Of a stretch of DNA of 64,000 nucleotides, positions 1-64,000 are shown in pieces (positions within the stretch are counted from its first letter, which is position 1; every line of letters starts with the position of its first letter). A program made the translations under genes and the position numbers. A model generated the notes under the pieces. That model searched no databases, was not told where the DNA came from, and saw nothing but the letters and a program-made list of their open reading frames with translations. Source of the stretch: an uncultured Victivallales bacterium (GTDB lineage: Bacteria; Verrucomicrobiota; Kiritimatiellia; UBA8416; CAYOBW01). Location of the stretch: NCBI GenBank assembly GCA_964550025.1, contig CAZJYI010000022.1:18249-82248 (forward strand), in the 5' to 3' direction.

Positions 1-1410
1 ATTCCTGCCTGGTTCAGGGATGCCAAGTTCGGCATTTTCATCCATTGGGGAGTCTACGCCGTTCCCGCCTTTGGCAGCGAGTGGTACCCGAACCTGGTGT
101 ACCTGCACCCCGTGGAGAAGGCCAGTGATTGGGCACGCACCCACTGGGACGTGCCGTCCTTTCACGAACATCATGTCAGAACCTACGGTCCGCTGGACAG
201 GTTCGGCTACAAGGACTTCATTCCGATGTTTGGCGGGGAGCACTTCGACCCCGAAGGGTGGGTGGCGTTGTTCAAGGAGTGCGGGGCCAGGTATGTCGTT
301 CCCGTGGGCGAGCACCATGACGGCTTCCCGATGTATGCCAGCGAATTGACCGGGTGGAACGCGGCGCAGATGGGGCCGAAGCGCGACGTGGTGAAGGAAC
401 TGGAGGTTGCCACCCGCGCTGCCGGGCTGAAGTTCGGGGTCTCCTCACACCGGGCCAATCACTGGACGTACTACGTAATCGACGAGGCTTTCGACAACAG
501 CGATCCCGCGTACGCGGGACTGTACGGGCCGAACCGCGTGCAGGGCGAGCCTGAGAGCGAGGCGTTCGTGGCCGACTGGCTGGCGCGGACCCGGGAGTTG
601 ATCGCCCGGTTCCGCCCGGACCTGCTCTGGTTCGATATCGGTTGGCATCGCGAACCGTTTGCCCCTTACCGGCCCGTCGTGGTCGCCGAGTATTACAACG
701 ACGCGCTGGCGCACGGGTATGAACCGGTGTTGAACTACAAGAAGTCTCTTCCCGACGGGATCGCGGTGTTTGACATCGAGCGCGGGAAGCTGGCCGGTAT
801 CCGGGTCGAAGCGTGGCAGACCGACACCTCGATCAGTTACAACGCCTGGTGTCACATCGAGAATCAGCGCTACCGCACGCCGACCTCACTCATTCACGAC
901 CTGATCGATATCGTCAGCAAGAATGGCAACCTGTTGCTCAACGTGGGGCCGCGCGCGGACGGTGTGATTCCAAACGAGCAACGGGCGATCCTGCGCGCGA
1001 TGGGCGCGTGGCTGAAGGCCAACGGCGAGGCCATCTACGGGACGCGGCCGTGGCGGATCTTCGGCGAGGGGCCGACCGGAACGCCCACGGGGCAGCTCCA
1101 GGAGCAGAACCAGGCCGCGTACACCGAGCGGGACATTCGGTTTGTGCAGAAGGCGGGATGCCTCTACGTGTTTGTGCTGGTTCGACCCGAGGATGGCGTG
1201 GTGCGGATCGAGAGCCTGGGGAGAGATCGCGGTTACCGGAGCGGCCCGATTCGGTCCGTCGCATTGCTGGAGACGGGGGAAGCACTGCCTTGGGAGGAAA
1301 CCGCATCGGGTGTGAACGTTACGCTGCCGGCGCAGTTGACGGGGGAGCATGCGTGGGTGCTGAAGGTTATGACGGAATCTGAAACCGGGGATTCTGTTCG
1401 TTTTGCGTAG
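1..1410 (+). CDS. alpha-L-fucosidase, GH29 family (5' end cut by window edge)
   Basis: Frame 1 is open from base 1 (IPAWFRDAKFGIFIHWGVYAVPAFGSEWY...), upstream of the track's first Met at 97. GH29 hallmarks are present: FRDAKFGIFIHWG, ARYVVPVGEHHDGFPMY, DIVSKNGNLLLNVGPRADGVIP, AIYGTRPW. Stop at 1408-1410. Confidence 0.9.
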   Translation: MPAWFRDAKFGIFIHWGVYAVPAFGSEWYPNLVYLHPVEKASDWARTHWDVPSFHEHHVRTYGPLDRFGYKDFIPMFGGEHFDPEGWVALFKECGARYVVPVGEHHDGFPMYASELTGWNAAQMGPKRDVVKELEVATRAAGLKFGVSSHRANHWTYYVIDEAFDNSDPAYAGLYGPNRVQGEPESEAFVADWLARTRELIARFRPDLLWFDIGWHREPFAPYRPVVVAEYYNDALAHGYEPVLNYKKSLPDGIAVFDIERGKLAGIRVEAWQTDTSISYNAWCHIENQRYRTPTSLIHDLIDIVSKNGNLLLNVGPRADGVIPNEQRAILRAMGAWLKANGEAIYGTRPWRIFGEGPTGTPTGQLQEQNQAAYTERDIRFVQKAGCLYVFVLVRPEDGVVRIESLGRDRGYRSGPIRSVALLETGEALPWEETASGVNVTLPAQLTGEHAWVLKVMTESETGDSVRFA

Positions 1411-1432
1411 AAGAAGGAGGGGAGAGATTCGC

Positions 1433-1511
1433 GTGTACGAGTACATGTACGAGTAAGGGTGCGGCGCAAGTCGCGTCGGCTCCCTTCGTACTCGTACACG
1501 TACTCCTACAC
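1433..1511. repeat. long imperfect inverted repeat / hairpin between fucosidase and sulfatase genes
   Basis: Left arm is GTGTACGAGTACATGTACGAGTAAGGG (1433-1459). Right arm is CCCTTCGTACTCGTACACGTACTCCTACAC (1482-1511). They are complementary apart from a 3-nt bulge and 2 mismatches, with a 22-nt loop. Confidence 0.7.
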
Positions 1512-1554
1512 GCCGATCTCCGTTGCGGCCGAAGGCGGCCCTGGGAGGACCACA

Positions 1555-4500
1555 GTGAAGAGAGTACTGATCGCCATCCTGCTGTTGTCACTGACCGCAA
1601 CGGGCTGGGCCCGCAAGCCCAACGTGGTGTTTATCGTTCCCGACGACATGAAGCGCGCGCATCATGGGTTTATTGAGGGCAAAGCGCTGACGCCGAATAT
1701 CGATCGACTGGCGAACGAGGGGGTGTTCTTCTCGCGCGCCTATGCCACGACGAGCGTCTGCACGCCCAGCCGCTTCACCTTGCTGACGGGACGGTACGCC
1801 AGCCGCTGCGGCGCGCTGAAGCCGAAGGGCACGGAACGGGTCTACAACGTGCAATGGAATACGCCGTTGACGGACGAGGCGCATACGCTGCCCAAAGTGC
1901 TGCAGAAAGCCGGGTACGCCACCGGCATGGTCGGCAAGTGGCACAATGGGCACCCGAGAGACTGGTTCAAGGTGACGCGCAGTTTTGACAAGGACGACGA
2001 TCCCGCCAACCCGAAGGTGGCGGCGAAATTGAAGAAACTCGAGGAGTCGGTCAAGGCCTACTTCTATGAACAAGGGTTTGATTATGCAGAGGGTTTGGTG
2101 TTGGGAAACCTCGGATCGCACTTCCTGCGCAAGTTGCGCTATCACAACCAGGAGTGGTTTACCAAGGCGGCCGTGGACTTCATCTCGCAGAACAAAGACA
2201 GGTCATTCTTTCTCTACATGGCGACGACACTGATGCACGGGCCGAGTGCCGTTCAGTCGGTCAAGGCCGATCCGCGGGCGACGGCATTCGGCTACCTCGA
2301 GAAGCCCATTACTGTTCAGCCACCGCGCAAGGACGCATGGCAGCGAGGGCTTGATGCCGGGCACAATGCGCACGATGCCGCCGCGACCTGGCTCGATGAC
2401 GGCATCGGCGCGATCATGAAGCATCTTGAGAAGCTCGGATTGGCCGAGGACACCCTTATCGTCTACTTCAATGACCACGGCACGGACGTTGGCAAGGGGA
2501 GTTGTTATGAAGGGGGGGTGCGAACCCCCTCCATGGTGTACTGGCCGGGTCGTATCAAGCCCGGCGTGAGCGATGCGCTGGTGCAGAACACCGATTTCGT
2601 GCCGACGATCCTCGAGGCCTGCGGCGTGCCGATGCCCGCCGGCATGGTGTGCGACGGCAAGAGCTTGTGGCCGGTCCTGGATGGCCGGAAGACGGCGGTG
2701 AGGGAATACGCGTTCTGCGAGATGGGATACACCCGCGCGGTCATCACGCGCGACTGGAAGTACCTGGCCTTCCGCATCCCGCCCAGTGCGACGCCTACGA
2801 AAGAGCAACGGCGGGAAATGGCGCTGAAGATGCAGCGGTGGCACCTCGAGGCCGAGGACCGCCACGTGCCCGCCTATCCGGATGCACCGCTGTCGCACCT
2901 GGCATTCCCGGGTGGCATGGGGACGGAGCGGCCGGTGATCAACGGCTTCAAGTCGACCTACTACGATCCCGATCAGCTCTATCGGCTGACCCCGACGCCG
3001 CAGGAGCACGAGAACCTCGCCGGTGACCCGGAACACGCCGCGGTGCTGGCCGACATGAAGACGAAGATGCGTAAAGCCGTGACCACGTTGCCGGGCAACT
3101 TCGGTGAATTCGGAGAAACGGGCACCAAGTCCGCCGCTGTGCCGACGACAGAGGCCAAGCGCCCCAACTTTGTGGTCATTCTGTCCGACGATGTCGGCTT
3201 CGAAGAACACGGCGTGTACGGGGTGAAGAAGGGCGAGCCGTCGAACACACCGCGTATCGACCAGCTTGCCGAGCGCGGAGTGGCGTTCCAGACCGCCTGG
3301 ACGCAGTCGCTCTGTGGACCGTCGCGGGCGATGCTCTATACGGGGAACTACGCTCCGGTCAACGGATCGTATGACAACAAGATCAACTATCGGCCGGGCA
3401 GGCGGAAGGACCTGCCCTTCATTACCCGCCTGCTGCACGATGCCGGCTATACCACGGCCGTGGCCGGCAAGTGGCACAACCCCAACCCGGGCGTCGTCGG
3501 CCTTCATAACGACCAGCTCGGAGTCGACCGCTACTGCGTGTGGTACAGCTACCCGGAGAGAATCAAGGAGATTACCGGGCAGCAGGTTGTGGCTGATGGT
3601 GACTCGGAGATCGCCCCGCTGACCGGGAAACGGCTTCTTTCCCGTTATTGGAAGCCGACGATGATTCGCGACGGCCGACTCCTTGAAACCACGATGAAGG
3701 ACTACGGTCCCGACATGTTTGCGGACCACATCTGTGAGTTCATCCGCAAAGAGGCCAAGAGTGACCGTCCATTCCTGGCGTTCTATCCCATGGTCCTGGC
3801 GCACTCGGCGCACTGTGTGACACCGATCGATGTGGCGGCGGGCGCAAAGCCGTCCAACACGCACTACGCCAGGGGCAAGCCCGAGGGCGCGAAGATCTTC
3901 AGGAACCAGGTGGCTTACATCGACCGCCTGGTCGGGCGCGTGGTCGACACCGTCGAGGCCGCCGGTGTGGCCGACAACACAGTCATCATTTACGCGTCCG
4001 ACAACGGCACCACGGCGTCGTCGAAGGGGAAAGGGGTGGAGTACGGCGTGCATGTTCCCTTCGTCGTTGCCGGATCGCGAATTAAGCAGCGCGGGCTCGC
4101 AGCGGCGTTGATGGACTTCACCGACGTCCTGCCGACGCTGGCCGACTTTGCCGGGGCGGAGATTCCGGCTAACCAGCCCGTGGCCGGCGTGAGCCTGAAG
4201 CCGTTTCTGACCGGCGCGTCGGAGGAGACCAAGGACGTGATCTACGTACACCCCGGCATCTCCACGCTGGTCCGCACACGCGACTACCTGCTGGAGGCGG
4301 TTTGTCCCTTGTATGGTAAGCCACGCGGACGATTCTATCGGACACATGGGTCCTTCGACGGTCGCGGCTACGAGAACGTCACGCACAACCCCGAACACGC
4401 GAAGATGCGCAGGACTTTCGATGGCTACCTGGCGCGCAACCCGTCCTTGCTGCCTGAGAGCTTTGACGACCCGGTGTGGCAGACGAAACTGGAGCGCGGA

Positions 4501-4584
4501 TTCAAGCATTTCGACTCGGCACAACAGCGCAAGCACCACCTGTCGCTGCCGCATGACTACAAACTATACGACCCAACATTCTGA
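1555..4584 (+). CDS. exported tandem-domain sulfatase (two complete S1 sulfatase domains in one polypeptide)
   Basis: Domain 1 has NVVFIVPDDM and SVCTPSRFTLLTGRY. After the linker GEFGETGTKSAAVPTTEAK, domain 2 has PNFVVILSDDVG and SLCGPSRAMLYTGNY. The track start (GTG 1459) lies inside the hairpin loop. In-frame GTG 1555 follows GGGAGGA (1543-1549) and yields the signal peptide VKRVLIAILLLSLTATGWA. Confidence 0.85.
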   Translation: MKRVLIAILLLSLTATGWARKPNVVFIVPDDMKRAHHGFIEGKALTPNIDRLANEGVFFSRAYATTSVCTPSRFTLLTGRYASRCGALKPKGTERVYNVQWNTPLTDEAHTLPKVLQKAGYATGMVGKWHNGHPRDWFKVTRSFDKDDDPANPKVAAKLKKLEESVKAYFYEQGFDYAEGLVLGNLGSHFLRKLRYHNQEWFTKAAVDFISQNKDRSFFLYMATTLMHGPSAVQSVKADPRATAFGYLEKPITVQPPRKDAWQRGLDAGHNAHDAAATWLDDGIGAIMKHLEKLGLAEDTLIVYFNDHGTDVGKGSCYEGGVRTPSMVYWPGRIKPGVSDALVQNTDFVPTILEACGVPMPAGMVCDGKSLWPVLDGRKTAVREYAFCEMGYTRAVITRDWKYLAFRIPPSATPTKEQRREMALKMQRWHLEAEDRHVPAYPDAPLSHLAFPGGMGTERPVINGFKSTYYDPDQLYRLTPTPQEHENLAGDPEHAAVLADMKTKMRKAVTTLPGNFGEFGETGTKSAAVPTTEAKRPNFVVILSDDVGFEEHGVYGVKKGEPSNTPRIDQLAERGVAFQTAWTQSLCGPSRAMLYTGNYAPVNGSYDNKINYRPGRRKDLPFITRLLHDAGYTTAVAGKWHNPNPGVVGLHNDQLGVDRYCVWYSYPERIKEITGQQVVADGDSEIAPLTGKRLLSRYWKPTMIRDGRLLETTMKDYGPDMFADHICEFIRKEAKSDRPFLAFYPMVLAHSAHCVTPIDVAAGAKPSNTHYARGKPEGAKIFRNQVAYIDRLVGRVVDTVEAAGVADNTVIIYASDNGTTASSKGKGVEYGVHVPFVVAGSRIKQRGLAAALMDFTDVLPTLADFAGAEIPANQPVAGVSLKPFLTGASEETKDVIYVHPGISTLVRTRDYLLEAVCPLYGKPRGRFYRTHGSFDGRGYENVTHNPEHAKMRRTFDGYLARNPSLLPESFDDPVWQTKLERGFKHFDSAQQRKHHLSLPHDYKLYDPTF

Positions 4585-4606
4585 CGACGTGGTGAGAGGA
4601 GGCATC

Positions 4607-6985
4607 GTGAACAACGTTCGACTGATCGCAGTGCTTGTCGCAACGGCGGGACTGCTGGGTTGCGTGAGTCCGCAACCCGAAACGGGTGTCTATCACATTG
4701 CGCCGAACGGCAACGATAGTGGCGACGGCAGTGCCACCGCACCGTTCAAGACCTTTGTCAGGGCGTTCGAGGTGTTGCAGGACGGCGAGACACTGGAGCT
4801 CGCGGGCGGCGTGTACACCGAGGAGATCCGGCTCAGCGGATACACCAACAGCGTGACGCTGCGCGGCGGAGCCGGCAAAACCGCCGTCCTGCGCGGCACG
4901 CGGCCGCTGCCGAAGGCGTGGGTTGAGGGAGAGCACGGAATCTGGTCGCAGCGCCTGGACTTCGATGTCTGGCAGCTATTCAACGGCGACGAGCTGGTTT
5001 ACCTGGCACGCTGGCCCGACGCGTCGTTCGAGGACGGGTCCATGTGGCGCATGGCGCGGTGTATGCGTTCGGCGGACGGCGGGTACGACAAGCGCAAGAA
5101 GGCGTTCTTCGGCCGATGCAGAGAGGGTCTCATCGCTGATGCCGCCTTCGGGGCATCCGACGAAGAAGGCGGATTCTTCCGCGAAGGGGACAGTCGCTAC
5201 GAGCCCGAGTCGGGCCAGGAGACGCTTGCGGAATCCGGCAGGGACTTCACCGGCGCCATCGCGATGCTGAACATCGGCCATTGGTTGAGTTGGGCGCGGC
5301 CGATCACGCGGCACGGGGCCGGCGCCGACGGCTTTGAATACGACCCGCAGGGGGAACTGCCGTTGCATCGGTACTTCGCCTGGTACGTACGCGGTCTGGC
5401 GGCGCTGGACCGGCCCAACGAGTGGTGGTTCGACCACGAGACAAAGACTGTCTACTACATGCCGCCACGGGGGGTGGATCCCAACACATTGCCGCTTGAG
5501 GGACGCGTGCGCGATTTTGCCGTGAGCCTGACGGACTGCGCGGACCTCCGTTTCGAAAACCTGACCTGTTTCGGCGGCGCATTCTGGCTGAAGGACTGCC
5601 ACGGGATGACCTTTGAGGACTGCCGCTTCCTGTACGCCGCCACCCACAAGATCCCGCTGAACGAGCTCGGCTGGTTCAAGCCCCACAATCGCGACGGCCC
5701 GGGTCCCAAGATGCCCTCCGTATTCGGCGGTGCGAGCAACGCTTTTGTCAACTGCGAGTTCGGCTACTGCAATTCGCCGATCTTCTTCGGCGGCGAAGGA
5801 GACCGCATAGAGAACTGCTCCTTTCATGACATCGAGTGGGATCTCCTGTCGGACGGGGCAAGCGGATCCGTGGTCGTGCGTAACGGCGCGCTGTTTCTGC
5901 GCAACACTGTTTTCCGCACGGGCAATTCGGAAGGTGTGCGCTCAATGGGGATCGGTCCGCGCATCGAGTTGACCCATCTGTACGATATGGGCAACCTGCA
6001 GCACGACGGTGCGGCCATCAACGTCGGAACGGGATGCCAGATGGGGACGGTCGTCGCCCGCAACTGGGCACACGACTGCAATCGACAGGGCGTACGCTTC
6101 GACTATCACGGCTCCGGGATCTATCGCGAGGACGGGAAGATCCACGGCGACGGCGTCTACATGCGCAACGTCTCCTGGCGGACCCAGCCCAACCAGGTCA
6201 AAGGCGACCGCCATCTCGTGCTGAACAACACCGTCGTCAGCGTCAACCACTATCCCGATCCCGCCACGGAGGGATTCAACATGGTCGTGCAGGGTTTCAA
6301 ATGCATGCACGAGATTGAGGGCAACGCCGACAGTCTGACGCGCAACAACCTCGCCAACCTGGCGCACCGTGGTTGGAACCTGCAGAACCGGAAGTACGAG
6401 GACGGCTGGTGGGTGCGGAGCGACGGGTACAAGATGCCCGGCGCCTATGTGCTGCCGGGGCAGGTGGATCACAATGTGCGGGACAAAGGTGGCGCCTACA
6501 CATATCTGCGCGACCCGGCCAACTGGGACTTCCGGCCCAAGCCCGGCTCGCCGCTGGTGGACGGCGGTGCGGTAGTCAAGCCGCACGAGGTCAAGAGCGA
6601 CGTCATCACGTTCGAGGGGTTGACATACAACGGGGCGGCGCCGGACGTCGGCGCCTATGAGTCAGGCAACGCACGCTACTGGATCCCCGGCTGCAAGCAG
6701 AAGTCGGCTTCGACCCCGGTCCCGTGCGACGGTGCCGTCGACGTGCCGCTCGACGCCGATCTCATGTTCCTGGAGGCCTACAAGTCGGAGAGACATGCGG
6801 TCTATCTCGGCGAATCACCGAATCGCCTGAAGCGCATTCGCGTGTTGAAAGGAACGGCGACCAACATCGTTGCTCCACCGGTGCTGGGTCCGGACCGGAC
6901 CTACTACTGGCGCGTGGATGCAACACTGCCGGACAAGCGTGTCATTCCCTCGCCGGTGTGGTCGTTCCGGACCGAAGAACGATAG
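4607..6985 (+). CDS. right-handed parallel beta-helix lipoprotein (pectate-lyase-fold; candidate polysaccharide lyase/hydrolase)
   Basis: The track ORF starts at 4313 and overlaps the sulfatase. In-frame GTG 4607 follows AGGAGG (4597-4602) and gives VNNVRLIAVLVATAGLLGC (lipobox). YHIAPNGNDSGDGSATAPFKTF...LELAGGVYTEEI is the typical N-terminus of beta-helix proteins. The C-terminal part has PDVGAYE plus a small beta-sandwich-like tail. Confidence 0.7.
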   Translation: MNNVRLIAVLVATAGLLGCVSPQPETGVYHIAPNGNDSGDGSATAPFKTFVRAFEVLQDGETLELAGGVYTEEIRLSGYTNSVTLRGGAGKTAVLRGTRPLPKAWVEGEHGIWSQRLDFDVWQLFNGDELVYLARWPDASFEDGSMWRMARCMRSADGGYDKRKKAFFGRCREGLIADAAFGASDEEGGFFREGDSRYEPESGQETLAESGRDFTGAIAMLNIGHWLSWARPITRHGAGADGFEYDPQGELPLHRYFAWYVRGLAALDRPNEWWFDHETKTVYYMPPRGVDPNTLPLEGRVRDFAVSLTDCADLRFENLTCFGGAFWLKDCHGMTFEDCRFLYAATHKIPLNELGWFKPHNRDGPGPKMPSVFGGASNAFVNCEFGYCNSPIFFGGEGDRIENCSFHDIEWDLLSDGASGSVVVRNGALFLRNTVFRTGNSEGVRSMGIGPRIELTHLYDMGNLQHDGAAINVGTGCQMGTVVARNWAHDCNRQGVRFDYHGSGIYREDGKIHGDGVYMRNVSWRTQPNQVKGDRHLVLNNTVVSVNHYPDPATEGFNMVVQGFKCMHEIEGNADSLTRNNLANLAHRGWNLQNRKYEDGWWVRSDGYKMPGAYVLPGQVDHNVRDKGGAYTYLRDPANWDFRPKPGSPLVDGGAVVKPHEVKSDVITFEGLTYNGAAPDVGAYESGNARYWIPGCKQKSASTPVPCDGAVDVPLDADLMFLEAYKSERHAVYLGESPNRLKRIRVLKGTATNIVAPPVLGPDRTYYWRVDATLPDKRVIPSPVWSFRTEER

Positions 6986-6991
6986 GGAGGT

Positions 6992-8020
6992 GTGATCGTG
7001 GCCATTGCGATGAAGGACATTGCGGAACGCGTCGGCGTAAGTCGGACGGCAGTATCTTATGCGCTGTCCGGCACCGGACGATTGGACCCGCAGACGCGCG
7101 AGCGTATCAAGCAGGTGGCTGCGGAGATGGGGTATCGTCCCAACCTGGCGGCCAGCAGCATGCATACCGGTAGAACGCGCACGGTTGGGGTCATCGTTGC
7201 CTTGAAGGATCCCTTTTTTGCTCGCGTTCTCCTGGGGATACACGACGCCCTGGCACCGCACAACTACATGTCCCTGCTGCTTGCGCCTTCACATCGCGAA
7301 CCGTTGTTGGACCAGGTTCACCGACTGATCGATCGGCGCGTGGACGGGATTATCCTGCGTCCCCCCAACGACATGGACGCGGATGTCTGGCGAACCGAGG
7401 TGGAGAAGTGGGAGATACCGCTGGTTACGGTGGATGCACCACTGCCCACGGCCCCGCACGTGGACTACGTGGGCACCAACGACGCAGAGGGCGGCGCTTT
7501 GGCTGCGCGGCACCTGCTGGCCTTGGGGCACCGGCGGTTTGGGATGCTGGTGGGGAGTTGGTTCTACACGGCACAGGCCCGGGCTGAGGGGTTCAGACGG
7601 GAGTTGGATACGGTTGCCGGCACCAGCTGCGCCTCGGCCACAATGTCCGGTTCGAAATCGGCGCCGCTGAAGATCGAGGAGTTGTTTGAGACGCAACCGC
7701 GACCGACGGCGATCTTCGCGGTGACCGACTCGTTGGCATTTCCCGTCTATGATATCGCCCTTGAGAAGGGTATTGAGATCGGTCGTGACCTCTCCCTGGT
7801 TGGTTACTCCGATTCCATTCCGTCGGCCCTGCTCTCACCGCCCCTTACCTCAATCCACCAGGCCCCCGAGGCCATGGGAGAACAGGCGGCACAGTTCATC
7901 CTCGACCGTATTGAATCCAAGGAGCAGGGCGATCTCCCGCCGCGTCGTGTCGATCTGAATCCCACCCTCGTGGATCGCGCGTCCAGCGGCCCGCTGCAAC
8001 GCCGGAGTGAACGGGAGTAG
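6992..8020 (+). CDS. LacI-family transcriptional regulator
   Basis: N-terminal HTH MKDIAERVGVSRTAVSYALSG, followed by a periplasmic-binding-protein-like sugar-sensor fold (VGVIVA..., DGIILRP, AIFAVTDSLAFPVY). The start is ambiguous between GTG 6992, GTG 6998 and ATG 7010; GGGAGG lies at 6985-6990. Confidence 0.85.
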   Translation: MIVAIAMKDIAERVGVSRTAVSYALSGTGRLDPQTRERIKQVAAEMGYRPNLAASSMHTGRTRTVGVIVALKDPFFARVLLGIHDALAPHNYMSLLLAPSHREPLLDQVHRLIDRRVDGIILRPPNDMDADVWRTEVEKWEIPLVTVDAPLPTAPHVDYVGTNDAEGGALAARHLLALGHRRFGMLVGSWFYTAQARAEGFRRELDTVAGTSCASATMSGSKSAPLKIEELFETQPRPTAIFAVTDSLAFPVYDIALEKGIEIGRDLSLVGYSDSIPSALLSPPLTSIHQAPEAMGEQAAQFILDRIESKEQGDLPPRRVDLNPTLVDRASSGPLQRRSERE

Positions 8021-8185
8021 CGGCGTGGAGTATCTCTCGGGCACCAGCGCCGGCGTCAATCCGCAAGGGGAAAGGGGATCCATGTACAAACAGGCACTGA
8101 GCATTTTCCTGTCCGGCGGCAGGATCGTGGGTTGCTCATGGGGTGCGTTCTCCGTCTTCTCTTCCGCCTTCCCGACGGTCCGGTC

Positions 8186-8262
8186 GACGATAGGGGACGA
8201 CGATAGGGGTGGTCGACTGGGAGATCTCTCCTCGTCGACCGCTCTCGTCGCGCGCTATCGTC
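8186..8262. repeat. imperfect long inverted repeat with a strong central hairpin (probable bidirectional terminator)
   Basis: Central stem GGTCGAC (8211-8217) pairs with GTCGACC (8234-8240) around TGGGAGATCTCTCCTC. The outer arms carry GACGATAGGGG twice on the left and CTATCGTC on the right. It lies between the convergent LacI gene and the minus-strand gene remnant. Confidence 0.6.
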
Positions 8263-8274
8263 AACCGATCCCCA

Positions 8275-8652
8275 CTAGTCTCCCGTCGCGTACTCGTATC
8301 CCGCGCGGTCCCCTTTCACCGGGTAACCGTGGTACAGATACAGCGCGCCGTAGGTCCAGCCCTTGAGCCCGGGGTAGTTGGCGCGGTCCATAGTGAGCGC
8401 GATGTAGGGGGCGGGGTACCCATCGGGGAGCGGGATGACATTGGGCCAGCAGCGCGTGCCGCTCGTGTCGTCCCAGGGCGGACGGAACATGTCCAGCGCT
8501 CCGAGTGGTCTGAGCTCGGGATAGGAGTAGACATAGAACTTGCGGTCGGCACTGCCGAACAACGCGTAGTACTTCGAGCCGATCTTCTGGAGCAGACAGC
8601 CCGTACCGTTCACGTTGGCGGGACCGGCTATGCGCTCGTAGGGACCGTCCAA
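8275..8652 (-). pseudogene. C-terminal remnant of a beta-propeller glycosidase-like gene (family not identified)
   Basis: The 125-aa ORF (…GSKYYALFGSADRKFYVYSYPELRPLGAL…IALTMDRANYPGLKGWTYGALYLYHGYP) looks like a real protein C-terminus. It has no plausible N-terminus: an in-frame stop at 8716-8718 sits just upstream and there is no signal peptide. The FG-GAP gene starts at 8728 on the other strand. Confidence 0.3.
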
Positions 8653-8727
8653 CCGCCTGAGCTCTGCCTGGTTGGATTGCGTCCTATTCTTGTTGAGTCC
8701 CAGAGGCCTTGCAAGCTAGATTCAGGC

Positions 8728-9870
8728 ATGAGAATTCCTATCACTATGGCGGCAATGGTTGTTCTGTGCGGCAGCGTGGAGGCTCGTACGTGGAAGAAGC
8801 ACACGATCATGGAACAGGGCCACTGCAATACCGCGGTGGCCCTGGATGTCAACGGAGACAAGTGTCTTGACGTGATCGCGAGCTTCAACGGAAGGGTAAG
8901 CCTGTTCGTTGCACCGGACTGGAAACAGGAAGTCATCCTCTATCGTTTTCCCAGGGGCAAACGCGGTTGTATCCACAGTTCCGTAATCGATGCCGACGGG
9001 GACGGCGACCTGGATTGGGCGGGGTCACTCTCCAACGAACATCCCTTCTGGCTTGAGAATCCCGGAAAGGCGGAGGCGCTGAAGGGTGCGTGGACCCCGC
9101 GCTCCATCGACCCGGAGATCACGGGCATCCACTGCCTGCTCACCTCGGACATCGACAATGATGGCAGGGATGACCTCGTCATCAACAACTTCGAGCCCGA
9201 AGAGGGACTGGGAGATTCGATGGCCTGGTTCCGCGCGCCGAAGAACCCCCTCAGCGCGAAGCAATGGGAGCGCTACGTGTTTGCCGATGGTGATGCCCGC
9301 GGTGGGAACCATTACATGGGCGCCGCGGACGTTGACGGCGACGGCTGGAGGGAGATCGCCGTGGGGGCGAAGGGTAAGCCCTTCGCCGACGGCAACTGGT
9401 TCGCATTTTGGACGAATCCCGGCAAGGATGGCGTGAGAGGCCCGTGGAAAAAGACCATCCTGGCAGAGAACCAGCTTGGAGCGACCAACATTCTGCCCGG
9501 CGACATGAATGGCGACGGGAGGGCCGACTGGGTGGCCTCGTGCGGACACGGCGCGGGCGTGTTGTGGTTCGAGAACCCGGCCTGGACCATTCACGAGATT
9601 GACCCGGACATCAAGTCGCCCCACAGCCTGACGGTGGGAGATCATGACCTCGACGGTGATCTCGACGCGGCCAGTTGCGGGTACGAAAGCAAGTGGGTGC
9701 GCTGGTACGAGAATGACGGGAAGGGGAACTTCAAGATCCATACGCTCGATGAGGAGCAGGAGAGCTATGACCTGCGCTCGGTGGACATGGACGGCGACGG
9801 AGACCTCGACCTCCTCAATGCCGGCCGCGGATCAAGAAACGTCGTCTGGTACGAAAACCCCCTGAAGTAG
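8728..9870 (+). CDS. FG-GAP/VCBS-repeat (integrin-alpha-like beta-propeller) exported protein
   Basis: Repeated Ca-binding-like D-x-D/N-x-D-G motifs: DVNGDKCLDV, DADGDGDLDW, DIDNDGRDDL, DVDGDGWREI, DMNGDGRADW, DHDLDGDLDA, DMDGDGDLDL. Signal peptide is MRIPITMAAMVVLCGSVEA. The track's 5' extension to 8209 is antisense to the remnant and is rejected. Confidence 0.75.
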   Translation: MRIPITMAAMVVLCGSVEARTWKKHTIMEQGHCNTAVALDVNGDKCLDVIASFNGRVSLFVAPDWKQEVILYRFPRGKRGCIHSSVIDADGDGDLDWAGSLSNEHPFWLENPGKAEALKGAWTPRSIDPEITGIHCLLTSDIDNDGRDDLVINNFEPEEGLGDSMAWFRAPKNPLSAKQWERYVFADGDARGGNHYMGAADVDGDGWREIAVGAKGKPFADGNWFAFWTNPGKDGVRGPWKKTILAENQLGATNILPGDMNGDGRADWVASCGHGAGVLWFENPAWTIHEIDPDIKSPHSLTVGDHDLDGDLDAASCGYESKWVRWYENDGKGNFKIHTLDEEQESYDLRSVDMDGDGDLDLLNAGRGSRNVVWYENPLK

Positions 9871-9884
9871 GAGGCATTGGCATC

Positions 9885-10013
9885 ATGAAGACGTTACTTC
9901 TCGCTCTCATGGCTCTTTCGGTCACCGCATTCGTGGCGCCGCCCGAGTTTGTTATGCACCGTGTCGGCAACTACCGTTCCGAGTCCTGCGGGGGCGCGGA
10001 TTTCAACGGCGGA
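9885..10013 (+). pseudogene. N-terminal fragment of a second FG-GAP repeat gene, truncated at the defence-module junction
   Basis: TAGGAGG RBS, then ATG 9885 and signal peptide MKTLLLALMALSVTAFV. The sequence then follows the same layout as the 8728 gene (FVMHRVGNYRSESCGGADFNG vs KKHTIMEQGHCNTAVALDVNGD). Similarity stops after ADFNG, about 25 nt before the DUF4276 stop codon at 10038. Confidence 0.45.
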
Positions 10014-10037
10014 CGGCCGCTTCATCCGGGATCGCCT

Positions 10038-10655
10038 TTAGAGGCCCGCCGTTTTGGCGAGGGCGAGCATCTCGTTCAACAGCGCCCTCAACTCAGGGCA
10101 CTTGGCGTGTGCGACCTCGGGGTCCAGCCTGTCGAACAGATCTCTGCCGTAGGCCACCTTCTTGTAGCCACGTCTCGTGGTCTGTGTGTAGAGCTGATCA
10201 AGCAGGACGGCAGGGGGCGTATTGAAGTTCACAGTCTCAGGTTGTTGCGCCTTCTTGTGCAGTCTGTTTCGGATATCAGGGGGAAACAGCGATGGATCAC
10301 TCAGCAGCCATGCCTCCACCTCATGCACGGCAAAGAAGTGCCGATATCTCTGCTCGCCGACCTTGTCCTTCATGTGGGTCTTGCCCCAAGTCACTCGTTC
10401 GGCGGCGGTAACGGCATCAGCCGGATAGATGGTCGGGCCGTATAGGTCGAGAAGCGACACGACCGCTATCACATCGGCACTACGCAGGTATAGCAGCGCC
10501 TTCCGGGACGCGTCTTTGACCAATTCCGCCCAGCCTTCAAACTTCACCGGCTTGATGCCGACAGCCTGAGTCAACCGCGGATCGAGCCAACGTTTGAGAA
10601 AGGCGGGTATGGCCTTCTGTTCCGTCTTTCCTTCGACGAATATGACGAACTTCAT
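10038..10655 (-). CDS. DUF4276-family protein (Toprim-like putative nuclease partner of the ATPase)
   Basis: Starts MKFVIFVEGKTEQKAIPAFLKRWL at ATG 10655. Later motifs include LLDLYGP and FFAVHEVEAWLLSD. The start is 4 nt after the ATPase stop (10660-10662). The track's longer ORF to 10802 overlaps the ATPase and is rejected. Confidence 0.75.
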   Translation of the reverse strand: MKFVIFVEGKTEQKAIPAFLKRWLDPRLTQAVGIKPVKFEGWAELVKDASRKALLYLRSADVIAVVSLLDLYGPTIYPADAVTAAERVTWGKTHMKDKVGEQRYRHFFAVHEVEAWLLSDPSLFPPDIRNRLHKKAQQPETVNFNTPPAVLLDQLYTQTTRRGYKKVAYGRDLFDRLDPEVAHAKCPELRALLNEMLALAKTAGL

Positions 10656-10659
10656 CCCT

Positions 10660-11934
10660 CTACTCCTCGCCGCACGTCCCTTCGGATTTCGCCACCCTCT
10701 GGACGCTGCCGATTGGTTCCAGCCCCTGTTCCAGTTCCCCCGATTTGAAAAGCGATCCCAACGAGTACTCTCTGAGCCACTGTTTGAGAACGTCAGCTTC
10801 AAGCTTCTCCAGAAGCGTTTCGCCTTCAGTCCACTTCAACACGACCGTCTCAGGTTGTGTCTCGCCGAAGGCGTCCAAGAACTGAGGTGAATGAGTTGTA
10901 AGGATGACTTGGGTGCGCTTCGCTGCATCCGCCGCGAATTCAGCCACGAGTGGCAGCATCGCGGGATGCAAGCCCGTTTCAGGTTCGTCAATAGCGATGA
11001 GCGGTGCCGCACTGGGCGACGCAAGCACGCCAAGCAGCAGGAGAAAGCGCAAAGTGCCATCCGAAAGGTCAGCAGCCGTTTGCTCGCGCCGCAGGCTGCG
11101 CCATCTAACCTTCATCTGCACCCGCTGATCCGCCACTGGCGGGAAGACGATTTCTTCAAAATCGTCCCCGAAGGCCGCTTTCATGGCGAGATTCACGTCT
11201 CTCTTGAACTCACGATCACTGCTGTAGAGCGTGTGGAGCACGCTGACGAGATTCTGTCCGCCCGGGTCGACGCGCTTTTCGTGGCGGGCGATGATTGGCT
11301 GGCGAATGGCTGCGTCCTGGTTTACATGCAGATCGTGGTAGACGGACCAGCCAGCCAAAAATCCCTGGAACGGCGGAATCAGGTGGTTTTGAGTGAACGG
11401 GCCTGTCGCTAAGCTCAAGAGCGTTTCCTCTTCTGTGACCGACTCCTCCGGGGCCACCAAACCGCGTTCTTCCTCGTCGAAGACCTTGGCAAGTTGCTGC
11501 CGCCGCTCCAGCATCTTGAAGGGCTGATCGCTCTGGCCTGTCTCTACGCGGTAGTAATTGCCAAGCATTTCATAGTCGATTCGATAGCTGCTCGTCTTCC
11601 CGATACGAGCAAGATCAAGCTGGTATGTAAGGCTATCGCGTTCGACGGGCCGCCCATCCTCGACGGGCGTTGTCTTGACCTTGACATGAATCCCGTCAGC
11701 CGCGCCGTCCCATAGAAGTGGCTCCATTCCGCCCGCGTTCTGCACGTGCTTCCCGAGCTGCCCCTTTGCCGAAACGGCAAGCAACGCCATCAGCCGCATC
11801 AGATTCGATTTGCCGGATCCGTTTGGCCCGATCAACACATTGAGAGGCCCTGGTTCCCAGGTTATGTCCCTCAACGATCTGAACCCCTGCACGTCCAAGC
11901 GCAGTATTCTCATGGTTCTACTCCCATGGTTCAT
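10660..11934 (-). CDS. ABC/SMC-like AAA_21-type ATPase (AriA/AbiLi/OLD-N-terminal-like)
   Basis: Walker A GPNGSGKSN, signature-like LSDGTLRFLLLLGVL, Walker B LIAIDEPETGLHP and H-loop ILTTHSP. A likely alternative start is MRILRLDVQGF at 11913, preceded by GGGAG. Confidence 0.85.
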   Translation of the reverse strand: MNHGSRTMRILRLDVQGFRSLRDITWEPGPLNVLIGPNGSGKSNLMRLMALLAVSAKGQLGKHVQNAGGMEPLLWDGAADGIHVKVKTTPVEDGRPVERDSLTYQLDLARIGKTSSYRIDYEMLGNYYRVETGQSDQPFKMLERRQQLAKVFDEEERGLVAPEESVTEEETLLSLATGPFTQNHLIPPFQGFLAGWSVYHDLHVNQDAAIRQPIIARHEKRVDPGGQNLVSVLHTLYSSDREFKRDVNLAMKAAFGDDFEEIVFPPVADQRVQMKVRWRSLRREQTAADLSDGTLRFLLLLGVLASPSAAPLIAIDEPETGLHPAMLPLVAEFAADAAKRTQVILTTHSPQFLDAFGETQPETVVLKWTEGETLLEKLEADVLKQWLREYSLGSLFKSGELEQGLEPIGSVQRVAKSEGTCGEE

Positions 11935-12075
11935 GCTTCATTTCGTATCTCTCGGCTACTGTCGCTACCACAAGACGGTCCAGACTGTTGCAGAGCCAGG
12001 CCCAGAAGACAAGAGGAGGATTGCCTTCTGAAAAGACTGCTACCGACCGCCGGGAACCTCTCGTTTCTCCAACAC

Positions 12076-12102
12076 GATTCGTTTCCTAATAGGAAACGAA
12101 TC
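12076..12102 (-). terminator. perfect 12-bp stem hairpin downstream of the sulfatase-GH106 gene
   Basis: GATTCGTTTCCT-AAT-AGGAAACGAATC, 57 nt past the stop at 12159. There is no clear U-tract, so intrinsic-terminator function is only inferred. Confidence 0.4.
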
Positions 12103-12158
12103 TCCTCCGCGAGCACCAGTTGGTCGCCCAGACTGAGTGCTTTCCTGGCATCCCGCAT

Positions 12159-15100
12159 CTACTCCTTCAAGCTCAGAACAACGGACCCAGAGCTCAGCAC
12201 GCGCACGGGGCCAAGCAGGCCTGACTCCATCAGGGGAGCGTCGGGCTCGTTGTGATAGAACGGATAGAGCGTCCAGGTGATCCGCTGGTCGGCAGGACGC
12301 TTCAGATCCCCGAGAATGCGGTTCTTCCAACAGTTGGTCACCTTGACCACCACCTTGTTGGCACCCGGCTTTGCAGCATCAGTGATGTCGATCCGGAAGG
12401 GAGACTTCCACAGCACGCCCAATGGTTGATCGTTCACGGAGACCTCGGCCAGGTGGTTGACCTGCCCCAGGTCCAGCCAGACGCGACGCCCGGCCTGGAG
12501 CCGCTCTCTACTCACGTTGATGCCCTTCTCATAGATCGCCGTGCCAGAGAAGTACTTGATGCCCTCTTCCGTGCGGTCAGTCCAGGAGGTCAGCGCATCG
12601 AAAGCAACCTGCCCTTCCGGCGCGCCGCGTTCCTCCTGGAAGGTAACGGTCCATCTTCCCGGAACGGTCTCGGGAGCTGGAATATCGTCCACAACCACTT
12701 CCGCCTTCGAGCCGTCATTGAACTCAGCGGCGTAACGGCCGTTCTCCCAGACGGCAAACCGCAAGCCACTGCCCTCCAGGCAGACCGGCTGCCCGTCTCT
12801 GGTCAGCTTGACGACCGAATCCTGCCCGGCGTCAGGACGAAAGATGATGAAGCGGGAGCCGTACGGATCCATCCTGAAAGGAATCGTGGTGACGGTGCCG
12901 TCGTCCGTATACGCCGTGACGGTTGCCTTCTCTCCATTCACCGGATTCCAGACCTCCGGCGCCATGCCGCTCACGCGGAAGGTGAACGTCAGGTCTTTCG
13001 TCTGGTCCTCCTGGTAAGCCACGAAATAGAGCTCGGCATCATTCAGCCTGCGGTGGATATACCAGACATCGTCGGCTCCGGACTGGAAATCGGGACCGAG
13101 TGAATCCTCGGCCAGAATGGTCTCGAACGACTTGTCTGCGATCACACGCCCCTTGCCGACGCGGCGCTCACCGGGGCCGTCGGGCCACAGTTCCGCCGCG
13201 ATCTCCTGAATCCGGCGATCCGCATCGGGGTACCCTGTCAGCGACGGGCATCGCGACGGGCGCGGACCGATCACGCTCGCGCCGGCCTCTACCAGTTCCT
13301 GCACCTTTTCCAGCGCGACCGGTGTGTACCGGGCATGATCCGGCAGTACGAGATAGGCGTAGCGCATGCCGCTCGGCAGAACCACCTCGCCGTCCTCTAC
13401 GCTCATGCGGTCGAAGATGATCCGGTCGCAGACATCATAGTCGTAACCCTTCGGCAAGACCGGCTTCATCATCTGACGCGGATCAAGCGCTCTCGGCGCA
13501 AAGTAGTAGGCACTGCCGGGAACATCCTCGCCATAGTAGTAGCAGACATCGGCGAAGAAGCGACCCTGGCGCAGCATGTACTGGCAGCGACGCAGGTAGG
13601 TGATCCATTCCCGCCCGGGCTCCCACCATGTCGTCGTGCGTTCAAGGTTAAGGCCGAACTGCCCAAGCCCCATCCCGGGAACGCGATCATCGGGCTGGTG
13701 CGCGTAGCGGTGAAACACGATCTCGTTCATGCCCTTGCAGAACTGACGGTCCCCGACCGGCTTCAGGATGTGCGGATACTGGGTGAAGCCGTCATGGTGC
13801 CCGAAAGACGTAAAGGCCTCGCAGGATACAACCTCTTTGCCGTAGACATGGGCAGCGACGGCGGCCTCCTTGGTGTTGTCCTGCCCGCCCGGCCAATGCG
13901 GGAACTTCGGGTTCGGCGGTCCAGTGAGCCAGAACTCCCCCTGCGGAATATCCATCAGACCCTGAACCTGGATCTGGTCGCACTGAATCGGAATGCCGAT
14001 GCCGGGCGCCTCGGCCGAGAGCTTCAGGCCCCGCTCGCGGATGTATGCCCCAAAGGCCCCGTAAAAGTTGTCTGCCAGAAGGTCGCCAATGGTGCGGCGG
14101 TAGTCCCATAGAAAACGCTCGGTCTCATCGACACTCCCGACAAAACGGCCGGTCAGGGTGACCAGCCATTTGCGGAGGTCGTAGCCACGCCGTTTCTCAA
14201 ACTCCTCCGGAAAGGCCTTCGTCCAAGTCTGGCAATTCGCCTCCCAGCTATCGATGTTCATCTCCACCAGTGTCGTACCGGTCAGATCACCCAGCCGCTC
14301 AAAGACCGAATCGACGACCCCGTTCTCGAAGTGGTACAGGAGCGCCTCGACGCTCAACTTGTCGGTCTCCAGTCCGCTGGCACGCGTCGATGCCGGGTGG
14401 ATTTCATTCGCATTGGAGGTATGGCCGAACCGGAGGATCGTCCACTCTCCCGCTGGAAGTGTGCACTTCAGCGTGCCGTCCGGCTGCAGGTTCCCGGTCA
14501 GGTCGAGGATCCGATCCATCTGAACGAGCTGGTCGGCGGGAACCACCTGAGCGGACGGATTGGAAACCGACGGCCGTGTGCGCTGACGAGCGGCCTTGGT
14601 GTGCAACCGGCTCAAACGGGCGGAGAGAAAATTCACCTCGTAGAGCTTCATGTCCACTTTCGGGCTCGGCGCCATCAGCTCCAGCTTCACAAAGCGTGCA
14701 GTTCGATCCGCGAACCCTTCGATCATCTCCTCACGGCGGGGATCGAAGTGCTTCATCCAGCGGTGCACGTTGGCCAAGTACTGCCATCGCTGCCCGTCAT
14801 CGCCTGTAAACAGCTTCAGCAGGCGGCTCTCGCTGTCCTCGTGCATCTGCAAGCTGAGAGAACGAACCGTCACCGGCTTCTCGAATTCAAAAACAATGGA
14901 GCGGCTCGTTTCGCCGGGCTTCCAGTTGGGGAGTTCGACAAAGGTATCGGCATCCCCGTCGATGGCCGCCGACCAGTCGATGCCCGGCGGGTCCGAAGTG
15001 ACCTTTGTACCAAGCGCCGCCAGCGGCTGCGCCTCGCCGGGAAGAGTGGGATAGGCCAGCACGGCGATGTCGCGGTAATAGCCGCGGTTCTTCGTCGGCT

Positions 15101-16832
15101 GCGGAAGCTGTACAGAACCGCTGACCGGCCCCTTGACGAACTTGTGCCGCCAGACGATATCCTGCATGGAAAGCTCTGCAGGGATCCAGGGGCCGCCCGC
15201 AACCCAACCCACGCAACTGCCGAAACTCAGTTCAAGCCCCAGGCGCTGACACTCCTTCGCGGCGTGCTCCACCTTCTCCATCCAGATCGGAGAGCCGAAC
15301 ACATCCTCCCCCACCACCGCGTTCGGCCCGCCTTGCGGGAGGTTCACCATGTGCGCCCCCTTGTAGCCCATGGTCTTCATGGCCTCGAGGTCCTTGGTGA
15401 TTCCCGACTTGCTGATGTTCTCATTGAGCCAATGCCACCAGGTGCGCGGCCCATACTCATCCGCCGGATCGACAAACCCGGCGTCCTTGAACGTCAGGCT
15501 CTTCGTCACAGGCGCTGTCGGGATCACGGCCACGCCAGGGCCGGGGGCCACCTTGGGTTTCCACCATCCGTCCAGTTTCGCCATCAGTCTCGCGATCATC
15601 CCTTTGTGCTTCGCCGCGAGGTTGTGCTTCTCCTTCGGGTCGTTCTTCAGGTCAAAGAGAAGGACCTGGTCAACACACTTGAGGTCGGCCGCTTTGCTGT
15701 CTTTGTAGGTGACAACGAGTTTCCAGTCGCCACAGATGACACCGCGTGCCTCGATGGTCGCCTCCGGTTTGTCCGGCGCGGCCATGTCGTGCTCAAAGTC
15801 CTCGATGAATACGCAGTCCCGTTTCGCGACGGCCGTTTCGTTCAGCAGGTCGATGCCCTCCATGCCGTCGGGAACGGGCAATCCGGCGGCGGCCAGGATG
15901 GTTGACGGGATGTCGATGTTGCTGGCGAGTTGGACATCGTCGCGTTTCGGCGTCACTCTTCCCGGCCAGCGGATCATGATCGGGGTGCGGACGCCCTGTT
16001 CCCACGGCGTCAACTTGTGCCCGCGGTAGCCGCCTTCCCCCTGCGGCCAGCCGTTGTCGCAGATGAACAGGACGACGGTGTTGTCGCAGAGCCCCTGGTC
16101 GTCAATGTGCTGCAGCAGGTCGCCGCACGTTTCATCGAGCCAATCCACCATAGCGAAGTACTTCGCTATGTGGGGACGTGGCGCCTTGTCCTTGTACTTG
16201 TTCAGCAGCCGCTCGGGCGGCGTGTGCGGGGTGTGGGGCAGGAACGGCGCGTACCAGACCATGAACGGCTTCGCTTCGTCCTTTGCCTTGGCAATGAAGT
16301 CATAGATTGGCTGCATGGTGTCCCGCCCAACCCCGAGCGACGCCTCCGACCCGTGCCGAAGCGTCTCACCCATGCTGTCCGTGAAACCGGATACTTTCTC
16401 CGGGTGGCCCTGCCAGTACTTGCCGGTGTGCAGGGTCAGATACCCGGCCTCGCCCAGCAGGCGGGGCAACTGCGGCAGGTTGCTAAAATGGTCGACCCAC
16501 CTCTGCCGGTGTCCCCAGCCCCCCTCCGCCGGATCGTTTCCCGTGAACCCGTGTTGATGGGGATACGCGCCGGTCAACATGGTGGCCAGCGATGGACAGC
16601 ACAGCGCCGTGGTCACATAGCCGCGCGTGAACAGGAGACTCTGGTCGGCCAGGCGATCGAGGTGTGGTGTCTGAATGACCGGGTGCCCCATGAACCCAAA
16701 ATCGTGGTAGGCCTGGTCGTCGCTGATGATAACCACGAAGTTGGGTGGGCTCGGCTTCTCCGCAAAGCACGGCAGGACGGCGGTGACGGCGGCAAGTATC
16801 AGGGTGAGGATTGGCTTCTTCATCGTGTACAT
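12159..16832 (-). CDS. fusion protein: N-terminal S1 sulfatase domain + GH106-like (alpha-L-rhamnosidase-family) glycoside hydrolase with C-terminal galactose-binding-like domain
   Basis: Sulfatase part: PNFVVIISDDQAYHD, LCCPSLATMLTG, ICDNGW. After about aa 440: PRTWWHWLNENISKSGITKDLEAMKTMGYKG. C-terminal end: SVNDQPLGVLWKSPFRIDITDAAKPGANKVVVKVTNCWKNRILGD, as in the Glyco_hydro_106 / BT_0986-type family. Signal peptide is MKKPILTLILAAVTAVLPCFA. Confidence 0.75.
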   Translation of the reverse strand: MYTMKKPILTLILAAVTAVLPCFAEKPSPPNFVVIISDDQAYHDFGFMGHPVIQTPHLDRLADQSLLFTRGYVTTALCCPSLATMLTGAYPHQHGFTGNDPAEGGWGHRQRWVDHFSNLPQLPRLLGEAGYLTLHTGKYWQGHPEKVSGFTDSMGETLRHGSEASLGVGRDTMQPIYDFIAKAKDEAKPFMVWYAPFLPHTPHTPPERLLNKYKDKAPRPHIAKYFAMVDWLDETCGDLLQHIDDQGLCDNTVVLFICDNGWPQGEGGYRGHKLTPWEQGVRTPIMIRWPGRVTPKRDDVQLASNIDIPSTILAAAGLPVPDGMEGIDLLNETAVAKRDCVFIEDFEHDMAAPDKPEATIEARGVICGDWKLVVTYKDSKAADLKCVDQVLLFDLKNDPKEKHNLAAKHKGMIARLMAKLDGWWKPKVAPGPGVAVIPTAPVTKSLTFKDAGFVDPADEYGPRTWWHWLNENISKSGITKDLEAMKTMGYKGAHMVNLPQGGPNAVVGEDVFGSPIWMEKVEHAAKECQRLGLELSFGSCVGWVAGGPWIPAELSMQDIVWRHKFVKGPVSGSVQLPQPTKNRGYYRDIAVLAYPTLPGEAQPLAALGTKVTSDPPGIDWSAAIDGDADTFVELPNWKPGETSRSIVFEFEKPVTVRSLSLQMHEDSESRLLKLFTGDDGQRWQYLANVHRWMKHFDPRREEMIEGFADRTARFVKLELMAPSPKVDMKLYEVNFLSARLSRLHTKAARQRTRPSVSNPSAQVVPADQLVQMDRILDLTGNLQPDGTLKCTLPAGEWTILRFGHTSNANEIHPASTRASGLETDKLSVEALLYHFENGVVDSVFERLGDLTGTTLVEMNIDSWEANCQTWTKAFPEEFEKRRGYDLRKWLVTLTGRFVGSVDETERFLWDYRRTIGDLLADNFYGAFGAYIRERGLKLSAEAPGIGIPIQCDQIQVQGLMDIPQGEFWLTGPPNPKFPHWPGGQDNTKEAAVAAHVYGKEVVSCEAFTSFGHHDGFTQYPHILKPVGDRQFCKGMNEIVFHRYAHQPDDRVPGMGLGQFGLNLERTTTWWEPGREWITYLRRCQYMLRQGRFFADVCYYYGEDVPGSAYYFAPRALDPRQMMKPVLPKGYDYDVCDRIIFDRMSVEDGEVVLPSGMRYAYLVLPDHARYTPVALEKVQELVEAGASVIGPRPSRCPSLTGYPDADRRIQEIAAELWPDGPGERRVGKGRVIADKSFETILAEDSLGPDFQSGADDVWYIHRRLNDAELYFVAYQEDQTKDLTFTFRVSGMAPEVWNPVNGEKATVTAYTDDGTVTTIPFRMDPYGSRFIIFRPDAGQDSVVKLTRDGQPVCLEGSGLRFAVWENGRYAAEFNDGSKAEVVVDDIPAPETVPGRWTVTFQEERGAPEGQVAFDALTSWTDRTEEGIKYFSGTAIYEKGINVSRERLQAGRRVWLDLGQVNHLAEVSVNDQPLGVLWKSPFRIDITDAAKPGANKVVVKVTNCWKNRILGDLKRPADQRITWTLYPFYHNEPDAPLMESGLLGPVRVLSSGSVVLSLKE

Positions 16833-16835
16833 CCG

Positions 16836-19445
16836 CTATCTCAGGATCAAGACCGTGCCCCTTGACCCCGCGGGAACGTCAAGAGCCCAGTCAACCGCCG
16901 CGTCAAACAGCGACAGACCTTCCGGCGTCAGCTTGTCGTAGCTATTATCATCCAGGAAGATGAACGCCCGGCGGGCGGGAGCGATGAGACCGTTCTCCAT
17001 TTCGGCTCCGGATTCGTAGCCGTAGAGAACGGCGCGTTCCGGATCGCCGGGAACGGTGGCAACCACTTCCACCACACCCGTGGGGATACCATAGCTGAAT
17101 CCGTCCGCAACGTTGTATACGTCAACGGTCCCCGAGAGTCCCGCGGCCATGGCGTGCTCCGGGTCGACAATGCTAACGCTCATCTGCGCGCCCGCCGTGC
17201 CGTTGGAATGCGACATCTCGAACTCGTCCTGCAACGCCTGTTCCCAATGCAGAACGGGAATCGTCACGTCCCGGTACTTCGCACCGTCACCGGACATGAT
17301 CGTGGAAGATATGACGAGAAAATCCATGCCGTCCGCATCCGCAACCACGCTGCTGTCTGCCCTGACCTGGCGCACCCGGGCGCCACGGTCCCGAAAATGC
17401 TGGATCACGGATGGATCGGCGCCGGTGGGATTGGAGGCATCGTACGTAAGAAGCATGACCTGCGGGGGATTGCCGATCTCAAGGTCCGCAACGGCGGAGT
17501 CGGCAGTCTGGCCGTAACTGTCGGTCGCCCTGGCTATCACGGGATAGTACCCCGCAGGGGCATTGCTCCACGTAGCCGTGTAGGGCGCGTGGATGGCCTC
17601 CCCGATCTTCGTGTCGTAGGCGAAGAACTCCACTTTGCTGATTTCGCCGATCGGGCTGGATGCGTCAGCCGACAACGGGATTGAACTGCCCGCGGCATAG
17701 GCGGCCTCATCCACCGGCGCGGTCAGCGTGACGTCCGGGGTGTCCTTGGGTTCGTAGGCAACGCCGATGTAGCGGGTCCGATCGGTGGACCCGACCCCAC
17801 CGCCCGTCGGCGTATCGTCGATGTCGATCGACAGGCCCGTGCCGGTCACGGCTCCCAGGTAGGCCAGGTGAACGTCGCCAATGCCGGCGTCGCTCGTGAG
17901 GCGGGTAGAGTTGTTCTCGTTGAAGAGCCGCAGCGTGTTCCCACTGAGCGCGGCCATGATATCCCAGGCCGCGGGCCTGTTGCGCCCGTGACCGGCCCAC
18001 AACGCATACACACTGTAGGTCTCGTGGACCAGGCCCGTCACCACGGTGGTCAGGCCCGGGGAGCTCTCGGGGCCTGAAGACTCCCACGACCACATTCCGC
18101 CGCCGGGAATGCTGTACACCTGCGTTTCCTCTTCGCCCCACAGGTCATCGTCGCCCGGCCGCTCGAGGGGCGTGCCCCAATCCGTATAGCTGCCGGATGC
18201 GGTGTTGAACGTGTTGGATCCCACCGTCCCGTGCGTGGCGCGAACATACGTCATCGTCTCCACCGTCAGCTCGGCGTGCGGGAGACTGTCGATGGAGACC
18301 GTGTCCAGCGTGACGTACACCGTGTAGGAACCGCTGTGGAGACCGTAGGCCCGGGCAATGCCGTAACTGTTTGATGTCGCCCCGGGAATGGATGAGCCGT
18401 CCTTGAACCACTGGTAGGTGTAGGCCGGCCCGTCGGGCATCGTGATAGAGAAGGTGACGGGATCCAGTCGCGAAACGCTCTGGTGCCCCTCGTTGATGGG
18501 CGGCACGCCAAGACTGAGTGTTGCCGTAACGCTCGTGACCGACCCCACCGAGTTCGACGCGATCACGTCATAGCCCGCAAGTTCTCCGTCGACCAGAACC
18601 AGCGTGCTGTTGGTCTCGCCGGAGAGGGGAGCCCCATCTCTGCGCCATTGATAGACCGGAGATTCGAGGCTCAGTGCCACGGCCTCAAACGTGTTTGTTG
18701 CCGGACTGACGCCGAGGATCCGCATCTGGGCCTGCGGCTGTTGAGCGAAGCTGGGCGCGTCGGGTTGCGACTCGATCTCGAAGCCATTCATGACGAAGAA
18801 GAAGTAGACGGTCGTCCCGATCGTGGAGAACGAAACCGTGACAGGCGTGACGCCGTCCGAGTAGAACGCGGCGTTCAGCTTCGCGGTCGCGTCCAGGGCA
18901 TAGACCTGGTCGCCGTCATTGTCGGTGATGTCGCCGCTCCCGCTCAAGTCCAGCAGTGCATCGTCAAAAGCATAGGTGAACCCCGAGCTCTGGTTGTCCG
19001 TGTCGTGATGGTAGGAAAGCCAGGAGTACTTCCCTGCCGGCAATCCGGTCAGCGTCAGGGTCAGCGTGGATGCCTCACCTGCAGGCAGGCCGTTCGTCCT
19101 CCGTGGGTCGACGCCGGTCCACTCGTACATCAGATCGGGCAGATGGGCCGGGTCGGCATTGTAGCCGCCGAGCGAGGGCCGCTCGATCATCTGCATCCCT
19201 TCCGGCTGCGTGAAATTGAAACTGATGCCTACGGTCACGTTGGTGCCAAAAGCGGAAAACGTCTGGTTGGTGAAATCCGCGGCCGTTTCGTGTGTCGCCA
19301 CCCACGCTTCATAGCCGGACTGCACCCGTGACGCCGGCTGCCCGAAGTCGATCTTCAACTGGGCTTGCGCCGAACCGGCAGAAGCAAGCACCAGCGATGC
19401 GGAGAACGCCATCAACAGTGCAGAACCCCTGGTCGTTTTCATCAT
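16836..19445 (-). CDS. exported multi-Ig-like-domain protein of unknown function
   Basis: Signal peptide MMKTTRGSALLMAFSASLVLASAGSAQA. Ig/I-set-like repeats: YQWRRDGAPLSGETNSTLVLVD and YTYQWFKDGSSIPGATSNSYGI. A bacterial-Ig-like module is present (VTLTAPVDEAAYAAGSSIPLSADA…KVEFFAYDTKIGEA). The C-terminal roughly 200-aa alpha/beta-looking domain is unassigned. The stop is 3 nt before the next gene's start. Confidence 0.6.
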   Translation of the reverse strand: MMKTTRGSALLMAFSASLVLASAGSAQAQLKIDFGQPASRVQSGYEAWVATHETAADFTNQTFSAFGTNVTVGISFNFTQPEGMQMIERPSLGGYNADPAHLPDLMYEWTGVDPRRTNGLPAGEASTLTLTLTGLPAGKYSWLSYHHDTDNQSSGFTYAFDDALLDLSGSGDITDNDGDQVYALDATAKLNAAFYSDGVTPVTVSFSTIGTTVYFFFVMNGFEIESQPDAPSFAQQPQAQMRILGVSPATNTFEAVALSLESPVYQWRRDGAPLSGETNSTLVLVDGELAGYDVIASNSVGSVTSVTATLSLGVPPINEGHQSVSRLDPVTFSITMPDGPAYTYQWFKDGSSIPGATSNSYGIARAYGLHSGSYTVYVTLDTVSIDSLPHAELTVETMTYVRATHGTVGSNTFNTASGSYTDWGTPLERPGDDDLWGEEETQVYSIPGGGMWSWESSGPESSPGLTTVVTGLVHETYSVYALWAGHGRNRPAAWDIMAALSGNTLRLFNENNSTRLTSDAGIGDVHLAYLGAVTGTGLSIDIDDTPTGGGVGSTDRTRYIGVAYEPKDTPDVTLTAPVDEAAYAAGSSIPLSADASSPIGEISKVEFFAYDTKIGEAIHAPYTATWSNAPAGYYPVIARATDSYGQTADSAVADLEIGNPPQVMLLTYDASNPTGADPSVIQHFRDRGARVRQVRADSSVVADADGMDFLVISSTIMSGDGAKYRDVTIPVLHWEQALQDEFEMSHSNGTAGAQMSVSIVDPEHAMAAGLSGTVDVYNVADGFSYGIPTGVVEVVATVPGDPERAVLYGYESGAEMENGLIAPARRAFIFLDDNSYDKLTPEGLSLFDAAVDWALDVPAGSRGTVLILR

Positions 19446-19492
19446 CCTCTACCTCCACTTCCTACTCCCGCTATCGTCAAACGGGATACGAT

Positions 19493-22400
19493 CTACTCAA
19501 GACACGTAATGGTCCCGCCATCGTCGGAGACAAACAGCTTCCCGTATGCCGCCGACATGCCGTCGAAGACGGGGAAGGCATCCAGAGGCGTTTCGGCCAC
19601 AACCTTGCCGTCAGCGGCAGACAGCGCCATCAGCGTGATTCCCTTGCGCCCCGCAAAAACGTCGTCCGAGTGTGACCAGTCGCCTTTCGCGCCGGCGACA
19701 AAAAGGGTCTCGCCTGCCAATACCATCGCCCTCACATGCATCGCCAGCGGATGGTTCCAGACGTCGTTCGCGCCGGTCGTTTTCGTTTTCCTGCCTCTGC
19801 GTGTCTTGCCGGTCGCCGGCGGATCGGACTTCGTCGCCGCACGAGATGCGCACGAAAGGAAGTACCCTTCCCCGTCCTTCAACGCCGCGCAAACGGCCCT
19901 TGCCCGGCCGTAGTGATACAGGCGTTCTTCACCCATGGCAATCAGCTTGCTGCCGCGACCGGCGCCTGTCGGAACGCCGGTTCTGGATACCAGGGAGCCA
20001 CTCCCCACCTTCCAGAAGGTGCGATGGAATTCCGATCGGTCCAGGAAGCCGTTGGCCGAATACAGGTGGTCATTGCCGGGATCATCGAGGCGCTGTCCGT
20101 CCAGGTCAAACGCGATGTGACGCATGTAGACGTACTCCCCATCCGACGACAGAACATCCGGCAACGCCCCGGGCATGGAAAGCCAGTTGACCTTCGTCTG
20201 CCGCCCATCTGGGTCGAGCAGATCGAGACGCGTCCTGGAAAGCGGCTTCCCCGTCACCGGGTCCAGGCGATACAGCGTGATTCCTCCCGTGAGGAACCCG
20301 GATTTCCCTGACGCAAAGTAGACCGCCCCCTCCTCCACCAGCACGCTGCCGGAAACCGGCCAGAGCGACTCAAGCTGACCGAGGGATATGAACTGGCGGC
20401 CATTCACGGCGGCGAAGAAGCGCCATGCCAGCTTCCCGGTGCCGGCGTCGAGACAGTATACATGCCCGTCCCGCGAACCGAAGATTGCCATTCCCCGATG
20501 GAACGTGGGCGACGAGTCAACACGCGCACCGGCGGTAAACGTCCATATGGCGCGGCCGGTTTCGACATCGAGTGCACTCACCTCGTGCGCATCAACCGAA
20601 GAGACAAACACTTTGCCGTCCGCCACCACCGGTTGGGTCAGCGTGCCGCCAAGCTGCCTGCCCCAGCGCTTCTTCGGCGCCGAAGAAACGGCTGGAGCCG
20701 AGGCCCCGGACCGCGCGTTGTCGCCCCGCAGAGTCGGCCATGAACCGGGGTCGTCCCGTACGGCATCCAGGCCAGCCGCACCAAACGCAGGACCCTTCTC
20801 CAAACGGTCCACATCCGCGACCTCTCCGCCGCCATCCCCTTCGGCCTCCGGCGCGAGCGCCAGGTAACCGTTCAGCTTCGCCTCCGGGTAGCAGGCACAC
20901 GGGTTCGGCGGAGCGTAGACCAGACCGTTCGCGGGCATCGAACCAAAGAGACACGCGCCGCGAATCCAGTGGGTCGCGCGCATCTCCCCGCTGGTGGTGT
21001 CGACGAACTCCACGCCGGGCCACGACATAACCAGGAAACGATCCACCGCCTTCGGCATGGAGCAGCGGTGGTGGCAGACGCCCACGCCTTGATCCGTGTC
21101 GATCGGCACTTCGCGCGTCCGCTTTCCGGTCTTCAGATCGTACCCGACCAGCAGACCGATTGCTCCCCTGTTCTTCACCCACGCATCGCTTTCCGGAGTC
21201 CATATCGTCCCGTCGATGACGCACATGCCGATCGGGGACCTGTAGACGCTGGCCTTGCAGTCAACACTCCACAGCTTCCGTCCATCCTCAGCCGAGAAGC
21301 CGGTCAGGCTCCTTCCCTCGGCAAAGCAGACCACACCATCCTCCACGAAGAAGCCAGGGCTCGAATTCGTTGCCAGCTTCTGTTTCATCGGTTTCGATTG
21401 TGTCCACAGCCTGTCCCCGCTCTCGAGGTCGAGGCAGTGAACGGCATGGTCACTGTGGAAAAACACACGCGCGCCGTCAGAGACAAGCGTCAATGGCGTG
21501 ACCCCGCCGCACGATTTGCTCCATCGGGTCCGGCCCGAGTTGGTGTCGATCGCGACAACGGAGCGCGCTTCCGCCGCAACGGCGATGGTGAAACCTCCCG
21601 TCCTCTGCGTCTTGCCCTGATAGGGAACGGGCTCCTTCTTGTCGTTTGCCACCAGGAGCAAGGTCCCGTTCGTGTAGATGATCTCCTCCGTATACTCCGT
21701 ACCCTCGAACGTGCGGAGAACCTCCCCCGTAGCAGCGTCGAGCTCGGAGGCGGGAGCATGCAGCCCAAGCGTAACATACACGCGGTCGGCGGCCGCCACC
21801 AACCGGCGCGTCAACTGGAACGGACCGCTCTTCAACCCGAATAGCTGGGTGTGCCAGATCGGTATCGGCTGTTTCCAGAGCACAATGCCGTTGAACGCAT
21901 CGCGTGCCGTCAGCGACCATTTCGACGACAGATACACCGAAGCCAACGGCCCCTCGTCCATGATGGAAAAGACGCGCCCCCCGGACGTGACCGCCACGCT
22001 CACGCTGGACATCTTCTCGTGGCTTCGCGTCCCGCGCGGATCATCCTCCCATTGCAGCTGCCGCGGCGGCCCCGTGCGCTTGTCCTTCCCGACAGGGTTG
22101 CCTGAAGCGTTGTGCAGGAAATGGCTCCAATCATCTATCTCCGGCGGGACGGCCTTCTTGTAGGCATGCCAGCCCTTTGGCGCCGGAGATTGAGCGGTGA
22201 GTGGCAAGCGGCGAGTGGCGAGTGGCCTTCTCGTCAGAAGCACACCGCGTGGTGCCAGCACTCTGGCTATCTCATCATTTGCCACTTGCCATTCGCCACC
22301 TGCCACTATCAGGTTCACAAGGTTGTCGGTATACGGCAGCCGCTTCCCCTTCAGCAGACTGGCCGAAACACGTCCATAACACCCGGCCTCCCTGATCCTG

Positions 22401-22606
22401 TCCCGGACCCGGTCTACTTCGGCCTCCGACGCTTCCAGGCACTGAAACACCGCGCCCGGGCTCTTCCAGAACGCGGCCGTGTCTGCTCCGCCCCCGATGC
22501 AAACCACGAGCCCTCCCTGAACGCCATACTGCGAAAGCGGAGTCTCCGCCAGGCAGCACAATGCGGAGGCCCAGATGACAAGGACCAAACACCTCACGCT
22601 CTTCAT
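19493..22606 (-). CDS. P1: exported methyltransferase-like + double PQQ/BamB-like beta-propeller protein (uncharacterised family)
   Basis: Signal peptide MKSVRCLVLVIWASALCCLA. Rossmann-like part: GGLVVCIGGGADTAAF…FQCLEASEAEV…LPYTDNLVNLIV…ARVLAPRGVLL. Family motifs: DDWSHFLHNASGNPV, HHRCSMPKAVDRF, IRGACLFGSMPANGLVYAPPNPCACY, SWPTLRGDNARSGAS, and the C-terminal PVFDGMSAAYGKLFVSDDGGTITCLE. Confidence 0.75.
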   Translation of the reverse strand: MKSVRCLVLVIWASALCCLAETPLSQYGVQGGLVVCIGGGADTAAFWKSPGAVFQCLEASEAEVDRVRDRIREAGCYGRVSASLLKGKRLPYTDNLVNLIVAGGEWQVANDEIARVLAPRGVLLTRRPLATRRLPLTAQSPAPKGWHAYKKAVPPEIDDWSHFLHNASGNPVGKDKRTGPPRQLQWEDDPRGTRSHEKMSSVSVAVTSGGRVFSIMDEGPLASVYLSSKWSLTARDAFNGIVLWKQPIPIWHTQLFGLKSGPFQLTRRLVAAADRVYVTLGLHAPASELDAATGEVLRTFEGTEYTEEIIYTNGTLLLVANDKKEPVPYQGKTQRTGGFTIAVAAEARSVVAIDTNSGRTRWSKSCGGVTPLTLVSDGARVFFHSDHAVHCLDLESGDRLWTQSKPMKQKLATNSSPGFFVEDGVVCFAEGRSLTGFSAEDGRKLWSVDCKASVYRSPIGMCVIDGTIWTPESDAWVKNRGAIGLLVGYDLKTGKRTREVPIDTDQGVGVCHHRCSMPKAVDRFLVMSWPGVEFVDTTSGEMRATHWIRGACLFGSMPANGLVYAPPNPCACYPEAKLNGYLALAPEAEGDGGGEVADVDRLEKGPAFGAAGLDAVRDDPGSWPTLRGDNARSGASAPAVSSAPKKRWGRQLGGTLTQPVVADGKVFVSSVDAHEVSALDVETGRAIWTFTAGARVDSSPTFHRGMAIFGSRDGHVYCLDAGTGKLAWRFFAAVNGRQFISLGQLESLWPVSGSVLVEEGAVYFASGKSGFLTGGITLYRLDPVTGKPLSRTRLDLLDPDGRQTKVNWLSMPGALPDVLSSDGEYVYMRHIAFDLDGQRLDDPGNDHLYSANGFLDRSEFHRTFWKVGSGSLVSRTGVPTGAGRGSKLIAMGEERLYHYGRARAVCAALKDGEGYFLSCASRAATKSDPPATGKTRRGRKTKTTGANDVWNHPLAMHVRAMVLAGETLFVAGAKGDWSHSDDVFAGRKGITLMALSAADGKVVAETPLDAFPVFDGMSAAYGKLFVSDDGGTITCLE
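22199..22308. repeat. two inverted arrays of four heptamer repeats inside the P1 coding sequence
   Basis: 22199-22226 reads GAGTGGC AAGCGGC GAGTGGC GAGTGGC. 22281-22308 reads GCCACTT GCCATTC GCCACCT GCCACTA, the reverse complement of nAGTGGC-type units. Arms match at roughly 26 of 30 positions with a 54-nt spacer. Confidence 0.7.
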
Positions 22607-22629
22607 CCGCGAACATCTCCTCTCTCCGT

Positions 22630-24981
22630 CTACCGGATCTCATTCAGCGAGCCATCGAGGCGGACCTCCTGCCCGGCGGCCGTCTCGAATCCAAATGACT
22701 TGTTGCCGTAACGAATACTACAGGGGTTGCCATTGAGCGACCGGACGGCGGAGCCCGTCAACGCGCCGCCTTTCCACGTCAGGTCGACTTCGAACCCGCC
22801 ACGCGCGCGCAACCCTTTCACCGAGCCATCAGCCAGTGCCTGCGGGAGGGCAGGGAGTAGCTCGAGCGTGCCGTCGTGGCTCTGCAGGAGCATTTCCGCA
22901 ATTGCCGACGTGCAACCCAAGTTGACGTCCGTCTCGAACATCCTCCTCTCACGTCCTCGCTCGCCCACGGCGAAGAGATTTGGCCACGAGCTCTTCGCCA
23001 GGATGCTACGCAGATGCCCCCAGGCCTTGTCGCCGTCACGCAGACGCGTATAGCAGCACAACACCCACGCCGCAATGCCCTGGTATTCCGGCGAATCCGC
23101 GGCACCATACTCTACGCGGCAATCAAGCGACTTACGGGCCGCCTCGAACAGCCTTGGCGTCTGCTCCCTCGTGATCTGGTTTCCAGGACAGAGTCCCCAC
23201 AAGTGGGAGATGTGCCGATGCCCTTTGTTGTGTTCATTGAACGGCTTCTCCCACTCCAGGAGCCGGCCATCCTCACCCATGCGCATTGGCATCAGGCGGG
23301 AGCGGAGCTCCTCGAGCTTCTTGCGGAACGGTTCGTCAACGCCAAGGACCTCGCTCGCATCAATGGTGTTGCTGAACAGGTCGTGAATGAGCTGCGTGTC
23401 CATGGTCGGCGCCATCGAGAGCGAGACGACGTGTCCGTCATCTGTAATGAAGCGGTTTTCCGGCGACGTGGACGGCCCCGAAACCATGTGGCCCGTTTTC
23501 GGGTGCTCGATCAGATAATCAACCAGAAACTCGCAGGCCTCCTTCATGATCGGGTAGCTGCGCTCCCGCAGGTACTCCTTATCCCCTCCGAAGAGATAGT
23601 GCTCCCACAAGTGCTGGCAGCTCCATGCTGGCGCCATCGGCCACATGCCGTAGGGCGGATTGCCGATCGCGGCGGTGTACCACCAGGCGTCGGTTGCATG
23701 GTGCGCCACAAAACCGCGACAGCCGTAGGTCGCTCTGGCCGTGACGCGCCCGCGAGGACGCAGGCTGTCAATCATGTCGACGAACGGTTCGTGGCACTCC
23801 GCCAAGTTGCACACCTCGGCAGGCCAGTAGTTCATCTGGATATTGATGTTGATGTGATAGTCGGCGTTGTAAGCCGGATCGAGGCCGCTCACCCATTTGC
23901 CCCACAGGTTGACCGCCATGGCCCCGGGACGGGAACTGCTCATGAGCAGGTAACGGCCGAACTGGAAATACAGCGCGATCAAGGAGGGGTCGTCGGCGCC
24001 CGCGGCAAATGCCTCAAGACGTCTGTCGGTAGGAAGACGTGATGCTTCTCTGCTGCCAAGCTCCAGCGTCGCCCTGCGAAACAGCCGCCGGTGTTCCGCA
24101 ACGTGGGCCTGGCGCATCTGCGCGTAGTCCTTCTCGGCAACGGCGGCCAACTGTGTATCGCAGATAGCGCCCGGATCCTCGCCACGGTAGTCGGTCGCGG
24201 CCACCAATCGAATTTCAACGGAATCCGCCCCTTCAACGCGGAATCCCTTCTTTGCCTCCCCTACCCTTCCGTTCTCGGCACGAATCAACAGGTGCGATTC
24301 GTACCCCACGCCGCGCCATCCCGCGGCGCTCTTGCCCGTGGCCACACCGGAAACGACCAGGCGGTCGCCCCCTCCGGTTTCGACCTTCGCCTTGCCGCGG
24401 GTGAATCGGGCGTCCAGTGTCAGGCCGCCCGGCTTGTCGCAGGTGAAGCGCATCACGACGACCTGGTCCACCGGACTGACAAACACCTCGCGAGTGTATG
24501 CGGCGTCACCGATCTTGAAGCGGACCGTGACAATGCCGGTGTCCAGGTCCAGCTCGCGGCGATAGTCGGTATACTCCTTCCCGCCCCCCGGGTACCTGAA
24601 TGAGAGGTCCAGGTCTCCCAGCGTCTGGTAGGTGTGCATGCCGAACTCGAGCCGTAGCCCGAGCATCTTCTCCTCCACCAGCCTCTCGGCTTCGTAGTAC
24701 TTGCCGTCGAACATCAACCGGCGGACGGCGTCGAGGTACTTGTGCCCACCGGGCTTGTCGCGCTGCATCGGCTGCCCGGACCAGATCGTGTCTTCATTGA
24801 ACTGGATCTGCTCGCGGTGAACCCCGCCCTGCACCATCGCCAACAGCCGCCCGTTGCCGAGCGGCAATCCGCACGTCCAATCCTCGGCGGGTTGCTCGTA
24901 CCAGAGCTTGAGATCGGACGCAGAGCCCGTTGAGAGGATGGCGACCATCAGGGTGAGTATGAGTGTTTTCGTCCGTTTCAT
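22630..24981 (-). CDS. alpha-L-fucosidase, GH95 family
   Basis: N-terminal LWYEQPAEDWTCGLPLGNGRLLAMVQGG…IQFNEDTIWSG. Also NLWGKWV…YHININIQMNYWPAEVCNL and GFVAHHATDAWW, which are canonical GH95 blocks. Signal peptide is MKRTKTLILTLMVAILSTGSA. Confidence 0.9.
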   Translation of the reverse strand: MKRTKTLILTLMVAILSTGSASDLKLWYEQPAEDWTCGLPLGNGRLLAMVQGGVHREQIQFNEDTIWSGQPMQRDKPGGHKYLDAVRRLMFDGKYYEAERLVEEKMLGLRLEFGMHTYQTLGDLDLSFRYPGGGKEYTDYRRELDLDTGIVTVRFKIGDAAYTREVFVSPVDQVVVMRFTCDKPGGLTLDARFTRGKAKVETGGGDRLVVSGVATGKSAAGWRGVGYESHLLIRAENGRVGEAKKGFRVEGADSVEIRLVAATDYRGEDPGAICDTQLAAVAEKDYAQMRQAHVAEHRRLFRRATLELGSREASRLPTDRRLEAFAAGADDPSLIALYFQFGRYLLMSSSRPGAMAVNLWGKWVSGLDPAYNADYHININIQMNYWPAEVCNLAECHEPFVDMIDSLRPRGRVTARATYGCRGFVAHHATDAWWYTAAIGNPPYGMWPMAPAWSCQHLWEHYLFGGDKEYLRERSYPIMKEACEFLVDYLIEHPKTGHMVSGPSTSPENRFITDDGHVVSLSMAPTMDTQLIHDLFSNTIDASEVLGVDEPFRKKLEELRSRLMPMRMGEDGRLLEWEKPFNEHNKGHRHISHLWGLCPGNQITREQTPRLFEAARKSLDCRVEYGAADSPEYQGIAAWVLCCYTRLRDGDKAWGHLRSILAKSSWPNLFAVGERGRERRMFETDVNLGCTSAIAEMLLQSHDGTLELLPALPQALADGSVKGLRARGGFEVDLTWKGGALTGSAVRSLNGNPCSIRYGNKSFGFETAAGQEVRLDGSLNEIR

Positions 24982-25015
24982 TGGAAACCCTCTCTCGGCT
25001 CGCGAGGACGCACGG

Positions 25016-27679
25016 CTAGTTCGCCTCTCTCTTCCGCCATCTCACCTGCGCGTTGGCAGCGGGGTCCTTCTCTGCGTCCTTTTTCGGCAGACACAAGGCC
25101 AGCTGCCTCTTCACTGCCACACACTCCGGACTCCCGGCAAGGTTGGTGAAGTTCCTGGGATCACGCTCCTGATCGTAGAGTTCTTCCGATCCGTCCGCGT
25201 ATCGAATGTACCGCCATCGGACGGTGCGTATGGCGTGGTTCCTGTAGCCGTGTGTCATGACCACCGCTCGCCCGGTCTTCGTCTTTGGTTCTTTCAGTAG
25301 GGGCACCAGGCTTCTACCGTCGAGTTCCTTCAGCGGCTTGAAACCGCACAGCTCCGTGAGCGTGGGGTAGATGTCGAGCAGACTGACGGGCTGCCCACAC
25401 GCCGCGCCGGCGGTGGACACACCGGGTGCGGAGATGACGAACGGCACGCGGGTGGTCTGCTCCCACAGCGCGAACTTCTCCCAGTGCTCCTTCTGGCCCA
25501 GGTGGTAGCCATGGTCGGACCACAGCACCACGATGGTGTCGTCTGAAAGCGGTCCGTTTTCGAGCGCATCCAGCAGGCGACCGATCATGTCATCGGCAAA
25601 ACTGACGGAAGCGTTGTAACCCCGAATGGCCGCATCCCACTTGCCGTTCTCAACCAGCCACCTGTGCCAGCGCGTCTTCAGCCTGGCCTTCCCGGCATCG
25701 GGGATATCATCGAGATCGTTCTCTTGAATCCCTGGACGTTCGACCCTGTCAACCGGGTGCCTGTCAAAGTAGCCCTTCGGCGTCCACCACGGAATGTGCG
25801 GACGGTAGATGCCAACCGCCAGGAAGAGCGGTTTGTCGTGTTTCTTCCCGAGTTGTTCCGTTGCCCACGCCACGACCTTGGCGTCGGCCATCTCGTCCGC
25901 GTCGATATCCAGTTCCGCCCAGTCAAAACGCCCGCCATAGAAGTCCTTGTACGTATTCATCGGCACGCTCTCCGGCTTCACTTCTTCCGGCATCTGACGC
26001 TGCCTGGACGGGAAGTACTCGTCCCACGGGCGCGGATCCAGGAAGCCCGTGTAGGCCCCGCGGCTCAACGACGACGCATGGTAGAGCTTTCCCCCGCCCA
26101 TCGTCGTGTAGCCGTTGGCCCGGAAGTGATGCGGCAGCGTGGCCCAGTCCTTCAGCATCCGGTTCTCGCGCCAGTCCTGCGGGTTGATGTACACCCCGGA
26201 TGTGGCCGGGGCCACCCCGGTCATTACCGCGGCGCGCGATGGGTTGCAGGACGGCGCGGCGCAGTGAGCGTTGGTGAAGCGCACGCCCTTCTCGGCTAGC
26301 CGGCTGATGTTCGGCGTGGCGACGGTAGTCTCCCCACCAAATCCCTCGGGACAGGTGTTCAGATCGTCGACCGCAATCATCAGGACATTGGGCCTCTCTC
26401 GCTCTGCCTTCCATTTGCGCAGCTCGTGCGGCCACTTCCCGGGACGGGCGTCCTTCTCGGTCAGGATGGCCTTGTCTGCGTTGTGCGTGAAGCCTTCTAG
26501 CTTCACGTTCTCGATCCTGATGGTGTAGTGCCCTCCGGTTGTGTCTTTCACACCACCGATGGAGGGTCCGCGGAAGAACTTGTCTATCCAGACCAGGTCC
26601 AGATCGTCATAGTATTCCTCGGGAACGCTCAGGATGGCGTGCGTCTTGATCTGGGCGGTCTTGCCGAAAACGGCGGTGATGTTCTTCACGTAGCTGCCTT
26701 CGGCGAAGATGCCGTCGGTGGCATCAGGATTGCGCGCCAGTTCGGATTGCTTTACACCACCTTTGCCAATGGTCACCGCATAGGTGCTGCCGATTGATTT
26801 CACATTTTCAACCTGCACCAAACCGTTCATGGCGCTGTGCGGACCAAACATGACGGCGCAGCGGCCATTTGCGTTGGTGACGTTGTTCGCGGTGATGTCG
26901 TAGCATGGCCCGCAACCGGTTTCCAGGCGAAGCGTCACGCCGCCGTCGGCATAGATGTTCTCGAAATGGCACGATTGCGCACCGTGCAGCTGGGTGAGGC
27001 CGTAACCGGGGCTCGCGTTGAAGATGCGGCAGTTGCGGATGGTGCCATCGGTTGAGCGTGACACCGGCCACTTGCTGCTGTCGTGTTTCGTTTGCTGCTC
27101 GGTCAGCGTGATGCCGCAGTAGACCGTGTAGTTGTCGCGTACATCCAGGTTTTCGATCAGGAAGTTCTTCACCATTTTGGTCAGGACGGCGCGGATGCCT
27201 TCGCCCTCCACACGCTCGCGGTCGGAGTAGTCGATGATGAACGGTCCACCGACTCCACGAATGCTGACATTTTCGATGTAGGCCATCTCATCCTCTTCCG
27301 TCCACGTCTTCTTTTTCTCTGGGCGCTCCGCGTCCATCAGGAAGACGACCGCCTTCGTTCCCTCAGGCCAGTAGGGCTTGATGACCGTGCCCGCTTCGAT
27401 CAGCAGGTGAATGTTCGACCTCAGGCGAATGCGCGCCAGTTGATACGTTCCCTTCGGCACCATGAGCCGCCCGCCGCCCGCCTCAGCCAGCTCGTCGATG
27501 GCCTCCTGGAACACCTCGCTCTGGTTGGTCGCGGCGTTGTCGTCCACCAGCCCGTAGTCGGTCTTGAGATTCTTCGCAGGACCGTTTGGGTCCATGGTCT
27601 CCGTGTACCTGGCCTGCGCGGCCGAGGCCCACACAGTCAAGGTCATCACGACGGGTACAGCCTTCAACATCCTGTACAT
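25016..27679 (-). CDS. fusion protein: N-terminal pectate-lyase-fold beta-helix domain + C-terminal S1 sulfatase domain
   Basis: N-terminal half: DYGLVDDNAATNQSEVFQEAIDELAEAGGGRLMVPKGTYQLARIRLRSNIHLLIEAGTVIKP (Pectate_lyase_3-like). The junction is RKWKAERERPNVLMIAVDDLN. The sulfatase half has CAAPSCNPSRAAVMTG and VLWSDHGYHLG. Confidence 0.8.
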   Translation of the reverse strand: MYRMLKAVPVVMTLTVWASAAQARYTETMDPNGPAKNLKTDYGLVDDNAATNQSEVFQEAIDELAEAGGGRLMVPKGTYQLARIRLRSNIHLLIEAGTVIKPYWPEGTKAVVFLMDAERPEKKKTWTEEDEMAYIENVSIRGVGGPFIIDYSDRERVEGEGIRAVLTKMVKNFLIENLDVRDNYTVYCGITLTEQQTKHDSSKWPVSRSTDGTIRNCRIFNASPGYGLTQLHGAQSCHFENIYADGGVTLRLETGCGPCYDITANNVTNANGRCAVMFGPHSAMNGLVQVENVKSIGSTYAVTIGKGGVKQSELARNPDATDGIFAEGSYVKNITAVFGKTAQIKTHAILSVPEEYYDDLDLVWIDKFFRGPSIGGVKDTTGGHYTIRIENVKLEGFTHNADKAILTEKDARPGKWPHELRKWKAERERPNVLMIAVDDLNTCPEGFGGETTVATPNISRLAEKGVRFTNAHCAAPSCNPSRAAVMTGVAPATSGVYINPQDWRENRMLKDWATLPHHFRANGYTTMGGGKLYHASSLSRGAYTGFLDPRPWDEYFPSRQRQMPEEVKPESVPMNTYKDFYGGRFDWAELDIDADEMADAKVVAWATEQLGKKHDKPLFLAVGIYRPHIPWWTPKGYFDRHPVDRVERPGIQENDLDDIPDAGKARLKTRWHRWLVENGKWDAAIRGYNASVSFADDMIGRLLDALENGPLSDDTIVVLWSDHGYHLGQKEHWEKFALWEQTTRVPFVISAPGVSTAGAACGQPVSLLDIYPTLTELCGFKPLKELDGRSLVPLLKEPKTKTGRAVVMTHGYRNHAIRTVRWRYIRYADGSEELYDQERDPRNFTNLAGSPECVAVKRQLALCLPKKDAEKDPAANAQVRWRKREAN

Positions 27680-27714
27680 GGCTCAAGTCCTCCTCCAGTC
27701 AATGGTCCGTATGC

Positions 27715-28716
27715 CTAATCCCCGACAACCGGTGCCAGGTAGATGTTCTTGTATGACACGGCGGTATGGTCGCCCTGAAGGTAGATGGGGCCGGGCTCAG
27801 CCGGGTTCGTGTGAATGGCCCCGGCCGTGGGGCCGGGCACGGGCTGATTGTCAATGACCTTTTCGCCGTTGAGAACCACGGTCACGTGACGGTCCACCAG
27901 GGTGATGTCATAGGTCTGCCATTCGCCGCCGCGTTTGCCGGCATTGACCGAGGGTGCGATGACTCCGAAAATGGAACCCACGCCCTGCACCCCCTGCATC
28001 CGGCTGTCTCGATCAACCACCTGGGCTTCGTACATTCCTCGCAGATAGACGCCACTGTTGCGGCCCTGTTCGACCAGGAATTCAATGTGCAACCGGAAGT
28101 CCTCGAAAACCGCATCGGTCCTGAGATTGGCGTATGCTCCCGTGGGGCTGAAGTCGGTCTTCGGCGTCTTGTTCTTCATCACGCCGTTCTCCACACACCA
28201 GCCGAACTGCTTGTCGGGCTCATGCGCCCGCCAGCCGGACAGGTCCTTTCCGTTGAAGAGGACGACGGGATGTCCGAACCGCACCTTGGAGAGATCCGGA
28301 GGACCGGCCGGCATCGGGGGGATTCTCTTCCCGGTGAACGTCACACGCTCGACGCGCCCATCCGGAAGCGGACGCATCATCACGCCGTCGAGCTTGCCCG
28401 CCTTCAATCCCACATCTACGCTCCGGGCCAGAACCGCTCCTCCCTTCTTCCTCTTCCTGATCGAGAACTTGAGCCGGCCGCCGATCACTCCCGCATCACA
28501 GTGAGGACCAGCCGAACCGACATACAAGCGCATATGGACCAACGGCCGGCCGTTGGTCTCCGCCACGCGCATCCACGCCGGCAGACCGGAATCGAGGTCG
28601 AGCGACCAATCCCCCAGGAGCTCTTCAGGCACCGACTCGGCGGGCAGTGCCGCCGCCATCGCCAGGAACAGCAGGCAGCAGGGCCCCAGGATTCCACACA
28701 AGATAGCCCTTCTCAC
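27715..28716 (-). CDS. DUF1080 (3-keto-disaccharide-hydrolase / LamG-like) domain exported protein
   Basis: C-terminal half: LFNGKDLSGWRAH…FGWCVENGVM…FEDFRLHIEFLVEQGRNSGVYLRGMYEAQVVD…GEWQTYDITLVDRHVTVVLNG…IYLQGDHTAVSYKNIYL. The GTG start overlaps the upstream stop (GTGA at 28713-28716). Confidence 0.8.
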   Translation of the reverse strand: MRRAILCGILGPCCLLFLAMAAALPAESVPEELLGDWSLDLDSGLPAWMRVAETNGRPLVHMRLYVGSAGPHCDAGVIGGRLKFSIRKRKKGGAVLARSVDVGLKAGKLDGVMMRPLPDGRVERVTFTGKRIPPMPAGPPDLSKVRFGHPVVLFNGKDLSGWRAHEPDKQFGWCVENGVMKNKTPKTDFSPTGAYANLRTDAVFEDFRLHIEFLVEQGRNSGVYLRGMYEAQVVDRDSRMQGVQGVGSIFGVIAPSVNAGKRGGEWQTYDITLVDRHVTVVLNGEKVIDNQPVPGPTAGAIHTNPAEPGPIYLQGDHTAVSYKNIYLAPVVGD

Positions 28717-29987
28717 TGTTCCGCACCTCCTCTGAACGCGCTGTTCTGTGCTTCAATCCGTTCGCGCTGCTTCTTGCTCAGACCGAGCCGGTAGTAGACA
28801 TCCGGCCCGAAGTAGTGGCTGTGTCTCTTCATCCCAGGGTCGTGCACGTCCAGGCTGAGATCGCAGTCAAAGCGCATCAGGACCGTCACGCGCCCCTTGG
28901 CGTCTTCTGCGCGCGCCTTGATATTGTGGCAGAGCCCCCAGGTGATGCCGCGGCCGTACTTCGTATCGGTAAAGGCGTCCGGCACGAACGGCCCTCCGGC
29001 GGGCGGCAGCATCGAGGTGATGGAAGCGACCTCGAAACTCACGCCATCGGGCGCGTACTGAACCGTGAAGTGCTCGTTGCCGTCGCGAATGACGATGGCC
29101 GCGATGCCTTCCTTGAATGGGAACAACGTGGTTTCGTGCCCCGAGTTGATCACCGGGTTCAACGGGTGTTTCTCGAACGGCCCCAGCGGGTTGTCGGCAA
29201 TGGCCACCCCCTGCATGCGCGTGCGCCGCTCTTTCACGTCGAAATCGGACTTGTAGTAGAGGTAGATCTTCCCCTTGTACACCAGTGGATAGGGATCGTG
29301 GATCGTCCTGCTGTCCCAGGTTCCCTCCGGACCGTTGGGAATGACAACCTGGTTCAGCGGCTTCCAGGGCCCATCTGGAGAATCTGCCACGGAGACCGCA
29401 ACGGGGCAGTAGTCTCCACCCTCCTGTGGCCAGATACTGAAGGCCTGGTAGTACATGTAGTACTTACCTTCCCACTCGAGAACGTCGGCCGTAGATACCG
29501 ACCGCCAGCCAGGATTGGGTTTCTCCGCGCGCGGAATGGCCACACCCTGCTCCTCCCAGGTGAAGCCGTCCTCCGAGGTGGCGTACCAGATCTCCGAAAG
29601 ATCCCAGTCCCGCGCGGGGACGACCTCGGTTGCTCCCTTTACGAAGCCGAGAACATGCCCGGTGTCGCGATGCGTATACCAGACGTAGTACTTCCCGTTG
29701 CGGAACAGCACCTTCGAGGGGTCGCGCCGGGTGATGGTGCCGTCATATTCGTTGTAGTCGAAACCCTTCAGCTCCGTGTACTTGAATAGCGAGTACAGTT
29801 CGTTGTCCTGCGGTTGCGCTGCCGCGAAGTTGTCGTAGTTGCGCGCAACCGCTGCACTCATCTCCCGGTCGGGCTTCTCCACCGGGAGGATGAAAGGAAA
29901 CCCCTCCTTCTCCTTTGTCGTGCTGCAGGAACTCAACAGTAGAACGGGCACCATCGTACCTATCACTAGTCCTGTTGTCCTCTTCAT
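28713..29987 (-). CDS. five-bladed beta-propeller glycoside-hydrolase-like lipoprotein (GH43/GH117-like clan; family unresolved)
   Basis: Lipobox MKRTTGLVIGTMVPVLLLSSC (ATG 29987 after AAGGAG). Motifs: TRRDPSKVLFRNGKYYVWYT, WYATSEDGFTWEEQG, GKYYMYYQAF, ADSPDGPWKP, IHDPYPLVYKGKIYLYYKS. It is a tandem paralog of the next gene. Confidence 0.6.
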   Translation of the reverse strand: MKRTTGLVIGTMVPVLLLSSCSTTKEKEGFPFILPVEKPDREMSAAVARNYDNFAAAQPQDNELYSLFKYTELKGFDYNEYDGTITRRDPSKVLFRNGKYYVWYTHRDTGHVLGFVKGATEVVPARDWDLSEIWYATSEDGFTWEEQGVAIPRAEKPNPGWRSVSTADVLEWEGKYYMYYQAFSIWPQEGGDYCPVAVSVADSPDGPWKPLNQVVIPNGPEGTWDSRTIHDPYPLVYKGKIYLYYKSDFDVKERRTRMQGVAIADNPLGPFEKHPLNPVINSGHETTLFPFKEGIAAIVIRDGNEHFTVQYAPDGVSFEVASITSMLPPAGGPFVPDAFTDTKYGRGITWGLCHNIKARAEDAKGRVTVLMRFDCDLSLDVHDPGMKRHSHYFGPDVYYRLGLSKKQRERIEAQNSAFRGGAEQ

Positions 29988-30003
29988 CACGCGCACTCCT
30001 TGT

Positions 30004-31326
30004 CTACTCACTCTGCCTCTCCAATTCCAGCCGCTCTCGCTCCATGCGCTCCTGGCGCTGCTTCCAGTTCAGCGAGTACCTGAGAAAGACGTCCGGTTTA
30101 TGCAGGTGGCGGGTCTTTTTCAGCATCGGATCGTGAAAGTCCTTGCTCAGGTCGCAGTCGAATCGGAGGAGTATCGACATCTGGGTGCCCTTCACGTTCT
30201 GCGCGTGGTTGACGTGACAAAGCCCCCAGGTAATGCCTCGCCCGTCTTTCGTGTCGGTGAATGCATCCGGGATATAGGGGCCGGGGGCGATCGGCATCAG
30301 CTCGGTGATCGTCTCGATCTCGAAATTCACGCCGTCCGGCGCGTATTGAATCGTGAAATGCTCGTACCCGTCGCGGATCACCAGGGCGGCGATCCCTTCT
30401 TCGAAGGGGAAAAGCGAGATCTCGTGCCCGGAATTCAGCACCGGGTTGAGCGGATGCCGCTCGAAGGGCCCCAGGGGGTTGTCGGCGGTCGCGAGTCCCA
30501 CCATCTTGAGATAGGCGGGTAAGCGGTCGTCGAAATCAGACTTGTAGTAGAGGAAGATCTTTCCGTCGTGAACCAGCGGGGTGGGGTCCTGAATCGTGAA
30601 GTGGTCCCATTCGCCCTTGCGGCCGTTGTGAACCACTTCCTTGTAGGTGGGCGTCCAGGGACCGTCGGGAGAATCCGCGTAAGCGGCGGAGATCACGCAG
30701 TCGTTAATCTTCCCGTCTCCGGTGTCCGCGAAAGCCTGGTAGTACAGGTAGAACTTGCCCTGCCACTCGAGCATGCCGGGTGTCGCGATCGAACGGTCGC
30801 CCACTTTCCCTTTCGGGGCCCGGGCCACGGCAAGGCCCTCTTCCTTCCAGGTAAATCCATCTTCGGACGTCGCATACCAGATGTCCGATAGATCCCAATC
30901 GCGCGAGGGCACATCCTCCACCGTCCGCTCCGTTCGTTTGGGAACGTTCTTCGTGTTTCGGTAGGTATACCAGACGTAGTACTTCCCGTTCGCTCTAATG
31001 ATGTTGGACGGATCGCGGCGCGTAATCGTTCCATCGCGATCGTTGTAGTTGAACCCTTCGAGCTCGGAATAGCGAAACTGCGTATGCAGTTCATTGTCGA
31101 ACTCAGAAGTCGTCCTGTACCGGGAATAGGACCGCTCCAAGGCTGCGCTCAATGGGCGATCGGGTTTCTCGGCGGGCATGTAGTATGGGAACGCGCCCTG
31201 GTCCTTCACGCTGGTGCAACCGTTGGCTAACAGCCATGCGAAGGCCAGGGGCAGCAACCCACCGGCGTGCGTCAGCCGAACAACCGCATGGTGGTCCATG
31301 CTCCTGGTCTGGTTCAGATGTTGCAT
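30004..31326 (-). CDS. five-bladed beta-propeller glycoside-hydrolase-like lipoprotein (paralog of 28713-29987)
   Basis: ATG 31326 is preceded by GGAGG and lies 4 nt after the upstream stop. It gives MQHLNQ…LLPLAFAWLLANGC (lipobox). The motif set matches the paralog: TRRDPSNIIRANGKYYVWYT, WYATSEDGFTWKEEG, GKFYLYYQAF, ADSPDGPWTP. The track's N-terminal extension to 31455 is Arg/Lys-rich and overlaps the upstream gene. Confidence 0.6.
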   Translation of the reverse strand: MQHLNQTRSMDHHAVVRLTHAGGLLPLAFAWLLANGCTSVKDQGAFPYYMPAEKPDRPLSAALERSYSRYRTTSEFDNELHTQFRYSELEGFNYNDRDGTITRRDPSNIIRANGKYYVWYTYRNTKNVPKRTERTVEDVPSRDWDLSDIWYATSEDGFTWKEEGLAVARAPKGKVGDRSIATPGMLEWQGKFYLYYQAFADTGDGKINDCVISAAYADSPDGPWTPTYKEVVHNGRKGEWDHFTIQDPTPLVHDGKIFLYYKSDFDDRLPAYLKMVGLATADNPLGPFERHPLNPVLNSGHEISLFPFEEGIAALVIRDGYEHFTIQYAPDGVNFEIETITELMPIAPGPYIPDAFTDTKDGRGITWGLCHVNHAQNVKGTQMSILLRFDCDLSKDFHDPMLKKTRHLHKPDVFLRYSLNWKQRQERMERERLELERQSE

Positions 31327-31330
31327 GATT

Positions 31331-32716
31331 TCAACCTCCATTTCCCTTCCTCTTCGCCTCCCTCTCTTCCCGGGCTTTCTGCTTCGCTTTCCGATGTTCG
31401 GCGGCCAGTCTCTTCTTTTCGGCCTCGTCCTTCTTCCATTGATTGCTCCACCCAATTCCCTGGAGATGCTCCCGGTAGACCGTCTTCACCACTTGTGGGT
31501 CCATAGCGTCGGCTTCGGTAATGATGGGCTTGTCGACATACTCAAAACCGATCCCTTCCACGTTCTCGATTTCTACGTCGTAGTCCGCGGTGTATAAAAC
31601 CGGGGCGATCGAGGCGCCTCTCAGTTTCCGCGGATCGCCCTCCTTCAGCAGGCGCACATGCTTGAGCAGCTCGGGGTGGCAGTACTTCATGCTCGTCCAG
31701 CCTCGCTGCGAATGGGTGCCAAAGGTCGCCTTCACGTTCTTGACGGACGTTCCCGGAGCGAAACTCCCCGGCGTCGGGCCCTCGCGGGTCTTGGTTCTCG
31801 AGATGAATCCTTTCCCGATCTTCACCGCGAAGTCGCAGCTGATGGCTTCCACGCCATCCACCTTGACCACGCCGCTATGCGTGGAGTGCGGCGACAACAG
31901 CACGCATGTGCCCGCGTTTTTCGATTTCAGGTTCCGGCCTTCCACGTCAAAGGCCCCGCCGACCTGGTTGGGATTCTTGGGGCGCACGCCGGTCTCTATC
32001 CGCATCGCCACGCCGCCCTCGGTGTAGAGACTCTCAAGAAGGACCCGTTTGCCCGCGTGGAGCTGCGCCAGCCCGTAACCCCCGTCTGCGTCAAGTACGC
32101 TGCAGTCGCGAATGGTCCCGTCGGTGGGCCCGCAGAAGCCCGACTTATCCGGCGACGTGTCGGGCGGGGCCAGAATGATTGCGCAGAACTTGGTCCTGCA
32201 CTCGTTGACGTTCATGTTGGAGATGAGGAAGTTCCTCACCATCTTGCAGGCGATGACCCGCAGGCCGTTCTCGTGGGGGCGGAACTGAACGGTCCATCTC
32301 TTGCCGTCGCAGCCCCGGATGCTGACGTTTTCAACTTCCTCATTCTCCATCCCGAGGCGAAACATGATCACCGGCCGGACATCCCCCTCCGCGATGTAGG
32401 GCTTCAGTACGGCTCCTTCCTGGATGAGCAGGTGAACGTTGGACTTGAATACAACGTCGGCAAAGCTGTAGTTGCCGCGGGGCAACAAGAGCCTTCCCCC
32501 GCCTGCAGCCGACAGCTCGTCGATCGCCTGCTGCAGCTTGTCGCTCTGGTTGATCGTATCGTCGCTAATCAACCCGTAACCTTCCCGCAGGTCCCGGCTT
32601 GGGGCACCGGGCGTGAGGGTTTCCCGGAAGGCCGCATCGGCCTGGGCGATAGTTAACAGCGCGAACGTCAACAGGGCGCACAGCCCTTGCTTTCTGAGAG
32701 AATCATGTTCGCTCAT
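31331..32716 (-). CDS. pectate-lyase-fold beta-helix protein (stand-alone paralog of the N-terminal half of 25016-27679)
   Basis: GYGLISDDTINQSDKLQQAIDELSAAGGGRLLLPRGNYSFADVVFKSNVHLLIQEGAVLKPY aligns with the fused gene. The C-terminal tail is highly charged: WKKDEAEKKRLAAEHRKAKQKAREEREAKRKGNGG. Confidence 0.7.
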   Translation of the reverse strand: MSEHDSLRKQGLCALLTFALLTIAQADAAFRETLTPGAPSRDLREGYGLISDDTINQSDKLQQAIDELSAAGGGRLLLPRGNYSFADVVFKSNVHLLIQEGAVLKPYIAEGDVRPVIMFRLGMENEEVENVSIRGCDGKRWTVQFRPHENGLRVIACKMVRNFLISNMNVNECRTKFCAIILAPPDTSPDKSGFCGPTDGTIRDCSVLDADGGYGLAQLHAGKRVLLESLYTEGGVAMRIETGVRPKNPNQVGGAFDVEGRNLKSKNAGTCVLLSPHSTHSGVVKVDGVEAISCDFAVKIGKGFISRTKTREGPTPGSFAPGTSVKNVKATFGTHSQRGWTSMKYCHPELLKHVRLLKEGDPRKLRGASIAPVLYTADYDVEIENVEGIGFEYVDKPIITEADAMDPQVVKTVYREHLQGIGWSNQWKKDEAEKKRLAAEHRKAKQKAREEREAKRKGNGG

Positions 32717-32719
32717 GGT

Positions 32720-35700
32720 TCACTCCTCTTTGCCAAAGCACACCACATTGCCGTCCGATAGCGGAATGAAGAGCGCGCCATGGGCGGCCGCCATGCCGTC
32801 GAAGACGGGTATGTGGTCGAGTTTGTACTCGGCCTTTTTCTCGCCCGTCTGCTTGTCTACGGCAACGAGGACGCCTCCTTGGGCTCCATCCCATGCTTCA
32901 TCCTGCTTCTTGAGCGACCGCATGATCCCGCTGTCGCTATCCTCGAAGTTGGCCTGAAAGGCCGCGCCCTCATCTGTAATGTCAGGCGGCCCGGCCACGA
33001 ACAGTGTGTCATCTGCAAGCACCATGGCGTTCGCGAGCACTCCCGGATTCTCCACCTGCCAGTGGTACTTCAGTTTCGGAGGGCGGTAGCTGGGTTCCTT
33101 CTTGCCCTTCTTGGGCCGCTTCCCCTTCTTGTGGCTGCTCTCGGCGGCGGGTTCCGGTTTCGAAACCGCTGCCCGTTTCTGGGCAGCCACCGCGGCCTTT
33201 TCCTGCTCCGTCCGATCCCTCGGCGCCGAGTAGATCAGGTGATGGGTTCGCGGCCTCATCGTGTTGGCGTAGTTGGCGGCGCGGAAACCGTACGCGTTGT
33301 CTTCGTCGAGCGCGATCAGGCGACCGATGGGCGTGATGCCTGTTACGCGAGCGTATTCGTTGTGACCCTCGCCCCCCGTACGTCCGTAGATCATGAAGGA
33401 GCGGTGGAACCAACTATCGTCAAGAAACCCGGTGGGACAGAACAGGTGACGGCCCTCGCCGTACTGCTCCATTTCCTTGAACTTCGGCGCGTTAACATCG
33501 ATGCGTTTGCCGTCGTACTCGAACTTCTGCGCCCCCATGTAGATGAACTTGTCGTCGCATGAGAGGATGTCGGGGTTGGCGACGGGCATCGCCTTGCCGG
33601 GCATCTTGTGTTGGATGTGTTTGCCGGTCTCAGGATCGATCTCGTTGAGGACGGTCTCCGACTTCTTTTCGCCGGTAACCGGATCGAGAAGCAGCATGCG
33701 CATACCGCCGTCGAGAAGCATGTTGCGTCCGGCCAGGGCATAGAGCCTGTTCCTCGCGACGAGCACGCTTCCGTGAACAGGCCAGCGCGACTCGATCTGC
33801 TGCCGGCTCATCATCTTCCCACGGCCCGGTGCTGCATGGTAGCGCCAGGCGAGCTCGCCGTCGGAAGCGCGCAGGGCATAGACGAATCCGTCGGCGCAAC
33901 CGAACAACGCTAGCCCCTTGTACAAGGTGGGCGGCGAGTCGATACGCCCTCCGGCAGTGAAGGTCCAGGCAACCGAGCCTTTCTTCGCATCAAGCGCGTA
34001 GAGCGTGTGGCGGTCGACAGCCGCCACGTAGGCCATGCCGCCGCCAACCACCATGGCGCTGAGCTTGCCCCCTATTTCGGCTTGCCACTGCTCTGTGAGT
34101 TGTGTCCCGAGCGACGTAGAAGTGTATCCGCTCCGAGAGGAATCGCCCCTATACACAGGCCAGTCCTCAACACGAGGGCCTGCTTCAGCTTCTACTTCCC
34201 CGTACGCCGCCCCCTTGAAAAGGCGTTCCGGTTCAGGGACGGGACGGTCGACGCGGGATTCTCCCGCCGCAAGCGCCGTCATGTGAGTGATCTTGGACTG
34301 AAAATGACAGGCGCACGTATCGGCGGGTTTGTACAGCAGACCGTTGGCAGGCATGATCCCGTAGATGCAGCTTCCGCGCACGTGGTGATGGATGTCGACC
34401 TTGCGTTCGCCGCCGACGTTGTAGAACTCGGTGCCGGTACCCGAGGTAATCAACCAGTCCTTGGTCGCGCGACCGGGATAGCAGCGCTGGTGCATGAAAT
34501 ACCCCTCGATATTCTCGGCGGCGAAGTCCTCGACGATGTCCCCGGTCTTGAGGTTGAAGGCCTTTATCGGTGTCCCGTGCGTCTGCTGTACGCCCGTCCC
34601 GACCGACCACACGCGGCCACCCATCACGTACAGGTCGTTAGGGCTGTTGTGACCGGTCTTGAGCAGCTTCTCTTTCCACAACTCCCTGCCGTTCTTCGCC
34701 TCAAACGCGTGAATGATCCCGCTGTGGCAGAAGATAACGGTCTCGTCAGCGTAGACCATGCGGTGGGTGTAGCCGGTAGCCGGCGTATACGTGATCGGCG
34801 TGGGCGTCCGCCAGGTCTGGGAGCCGGTGCCGGCATCAAGCGCCACGACGTCGTCGCCGTTGTAGTAGTAGACCCGTCCGCCCGCGCACGCGAGCGTCAG
34901 CGGCGCGATGTGGGTTTGGTGTCGCCACCGGATCTCCCCGGTGTCGGCTTCGACTGCGACGACAAGCCGCTCAGGCTGTTTCCTGGACCAACCGAACTTC
35001 AGATTCGTGGTGGTCTTCGCCTGTGCCCAGCTCGTGGTCGACTCCCGGAAGCCCGTGGGCTTCTTAGCCGGATCGACGAGCAGGTAGAGGACCCCGTCTG
35101 CAAGGAGGATCTCTTCCGTGCCGATGGTACCCTCGTAGGTGTGAACCGTCTTCCCGGATGCGGCGTCAAGGGCAGTAACCGGCGCGTTGTACCCGAGTGT
35201 GGCGTAGACCCGCTCATCCATGGCAACGATGCGGCGCGGAAGGTATCCGGGGCCGCTCTTCATCGTCCACACGTGAACGTGCCAATCCGCCATCTCGCGT
35301 TTCCAAAGGACGGTGCCATTGAAGCCGTCACGCGCGATCAGCCGCCATTTCGGCGGCAGGAATATGTGGCTGCGCCGCCCTTCGTCCATGATGTAGAAGA
35401 TGCGCCCCCCACTCGACACCATGGCATGCATGCTCGACATGAACTCATGGTTCCGCAGCCACTTCGGATCCCCATCCCATTGCATCCGCCGCGGGGGGGC
35501 GACCCGTTCATCTCTGCTCACCATGACACCCGAGGCGTCGTAGGTGTAGTGCGTCCAGTCGTCGATAGAGGGAGGAAACGGCTTTCTCGTCTTCTTGCCC
35601 CCGATGACGGATACACCACCGGGCGCCAGGACGCGGTCGACCTCACCCATGTCAAAACGCCGCGCGATCACCAGGTTCACCATGCCGTCAATGTACGGAA

Positions 35701-35965
35701 GCGACTTGCCGGCGAAAGTGTCCACGGAGGCTCTGCCGTAGCAACCGGCAGCCTGGATCTTCTTCCGAAGCGAGGCCACGTCATCCCTGGAGGTCGCCAG
35801 GCACTGAAAGACGAAACCAGGCCTGTCCCACTCCCCGGAAACGCTTTCCATCGCGTCCCGTCCTATGCACACCACGAACCCGCCCCGGACCTCGTGCAGC
35901 TCGGCCGATGCGACGGCAGCCACACACAACGCCGTGAAGAACAATCCAACTCCCGTCACTCTCAT
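32720..35965 (-). CDS. P2: exported methyltransferase-like + double PQQ/BamB-like beta-propeller protein
   Basis: MRVTGVGLFFTALCVAAVASA; GGFVVCIGRDAMESVS…FQCLATSRDDV…LPYIDGMVNLVI…RVLAPGGVSV; DDWTHYTYDASGVMV; HQRCYPGRATKDW; VRGSCIYGIMPANGLLYKPADTCACH; DWPVYRGDSSRSGYT; C-terminal PVFDGMAAAHGALFIPLSDGNVVCFGKEE. Confidence 0.75.
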   Translation of the reverse strand: MRVTGVGLFFTALCVAAVASAELHEVRGGFVVCIGRDAMESVSGEWDRPGFVFQCLATSRDDVASLRKKIQAAGCYGRASVDTFAGKSLPYIDGMVNLVIARRFDMGEVDRVLAPGGVSVIGGKKTRKPFPPSIDDWTHYTYDASGVMVSRDERVAPPRRMQWDGDPKWLRNHEFMSSMHAMVSSGGRIFYIMDEGRRSHIFLPPKWRLIARDGFNGTVLWKREMADWHVHVWTMKSGPGYLPRRIVAMDERVYATLGYNAPVTALDAASGKTVHTYEGTIGTEEILLADGVLYLLVDPAKKPTGFRESTTSWAQAKTTTNLKFGWSRKQPERLVVAVEADTGEIRWRHQTHIAPLTLACAGGRVYYYNGDDVVALDAGTGSQTWRTPTPITYTPATGYTHRMVYADETVIFCHSGIIHAFEAKNGRELWKEKLLKTGHNSPNDLYVMGGRVWSVGTGVQQTHGTPIKAFNLKTGDIVEDFAAENIEGYFMHQRCYPGRATKDWLITSGTGTEFYNVGGERKVDIHHHVRGSCIYGIMPANGLLYKPADTCACHFQSKITHMTALAAGESRVDRPVPEPERLFKGAAYGEVEAEAGPRVEDWPVYRGDSSRSGYTSTSLGTQLTEQWQAEIGGKLSAMVVGGGMAYVAAVDRHTLYALDAKKGSVAWTFTAGGRIDSPPTLYKGLALFGCADGFVYALRASDGELAWRYHAAPGRGKMMSRQQIESRWPVHGSVLVARNRLYALAGRNMLLDGGMRMLLLDPVTGEKKSETVLNEIDPETGKHIQHKMPGKAMPVANPDILSCDDKFIYMGAQKFEYDGKRIDVNAPKFKEMEQYGEGRHLFCPTGFLDDSWFHRSFMIYGRTGGEGHNEYARVTGITPIGRLIALDEDNAYGFRAANYANTMRPRTHHLIYSAPRDRTEQEKAAVAAQKRAAVSKPEPAAESSHKKGKRPKKGKKEPSYRPPKLKYHWQVENPGVLANAMVLADDTLFVAGPPDITDEGAAFQANFEDSDSGIMRSLKKQDEAWDGAQGGVLVAVDKQTGEKKAEYKLDHIPVFDGMAAAHGALFIPLSDGNVVCFGKEE

Positions 35966-35998
35966 CTGCTTCTTCTCCTCATTGACGCGGACCTCTCC

Positions 35999-36059
35999 GT
36001 AGCGGAACTCGCCAAGAGTTCCGACCTGGCCCTTCGGAAGCCTCCGCGGCTTCCGCTAC
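35999..36059. repeat. REPIN-like doublet of GTAG-headed hairpins
   Basis: GTAGCGGAACTC-GCCAA-GAGTTCCGAC … CGGAAGCC-TCCGC-GGCTTCCGCTAC. Each half is GTAG plus an 8-bp stem hairpin, one on each strand. The outer GTAGCGGAA and TTCCGCTAC are also mutually complementary. The TAG of the minus-strand GTAG is the sulfatase stop codon (36056-36058). Confidence 0.65.
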
Positions 36060-37570
36060 TTGCCCTTCTTGCGATTCGCAGGAACATACTTCTTCAGTCG
36101 CGCCGCGACCTCTACGTGCTCCGCCGCCCGGCGTCCCGGCGCGAGCAGGTTCGTGATCTCGCCAGGGTCGATACCATGGTCGTACAGCTCTTCCGAACCG
36201 TCGCTGTAACTGATGTAGTACCACTGATCCAGAACTACGCCGATCTGCGTGCCGCCCGTGCTGGTGATAACGGCCGGCGCCGTACGTTTCGCCTTCGGGT
36301 CGTTGAGCAACGGAACCAGGCTTACCCCGTCGAGCTTGTGCGGCGCTTCGAGATTCAGCAACTCAACGAGCGTTGGGTAGATATCGATCATGGACACGGC
36401 TGCACCCGCCGTGCCGGTCCTTCCGCCGGGCATCCTGATGATCATGGGCATCCCCGACGCTCCTCGCCACACTTTGGACTTGCCGAGCCGGTCCTTCTCG
36501 CCCAGTTGGTACCCGTGGTCGCCCATCAGAATGACGATAGTGTTGTCCGCGTGACCACTCCTCGCCAAACCATCCAGCAGAATACCAACCGCTGCATCCG
36601 CATAGGAAGCACAGGCATAGTAGGCGTGGCGCATGGCCGCCCACTCCCTGGGCCAGGGCTTGATGTACTTAGCGAACCAATCTCTCCCTGCGCCCGCGGC
36701 CCTGGGCAGGTCCGCGATGTCGTCGGCAGGAATATGGGGCAAGACCAGGCGGTGCTTGTGCTCCTTGGTCTCATACAGATCGAAAAACGGTTGGGGGCAG
36801 ATGAGAGGAATGTGCGGTCTGAAGATACCGCAGGCCAGTAGCCACGGCCCGCTGTCGGGCGCGGGACCGCCTGCCACCTTCGGGCGGGATGCATCCTTGT
36901 TCAACCAGGCGGCGCCCCACTCCGCCACATTGAAGTCGAGCGTGTTGGTCGGCTCCACTTCGGGCTCGAGCGGCCCCCAGACCCACGTGGACTTGAGATG
37001 TCTCCTATCCTTCGGGTCGACATCCACACGGGTGTTGAGCACCCACTTGGGCAAGCCGTTGGGCTGATGAAACCGTTCTTTGAAATTCAGACCGAAGAAC
37101 TTCCCGCCATCGATGCCGGGCTGGTACGTCCACGACTCCGGGTCGGACAGGGGCGATGGCTCCTCCTTCGTGCCGCGCCGGTTGTGGAAGATCTTCCCGG
37201 CTGCGATGGTGTTGTAGCCGTTCGCTTTCAGCAACTGCGGCAGGGTGGTCAGGAACTTCGCGGGTTCCGTCTCGCGGAAGTGCTGCGTGTTGTTGAAGAC
37301 CCCGCTGTTCTCAGGGCGCTGGCCGGTCATCAGCGAGACGCGCGAGGGATTGCACGACGGACAGGCGCTGTATGCGTTGGCGAAGTTGACGCCTGACGCC
37401 GCGAGCTTGTCGATATTGGGCGTTATTGCCGGCCCGTCCAGGCACCCCACCTGCCTGTTGAGGTCGTCGACCATGATCAGCAGGATGTTGGGTTTCTGCG
37501 CACCATCTACCACGCGGACCGCAGACACCAGTGACGCCATGAGTGTGAGTACAACGAAACGATACATCAT
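36056..37570 (-). CDS. S1 sulfatase (stand-alone paralog of the C-terminal half of 25016-27679)
   Basis: PNILLIMVDDLN, YSACPSCNPSRVSLMTG, ILMGDHGYQLG. Signal peptide is MMYRFVVLTLMASLVSA. The ATG overlaps the upstream stop (ATGA at 37567-37570). Confidence 0.9.
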   Translation of the reverse strand: MMYRFVVLTLMASLVSAVRVVDGAQKPNILLIMVDDLNRQVGCLDGPAITPNIDKLAASGVNFANAYSACPSCNPSRVSLMTGQRPENSGVFNNTQHFRETEPAKFLTTLPQLLKANGYNTIAAGKIFHNRRGTKEEPSPLSDPESWTYQPGIDGGKFFGLNFKERFHQPNGLPKWVLNTRVDVDPKDRRHLKSTWVWGPLEPEVEPTNTLDFNVAEWGAAWLNKDASRPKVAGGPAPDSGPWLLACGIFRPHIPLICPQPFFDLYETKEHKHRLVLPHIPADDIADLPRAAGAGRDWFAKYIKPWPREWAAMRHAYYACASYADAAVGILLDGLARSGHADNTIVILMGDHGYQLGEKDRLGKSKVWRGASGMPMIIRMPGGRTGTAGAAVSMIDIYPTLVELLNLEAPHKLDGVSLVPLLNDPKAKRTAPAVITSTGGTQIGVVLDQWYYISYSDGSEELYDHGIDPGEITNLLAPGRRAAEHVEVAARLKKYVPANRKKGK

Positions 37571-40125
37571 CGGTCGTCCTTTCTCATCTTCTCCGCCTCG
37601 ACGATCTTCCGCATGTCCTCGTCAAACGCCTCGCCGTCGAACGGGACAACGACGATCTTGCTGCGGTGGTTGTCGTCTCCGCGGTCCTGTCCCTTACCGA
37701 CATCGATCACGGAAAAGATGAAATGGGTCACGTGGCCACTGTCTTCGTCGACGTGTGCGGTCATGCGCTCTACGAAGGTCCAGTCGTTGACGGTGCCGTC
37801 CGGATAGCGGAAGACCTTGTCCACGCCCTTCCGGAAGGCGATGCCGCGGTACGTCCAGGCGGAGAGTCCGTCCTCAGAGGTGAAGTGGTGGGAGGTCTTC
37901 GAAGGCCAATGATTGTAGACGATGTGATACAGCCCGCCGCTGTACCAGATGGTGGGATCCTCGTTGCGAGTCTGCGGAAGCTCGGGATACGGGCGATAGA
38001 TGCGGTCGTTCACAATCTTGTAGGGGCCTAGAATCCCGTCCTCGCTGATCATCGGTGCAGTGGAGCGCCCGATCAGCATGTAGCGGCCATCGGGGCGCAG
38101 TAAAATCTTCACGTTCGACATGTGGCCGAAGCTTGGCTGCGCCGGATTCGTATACCGGGCCAGCCCCTCATCAAAGCCATTCAGGTCCACCTTGATCTTA
38201 CCGAGAAGCTGCCATGGGCCACCCGGCGAATCCGCGGCGAAGACCTCGCCTTCCGTCGTCTCGCTGGTTACGGCCGCCCAGCGTCCATCGTGCATGCGCA
38301 GGCCGATAACGTTGCAGCCTTCACCCTGTTGCCAGTGTGGCCACATTTCGCCCTTGTCTTCATAGGGGCCCATTACACTGTCGGCCACGGCATGGATGGC
38401 CTTGGAGTGCCGCTTCCAGCCGTCGGCGTGGGAGAACTTCTGATCCCAGCGGCACCCGAAGAAGTGGACTTTGCCGTCGTCGTCTTCTACGAGGCGGCCA
38501 TCCCAGTAGCACCAGTCCTCGCTTTCCAGGCCGTTCTTCACGTCGCGCGGCAGTACGTTGCGTTCACCCCAGATCCCCTCGGATACCAACGGACCCTGCG
38601 GCTGCATCGGCAGGAAGTAGTCAATGAGGCTCTTCTTGCCGTCGTCAAAACGGAAGGCGAAGACATAGGCGGCTTCTTCACGAGATGTCTTCCCTTTGAC
38701 TTTGATCTGGAGCTCTTCATCGGTCTGTTTCCAGTCGATGCCACCCCGCCCGCCGACGAACCAGACCGACGCGATCGGGCGCGACTCGTGTGGATGGCCT
38801 TTTGCCAGCGATTTGATTCTAAAAATGCCATCCTCGGGCCAGGCCAACGATGTCGCATAGAGCGTATCGCCTTTGCTCGTGAAGCGAATGTCCGCCGCGA
38901 CGTTGTCCGCATTCTCCTTCTCAGAGTGGTGCCCGGCGCTGACCTTGGTCGGGCCCTCGCCGTGGGTTTTCCAGGGGCGCGTGCCGTAGATCGCCTCCCC
39001 GTTAACCTTCAGCCACGCGCCCATGTCCTTCAGAATGGCTTTCGCCTCATCCGGGATCGTGCCATCGGCCTTCGGGCCTATGTTCAGCAGGAGGCAGCCG
39101 TTCTTGCTCACGATGTCGATCAACTCGTCGAGCAGGTAGTCCGAGGTCTTGTACTCTTCGTTGTCGATGTAGCCCCACGAGATCTTTCCGATGGACGTGT
39201 CCGTCTGCCAGGGACGCGGATGGATGTCCGTCATGCGGCCGCGTTCGATGTCCAGCACGATCAGGTCCTCGGGGAAACGGTGGTACTTCATGTTCTTGTC
39301 CTGAAAGACCACACCCTTCTGCCACTCGAGCCCCTTGTTGTAGTAGTAGGCAAGGACCTTCTTGTGCACCGACTCGAAGCCCGGCTTGTCCAGGCCGAAG
39401 TCGAACCACATCACGTCCGGCTCATACTGGTCGATGATGTCCGTGGTGCGGTCCCACCAGTGGTCGAGGAACTCCTGGTCGGGTAACGAGTCCTTTTCGA
39501 CCGGCCTGCCGTAGAGGTCATAGAATCGCGGATCATTGGTATCCCAGCTCGGGTCCTTCCGGTAGTAGTAGACGCGGTTTAGCGCAAAGTGCGAAGAGGC
39601 CCCAAACTTCATGCCCTGGGTACGGCAGGCGTCAGCCAGCAGCCGCATGGTGTCCTTCTTAGGGCCCATGTCTGCCACGTTCCAGCGTGTGTGTTGCGAC
39701 GCGTACATCGCGAAGCCATCATGGTGCTCGGCCACAGGAACGACGTAGCGCGCTCCCGCCTGCTTGAACAGCGCGGCCCATTCCCGGGCATCGAACTTCT
39801 CGGCCTTGAACAGCGGAATGAAATCCTTGTAGCCGAACGTCGACGGCTCGCCGTATTTCTCGCGGTGGTAGCTGTACGCGTTCATGCCTCCCTTTTTGAA
39901 GCCCTTGGCGTAGATCCCTTTCGGGTACTTTTCCGACATGTATGCCGGCACCGCGTACGGCCCCCAGTGCAGAAAGATCCCGAACTTGGCATCGCGAAAC
40001 CACTCGGGACACTTGTAATGGCTGCGAATCTGGTTCCAGTTGGGCTCGTAGCGGAACTCTTCTCCACATGCGCAGGACGCCACTAGCAACCCGGCGAGCA
40101 TACTCAACAGGAATTGTTCTCTCAT
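37567..40125 (-). CDS. fusion protein: GH29 alpha-L-fucosidase + C-terminal five-bladed beta-propeller (GH43-like) domain
   Basis: GH29 part: CPEWFRDAKFGIFLHWGPYAVPAY, ARYVVPVAEHHDGFAMY, DIVSKNGCLLLNIGPKADGTIP, AIYGTRPW. C-terminal roughly 370 aa: WCYWDGRLVEDDDGKVHFFGCRW…, DSPGGPWQLLG, NEDPTIWYSGGLYHIVY. Confidence 0.85.
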   Translation of the reverse strand: MREQFLLSMLAGLLVASCACGEEFRYEPNWNQIRSHYKCPEWFRDAKFGIFLHWGPYAVPAYMSEKYPKGIYAKGFKKGGMNAYSYHREKYGEPSTFGYKDFIPLFKAEKFDAREWAALFKQAGARYVVPVAEHHDGFAMYASQHTRWNVADMGPKKDTMRLLADACRTQGMKFGASSHFALNRVYYYRKDPSWDTNDPRFYDLYGRPVEKDSLPDQEFLDHWWDRTTDIIDQYEPDVMWFDFGLDKPGFESVHKKVLAYYYNKGLEWQKGVVFQDKNMKYHRFPEDLIVLDIERGRMTDIHPRPWQTDTSIGKISWGYIDNEEYKTSDYLLDELIDIVSKNGCLLLNIGPKADGTIPDEAKAILKDMGAWLKVNGEAIYGTRPWKTHGEGPTKVSAGHHSEKENADNVAADIRFTSKGDTLYATSLAWPEDGIFRIKSLAKGHPHESRPIASVWFVGGRGGIDWKQTDEELQIKVKGKTSREEAAYVFAFRFDDGKKSLIDYFLPMQPQGPLVSEGIWGERNVLPRDVKNGLESEDWCYWDGRLVEDDDGKVHFFGCRWDQKFSHADGWKRHSKAIHAVADSVMGPYEDKGEMWPHWQQGEGCNVIGLRMHDGRWAAVTSETTEGEVFAADSPGGPWQLLGKIKVDLNGFDEGLARYTNPAQPSFGHMSNVKILLRPDGRYMLIGRSTAPMISEDGILGPYKIVNDRIYRPYPELPQTRNEDPTIWYSGGLYHIVYNHWPSKTSHHFTSEDGLSAWTYRGIAFRKGVDKVFRYPDGTVNDWTFVERMTAHVDEDSGHVTHFIFSVIDVGKGQDRGDDNHRSKIVVVPFDGEAFDEDMRKIVEAEKMRKDDR

Positions 40126-40126
40126 A

Positions 40127-43100
40127 CTACCTCCCCTTCTGTCTTTTGGCCTTTGGAGTCGCCGCCTGCGCGCGCTGGTCGGCGCCCCAGGATTCCTTCA
40201 CGGCGTCCGGCCGGAAGGCATCGCTCCCCGGCAAGTGGTAAAGGGCCAGCGATGCGAACATGGGGTAGTTGCAGACACAGCCGTGTCCGAGCATCGGCGC
40301 CGACATCACGCCACCGGCGGGAATCAAACTGGAAGTGCAGCCGGCGCGCATCGAGTTGAAGGGGATCGTGCGTCCCGAGTCGATGTCGTAAAGCTCCGTC
40401 GCGGCATCGCGGTAACTGACCAGATGATCGTTTCCAACGGGGCGTCCGCAGGTTCGCGCATTGGGGATTTCACACTGCTCGCGAAGCCTCTTCCCAGTCT
40501 TGATGTCCACCAGGTAGCCGAGTCCCCCGGCCGACAGGGTCATGATGAGATGGTCGTCCAGGATGTTGGGCGGAGAGAACTTGGCGAACTTGCCCATCTT
40601 CGGGTCCGCATAACGCCAGGACTCGGCACCGTCCCCAGCATGAAACGCGATCGCGTCGTTCACGTTGTAGGAGACAATCAGCAGCTTGTGCCTGGCATTG
40701 TAGCCAATCCGCGGCATGGGCGGTTTCATCCAGGGGCGTAGCGACGTCATTGTCGTCTTCACCCACGAGGGATAGTTGAAATCGGTGGACCAGAGTTCCT
40801 CTCCCGTAGTCGGGTTCAGCGCGAACAGGGTTGCGGTCTTCTGGAACTGGTCACGATCCATGATGAACTTGTCCGGCTCGCAGTCGATGCCGTAGAGCGC
40901 ATCGCCGCCCAGCGCGTAGGTGATGGCCCTGCGGGAAGCGGTCCGCATCCACTTCGTTTCCCCGGCCCGCCGATCCAGCGCGACCAAATTCCTGCCGAGC
41001 ATCGATATCAGCAGGTCGTCCCACAGACGAACCTCTGTCCACTCCGGAACCGACTGAACAGCTTTCTGCTCCCCCGTCTGCGTATACCTTTTCGTGAGTG
41101 GCCCAGTGCTCTTCACAGCTTCGGCATGGAACTCCTCCGGAATCGACAGCGCCCCCATGTCTTCCCCGGTCTGAGTGTTGTACATGCGGATGCTCTTGCC
41201 GGTGATGCAGTACACCCGGTCTCCCGCCACGACGTAATTGCGTTCCGTGGGGCGCCCGTACAGACGGCTGTCCATCAGGCGCCCGTTCAGGTAAGCCGTC
41301 GAAGGCATCTTCGTTCCCCAGAGATAGCTGCCGGTGTAGGCATCCACTGCATGCAGTCTGTCGATCGTGATGATGTAAAGCCGCCCGTCCTGCACGAGAG
41401 GATAGGGATTGCGATCGTGCTGATACTGCGTCTCGGGCGTGAAGAAGCGGTCAATGTCACCCGAATACCAGAGAACGCCCAGTGGCCACTTGACCAGCTT
41501 GTCACGGCTGACAAAGCTGTTGTCCGCACCGGCTGCCTCGTGAGTCCAGTCCGCCGCACCCTCGGGGGCGGAGCTGCGGGCGAGCGTCGAACCGGACAGG
41601 CGGTAGTCGGCCTTTCCAGCGATCAGCTTTCGCATCACCCCCTCGTCCACCGAGGCGGTCAACTCCATCTTACCCGTGAACGGTCGCATCGCATCCAGCG
41701 CATGCGAGAGCGTCTTCTCCTTGTCGCCGAAGAGAACCGGATCGTTCACAACCACGAGGCTGGCCCAGTACGGTGTAGACGCCAGCCCTTCCTCAACAGG
41801 GATCACTTGAACACGGCGCCCGTGGATGCCCTTCCCATTCAGGTGGCCCCGGGCCTTCGCAACGGCAGCCGAATCCTTCTCCATAACGACGATCCGCCAT
41901 TCAGGGTCTTTGGCCAACTCCAGAACCGCTGCGCCGTCGCCCCAGCCAAGAGCGTACGCATAGCCGTTCTTCGGCGAGTGCTCCACCTTGGGCTCAACAC
42001 GAAACGCGACATCACGTTCAGGGCCCGCACCGAAACAGTGGACATGGCCAAGATCGGAGACGACCACCAGCTTGCCGTCAGAAACAAGCGCGTTGACCGG
42101 TGTCCCTTTGACTGCCGCCTCCCAGGCAACCGACGGAGCTCCGCCCTCCTTCGGAATGTCGATCGCCGCCACTTTGTTCTCCTCTCCGGCAATCAACTGG
42201 TTTCCGGCCTTGATAATGGCTTTGAGCGAGGTCTTCATCTCCCATTTCACGGGGAACTCAATGACGTCGTACGGGCCTTTGTTCTTCTTGGCGGGCTTCT
42301 CGTAGACTCGCCACTCGGGCCGCGTCAGGTCGCGCGCGACGAGCCTGTCGAAGGGCACGCCCATCGGTTTGTGCCGGACAAAGGTGTGTCCGCGGACCAC
42401 CGCGTACTTCTCCGCATCGCCGTGGACCGTTGCGTACATCGTGTCGTCCGTGACAATCCAGTCTGAATAAGCGCTTTCAAGCCCTTCACTGCGTGGCGAT
42501 GACACTGCCTTGTCGCTGCACAGGAACGGGCGATTCTCCATCACGAATGTTGCGGCTCCCGGAGCCCTTTGAGAGATGGACAGTGGCGACCGAACCACCT
42601 TCGTACCTGCCGGCTTTGGCGGAAGAGCGTGTTTGCTCGCGGCAAACCAGTTCCCGCCCTGCACCCAGAAGCGGTCGTTGCCCGCCACGTACCAGGCGCC
42701 GCGGGGCACGGCAAATTTCACGTAGAAGCAGGTATAGGGATCCAGCTTCCCGGTCTTCAGGTCGAACCAGGCCGCCAGCGTGCGGCCCGAGGCGACGGCA
42801 AGTTTGCCGTTGATCACCGCCGAATAACCCTGGGGCGGCAGGCTGATGTCGTAATTGGCCCCGTGATCGCACATGCCGTCTTTCACGAACGAGAGCGCAT
42901 CACTGCGCCAGATAACTCCGCCCGTCCTGGCGTCGATAGCGTTCTGATAGACACCCTCCTCCGGCCATATGCCCGCCCCGAAGTAGATGGTGCCCTCTTG
43001 CAGCACGGGGGCGCCCCGCGCCGGCCAACGCGAAACCATGCGCCCGTTCACCAGCATCAGCATGTCGGGATTACTCTCCGGCACACCACGCCGCCTCCAG

Positions 43101-43546
43101 ATCAACTCGCCTGTCTTGGCCCCGACGCAGCACAGGTAGCCGTCATCGGAAACGAAGTAGACCTTCCCCGCGTCATAGACCGGGGCGAAGCGGACGGGGC
43201 CGCCTGTCACGTAGCGCCACTTCAGTGCTCCCGTCTCCAGGTCAAAAGCCATCACCTGGTCGATCACGCTCGACGGCACGAAGAGCAGTCCCTGACCCGC
43301 TACGGGCGCGTAGCTGAAATCGGCGCACATGCGGTACTGGTGCTCGTAGGCGGGAGCGGGTCTGCCGAGTGAAAGCGACCACTGCTGCTTGATGCCTTTG
43401 GGCAACCCCTCACCGGTGGCCCCCGACCGCATGGCGTCATGCCGCCACTGCGGCCAGTCGGCACCCAACGAAACCTGGGCAGCCACCGAGACAGACAGGA
43501 ACACGACTTGTAAACGCGTACTCATGGAGAGCTGCCGTCCGTTCAT
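40127..43546 (-). CDS. P3: domain-permuted member of the methyltransferase-like/beta-propeller family
   Basis: It starts directly with the propeller that is C-terminal in P1/P2/P4/P5 (ADWPQWRHDAMRSGAT…). A Rossmann-like block sits mid-protein (YALGWGDGAAVLELAK…RIVVMEKDSAAVAKARGHL…VQVIP), followed by ADWTHEAAGADNSFV. The Cys motif lies near the C-terminus (MRAGCTSSLIPAGGVMSAPMLGHGCVCNY). AAGGAG precedes ATG 43546. Confidence 0.75.
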   Translation of the reverse strand: MNGRQLSMSTRLQVVFLSVSVAAQVSLGADWPQWRHDAMRSGATGEGLPKGIKQQWSLSLGRPAPAYEHQYRMCADFSYAPVAGQGLLFVPSSVIDQVMAFDLETGALKWRYVTGGPVRFAPVYDAGKVYFVSDDGYLCCVGAKTGELIWRRRGVPESNPDMLMLVNGRMVSRWPARGAPVLQEGTIYFGAGIWPEEGVYQNAIDARTGGVIWRSDALSFVKDGMCDHGANYDISLPPQGYSAVINGKLAVASGRTLAAWFDLKTGKLDPYTCFYVKFAVPRGAWYVAGNDRFWVQGGNWFAASKHALPPKPAGTKVVRSPLSISQRAPGAATFVMENRPFLCSDKAVSSPRSEGLESAYSDWIVTDDTMYATVHGDAEKYAVVRGHTFVRHKPMGVPFDRLVARDLTRPEWRVYEKPAKKNKGPYDVIEFPVKWEMKTSLKAIIKAGNQLIAGEENKVAAIDIPKEGGAPSVAWEAAVKGTPVNALVSDGKLVVVSDLGHVHCFGAGPERDVAFRVEPKVEHSPKNGYAYALGWGDGAAVLELAKDPEWRIVVMEKDSAAVAKARGHLNGKGIHGRRVQVIPVEEGLASTPYWASLVVVNDPVLFGDKEKTLSHALDAMRPFTGKMELTASVDEGVMRKLIAGKADYRLSGSTLARSSAPEGAADWTHEAAGADNSFVSRDKLVKWPLGVLWYSGDIDRFFTPETQYQHDRNPYPLVQDGRLYIITIDRLHAVDAYTGSYLWGTKMPSTAYLNGRLMDSRLYGRPTERNYVVAGDRVYCITGKSIRMYNTQTGEDMGALSIPEEFHAEAVKSTGPLTKRYTQTGEQKAVQSVPEWTEVRLWDDLLISMLGRNLVALDRRAGETKWMRTASRRAITYALGGDALYGIDCEPDKFIMDRDQFQKTATLFALNPTTGEELWSTDFNYPSWVKTTMTSLRPWMKPPMPRIGYNARHKLLIVSYNVNDAIAFHAGDGAESWRYADPKMGKFAKFSPPNILDDHLIMTLSAGGLGYLVDIKTGKRLREQCEIPNARTCGRPVGNDHLVSYRDAATELYDIDSGRTIPFNSMRAGCTSSLIPAGGVMSAPMLGHGCVCNYPMFASLALYHLPGSDAFRPDAVKESWGADQRAQAATPKAKRQKGR

Positions 43547-43549
43547 GCC

Positions 43550-46500
43550 TCACTCCTTTTCTCCAAAGCAAACGAGCGCCCCGTTCTTCAGGCTCACAAA
43601 CAGCTTTCCATCCGCGGCCGACATGCCGTCCCACGTCGGCACGTCCGCGAGCTCGTACCGGGCCACTTCCTTCCCGTCTTCCTTGGAGGCGATGACAAGC
43701 AGACCGCCCATCCTGCCTTCGACAGCTTTGAAGATGTCGTCTTCGGGGAACACATTCGGCGTGCCGGCAACGAACACATTGTCTTCATCGAGAAGCATGG
43801 CGTCGGGATTGACATGAATGCCCGTGGCCCAGTTTTCGCGGTAATCGTACTTGCTGACGGGAACGTACTGCGGCCTCTTCTTCTTGCCTGGCCGGGGCTT
43901 GCGAGGTCTGGCACGGGAAGGCTCCTTCTCATGCCGGGTCATGCAGAAGAATGAAAGACCCGCCTCCGCCGGGTTGATACTCTGCGCGTCGGCAGCCGTG
44001 CGAATGACTCGCACGCCATATACCCTGTCCTTCTCCACAGCGATCAGGTCGCCGTCCGGAATCGCCACCTGCGGGACCCGTCGCGAAGAAGGAACGATAC
44101 GGGAAAGGGTCCAGTAGCTCCGGTGATGCTTGGCGTCGTCCAACATGAAGGACCCCGTCAGCAGATGGTCCCGGTGCTTCTCGATGTCGTCCACCTGCTC
44201 CAACTCGGGAGTGAACGCCCAGTGCGACAGGTAGATCAACTTCCCATCGGTCACGAGAATCTCGTTCTTGTTGCCGCGAATCGCGGTTCGCTTGATTGTC
44301 TTGATGATGGGCTCGCCGCCATCTTCGTAGGGACCGGTTAATACTCTCGCGTGCAGCTTCGTGCCGGCGAGCGGGTCAAGCGCGTAGAGGATGATCCCTC
44401 CATCAAGAAAGGTGCTTCTGCCGGCGGATACATACGCAACGCCGTTGAGCATAAGGACACTGCCGTGAACCGGCCAGAGCGACTCAACCTGGCCGAATGC
44501 GCAGGCGAGGTGTTCCCCCGCCGGCGCGGCGCGGAACTTCCAGACGAGCTCACCACGGCTGGACTCCAAGCAGTACACCCAGCCGTCTCGGGCGCCAAAA
44601 AGGACGAGTCCGTCGTAGTATGTCGGCGGTGTGTCGACACGGCCTCCTGCGCTGTAGCGCCAAAGGACCTTCCCGCTGTTGCCATCCATGCCGTAGACCG
44701 TATGCTCATCGACTGAGGCGATGTAGAGTCTTCCGCCGGCGATTGTCGGCTGTGTTGTGCCGGCCGGGAGCTTTGCCTGCCACAGAACCTCGAGCTTCGA
44801 CGGCACGTCCGTCTGAGCCAGCGCGCTCCTCGTAGCGTCCTTCCTGTAGGTTGGCCACGAACCGGCGGGGTGAGACCCGAGAGAGACTCTGCCGTAGGCC
44901 GTTCCCTTCACCAGCAGGTTGTCCAGCTTGCCGGCCTCCAGGTTGGCTTCTCTCGCCCCGGTCAGCGCCCAGAAACCGTTCAGGGTCGTCTCGTTGACGC
45001 ACGCGCAGGCGTGGGGTGTTGCGTACAACAGCCCGTTACACGGCATGCCTCCCAAGCTGCACGTGTTGCGTGCCCACGGGTGGCTCAGGGAGTTGGTGGA
45101 GTCGAGATATGAGAAGTCGTTTCCGCCGGACGTCGAGGTGATGATGTACCGGTCGGTGGCCTTGTTGCGGTGGCAGCGGTCATGCCCCATCGGTCCCCCC
45201 CGAGTCTTGCCGCGTCCCTGGATCGCCTCGCCGGTAGCCGGATCCAGCCCCGCATGACTACCCTGTACCCACACCGCACCGTTGGCGATGAGGAGGTCCG
45301 GCGAAGACACGTAGCCAAATGGAACCCGCCCCTTCGATCGCCATAACTCCTTTCCGTCTTCCAGGGAATAGGCAAACAACCCGTTCGATTCGGCCCTGTA
45401 GACAGTGCCGGCTTTCACAACGATCGAGGCATTGCCCCCGGCCCAACGACTGTTTCTCGCAAGCCACGAGGTCTCGACGGGCACGGCCCACAGCTCCTTG
45501 CCTGTTGAGCGCTCCAGGCAGACCAGCTTCTTGCCGTACTGGTAGACCATCCGCTCGCCATCCACGGCAATCGACAGGCCTTCGTAGTCCCTGGTCCTGT
45601 CTCCGGAGATCTCCCAAACGCGACGCCCCGTCGCGGCCTCAATGGCCATGATCGAATGGCGGCGCTCCTGCTCCAGGAGCTCTTGCGCCGTGAGGTACCT
45701 GGCACGCGGGGTGTAATGCTTCTCACCAAACGCCATACGGCTTGGGAACTGTATCCCTTCCTTCTCGTAGCCGTAGTTCTTCGACTGATCGCCCGCGGCA
45801 AGATAGAGGACGCCTTCGTAGTAGATGATCTCCCGCGTACCTTCCGTTCCCTCGTAGCGGCGCCGTGTCTTCCCGGTCGCCGCGTCAAAGGCGACCACCG
45901 GCGCCGAGATTCCCGGTGTCGCGTACAGCGTATCGCCGATGGCCACCGCGCGTCGGTTCAATTGCGGAGCGGCCCCTTTCATATGGTGGGTGATGTTCTC
46001 CCAACCCGCGCACGGATGCGTCCAGAGCACTATCCCGTTGAAGGCATCCCTTGCAACAAGCCTGTACTTGCCCGGCATCACGGGGAGCGAAATCGGCGCG
46101 CTGTCCTCGATCGAGAAGATGCGCCCCTTGGCCGACACCATGGCTGACAGACTGGGAAGCGTGGAGTGCGCCCTGTCCCAGAGAGGGTAGTTCAGCCACT
46201 GCATCCCTTTCGGCGGCGCCACGACACTGTCCTGCGCCACCGCGTTGTTGTCGGGGCCGTGAAGATAGTGAGTCCACTCGTCGATATCCGGCGGCCACGA
46301 CTTGACGGTCTTCTTCCCATCGGCGAACAGCGACCCAAGCGGCGCGAGCACGCGCAGCAGTTCATCCTCAGGGACCTTCGCGCCGGAGCCCACGACAATC
46401 TCGCTGACCAGGTTGTCAATGTAGGGGAGCTTCTCTCCGTCAAACAGAACGACCGAGACCTTGCCGTAGCACCCGGCCGCCTGGATTCTCTTCCGGAGAC

Positions 46501-46690
46501 CGGCCACCTTCGCGGCCGAGCTCTCCAGGCCTTGAAAAACCGTGCCGGCCTTCTGCCAGTCCTCCGAAACGCTTTCCAGCGCATCCGCACCGATGCAAAC
46601 GACCAGGCCGCCCTCGACCTCTACGGACGCTGCGGCCAAACCGAACGGCACAGCCAGCAAACTCAGCCAGATGGCAATCGTCTCTTTCAC
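43550..46690 (-). CDS. P4: exported methyltransferase-like + double PQQ/BamB-like beta-propeller protein
   Basis: GTG 46690 overlaps the upstream sulfatase stop (GTGA at 46687-46690) and gives VKETIAIWLSLLAVPFGLAAA. Motifs: GGLVVCIGADALESVS, FQGLESSAAKV, LPYIDNLVSEIV, RVLAPLGSLF, DEWTHYLHGPDNNAV, HDRCHRNKATDRY, ARNTCSLGGMPCNGLLYATPHACACV, SWPTYRKDATRSALA, and C-terminal PTWDGMSAADGKLFVSLKNGALVCFGEKE. The track start at 46804 would overlap the sulfatase by 118 nt. Confidence 0.75.
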   Translation of the reverse strand: MKETIAIWLSLLAVPFGLAAASVEVEGGLVVCIGADALESVSEDWQKAGTVFQGLESSAAKVAGLRKRIQAAGCYGKVSVVLFDGEKLPYIDNLVSEIVVGSGAKVPEDELLRVLAPLGSLFADGKKTVKSWPPDIDEWTHYLHGPDNNAVAQDSVVAPPKGMQWLNYPLWDRAHSTLPSLSAMVSAKGRIFSIEDSAPISLPVMPGKYRLVARDAFNGIVLWTHPCAGWENITHHMKGAAPQLNRRAVAIGDTLYATPGISAPVVAFDAATGKTRRRYEGTEGTREIIYYEGVLYLAAGDQSKNYGYEKEGIQFPSRMAFGEKHYTPRARYLTAQELLEQERRHSIMAIEAATGRRVWEISGDRTRDYEGLSIAVDGERMVYQYGKKLVCLERSTGKELWAVPVETSWLARNSRWAGGNASIVVKAGTVYRAESNGLFAYSLEDGKELWRSKGRVPFGYVSSPDLLIANGAVWVQGSHAGLDPATGEAIQGRGKTRGGPMGHDRCHRNKATDRYIITSTSGGNDFSYLDSTNSLSHPWARNTCSLGGMPCNGLLYATPHACACVNETTLNGFWALTGAREANLEAGKLDNLLVKGTAYGRVSLGSHPAGSWPTYRKDATRSALAQTDVPSKLEVLWQAKLPAGTTQPTIAGGRLYIASVDEHTVYGMDGNSGKVLWRYSAGGRVDTPPTYYDGLVLFGARDGWVYCLESSRGELVWKFRAAPAGEHLACAFGQVESLWPVHGSVLMLNGVAYVSAGRSTFLDGGIILYALDPLAGTKLHARVLTGPYEDGGEPIIKTIKRTAIRGNKNEILVTDGKLIYLSHWAFTPELEQVDDIEKHRDHLLTGSFMLDDAKHHRSYWTLSRIVPSSRRVPQVAIPDGDLIAVEKDRVYGVRVIRTAADAQSINPAEAGLSFFCMTRHEKEPSRARPRKPRPGKKKRPQYVPVSKYDYRENWATGIHVNPDAMLLDEDNVFVAGTPNVFPEDDIFKAVEGRMGGLLVIASKEDGKEVARYELADVPTWDGMSAADGKLFVSLKNGALVCFGEKE

Positions 46691-48297
46691 TTCTTTGCCT
46701 TCTTCCTTTGCTTCCTCTTCGAATAGCTGATCTGCGGACGAGGCACATTCTCCTCGGGTCCGCGCATGACATACGGCTCCCACGACTTGCGCGCCTTCTC
46801 CCATTCCTCCAGTGTCCGCGTCGGATACCAGGCGGGCCAGCCGTACCGGTTGAAGTCGTACTCCGTGGCGTTCGCTTTCATCCAGTCATCCATGACGGGC
46901 ATCGGACACTTCTCGGGGAAGATACCAAGCGCCCGAAAATCCTCCGACACGCCCTGGTCATCGATGACGTTCACGCGCCAGTTCTCCAGCTCGGCAAGCA
47001 AGCCGGCCTTGACTTCCGCGTACTTCGGATTGTCGGCGAGGTTCTTCACTTCATGAGGGTCGCGACGAAGATCGAAGAGCTCAATCTCCGGCTTGGTGGG
47101 CGCGAAGAAGGCGGCCTGCTCCGGCGTAAGTTGCCCCTTGAGATTCATCACGTTCATCTCGGCCAACACGGGGTATGCCCCCTCCTTGTAGTGGTTGTAC
47201 TGGCAATAAGCCCGCTCCGGCATGAGGTTGAGAATCAGCTTGTGATCTCTGGAGCGAATCGCCCGCATGGCGTCGTGTGTCTCGTCCATCTTGTCGCGCG
47301 CCGCGAAAACATACTTGCGCTGCTTGACCTCTTGCCCGAGGAGGTCCTTGCCGTGCAGCGGGACCGGCGGTTTGATGCCGGCGGCTGCCAGGATCGTGGC
47401 GCAGATGTCGATCGACATCACCAGGTCGTCGCTTACCTGCCCCGGCTTCACCTTGCCCGGCCAGCGCATGATCATCGGGATGCGAATCCCGCCGTCATAG
47501 AGGAATTGCTTTCCCCGAATGTGGCAACGGCCATGGTCGCCGATGAAGAAGACAATCGTGCTGTCCGCCAACCCTTCGTCGTCCAGGCGCTTCAACAGCA
47601 CACCGACCTCCCGATCCACCAGCTGCATCTGCTCCAGCCCGTTGGCCCAGTCGCGACGAACGAAAGGCGTGTCGGGGTAATATGGGGGGATCTCGACATC
47701 CTTGATGTCAATCGGCCGCTCCGGGTCACGTTTCCAGGCGCGGTGCGTACCGCCAAAGGTAATGCGCGCGAAGAACGGCTGCCCCGGTTTGCGCTCGGAC
47801 CAGTCTTCCCCCATGAAGAGCTCAGACCTCGTGTTTGGCGTGAAGTTGCAGTCCGTCTTCCAGCTCATGATGGCCGTGAAGTAGCCCGCATCCTGAAACA
47901 GGTGGGGTATCGGCCTGATGCCGTGCGGCAACGGCTGCTTATTGTGCTCGCGATGCTGGTTGGCTCCGATGTGGTTCTGGTGAAACCCCGTCATCATGGC
48001 CGACCGCGACGTCGAGCAGACCGGCGACGTGGTAAACGCCCGCTCGTACCGAATGCCTTCCGACGCCAGCTTGTCCACATGCGGGGTGTGGATGCCCTTC
48101 GTGCCATAGCAGGACAGGTCCGGCGACCAGTCCTCAATACAGATCCAAAGGATGTTCGGTTTCGCGAGCTGCGCCCGGGGCTGCGCCGCCATGCAGCTCA
48201 GTCCCGCCAGGCATGCGGATAGTGCTCCGAGCAGGTGCATCCCGGCTCTTCCTCGGCTCACTTCATTCTTGTTCACTTGGTTCATTGGATTCCCCAT
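46687..48297 (-). CDS. S1 sulfatase
   Basis: PNILWICIEDWSPD, SPVCSTSRSAMMTG, FFIGDHGRCHIRGKQ. The start is uncertain: ATG 48297 abuts a REP-like element, while ATG 48240 (MHLLGALSACLAGLSCMAA) is also plausible. Confidence 0.85.
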   Translation of the reverse strand: MGNPMNQVNKNEVSRGRAGMHLLGALSACLAGLSCMAAQPRAQLAKPNILWICIEDWSPDLSCYGTKGIHTPHVDKLASEGIRYERAFTTSPVCSTSRSAMMTGFHQNHIGANQHREHNKQPLPHGIRPIPHLFQDAGYFTAIMSWKTDCNFTPNTRSELFMGEDWSERKPGQPFFARITFGGTHRAWKRDPERPIDIKDVEIPPYYPDTPFVRRDWANGLEQMQLVDREVGVLLKRLDDEGLADSTIVFFIGDHGRCHIRGKQFLYDGGIRIPMIMRWPGKVKPGQVSDDLVMSIDICATILAAAGIKPPVPLHGKDLLGQEVKQRKYVFAARDKMDETHDAMRAIRSRDHKLILNLMPERAYCQYNHYKEGAYPVLAEMNVMNLKGQLTPEQAAFFAPTKPEIELFDLRRDPHEVKNLADNPKYAEVKAGLLAELENWRVNVIDDQGVSEDFRALGIFPEKCPMPVMDDWMKANATEYDFNRYGWPAWYPTRTLEEWEKARKSWEPYVMRGPEENVPRPQISYSKRKQRKKAKK

Positions 48298-48358
48298 GTA
48301 GCGGAACGCGCCAAGCGTTCCGATCCCCCAGGTCGGAAGACTTGGCGTCTTCCGCTAC
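48298..48358. repeat. REPIN-like doublet of GTAG-headed hairpins (same family as 35999-36059)
   Basis: GTAGCGGAACGC-GCCAA-GCGTTCCGATCCCCCAGGT-CGGAAGAC-TTGGC-GTCTTCCGCTAC. Both halves have a GCCAA loop when read on their own strand. Relative to the 36-kb copy, stem positions differ in a compensatory way (TC/GA vs GC/GC; CC/GG vs AC/GT). Confidence 0.65.
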
Positions 48359-48388
48359 CTTGCGCCGGCCTCCGCAGCGCCTCCCCGC

Positions 48389-51300
48389 TCAGGATCCGTT
48401 CCCAAGGCAGACCAGGTCACCGTTTTCCAGGCAAAGCAGGACTTTGCCGTTCGCCGCGATCAGGCCGTCCCAGACGGGAATTGCCGGCAGTTTGAGACTG
48501 CTCAGCTTGTCGCCCGATTTTGCATCGACAACCCACAGAAGGCCGCCTTCCGCCCCGTCGAGCAGGGTAGCCTGTTTGTGGAGGCGCGCGTTGACGCCGG
48601 GATCGTAGATGTTCTCCCAGTCCTTCTTCTCGTCCACGACCCGCGGCGCACCGGCCACGACCAGAGCCTTGTCGGCAACCGTCAATCCTGTCGCGAGAAT
48701 CGGGATCTCCCGGCTCCAGTCGTACTTGAAGAGGTTCTTCGTCGGTTGCCCGTAGTTCGCATCTTTCTTGCTCTTGTTGGCCGGCTTCAGCAACGGTCCC
48801 GATTCGTCGATGCAAAAGAGGTGATAGGCGAGCGGTGTCATCCAACGGAAATCGGTCTGGACTCGACCAAACCCGAAGATCGACTCCCCGCGGTGAACCA
48901 GCAGGCGCCCGGCCGGGTTGGCCCGTCCTGACTTGTACCACTGGTTCCATCCCGAGGAGAACTTCGTGCCGTACGTCCAGTAGCTGCGGTGGAACCAACT
49001 GCCGTCCAGGAAACCGGTGGGGGTGAACAGATGGCGAACCTTCTCCTCCTGCTCCTTCAACGAGTCCGCCGAAAGCGTATTCCCATCGAAGTCAAGAACC
49101 TGGGAATGAAGGAAGAGATAATCCTCGTTGGCGGACAGAACGTCCGACAGCCCCACCGGCATGGACAAGCCCCGAACATACTCGTGCAGTTCCTTGCCGG
49201 TTGCCGCGTCGATCTGGTCCAGTGTCTTCTCGCTCCGGACCTTACCGGTCTTCACGTCGAGGAGAAAGAGCCGCATGCCGCCGTCCAGGAAACGAGACCG
49301 CCCGGCAAGGCAGTAGGCCGTCTGCCCCAGAACAAGGACGCTGCCGTGGACCGGCCAGGGGGACTCGAACCGGTCGAGCGCGATCATCTGCCGGCGTTCC
49401 GGCGCGGCATCGAATCGCCACGCCAGTTCCCCCAGGTCAGCCGTCAGGCAATAGACAGAGCCGGCGGCGGAACCGAACACGACCCGCCCGTCAACGTATG
49501 TGGGCGGCGAGTCAATGCGCGCGTCTACCGCATACCGCCACAGGCGTTTGCCGTTCTCCGCATCAAGCGCGTAGAGCGCGTATTCATCCGCGCGTGCGAC
49601 AAAGACCTTTCCGCCTGCCGAGATGCACGACGTGAGCTTGCCGCCAATGCTCGCCTTCCACCGCTCTTTGAGTTGCCCGTCCACAACGGTACTTGCAGCC
49701 CCGCTGCGGGAGGCGTCGTGCCGATGGGTCGGCCAGTCACCCGTACCGGCCTTATCGTCAGGGGACACCGCGATGCCGAACGCCGGCCCGCGGGTCAGCC
49801 GCCCGCCGCCCGAACGCGGCTTCTCACGGTAGGTCACCTGATCGGGGGAGACCAACGCATTGAAGTACGACAGCTTGGTCGAGAGGTAGCAGGCGCAGGG
49901 ATGCGGCGGGGCGTAGAGAATGCCGTTCGCCGGCATGACACCATAGGTGCAAGCGCCGCGGACCCAGTGGTTGACGTCGTACGCCTTGGCATCGACGTCG
50001 ACAAGCTCGATGCCGGTCCTCGACGCGATAATGTACTTCTCCGTGGCGCGGCCGCGGTGACAGCGATGATGGAACCAGCTCGGCTTCTTGTCCATGCTGA
50101 AGCTCTCTTCCACCTCGCCGGTCTTCAGGTTAATCCCGACAAACGTCCCGGGCGCGCGACCGCTGGCGGTCTGGCCATACCACATTCTGCCTTGCATGAC
50201 GAAGATGTCCGTGGGTGAATGATGACCCGTTGCCGGCTGCTTCGCAGCCCACAGTTGCTTACCGTCGGTTGCCGAAAACGCGGTGACCTTCTTGGTCATA
50301 CCGGAGAAGAGGACGAGATCGTCATGCAGAACGACGCTCGATCCCCGGCCGAACTGGTACTGCTTGCTCTGTTCGACCTCGGACTTCCACCGCCGCTTGC
50401 CGGTCTTGCGGTCGAGACAGACAACACCTTCGTAGTCGTTGAACACCACGTGCCGGTCATCGGCACAGAGACTGGATTCCGAAACCAGCGACTCGTTCCG
50501 CCACAGCTCCTTCCCCGTGGCTGCATCGATCGCGGTCACATAGCGCGACTCACGCGGATACGTCTGCCCAAAGATCATGTTCCGCTCCACGACCATGTCC
50601 AGGTGCTCGCGTTTGTGTCGGAAGAACTTGCCCGTGCTGCTCACGACGCTGAAGATGACGCCGTCCGAAACCACGAACTCGTAGGTTCCCTCCGTTCCCG
50701 CGTAGGTCCTGAGTGTCTTTCCCGAAACGGCGTCGAGTTGCATGATGGGCGCGTCGATGCCGAGGGTCACGTAGACTTTACCTTCCAGGGCTACCAGTCG
50801 ACGGGGCAAAACGACGGGACCGTTCTTCATGGGCCAGAGACGGGTGTGCCATTCCGGGATGTCACGCTCCCAGAGCAGGGCGCCGTTGTAAGCACTCTTG
50901 GCAATGAGCGACCACTGCGACGGTAGTAGGATCGAGACCGGCGATCCCTTGTCGACAATGTAGAAAACCCTGCCCCCGTCCGACACCATCGAGGTGAAAC
51001 TGCTCATGTGCTCGTGCTGCCGCCCGAACCGCGGACCGCCGAACCACTGCAGGTGACGCGGGGGACCCACGCGCATGTCGCGTGACACCGCGTTGCCCGA
51101 CGCGTCGTACAAGCTATGCGTCCAGTCATCCTGGTCCGCCGGGATCGTCTTCGCGATCCTCTCCCAGCGGCCACCGCGTTCGACGTGGGCCGCGCCCCCC
51201 GGCGCGAGCACCCGCAACATCTCCGCCTTGGAAACGCCGATGCCGCCCTGGACAAACAGCAGGCTCACCAGGTTGTCGTTGTATGGCAACGCCCCGCCAT

Positions 51301-51583
51301 CCCACTCGCGCACGGAAACGGGACCGTGCAGCCCTCTTTTGAGGAGTGTCTCACGCGCGGCCGCCACATTCTCGCTTGAAGCGTCGAGTCCCTGGACCAG
51401 GATATTCTCGTTGATCCGCAGCGCGGCCGTGGCGGCGCCGTCACCACAACCCACGTGCACAACCACCCCGCCCCTCAGACCGCTCTCCTTGACGAGCTCC
51501 AACGGCCCGGCATATGCCGTCACGCAGGCCAATGCACAGGCCAGGAGGCATCTAACGCGCCTATTACATCTATTCGTTATCAT
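48389..51583 (-). CDS. P5: exported methyltransferase-like + double PQQ/BamB-like beta-propeller protein (only member with an intact SAM-binding motif I)
   Basis: MITNRCNRRVRCLLACALACVTAYA; GGVVVHVGCGDGAATAAL (GxGxG), LVQGLDASSENV, LPYNDNLVSLLFV, LRVLAPGGAAHV; DDWTHSLYDASGNAV; HHRCHRGRATEKY; VRGACTYGVMPANGILYAPPHPCACY; DWPTHRHDASRSGAA; C-terminal PVWDGLIAANGKVLLCLENGDLVCLGNGS. Confidence 0.8.
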   Translation of the reverse strand: MITNRCNRRVRCLLACALACVTAYAGPLELVKESGLRGGVVVHVGCGDGAATAALRINENILVQGLDASSENVAAARETLLKRGLHGPVSVREWDGGALPYNDNLVSLLFVQGGIGVSKAEMLRVLAPGGAAHVERGGRWERIAKTIPADQDDWTHSLYDASGNAVSRDMRVGPPRHLQWFGGPRFGRQHEHMSSFTSMVSDGGRVFYIVDKGSPVSILLPSQWSLIAKSAYNGALLWERDIPEWHTRLWPMKNGPVVLPRRLVALEGKVYVTLGIDAPIMQLDAVSGKTLRTYAGTEGTYEFVVSDGVIFSVVSSTGKFFRHKREHLDMVVERNMIFGQTYPRESRYVTAIDAATGKELWRNESLVSESSLCADDRHVVFNDYEGVVCLDRKTGKRRWKSEVEQSKQYQFGRGSSVVLHDDLVLFSGMTKKVTAFSATDGKQLWAAKQPATGHHSPTDIFVMQGRMWYGQTASGRAPGTFVGINLKTGEVEESFSMDKKPSWFHHRCHRGRATEKYIIASRTGIELVDVDAKAYDVNHWVRGACTYGVMPANGILYAPPHPCACYLSTKLSYFNALVSPDQVTYREKPRSGGGRLTRGPAFGIAVSPDDKAGTGDWPTHRHDASRSGAASTVVDGQLKERWKASIGGKLTSCISAGGKVFVARADEYALYALDAENGKRLWRYAVDARIDSPPTYVDGRVVFGSAAGSVYCLTADLGELAWRFDAAPERRQMIALDRFESPWPVHGSVLVLGQTAYCLAGRSRFLDGGMRLFLLDVKTGKVRSEKTLDQIDAATGKELHEYVRGLSMPVGLSDVLSANEDYLFLHSQVLDFDGNTLSADSLKEQEEKVRHLFTPTGFLDGSWFHRSYWTYGTKFSSGWNQWYKSGRANPAGRLLVHRGESIFGFGRVQTDFRWMTPLAYHLFCIDESGPLLKPANKSKKDANYGQPTKNLFKYDWSREIPILATGLTVADKALVVAGAPRVVDEKKDWENIYDPGVNARLHKQATLLDGAEGGLLWVVDAKSGDKLSSLKLPAIPVWDGLIAANGKVLLCLENGDLVCLGNGS

Positions 51584-51701
51584 TGCTCCTCCATTCGTTC
51601 CTCACTACTCACTGCTCTGTCACTCTCCCAATCCAATGATAGGGAGTCGCGAGAGCATTCCCAGTCGAGAATGGCACTTGCCTGAGCGCGTTCCGATCCC
51701 C

Positions 51702-51831
51702 AGTAGGTCCCAGTTGCACTGGGACCATCGAACGGCGACAGCTCAGTCGCCCCACAACTCGCTCTTGAGCCGCGACCGTCTCATTCCCGCAGCCTGGCGT
51801 TCTCTGGGTCCCAGTGCAACTGGGACCTACT
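51702..51831. repeat. perfect 25-bp inverted repeat pair; each arm is itself a GTAG-headed hairpin
   Basis: AGTAGGTCCCAGTTGCACTGGGACC (51702-51726) and its exact reverse complement GGTCCCAGTGCAACTGGGACCTACT (51807-51831). Each arm contains GGTCCCAGT-TGC-ACTGGGACC (9-bp stem). The left arm is preceded by GCGTTCCGATCCCC, which is shared with the 48.3-kb element. Confidence 0.7.
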
Positions 51832-51882
51832 CCCCCGCAATCATGGCACCCGAGAGTCCCCATGTTGACAGAGCCAGACTAC

Positions 51883-53700
51883 TCACTGCGGCTCTGCGAT
51901 ATCAAAGCCACCATTGCCGCCGACCCTCACGTTGGACGTATCCGCGGAAGCGGTGATCGTCAACGTCTTGAATCCCTTCGCCTTGTTATTCTCGACAGTC
52001 ACGTCGTCACAGTACTCAAGGACGACCGCCGGTCCCTCGTCGGCCGCCGGATAGTCCTTGCTGAACTCTATCGTGTTCCCCGAGATGTTCAATCCCTTCA
52101 CGGACTTCGCTTTGACCAGGAGTCCGTTGAAGCTCCTGATCGTGTTGCCTACGAAATGGACGTTGCGGTGATATCGGCCTTCGCCCGTGCGCTGCTCGGG
52201 CCGAAGCAGCGGGGAGGCCAGCAGCGGGTAGCGCTCCGTCACGGCCCACCCGATGTTCTCGAACACGTTGTTCCGGATTGTGACGTCCTGTACGGCGCCG
52301 GACTCGTACCAGCTATTGTTGTCCCCCTCGATCAGGATGCCGTGCATCTGGGAAGAGAAATGGTTGTTCTCAATCAGGACCTTGCCCTTGGTCGTCACCA
52401 GCACGCTGCGCGCGCGGTTTTCGCGGATAACGTTGTTCTTCATCACCAAGTCCGGATACCAGGTCAGGTTCTCCACCGAAAGCGGACCGTCCGGGAGCTT
52501 CGCGGGCGCCTCGGCCACAGTCATCACGAAACGGCGCTCGTTCAGGACCTTGATGGCCTTAACCGTCGTCTCGAAGAACGGCAGAATGGTCTCGCGCGAC
52601 AGCAGGGCGATCCTGTCGCCCGGTTCGGCAAACGTCAGTCCCCACTGCTGGAAGTGGCTGATTTCGCAGATGAACTTCTTGTCACCGAGGCACTCGGCCA
52701 CCTTCACGTAGGCGCCGTGAACGTTGATGCCGTCGTCGAGCATGTGCTCGAACCGGCAGTTCTCGAGATGGATGGTGCCTTTGCAGCCAATGAAGTGCGT
52801 GGCGTCGGCGCGCGTCGAGACGATGCGATCCTCGGTAGACGTGACAACCATCCCGTTGAGCGTCACGTTCTCGGTCCGTTCCACGATCAACGCCATGCCG
52901 CCCGCGTCATGGACCGTCACGTTTTCGATCCTGATGTCCTTGGAATTCGTGACGTGAATGGCCGGGCACAGGCGGCTCGTCGGATGCACACCATACGCCA
53001 CCAGGATGCTGCCGACCGGTGGGGCCTTTCTCACCGCCTTCTCGACCCTGAATCTCCCCTTCCCCATCGCGGTCACCTTCGCCTGCCTGCCCCTCACCGC
53101 ATACTGCCGGGTCCCGTAGATCGGCGAGCGGGTTTTCGGGTCCCACACCATGTTCGACCCGATGGGGTCATCCTGACCAAAGCGGTGGAACTGGATCTGC
53201 CCACCCTTGATCGTGTAGGGATAAAGCTCGGGGTCGGTCTCCACCACGAAGCTCTTCTCCTCCTCGTTGCTCTCGACCACGGTCAATTCCGCGTGGAAGG
53301 AACGGATCCAGTCGATGGAGAAGTTCTTCAGCGTCGCGCCCTGAACGTTCTCCAGCGTGACAGGAACCATGCGGCCGTGGAACATGAAGAGCGATCCGCC
53401 GCCGTCGATCGTGATGTTCTTCATGTTGAACAACGGGAATCCCATCCGTTTCAGACCGTTGTCGTGGTTCGAGACCGCGCGGTAGACCTCCACGGCATTC
53501 TCCGGATGGAAGTCATACTGCCCCTTCGGGAAGACCAGCGTCACGTCCGGCTCGCCTTTCACCGCCTCGACAAGCCGGTTGAGCGGGTAGGTCGCGTCCT
53601 TGCCCGGCATGATGTCGTGATCGGCAACGTTGATGATCCGCGCGCCCGCCGATTGCGCACAGAGAAGCGAGAGACAAAGAAGTGACGTCTTGCCCGTCAT
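51883..53700 (-). CDS. right-handed beta-helix glycosidase, GH110 (alpha-1,3-galactosidase)-like
   Basis: ATG 53700 after AAGGAG gives MTGKTSLLCLSLLCAQSAGA. N-terminal block: INVADHDIMPGKDATYPLNRLVEAV…LVFPKGQYDFHPENAVEVYRAVSNHDNGLKRMGFPLFNMKNITIDGGGSLFMFHGRMVP…NFSIDW. Multiple NN-[VI]-x-N beta-helix turns follow. The family call is from memory of GH110 sequence blocks and has not been searched. Confidence 0.55.
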   Translation of the reverse strand: MTGKTSLLCLSLLCAQSAGARIINVADHDIMPGKDATYPLNRLVEAVKGEPDVTLVFPKGQYDFHPENAVEVYRAVSNHDNGLKRMGFPLFNMKNITIDGGGSLFMFHGRMVPVTLENVQGATLKNFSIDWIRSFHAELTVVESNEEEKSFVVETDPELYPYTIKGGQIQFHRFGQDDPIGSNMVWDPKTRSPIYGTRQYAVRGRQAKVTAMGKGRFRVEKAVRKAPPVGSILVAYGVHPTSRLCPAIHVTNSKDIRIENVTVHDAGGMALIVERTENVTLNGMVVTSTEDRIVSTRADATHFIGCKGTIHLENCRFEHMLDDGINVHGAYVKVAECLGDKKFICEISHFQQWGLTFAEPGDRIALLSRETILPFFETTVKAIKVLNERRFVMTVAEAPAKLPDGPLSVENLTWYPDLVMKNNVIRENRARSVLVTTKGKVLIENNHFSSQMHGILIEGDNNSWYESGAVQDVTIRNNVFENIGWAVTERYPLLASPLLRPEQRTGEGRYHRNVHFVGNTIRSFNGLLVKAKSVKGLNISGNTIEFSKDYPAADEGPAVVLEYCDDVTVENNKAKGFKTLTITASADTSNVRVGGNGGFDIAEPQ

Positions 53701-53836
53701 GCTTTCTCCTTGTGGTGTCGTTTCGATTGTCTTCATGGGTAGACCCGGTGCCCTGCTGATAGAAGCCACACTATGCAGGTCCCCTCGCCGCAGTGATAGA
53801 AGGAATTGCGCACGAAAACATGCCTGAATGCGACAG

Positions 53837-53865
53837 TATTATTGTGAGCAGTTGTTCCGTGGCAG
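53837..53865 (-). promoter_or_regulatory. candidate sigma70-like promoter for the 17-gene array
   Basis: The minus strand reads CTGCCA-(17 nt)-ATAATA in the only AT-rich patch between the AraC-type gene stop (53882) and the first array gene (53700). Promoter consensus in this lineage is unknown. Confidence 0.2.
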
Positions 53866-53881
53866 TATCATTCGGTCCCGG

Positions 53882-55030
53882 TCAAAGGCTCTTCAACTGC
53901 CGCCGGTAGTCCCGGGGGCTCATGCCCGTGGTCTTCTTGAAGACGTTTGTCAGGTAATTATAGGACGCGTAGCCGCAGGCTTCGGCGATGTGCTGCATGG
54001 GCATGTCGGTCTGCGCGAGAAGCTGACGCGCCTTGTTCACGCGAAGACGCCGGACCTCACCGAATGCCGACCGCCCGAACGCCTGCCGGAACCGACGTTC
54101 GAGTGCACGCCGACTCATCGGCACGGCCCGCAGAATGTCATCGATGGCAATGGGCCCGCAAGCGTGCTCCCGGATGTACCTGGCAACCTTCGCCATCTTG
54201 GGATCTTCCACGTTGAGCGTATCCGTCGAAAGGTGTTCCATGATTCCGAGCGGCGGAAGATAGGTCGTTTTGTGCGGGACTTCTTCCCCGAGCATCATCC
54301 CATGCAACGCTTCGGCGGCCCGGTAGCCGATCTGTTCCGTCGGAATGAGAATGCCGGACAGCGGCGGAAAGCACGCATGGCACAGCACTTCATCATAGCT
54401 GCCGTCCAGAACGGCTACGTCATGGGGCACGGACAGCCCCGCCCGCATGCAACAGTCGACCACAAACACACCGTTGACCTGCCCCCAGACAAGTATGCCG
54501 ACCGGCTTGGTCAACGAACCGAGCCATTGAACCAACTCATCCGTCTGCTCCAACCTGTTCCCCTTTAGCGCGAAAAACGAGCATGGCAGTCCCTCGCTTG
54601 CGGCTGCCTCCGCGAAAGCGTCCGCGTACCATATGGGGTTGGGATTGTGGCGCGGCGCCGCGATCGCCACGTTGCGGAGCCCGCGTTCCTTGAAGTGTTC
54701 AACCGCCATACGCGTCGAAGCGCGGTCGTCGGTTCGCACGCAGGGCGCCGAGAACCCTTCGAGCGCAAAGTCAGCCACGTTGACGACAGGCAACCGGGAC
54801 TCGTCCAGCGCCGCCGCCAGACGGCTGTCCACGACGCGAGCGATGATGCCGTCCCCCCGCCACCCTTCGGGGAGTTGCTCAAAGATCCGCGGCGCGTTGG
54901 GCTGCACCCACAGGTGCCACGGCCCGGCTTCCGCGGCGTAGGCAAGAATGCCCTTCACAATCCTCCGCCCCCAACCGCTGGACGTGCTGAGGAGGATCGC
55001 TACTTCAGGCGTGTCACGAACAGGGTTCAT
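53882..55030 (-). CDS. XylR-like AraC-family transcriptional regulator (periplasmic-binding-like sensor + AraC HTH)
   Basis: C-terminal AraC HTH: KVARYIREHACGPIAIDDILRAVPMSRRALERRFRQAFG…ARQLLAQTDMPMQHIAEACGYASYNYLTNVFKKTTGMSPRDYR. N-terminal part is a LacI/PBP-like sensor (VAILLSTSSGWGRRIVKGILAYA…GIIARV…). The start is set at ATG 55030 because the 70 upstream residues in the track ORF are Arg-rich and unprotein-like. The start remains uncertain. Confidence 0.75.
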   Translation of the reverse strand: MNPVRDTPEVAILLSTSSGWGRRIVKGILAYAAEAGPWHLWVQPNAPRIFEQLPEGWRGDGIIARVVDSRLAAALDESRLPVVNVADFALEGFSAPCVRTDDRASTRMAVEHFKERGLRNVAIAAPRHNPNPIWYADAFAEAAASEGLPCSFFALKGNRLEQTDELVQWLGSLTKPVGILVWGQVNGVFVVDCCMRAGLSVPHDVAVLDGSYDEVLCHACFPPLSGILIPTEQIGYRAAEALHGMMLGEEVPHKTTYLPPLGIMEHLSTDTLNVEDPKMAKVARYIREHACGPIAIDDILRAVPMSRRALERRFRQAFGRSAFGEVRRLRVNKARQLLAQTDMPMQHIAEACGYASYNYLTNVFKKTTGMSPRDYRRQLKSL

Positions 55031-55271
55031 CTCCCGCAGAATAGCATGGCTGTACCTGACCCCGAAACGGAAAACGGCAGTGCAGCCTCGCGGTGGGCGT
55101 ACGACGAGACCTCTGCCGATCTTGACCCACAGGCATGCCCTCAGGTAGCCTTCCGAGGTCGAGGGAACGAAGTCCGTTCGCGCAAAGGCTGCGCGCACCG
55201 CAATCCCCAAGGGCGATCTTCGTTCGCGAGTGGTCGACATCGTGTTTCGTCGTCGAACGAATCAAGAGTCA

Positions 55272-57662
<2,391 letters not shown>

Positions 57663-57676
57663 CGACCGGCGTCTCC

Positions 57677-57699
57677 GTAGCGCGGAAATCCGTTCCGCG
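57677..57699 (+). terminator. GTAG-headed hairpin 15 nt after the DUF5060 gene stop
   Basis: GTAG-CGCGGAA-ATCCG-TTCCGCG (7-bp stem). There is no U-tract, so a terminator role is inferred from position only. Confidence 0.35.
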
Positions 57700-57947
57700 C
57701 GGGAGCAAGGGAGAGCGGATGTGGAGAGAGAGGGAAAGACCTCGGGGCCTGTCTCGCGCGCGCCATCCTCGTCTCCATGCGCATGCGCGGAACGGCGCTA
57801 CCGAGAAGCGGCATTCTGGCGACCCAACGCAGACCTGACAACACACTTCCGCGCCAGTTTCAGCCCACTTCCGTCCGCCGCGGGCGGAGGGCTACCTGAG
57901 AGCACACGGAACTGTTTTCCCGAAAGAGGTACTACGTTGTGCCCGCA

Positions 57948-57970
57948 CTCCCCTCAGAGAGGGGAGCTAC
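57948..57970 (-). terminator. GTAG-headed hairpin immediately after the beta-helix gene stop
   Basis: The minus strand reads caG-TAG-CTCCCCTC-TCT-GAGGGGAG (8-bp stem). The TAG of GTAG is the stop codon at 57967-57969. Confidence 0.4.
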
Positions 57971-60381
57971 TGCCAGCCCGCCAGGTACGCCGGCGGTGAA
58001 TAGCGCTCGTTCAGCTTGTCGTAGTCGAACCTGCCGCCGGATGACGGCGTACTCTCGTACTGCTTCTTGATCGCCAGGCGGTACGCGGCCTTGTCCGGCA
58101 TGGACGTGCGATGCTCGTCGAGGTACAAGCCGATCTTCGCGAACGGAATCTCCACGAACCTGTCCACGGGCTTGAAACCGGCCCGCTGCCGAAAATCCAA
58201 GGCGTCGGGGTCAACGAACATGGCTTTGGCATCGAGCTCGACCGGCAGTTCGAAGACCATCGATCCGGGCAGCATCTTCTTCTGCGCCTCGAACGAGTCG
58301 AGTTTGTTGCGTCCGTGGATGTGAAACGTCTTGTAGGTCGGGCGATCCGAGTAGTTGTGCCTGACGACTGAGTGAGACTGGCACCACGGATTGCAGTCGG
58401 GGTCCATGAAGTCGGCGAAGATCTTCGGTATGACGGGGTACTTCGCCATCCACTTTTCGTTGTTCTTCCAGCCTTCGCGCCCGAAGATCATCTCGGCCCG
58501 GCCGATGAGATTAACCTTACAAAAGACAATTCGCGTGCCGGCCGCAATGTCCTCGTTGATCTTGATGCGTTCAGCTTGTTTGTCCTTGAGGAACTGTTCC
58601 TTGCTGATCTGGTGGTAAGGCTTCTGGCCGGTCCACCACAGAAGTGGCGTCTCCATGGAGACGCTGTTTTCGATCGAGCAGGCCGGTCCGGCCCCCTGCA
58701 CGCAGGAACGGGCGCACTTGTAGTAGATGTTGCCGAAGGTCAGGAGCCCCGAAGCATTGTCGTCGGCGCGCCACGCCGACATCGGATGTCCCTTCGGCGT
58801 CTCCAGCAGGTGATGCACGAAGTTGTACCGGAACAGGTTGTTGTAGAGCGAGAGATCCGCTCCGCAATACGCCGCGTTCCAGTCCCCCATCTCGTAGCCC
58901 ACGTTGTAGAACTCGTTGAACTCGGCCAGGAAATCGTTGTGCCCGTACATCATCCCGCCGTTGAGGTCGTGGACCAGGTTGTGGGTAAACTTCGCGCCCA
59001 CACCGCCTACCGCCATCAGTCCGTAGCCGCGGAGACGGCAGTGATGAATGTGGTTGTTGTCGGCCGTATTGTGTTCGGGGATGAGGGCCCTGCGGCTCTC
59101 GGAGAACGAGCTCGCGTTGTACTCGATGTTGATGTCCTTCTCGTACTGCGACTTGTACTCGATCGCCACCGGATATTTGCCCAACAACAAGAAGGCGCGA
59201 TCGAGACCGTAGAAGTCGCAGCCGGTAATCGTGTTGTGCATCCCGTCCACGAGACGCAACCCCAGGTCGACCCCGTTGCGGAACGTGCAACCGCCAATCG
59301 TGATGTGCTCACAGCCCGAGAAGACGACGCCATTGTCACCGAAGTTCTCGAAGGTGATGTCGCGCAACGTAACGTGCTTCACACCGCGCCCCTCGATCAG
59401 CGTGTCGCCGCCGGCAATGCGCAGGGGCTTGTCGGAAGCGAGAGACCCAACCGGCCAGATGTAGAAACGCTCATCCTGGTGGTCGTAGTACCACTCACCC
59501 GGCTCGTCCAACAGGCACAACACGTTGACCAGCCGCAGGCGGCGGGGGAGCGGGAGCTTCGGGTTGCCGATGCCGTAGCGCGTGTATCGCAGGAGCTGCA
59601 GCGTCTTCTTCTCCGGTTGTACGGCACCGAGGTTCTCCTTCTGGAAGAACCAGTCGTTGTTCAGGTACCCGTGCACCATGATGTCGCCGGTGCGATCGAC
59701 CTCGCGTTTCAGAGCCGCGAGGTCAATCGACTCACGCAGCGTGAACCGCCCGCCGGTAGGGTTCTCCCGGCTGTACGCCGCCGGGTTCTCATCCGCCGCC
59801 AGCCAGCGCGTGGTCGGCCCTTTGTCGAGCGCCTCCTTCATGTACCCGTAGCCGCGGTTCGGCCACGTGGCCTGCTGCAGGCAGTGCCCGTCCCATGTCA
59901 CCAGCGCGTAGGCTTCGTTTTCGTTGTCGTCGGGACGGTAGGGGAAACGTCTCGCCAAACCGGTCCCCGCCAGAGACGCGGAAACCACCTTGCCGCGCGC
60001 GGACGGATGCAGCCGCTCCGCCAACGCATCGTCGGCAACTCCCGCGAACAACTTCGAGGGAATCGCCGCTCCGCGCGAGAAGGTGACTTCCTCCCGGGGT
60101 ACGGCGCGGATGACCAACGGCGCCCCAGGTTTCCCGGAATCGGCCGCGTCCAGCGTCACAACCCCCTCGGGGTTGTAGCGTCCACCCTTGATCCAGATCG
60201 TCGTCTGGTCGTCCGCCGCACGCGCCAATTCCAACGCGCGCAACAGCGTCTGCACGGGGGCCTCACGCGTCCCGTCATTCCCGTCCGCCCCCGTCGTTCC
60301 CACGTAGATGTCCGTGGCGCCGGCCTGCAAAGACAGGCAAACTGCCGACAATGCAATGAACGCACTTCTCATCGGTTCCAT
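57967..60381 (-). CDS. right-handed parallel beta-helix repeat exported protein (candidate polysaccharide lyase/hydrolase)
   Basis: Signal peptide MEPMRSAFIALSAVCLSLQAGA. DIYVGTTGADGNDGTREAPVQTLLRALELA…IWIKGGRYN is the typical DUF1565-like beta-helix N-terminus. Repeated beta-helix turns follow: ITFENFGDNGVVFSGCEHITIGGCTFRNG and NTITGCDFYG. Confidence 0.7.
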   Translation of the reverse strand: MEPMRSAFIALSAVCLSLQAGATDIYVGTTGADGNDGTREAPVQTLLRALELARAADDQTTIWIKGGRYNPEGVVTLDAADSGKPGAPLVIRAVPREEVTFSRGAAIPSKLFAGVADDALAERLHPSARGKVVSASLAGTGLARRFPYRPDDNENEAYALVTWDGHCLQQATWPNRGYGYMKEALDKGPTTRWLAADENPAAYSRENPTGGRFTLRESIDLAALKREVDRTGDIMVHGYLNNDWFFQKENLGAVQPEKKTLQLLRYTRYGIGNPKLPLPRRLRLVNVLCLLDEPGEWYYDHQDERFYIWPVGSLASDKPLRIAGGDTLIEGRGVKHVTLRDITFENFGDNGVVFSGCEHITIGGCTFRNGVDLGLRLVDGMHNTITGCDFYGLDRAFLLLGKYPVAIEYKSQYEKDINIEYNASSFSESRRALIPEHNTADNNHIHHCRLRGYGLMAVGGVGAKFTHNLVHDLNGGMMYGHNDFLAEFNEFYNVGYEMGDWNAAYCGADLSLYNNLFRYNFVHHLLETPKGHPMSAWRADDNASGLLTFGNIYYKCARSCVQGAGPACSIENSVSMETPLLWWTGQKPYHQISKEQFLKDKQAERIKINEDIAAGTRIVFCKVNLIGRAEMIFGREGWKNNEKWMAKYPVIPKIFADFMDPDCNPWCQSHSVVRHNYSDRPTYKTFHIHGRNKLDSFEAQKKMLPGSMVFELPVELDAKAMFVDPDALDFRQRAGFKPVDRFVEIPFAKIGLYLDEHRTSMPDKAAYRLAIKKQYESTPSSGGRFDYDKLNERYSPPAYLAGWQ

Positions 60382-60402
60382 CTCTCCTCGTCTGTCAACG
60401 GA

Positions 60403-60813
60403 TCACTCGAATGGATTGACGACTCTTACCGAGTCGAAAGACTGCCCGGTGTTCAGATCCTCGCTGTACAGCGTGTCACACCGTGCCTTCTGGGCCGCGA
60501 CAACGATCAAAGCGTCCCAGAAAGACACCTGCCACAGGATGTTGCCGTCGATGGCGTGATTGATGTCGTCGGTGTCAACGGTGACGATGCCCATGTGCCG
60601 GAACGAGTGCATGATGTCCTTCGCCTTGAGCGGCTCGATTCCGAGCTTGCGTGTTGCCGTCACGTAGAACTCCTGCAATACCTGTGTGGATATGAAAAAG
60701 GGCAGGGCCTCTGAACCGCTGCGCAACAGTTCACGGGCCTTTTCCCGCTTCTCCGGTTCGTCCTTGTCGCAAGCGTAGACGAGGATGTTGGTGTCCAGGA
60801 AGGCCTTAGACAT
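60403..60813 (-). CDS. vapC: PIN-domain toxin (VapC-type ribonuclease)
   Basis: MSKAFLDTNILVYACD… (first PIN acidic residue), …FWDALIVVAAQKARCDTLYSEDL (the conserved D/E-D of PIN). The ATG at 60813 overlaps the end of the antitoxin gene (gATGTCTAA). Confidence 0.8.
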   Translation of the reverse strand: MSKAFLDTNILVYACDKDEPEKREKARELLRSGSEALPFFISTQVLQEFYVTATRKLGIEPLKAKDIMHSFRHMGIVTVDTDDINHAIDGNILWQVSFWDALIVVAAQKARCDTLYSEDLNTGQSFDSVRVVNPFE

Positions 60814-61030
60814 CGTAGAGATCCTCACGCTTCCAGGTCTCGCCCCCGGAGTGCCCGCCCGCTGAGTCCATCTTCCGGATACACTCGTCTACCCAATTCT
60901 CACGGTTCTCTCGGACTGTCCGCGCAAGAAGGTCTCTCAGCAGCGCGTTCAGCGACGTGTGGTGCGCCCGAGCATACCGACGTCCCTCCTCGATCAGTTC
61001 TTCATCCACCGATAGCGTCAGATTCTTCAT
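60806..61030 (-). CDS. vapB: antitoxin (RHH/CopG-like, VapB-type)
   Basis: MKNLTLSVDEELIEEGRRYARAHHTSLNALLRDLLARTV is a typical ribbon-helix-helix N-terminus. GGAGG lies 8 nt upstream of ATG 61030. The track start at 61072 adds 14 unlikely residues. Confidence 0.7.
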   Translation of the reverse strand: MKNLTLSVDEELIEEGRRYARAHHTSLNALLRDLLARTVRENRENWVDECIRKMDSAGGHSGGETWKREDLYDV

Positions 61031-61041
61031 ACAGAGCACCT

Positions 61042-61081
61042 CCTTATGTGCACACAGCATAAGGTAACACATATACTGTGT
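61042..61081 (-). promoter_or_regulatory. nested palindromes upstream of vapB (candidate TA operator/promoter)
   Basis: CCTTATG (61042-48) pairs with CATAAGG (61058-64), flanking the perfect palindrome TGTGCACA (61047-54). ACACA-TATAC-TGTGT follows at 61067-81. On the minus strand this contains a TATAT -10-like box. Confidence 0.3.
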
Positions 61082-61295
61082 CGATGCAACCGTATCTTCA
61101 CCCGCCCACCTGCAATCACATGGTCTCTTCTTTCGGCTTTCTCACGGAGACGGACGGCGTGGAAGCCGTCCCTCCAGGCGAGGACCATCGCGTTCCGCCC
61201 TCTTGGAGGGTCGAGTTCCACCTCGACCGTGCCCCCAAGATGCCAGAGCAGAGTCGCACGTCATTCCCCTCCCACCACAACGACATCCCCGCACA

Positions 61296-62294
61296 TCACG
61301 TCCCCCCCTCTCCGGAAATCCCGTTCAGTGCCAGCGCCCTGCGGTAGAACCAGTCGTCCCACTCGGGCTCGACACCGATCCCGGGCAGGTCCGGGTAGTT
61401 CTTCAGAATCAGTCTCCCGTCGAACAGCCGGACCAGTCGCTCGGTTTCTCGTTCGATGAACCGGCGGTCTCCCGTCGGCAGCACCTTCTGAATATCGACC
61501 GGCGCCCACAACGCCACGCCATGTCCCCGGAACAGCCCTGCCAGTTCCTCCAAGTCGTAGACCGCCGGCTGGTCGAACTGGAACGCGTCCACGCCACATT
61601 CGATCAGGTCTTCGAGGAGCTCACGATTCTGCCCGCACGAATGCATCAGGACCTTCATGCCGTGGTCATGCGCCAGCCCCATGAGCCGCGAGTACAACTC
61701 CTTGAAGTACAGCCTGAACATCTCCGGACTGAAGAGAAGTCCCAACTGCGTACCCAGGTCTTCGCCGATGCCGATCGCGTCGGCGCCGGCCTCGCCCGCC
61801 GCTCGGATCTTGCGCTCGTACACCTGCGCCACCCGGGCATGCAATTCGTGCAGCTCGTCGGGATGGAGAACCATGTCCATGAAGTAGACCTCCATCTTGC
61901 GGAGGTAGCGCGCGTTGTCGAAGATCCACCCGCCGACGAACGCGACTTTGAAGCGGCCCGAGGCGTCCTTCTCGAACGTATTCCGCAAGGCATTGGCACA
62001 GGCCGCCACGTCGTACTCGGGAAGCGTGAGTGTAGCCAGGTCGGACCAGTCCTCCAGAACAGGCTTGTGGATCTCGCCCTTGACGGAACCGCCCATCATG
62101 CGAACCCAGACATTGCCCCACTCGTCGTCATAGTGCTCGATGCCATCCGCGCCAACCCACCGGCGCTGTTCGTAGCCTGAAGGCCGCACGCCGCCCGACA
62201 CGAGGTCGTTCAGCCTCCCGCCGTCAAACGTGAACCCGTTGCGCGGCGCATCCGCGCCGCCCAGGTTCGCCAGGATGATCTCTCTCGGTGTCAT
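61296..62294 (-). CDS. uroporphyrinogen-decarboxylase (URO-D/MtaA-CmuA-like) family protein
   Basis: TIM-barrel URO-D-family blocks: AAGEAGADAIGIGEDLGTQLGLLFSPEMFRLYFKELYSRL…HGMKVLMHSCGQNRELLEDLIECGVDAFQFDQP. No signal peptide. Confidence 0.7.
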   Translation of the reverse strand: MTPREIILANLGGADAPRNGFTFDGGRLNDLVSGGVRPSGYEQRRWVGADGIEHYDDEWGNVWVRMMGGSVKGEIHKPVLEDWSDLATLTLPEYDVAACANALRNTFEKDASGRFKVAFVGGWIFDNARYLRKMEVYFMDMVLHPDELHELHARVAQVYERKIRAAGEAGADAIGIGEDLGTQLGLLFSPEMFRLYFKELYSRLMGLAHDHGMKVLMHSCGQNRELLEDLIECGVDAFQFDQPAVYDLEELAGLFRGHGVALWAPVDIQKVLPTGDRRFIERETERLVRLFDGRLILKNYPDLPGIGVEPEWDDWFYRRALALNGISGEGGT

Positions 62295-62562
62295 CGTTTC
62301 CTTCTTGTTCTAGCGTCTCGGATTGTCCCGTCACAGGATGCGGCATCTCTGCGTTGCAACCCCTCCGGTTGACGTTCGTGGAGATCAGACCGTACATCAT
62401 CGTCCAGTTCAGCGGAACTGCCAATCAACAAGCGTCCTTTCCCGTTGTCCAATGCACAGCGAGAAAGACAGGGTTTGCCATCAACCCCCGAATGTGTTCA
62501 CATGCCGCCTGTCTGTGTATCATGACAGCGGGCGCGCGAAGCGCAAGAGAGGAGAACCTGAG

Positions 62563-64000
62563 ATGCACTTTGCCCCGACGTTCGAATCGCTGCTGCAGTA
62601 CGAGTGCCCTGCCTGGTTCCGGGACGCGAAGTTCGGCATCTGGAGTCATTGGGGGCCTCAGAGCGTGCCGATGTACGGGGATTGGTATGCCCGGCACATG
62701 TACATCCAGGACCACCCCCAGTACCTCTACCATGTTCGCCACTACGGCCATCCCTCCAAGTTCGGCTTCAAGGACATCTGCGCCCTGTGGAAGGCCGAGA
62801 ACTTCGACCCCGACGGGTTGATGGCACTGTACCGCAAGGCCGGCGCCCGCTACTTCGTGGGGCAGGCGACGCACCACGACCACTTTTTCAACTACGCATC
62901 GAAGCTCAACCGCTTCAACTCCGTGCAAATGGGGCCGATGAAGGACATCAGCGGGCTCTGGAAAGCGGCCGCGGAGAAGGAAGGCATGCACTTCGGACTG
63001 ACCGAACATCTGGGCGCCACGTTCTCCTGGTGGCGTACGAACAAGTGGTGCGACAGCCACGGTCCCTATGCCGGTGTGCCGTACGACGGCAACGACCCCG
63101 AGTACCGTGACTTCTATCTCGACAACTACGAGCACGTGCAGGAGGGCGAAGACCGATCGCAAACCCAGGCCCGTCCCTGGTATACCCGGAACGCCGCGTT
63201 CCGCAACTACTGGCTGGAAGTGGCAAAGGAGATTGTGGACCTCTACGAACCGGATCTCCTCTACTCCGACGGCGCCCTCCCCTTCGGGCTCATCAACGAG
63301 TCGGAACAAGGCACGGCGGACTTCTCGCACGGTCTGCAGGCCGTCGCCCACCTCTACAACACGTCGCTCCGCAAGCACGGCGAGAACCGCGCCGTCTACA
63401 ATCAGAAGGACCGCCGCCCGGAGATCTATCGCGTCGGCGTGCTCGACATCGAGAAGAGTCAGCTCCCCGGCATCAACCCCGAGCCCTGGCAGACGGACAC
63501 CTGCATCGGCAACTGGTTCTACGATGTGCGGCAGGTGGTCAAGAAACCGGCCCACGTCATCGAGATGCTGATCGACATCGTCTCCAAGAATGGCTGCATG
63601 CTGCTCAACATCCTGCAAAAGCCGGACGGGACGATCGACGAGGAGTCGCAGTATCTGCTCCAGGAACTGGCCGGCTGGTTCGCCGTCTGCGGCGAGGCCA
63701 TCCACGAGACGCGTCCCTGGCGGGACTACGCCGAGGGAGACACGCACGCCATTATCAAGGGCTTCACGGAAGAGAAGACCGCGTGGAACAGCTCGGACTT
63801 CCGCTTCACAAGGAAGGGCAACACGCTCTACGCGTTCATGCTCCGTGCGCCCGAGAACGGGATTGCCGTGCTCAAGAGCCTGACCGAGGCCGACAAGGTC
63901 GGCGCGGTGAAGGTGCTCGGAGCCGGAGAATGCGCGTTCAACCAGGCCTTCGGAGTGCTGAGCGTCAAACTCCCGGACGAGCTTCCGACGAAGTACACCA
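62563..64000 (+). CDS. alpha-L-fucosidase, GH29 family (3' end cut by window edge; missing from the ORF track)
   Basis: My own translation from ATG 62563 (after AGAGGAG) is open to base 64000. It reads MHFAPTFESLLQYECPAWFRDAKFGIWSHWGPQSVPMYGDWY…ARYFVGQATHHDHFFNY…DIVSKNGCMLLNILQKPDGTID…AIHETRPW. The track shows only a 440-aa antisense ORF here. Confidence 0.85.
   Translation, partial: MHFAPTFESLLQYECPAWFRDAKFGIWSHWGPQSVPMYGDWYARHMYIQDHPQYLYHVRHYGHPSKFGFKDICALWKAENFDPDGLMALYRKAGARYFVGQATHHDHFFNYASKLNRFNSVQMGPMKDISGLWKAAAEKEGMHFGLTEHLGATFSWWRTNKWCDSHGPYAGVPYDGNDPEYRDFYLDNYEHVQEGEDRSQTQARPWYTRNAAFRNYWLEVAKEIVDLYEPDLLYSDGALPFGLINESEQGTADFSHGLQAVAHLYNTSLRKHGENRAVYNQKDRRPEIYRVGVLDIEKSQLPGINPEPWQTDTCIGNWFYDVRQVVKKPAHVIEMLIDIVSKNGCMLLNILQKPDGTIDEESQYLLQELAGWFAVCGEAIHETRPWRDYAEGDTHAIIKGFTEEKTAWNSSDFRFTRKGNTLYAFMLRAPENGIAVLKSLTEADKVGAVKVLGAGECAFNQAFGVLSVKLPDELPTKYT

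Follow-up and report, generated by a model that had tools for sequence, protein, structure and literature searches.

The 64,000-nt stretch of DNA analysed here (the window) encodes five paralogs, P1 to P5, which belong to a real, uncharacterised family of twin-propeller proteins for which a glycan-processing role is plausible but unproven. All five carry an export signal, combine a Rossmann domain with two PQQ_2/BamB-type propellers and are transcribed together with genes for S1 sulfatases and exo-glycosidases (Table 1). The reading favoured here, if tentatively, is that they serve as accessory, chain-binding components of sulfated-glycan breakdown, with a structural cysteine cluster and a Rossmann domain that would be a non-catalytic relic in P1-P4 at least.

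Table 1. Features of the cluster and of the five paralogs (window coordinates).
Feature	Position	Strand	Basis
17-gene co-directional cluster around P1-P5	12159..53769	-	Pfam, PDB search, junctions
P5, canonical, 1064 aa	48389..51583	-	ORF; PQQ_2 1.7e-38; Methyltransf_25 and Methyltransf_11 above threshold
P5 methyltransferase-like Rossmann domain, aa 27-145	51149..51505	-	Pfam aa 41-131; modelled alternating beta-alpha-beta
P5 propeller 1, aa ~150-600	49784..51136	-	model strand pattern; opens with DDWTH motif
P5 His/Cys cluster: HHRC 505-508, RGAC 542-545, H561, CAC 563-565	49889..50071	-	motif positions
P5 propeller 2, aa 616-1064	48392..49738	-	motif positions; model strands
P4, canonical, 1046 aa from GTG at 46690, GxGxG lost	43550..46690	-	ORF, Pfam, motifs, junctions
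P4 His/Cys cluster: HDRC, RNTC, CAC	44999..45184	-	motif positions
P3, domain-permuted, 1139 aa	40127..43546	-	BLASTP, alignments, AF2 model
P3 N-terminal propeller, aa ~29-510	42017..43462	-	BLASTP E 3e-19; model strand pattern
P3 Cys cluster: ARTC, RAGC, H1088, CVC	40271..40459	-	motifs; lacks His of HxRC
P2, canonical, 1081 aa, GxGxG lost	32720..35965	-	ORF, Pfam, motifs
P2 His/Cys cluster: HQRC, RGSC, CAC	34307..34492	-	motif positions
P1, canonical, 1037 aa, GxGxG lost	19493..22606	-	ORF, Pfam, motifs
P1 His/Cys cluster: HHRC, RGAC, CAC	20891..21073	-	motif positions

Gene cluster in the window

The cluster comprises, in order, genes for a GLAA-B beta-helix protein, P5, a sulfatase, P4, P3, a GH29 enzyme, a sulfatase, P2 and a GH82-like protein, followed by two GH43-like proteins, a DUF1080 protein, a sulfatase, a GH95 enzyme, P1, an Ig-domain protein and a sulfatase-GH106 fusion. 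The close coupling to sulfatase and fucosidase genes described in the initial annotation is borne out by gaps of -4 nt (sulfatase/P4), +3 (P4/P3), +1 (P3/GH29), -4 (GH29/sulfatase), +3 (P2/next gene) and +23 nt (GH95/P1), with the sulfatases assigned to the S1 type and the fucosidases to GH29 and GH95 by Pfam. The gene downstream of P2, previously described as a beta-helix protein, is a GH82 iota-carrageenase homolog according to the PDB search. P1 is preceded by the GH95 gene and followed by the gene for the Ig-domain protein. Since this GH82-like protein, a GH141-like protein and the GLAA-B beta-helix protein already provide the locus with recognisable endo-acting candidates, the paralogs need not be 'the' depolymerase; the core depolymerising role initially proposed for them is weakened accordingly, although they remain operon partners of sulfatases and fucosidases.

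Architecture of the paralogs

The five minus-strand open reading frames (1037-1139 aa) are confirmed, including the start of P4. Its longest frame extends to 46804, but the GTG at 46690 is the better start because it overlaps the stop codon of the upstream sulfatase by 4 nt (GTGA) and yields a signal peptide. Hydrophobic, signal-like N-terminal segments are present in all five proteins, as had been claimed, and in 60 of 61 family members, and the predicted propellers are matched by PQQ_2 in each of the five (E 1e-32 to 1e-38, two to three stretches per protein). The co-linear architecture first assigned to the whole set holds for P1, P2, P4 and P5, which share 33-40% identity and can be aligned end to end, but not for P3.

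In P5 (AF2 model with pLDDT 90.5 and pTM 0.92) the signal peptide is followed by the methyltransferase-like Rossmann domain with an intact GxGxG loop, propeller 1, which aligns with the core of P3 at 99.8% probability, and propeller 2. The latter opens with DWPTHRHDASRSG; within it lie an FHRS block and, at aa ~922-958, a basic loop modelled with low confidence. The longest basic loop of the paralogs, with 17 K/R in 62 aa, occurs in P2, loops with a net charge of at least +4 are found in 41/61 family members, and P1-P5 have pI values of 7.7-8.7.

P3 (pLDDT 82.1, pTM 0.86) presents a different order: signal peptide, a homolog of the C-terminal propeller of P1, P2, P4 and P5, a degenerate Rossmann domain and propeller 1 with the cysteine cluster, whose loops have low pLDDT. 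In BLASTP, the N-terminal ~460 aa of P3 are similar to the C-terminal propeller of P5 (aa 600-1064), with an identity of 31% across 184 aa (E 3e-19), beginning at the same DWP..R.D..RSG motif. Alignment and motif scanning of P3 reveal no C-terminal propeller, DxWxH regex match, HxRC histidine or C-terminal DG(M/L) block. P3 is a member of a conserved sister subfamily of old origin, whose proteins have propeller 2 relocated to the N-terminus.

Family size and searches against known families

At a cut-off of E <= 1e-30, the family comprises 10,236 clusters at 50% identity, in which Planctomycetota and Verrucomicrobiota predominate, and members also occur in lineages that are not known as glycan specialists. 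Orthologs specific to the individual paralogs exist in other genomes, with relatives sharing 76% identity with P5, 74% and 60% with P3 and 66% with P4, which points to old specialisation rather than recent duplication. The initial view that no recognisable CAZy or sulfatase catalytic signature is present stands: neither sequence and profile searches (Pfam, NCBIfam, PDB) nor Foldseek searches with the P5 and P3 models returned a characterised enzyme family. The matches were confined to generic folds of methyltransferases and propellers, the latter being those of BamB, PQQ dehydrogenases and tetrathionate hydrolase. The literature search yielded no paper on this family.

Rossmann domain

A methyltransferase-like domain had been assigned to all five paralogs, and this assignment is retained at the level of Pfam for P5, while P1 gives a sub-threshold match and P2-P4 give none. 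The GxGxG loop is absent in P1, P2 and P4 and degenerate across the P3-type proteins, so that a predicted SAM-binding loop is retained in P5 only among the five. The family consensus retains motifs I, II and III of class I methyltransferases, and the GxGxG/SAM-binding motifs are intact in 45/61 members, which a reading of the domain as a pure relic leaves unexplained. These motifs, and the P5 matches above both Pfam thresholds, would suit true SAM-dependent methyltransferases of glycans or proteins that use their propellers as substrate-binding modules; this is very improbable given the signal peptides, to our knowledge there being no SAM supply outside the cytoplasm, and given the decay of the loop in P1, P2, P4 and the P3-type although the rest of the protein is conserved. 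In P1-P4 at least, the domain is probably a relic without catalytic function.

Conserved residues and the cysteine cluster

Among the five signature blocks originally proposed, the cysteine cluster proves to be family-specific, whereas two blocks correspond to a motif that is generic for the first strand in PQQ_2 propellers; the cysteines of the proposed His/Cys cluster occur in all five paralogs, but P3 is devoid of the HxRC histidine. The marks that distinguish the family are the FHRS block of propeller 2 and, in the final blades of propeller 1, four invariant cysteines accompanied by an arginine and a histidine. P5 residues H505, R507, C508, R542, C545, C563 and C565 are invariant across the 61 homologs compared (43-76% identity), and D152, H190, K253, R262, E302, H505, R507, N553, Y557, D860, H865 and R866 are invariant in these sequences and the four canonical paralogs. 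The four cysteines, R542 and H561 are kept in both architectures, while P3-type proteins have lost H505 (the HxRC histidine), R507, N553 and Y557, a pattern that fits a structural rather than a catalytic site. We infer that the cluster is a structural zinc site or a double-disulfide staple. Its place in the final blades of propeller 1 would bring it next to the N-terminal DxWTH strand that is expected to close the ring, a position deduced from strand order only.

The invariant polar set is a better fit to an enzyme with one chemistry than to binders of different ligands, and it speaks for the alternative that the proteins form a new family of enzymes with sulfated glycans as substrates, whether as lyases, as hydrolases or with some other cleaving or modifying activity. 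Here, the active site would lie on the face of propeller 1, the Cys/His/Arg cluster would be a catalytic metal site or centre, and the paralogs would differ in substrate specificity like the adjoining sulfatases. The operon partnership with exo-enzyme genes supports this, as does the best Foldseek match, the cofactor-free propeller enzyme tetrathionate hydrolase (PDB 6L8A/7CQY), but the match is generic (query TM-score 0.28, target TM-score up to 0.63). Several glycan-active families are built on propellers and GH150-like and PL11-like genes are present in related loci, yet GH150, PL11 and GH74 are absent from the top 50 Foldseek matches and none of the CAZy-linked Pfam models matches P1-P5 (Beta-prop_CGLA scores 16 bits versus a cut-off of 26.8). 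Considering also the residues lost in the P3-type, the endo-acting candidates of the locus and the many family members elsewhere that have no glycan neighbours, a new enzyme is possible but rather doubtful, and lyase or hydrolase activity in particular is purely conjectural.

Genomic neighbourhood of relatives

The proposed co-occurrence with glycan genes is recovered for the close relatives of P3 and P5, which again lie among sulfatases, GH95, GH29 and GH78, with GH2 and GH106 as further neighbours. Such loci, among them that of a relative with 60% identity in a cultured planctomycete, come from Kiritimatiellae/Victivallales MAGs, Planctomycetes bacterium CA13 and Thermostilla marina, and the GH95 and sulfatase neighbours of P3 relatives recur across phyla. 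In unselected samples the co-occurrence is not sustained to this extent: a sulfatase lies within 10 kb in 19/83 P5-type and 12/59 P3-type loci (about 20%), GH29 and GH95 are rare, immediate neighbours are heterogeneous and most members have no adjoining glycan genes. Sulfatase is nonetheless the most frequent identifiable immediate neighbour of both types, and its density is ~1.8-fold greater within 2.5 kb than at 2.5-10 kb from the family gene. The wider family is thus tied only loosely to sugar-degrading genes.

A second neighbourhood occurs in 12/83 P5-type loci (~14%), in which the family gene is followed, often with an overlap, by a gene for an uncharacterised Cys-rich protein of ~380 aa; the majority of these loci also encode an FtsX-type permease, a LolD/MacB-like ATPase or both. 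They belong to Desulfobacterales, Acidobacteria, Phycisphaerales, Pirellulaceae and Sedimentisphaerales, and the module recurs 2.3 kb downstream from the gene of a P4 relative. This module, the modest share of sulfatase loci and the lineages without known glycan specialisation would accord with a general periplasmic or envelope role without glycan chemistry, either as BamB-like scaffold or in conjunction with an ABC system of type VII (MacB/LolCDE/FtsEX-like), as its periplasmic partner or its substrate, the copies in the window being a local expansion in a genome rich in sulfatases and glycosidases. Such a role is unlikely for P1-P5: the 64-kb window contains no homolog of the module, translational coupling to a sulfatase, GH29 and the GH82-like gene is hardly a matter of chance, nor are the cross-phylum GH95 and sulfatase neighbours of P3 relatives, and sulfatases keep their lead among identifiable neighbours. 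The missing glycan neighbours of most members and the FtsX-type ABC systems also run counter to an accessory binder.

GFO/IDH/MocA, DUF1080 and ThuA genes, which belong to oxidative glycoside pathways, also recur near family genes and, together with the PQQ-type repeats and structural matches to PQQ alcohol dehydrogenases, could suggest PQQ-dependent periplasmic dehydrogenases that oxidise sugars. This is the least credible of the alternatives, as scores with the PQQ dehydrogenase model TIGR03075 are 43-55 bits (cut-off 480) for matches that cover one or two blades only, cofactor-free BamB has the same repeats, and many member lineages, including Kiritimatiellales, Sedimentisphaerales and Desulfobacterales, are generally known as anaerobes.

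Proposed role and comparison with known systems

P1-P5 are Sec-exported rigid bodies composed of the Rossmann domain and two propellers; under the favoured accessory role, they would most likely act in the periplasm during sulfated-glycan degradation. The polyanionic chain may be bound by the propeller faces and the basic loop, which would hold it in place or offer it to the exo-enzymes encoded alongside, with a separate substructure for each of the old paralogs.

Public annotation names these proteins after BamB (YfgL, BAM complex), a non-catalytic scaffold that is likewise exported and built from PQQ_2-type blades. BamB, however, is a lipoprotein with one propeller of ~380 aa, as opposed to two propellers, a Rossmann domain and a four-cysteine cluster in about 1050-1140 aa; no consistent lipobox is seen in the window proteins, which score 53-90 bits with the BamB model TIGR03300 (cut-off 285). 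PQQ-dependent alcohol and glucose dehydrogenases (quinoproteins) share the propeller repeat type and periplasmic location but differ in architecture. Tetrathionate hydrolase is comparable as an exported enzyme, with a sulfur oxyanion as substrate, but the match covers one propeller at 13-15% identity and, at the sequence level, one blade (E ~3e-4). Class I SAM-dependent methyltransferases (Methyltransf_11/25) share their motifs with the family consensus and P5, whereas the domain in the window is exported and fused to two propellers. The endo-fucanases GH107, GH168, GH174 and GH187 occur in the same type of locus; the solved GH107 and GH168 structures are (beta/alpha)8 barrels, and a review of them never mentions a propeller (PMC11943901). 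In fucoidan-grown Planctomycetota, the upregulated endo-fucanase is GH168 and not the twin-propeller family (PMC11685898). GH150 lambda-carrageenase, PL11 and GH74 have no sequence or profile match to the window proteins, but as exported propeller proteins of polysaccharide loci they may represent functional analogs, GH74 also sharing the presence of two (tandem) propellers.

Gene organization of the locus

The five large exported paralogs with a Rossmann domain and two PQQ_2/BamB-type propellers, P1 to P5, were recovered as open reading frames (ORFs) at the positions reported in the initial annotation, all on the minus strand of a window with a G+C content of ~62%. For P4, the longest ORF extends to position 46804, and a GTG at 46690 is the better start, since it creates a 4-nt overlap (GTGA) with the stop codon of the upstream sulfatase gene and yields a signal peptide. 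All five genes lie within a co-directional cluster of 17 genes running from 53769 down to 12159, which encode, in order, a GLAA-B beta-helix protein, P5, a sulfatase, P4, P3, GH29, a sulfatase, P2, a GH82-like protein, two GH43-like proteins, a DUF1080 protein, a sulfatase, GH95, P1, an Ig-domain protein and a sulfatase-GH106 fusion. Apart from one overlap that is an artefact of the longest-ORF choice, the intergenic spacing ranges from -8 to +91 nt and 4-nt start/stop overlaps are present at several junctions, so that the gene order bears out the close packing with sulfatases and fucosidases first described. The twin-propeller genes make up a quarter of the 64-kb glycan locus and are translationally coupled to sulfatases and fucosidases. 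An AraC/XylR-type regulator gene is located immediately upstream of the cluster, and the flanks contain further sulfatases, GH29, a GH141-like gene and beta-helix genes. Two corrections concern the neighbors: the gene directly after P2, previously called a beta-helix protein, is without a Pfam match and is instead a homolog of the GH82 iota-carrageenase (PDB 1H80/3LMW, E 4.5e-35, aa 27-307), and the gene after P1 encodes the Ig-domain protein. Given the GH82 homolog, the target of the locus may be a carrageenan-like or mixed sulfated galactan/fucan rather than pure fucoidan.

Several other genes of the window can be described. The sulfatase-GH106 fusion combines an N-terminal S1 sulfatase, a GH106 alpha-L-rhamnosidase and a GH2-type sugar-binding domain. 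A sixth paralog was sought in a 1041-aa ORF near the start of the window, which is a tandem sulfatase with two sulfatase-domain stretches, preceded by a GH29 fucosidase gene and followed by genes for a beta-helix protein and a LacI-type regulator. An AAA_21/AbiEii-like ATPase gene and an adjoining 186-aa ORF without matches (together 9885-11934) resemble a small insertion of toxin-antitoxin or defence type, located between the two glycan gene blocks. A URO-D-like gene (uroporphyrinogen decarboxylase/MtaA-type methyltransferase fold) is found near the cluster, and this family also occurs beside twin-propeller genes elsewhere (2 of 108 immediate neighbors).

Positions of the twin-propeller genes and of further features in the window and in sampled loci of other genomes (L numbers)
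Feature	Sequence	Position	Strand	Remark
P1	window	19493-22606	minus	1037 aa ORF
P2	window	32720-35965	minus	1081 aa ORF
P3	window	40127-43546	minus	1139 aa ORF
P3 Cys-cluster loops	window	40271-40459		P3 aa 1030-1092
P4	window	43550-46690	minus	1046 aa ORF
P5	window	48389-51583	minus	1064 aa ORF
GH82-like gene	window	31331-32716	minus	461 aa
Sulfatase-GH106 fusion	window	12159-16832	minus	one 1557-aa ORF
GH29 fucosidase	window	97-1410		before tandem sulfatase
Tandem sulfatase	window	1459-4584	plus	1041 aa
LacI-type regulator	window	6992-8020		after tandem sulfatase
ORF without matches	window	9885-10445	plus	186 aa
AAA_21/AbiEii-like ATPase	window	10660-11934	minus	
URO-D-like gene	window	61296-62294	minus	
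URO-D-like gene	L001	6388-7362		
Oxidative glycoside-cleavage set	window	27715-28716	minus	
Oxidative glycoside-cleavage set	L001, L088, L089, L090, L091			
Cys-rich partner module	L002	13487-16731		
Cys-rich partner module	L012, L022, L029, L046, L048, L056, L061, L064, L065, L072, L074			
Cys-rich partner module	L089	15561-18720		
Run of family genes	L074	4760-20985		Planctomycetaceae MAG
Run of family genes	L086	10001-20132		Thermostilla marina
HZS_alpha protein	L003	6095-8917		
HZS_alpha protein	L088	1-1251		
HZS_alpha protein	L090	15186-18455		
HZS_alpha protein	L091	21161-23144		

Domain architecture and export

All five proteins match PQQ_2 strongly in Pfam. The common architecture proposed for them holds for P1, P2, P4 and P5, which are co-linear and align over their full length at 33-40% identity, but not for P3. 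In the AlphaFold2 model of P5 (pLDDT 90.5, pTM 0.92; 61-sequence alignment as input), the signal peptide is followed by the Rossmann domain (aa 27-145), propeller 1 (aa ~150-600) and propeller 2 (aa 616-1064), the last of which has helices inserted and a basic loop that is poorly ordered; according to the high pTM, the three domains are packed as a single body. In P3, this order is permuted: the N-terminal ~460 residues correspond to the C-terminal propeller of P5, starting at the common DWP..R.D..RSG motif (31% identity, E 3e-19), the remainder aligns with the canonical Rossmann domain, propeller 1 and Cys-cluster part (hhalign probability 99.8%), and the C-terminal propeller is absent. The same permuted order is found in ~60 clusters that cover P3 end to end at 44-74% identity, with members from the cultured Planctomycetes bacterium CA13 and Thermostilla marina, and it is evidently no accident of the source genome. 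The P3 model is likewise well packed (pTM 0.86).

P5 alone passes the Pfam thresholds of Methyltransf_25/11, with 32.5 bits where 27 are required and 28.6 bits where 21.2 are required, whereas P1 stays below the gathering threshold (20.7 bits) and no match to these models was obtained for P2, P3 and P4. Motifs I, II and III of class I SAM methyltransferases are kept in the family consensus and GxGxG is present in 45/61 members, including P5 (HVGCGDG); it is absent from P1 (CIGGGAD), P2 (CIGRDAM) and P4 (CIGADAL) and degenerate in P3-type sequences (LGWGDG in P3). A signal-like N-terminus is seen in 60/61 members, with a twin arginine in 8 only, and P1 to P5 are predicted to be exported. SAM-binding motifs are often kept in this domain in spite of its predicted export; a true methyltransferase is very unlikely.

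Conserved motifs and the cysteine cluster

Among the five signature blocks originally listed, the Cys cluster proved to be family-specific, while two others belong to the propeller type in general. The DWP..R.D..RSG motif forms the start of propeller 2 in P1, P2, P4 and P5 and of the N-terminal propeller in P3, and small stand-alone PQQ_2 proteins show a similar WP-type start (WPNWRG, WPQFHGP) right behind the signal peptide. The D(D/E)W(T/S)H...DASGN block occupies the equivalent position before propeller 1, and its likeness to the WP-type motif was judged by eye. Two of the five blocks can therefore be viewed as the generic first strand of a propeller, and DxWxH and DWP..R.D..RSG were rejected as catalytic signatures, as the WP-type start is common to stand-alone PQQ_2 proteins. 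Two elements are specific to the family: propeller 1 carries the H-x-R-C / R-G-x-C-x-x-G-x-M-P-x-N-G / H-x-C-x-C cluster in its last blades, and propeller 2 an FLDDSWFHRS block. Nine residues of the cluster (H505, R507, C508, R542, C545, N553, Y557, C563 and C565 in P5 numbering) are invariant in 61 canonical sequences. The 42 P3-type sequences retain the four Cys, the Arg preceding the second Cys and the His of H-x-C-x-C, but not the His and Arg of HxRC or N553 and Y557. Judging by the strand order in the P5 model, the final two blades of propeller 1 supply the loops of the cluster, and these are expected to lie next to blade 1 and the conserved DxWTH/QH residues. In the otherwise confident P3 model, pLDDT falls below 50 at aa 1068-1073 and 1083-1098 within or next to these loops, in comparison to 10-residue block means of ~79-96 for the same region of P5; a ligand or metal may be needed for their ordering.

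The many polar residues that are invariant across all four canonical paralogs argue for a new enzyme family, a reading that is somewhat improbable in itself and nearly as likely as the one tentatively favored here, namely a role in binding or presenting. On the latter view, the four Cys would serve as a structural staple, and the Rossmann domain would be a relic. The binding or presenting role is preferred since the Cys cluster is the sole polar feature that the two architectures share and four of the five paralogs have a decayed SAM loop.

Distribution and genomic context of the family

A profile search of 1.84 billion representatives returned 10,236 clusters at E <= 1e-30, and the best 150 matches are all full-length with >1000 bits. 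Species-representative genomes contain at least 578 loci, most of them in Planctomycetota, with further hosts in Verrucomicrobiota, Armatimonadota, Desulfobacterales and Acidobacteria. P1 to P5 are old paralogs, each with separate orthologs. Tandem expansion is a habit of the family and not peculiar to the window, since five family genes follow each other in a Planctomycetaceae MAG and one P3-type gene precedes two canonical genes in T. marina.

The proposed role in glycan processing is supported in the source locus and among close relatives but does not hold across the entire family. A P5 relative (59%) is encoded beside two sulfatases, GH2 and two further paralogs, and a P4 relative (41%) with GH106 and GH16. 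A P3 relative (74%) occurs with GH29, GH95, a lambda-carrageenase-like gene and four sulfatases, and another in strain CA13 (60%) with two GH95, GH78 and one sulfatase. The T. marina copy lies after three sulfatases, GH95 and GH43, and two further P3-type loci contain GH78, BNR, sulfatase or GH123 genes. The universal glycan link suggested by these five of five hand-checked P3-type contexts was dropped after analysis of unselected samples, in which a sulfatase is found within 10 kb in 19/83 P5-type loci and in 12/59 P3-type loci (metagenomes), GH29 in 3/83 and 3/59, and GH95 in 1/83 and 0/59. Immediate neighbor ORFs of the P5-type include five sulfatases among 108 and three FAD-oxidoreductases with F5/8C, the others belonging to scattered families; for the P3-type, 74 scanned ORFs yielded sulfatase (5), FG-GAP (3), BNR_2 (3), GH78 (2), GFO/IDH/MocA (2) and PL11 (1). 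Glycan genes are thus the commonest recognizable neighbors, though a minority. In P5-type loci, sulfatase genes are ~1.8-fold denser in the nearest 2.5 kb than farther away, and 75% of them are on the same strand as the nearest family gene. The glycan link is clade-dependent. In addition, very large HZS_alpha proteins fused to NPCBM or FGE-sulfatase domains are encoded within 10 kb of family genes in four independent loci. Genes for oxidative glycoside cleavage (DUF1080/3-keto-disaccharide hydrolase, GFO/IDH/MocA, ThuA and xylose-isomerase-like TIM barrels) are often near family members as well, which may be chance, as these families are abundant in the phyla concerned.

In 12/83 P5-type loci from several phyla, the family gene is directly followed by a gene for a Cys-rich protein of ~380 aa with a signal peptide, the motifs C..PVFRYA.ERW, PVFGRGR and G.C.C..K..NPG, and a C-terminal TM helix, for which no Pfam, NCBIfam or PDB match was found. 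An FtsX-type permease and/or a LolD/MacB-like ABC ATPase comes next in most of these loci, and the module was found again near a P4 relative; a search of the 64-kb window did not find it. A general periplasmic role tied to this ABC module has a low but appreciable probability for the family at large. A further speculation, of low probability, sees in the family a new class of propeller enzymes that would act in the periplasm and carry a Cys/His metal centre. In PVC bacteria, they would perform an unrecognized step of sulfated algal glycan breakdown; in other lineages, they would be matured or driven by the Cys-rich partner and a type VII ABC transporter, by analogy with the assembly of the nitrous-oxide reductase metal centre. 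If true, this would define a new CAZy-type or desulfating family.

Possible significance for PVC glycan degradation

Bacteria of the PVC group play a major part in degrading recalcitrant sulfated algal polysaccharides, which is relevant to marine carbon storage. To our knowledge, they do not possess the SusC/D machinery of Bacteroidota, and a good many of their pathway steps have yet to be assigned. The data presented here show export signals and rigid bodies of three domains in either of two permuted orders, place the genes in an operon with those of sulfatases and exo-glycosidases, and yield no characterized relative. We infer that, in the source locus, P1 to P5 are periplasmic proteins that work on or with sulfated glycans. 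An exported family with >10,000 sequence clusters and this architecture is an obvious target for biochemistry, given its size, the lack of a characterized relative, its share of the locus and its translational coupling to sulfatases and fucosidases, and the clade-specific glycan link should steer the choice of targets. An enzymatic function would found a new family, whereas a binder or scaffold would show how PVC bacteria organize periplasmic glycan processing.

Comparison with known families

The view that the family is uncharacterized was upheld by searches of Pfam, NCBIfam, the PDB, Foldseek and the literature. No Pfam or NCBIfam model is dedicated to the twin-propeller family, its proteins carry generic public names and a full-text literature search retrieved no paper on it. 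In a multi-omic study from 2024, fucoidan breakdown by Planctomycetota is attributed to GH168 endo-fucanases, with no mention of propeller, PQQ or BamB proteins (PMC11685898), and a review lists the solved endo-fucanase structures (GH107, GH168) as (beta/alpha)8 barrels, the word propeller being absent from it (PMC11943901). None of P1 to P5 matches the sulfatase domain PF00884, which the neighboring sulfatase genes match at 1e-40 to 1e-93, and the CAZy propeller profile of GH150 lambda-carrageenase (Beta-prop_CGLA) is matched by P5 alone, over a stretch of 25 residues and with 16 bits where 26.8 are required. Sequence and profile searches of the PDB returned designed propellers, BamB, quinoproteins and weak methyltransferases; Foldseek searches of the PDB with the P5 and P3 models returned tetrathionate hydrolase, BamB and quinoproteins, covering one propeller each at a query TM-score <=0.28. 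A characterized structural relative of the whole protein was thus not found. Tetrathionate hydrolase shows no significant full-length similarity (E 3e-4 over ~55 residues; one propeller in Foldseek, 13-15% identity).

Membership in the PQQ dehydrogenases or in BamB is ruled out by the curated NCBIfam cut-offs. The PQQ-dependent dehydrogenase models (TIGR03075, TIGR03074) yield 43-55 bits vs 480, with matches spanning 80-130 residues only, and a quinoprotein is extremely improbable despite the matches of single propellers to such proteins. The BamB models yield 53-90 bits vs 285 (TIGR03300) and 44-62 bits vs 423 (PRK11138). This corrects database names, in that the family is neither BamB nor a quinoprotein. 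P1 to P5 fall into no known family and represent a distinct variant, so far unstudied, in the PQQ/BamB-type propeller superfamily. While BamB is a single eight-bladed propeller of ~380 aa with a lipobox Cys, P1 to P5 are 1037-1139 aa long and contain a Rossmann domain besides two propellers, and their N-termini, in which no consistent lipobox was seen by eye, resemble those of signal peptidase I substrates.
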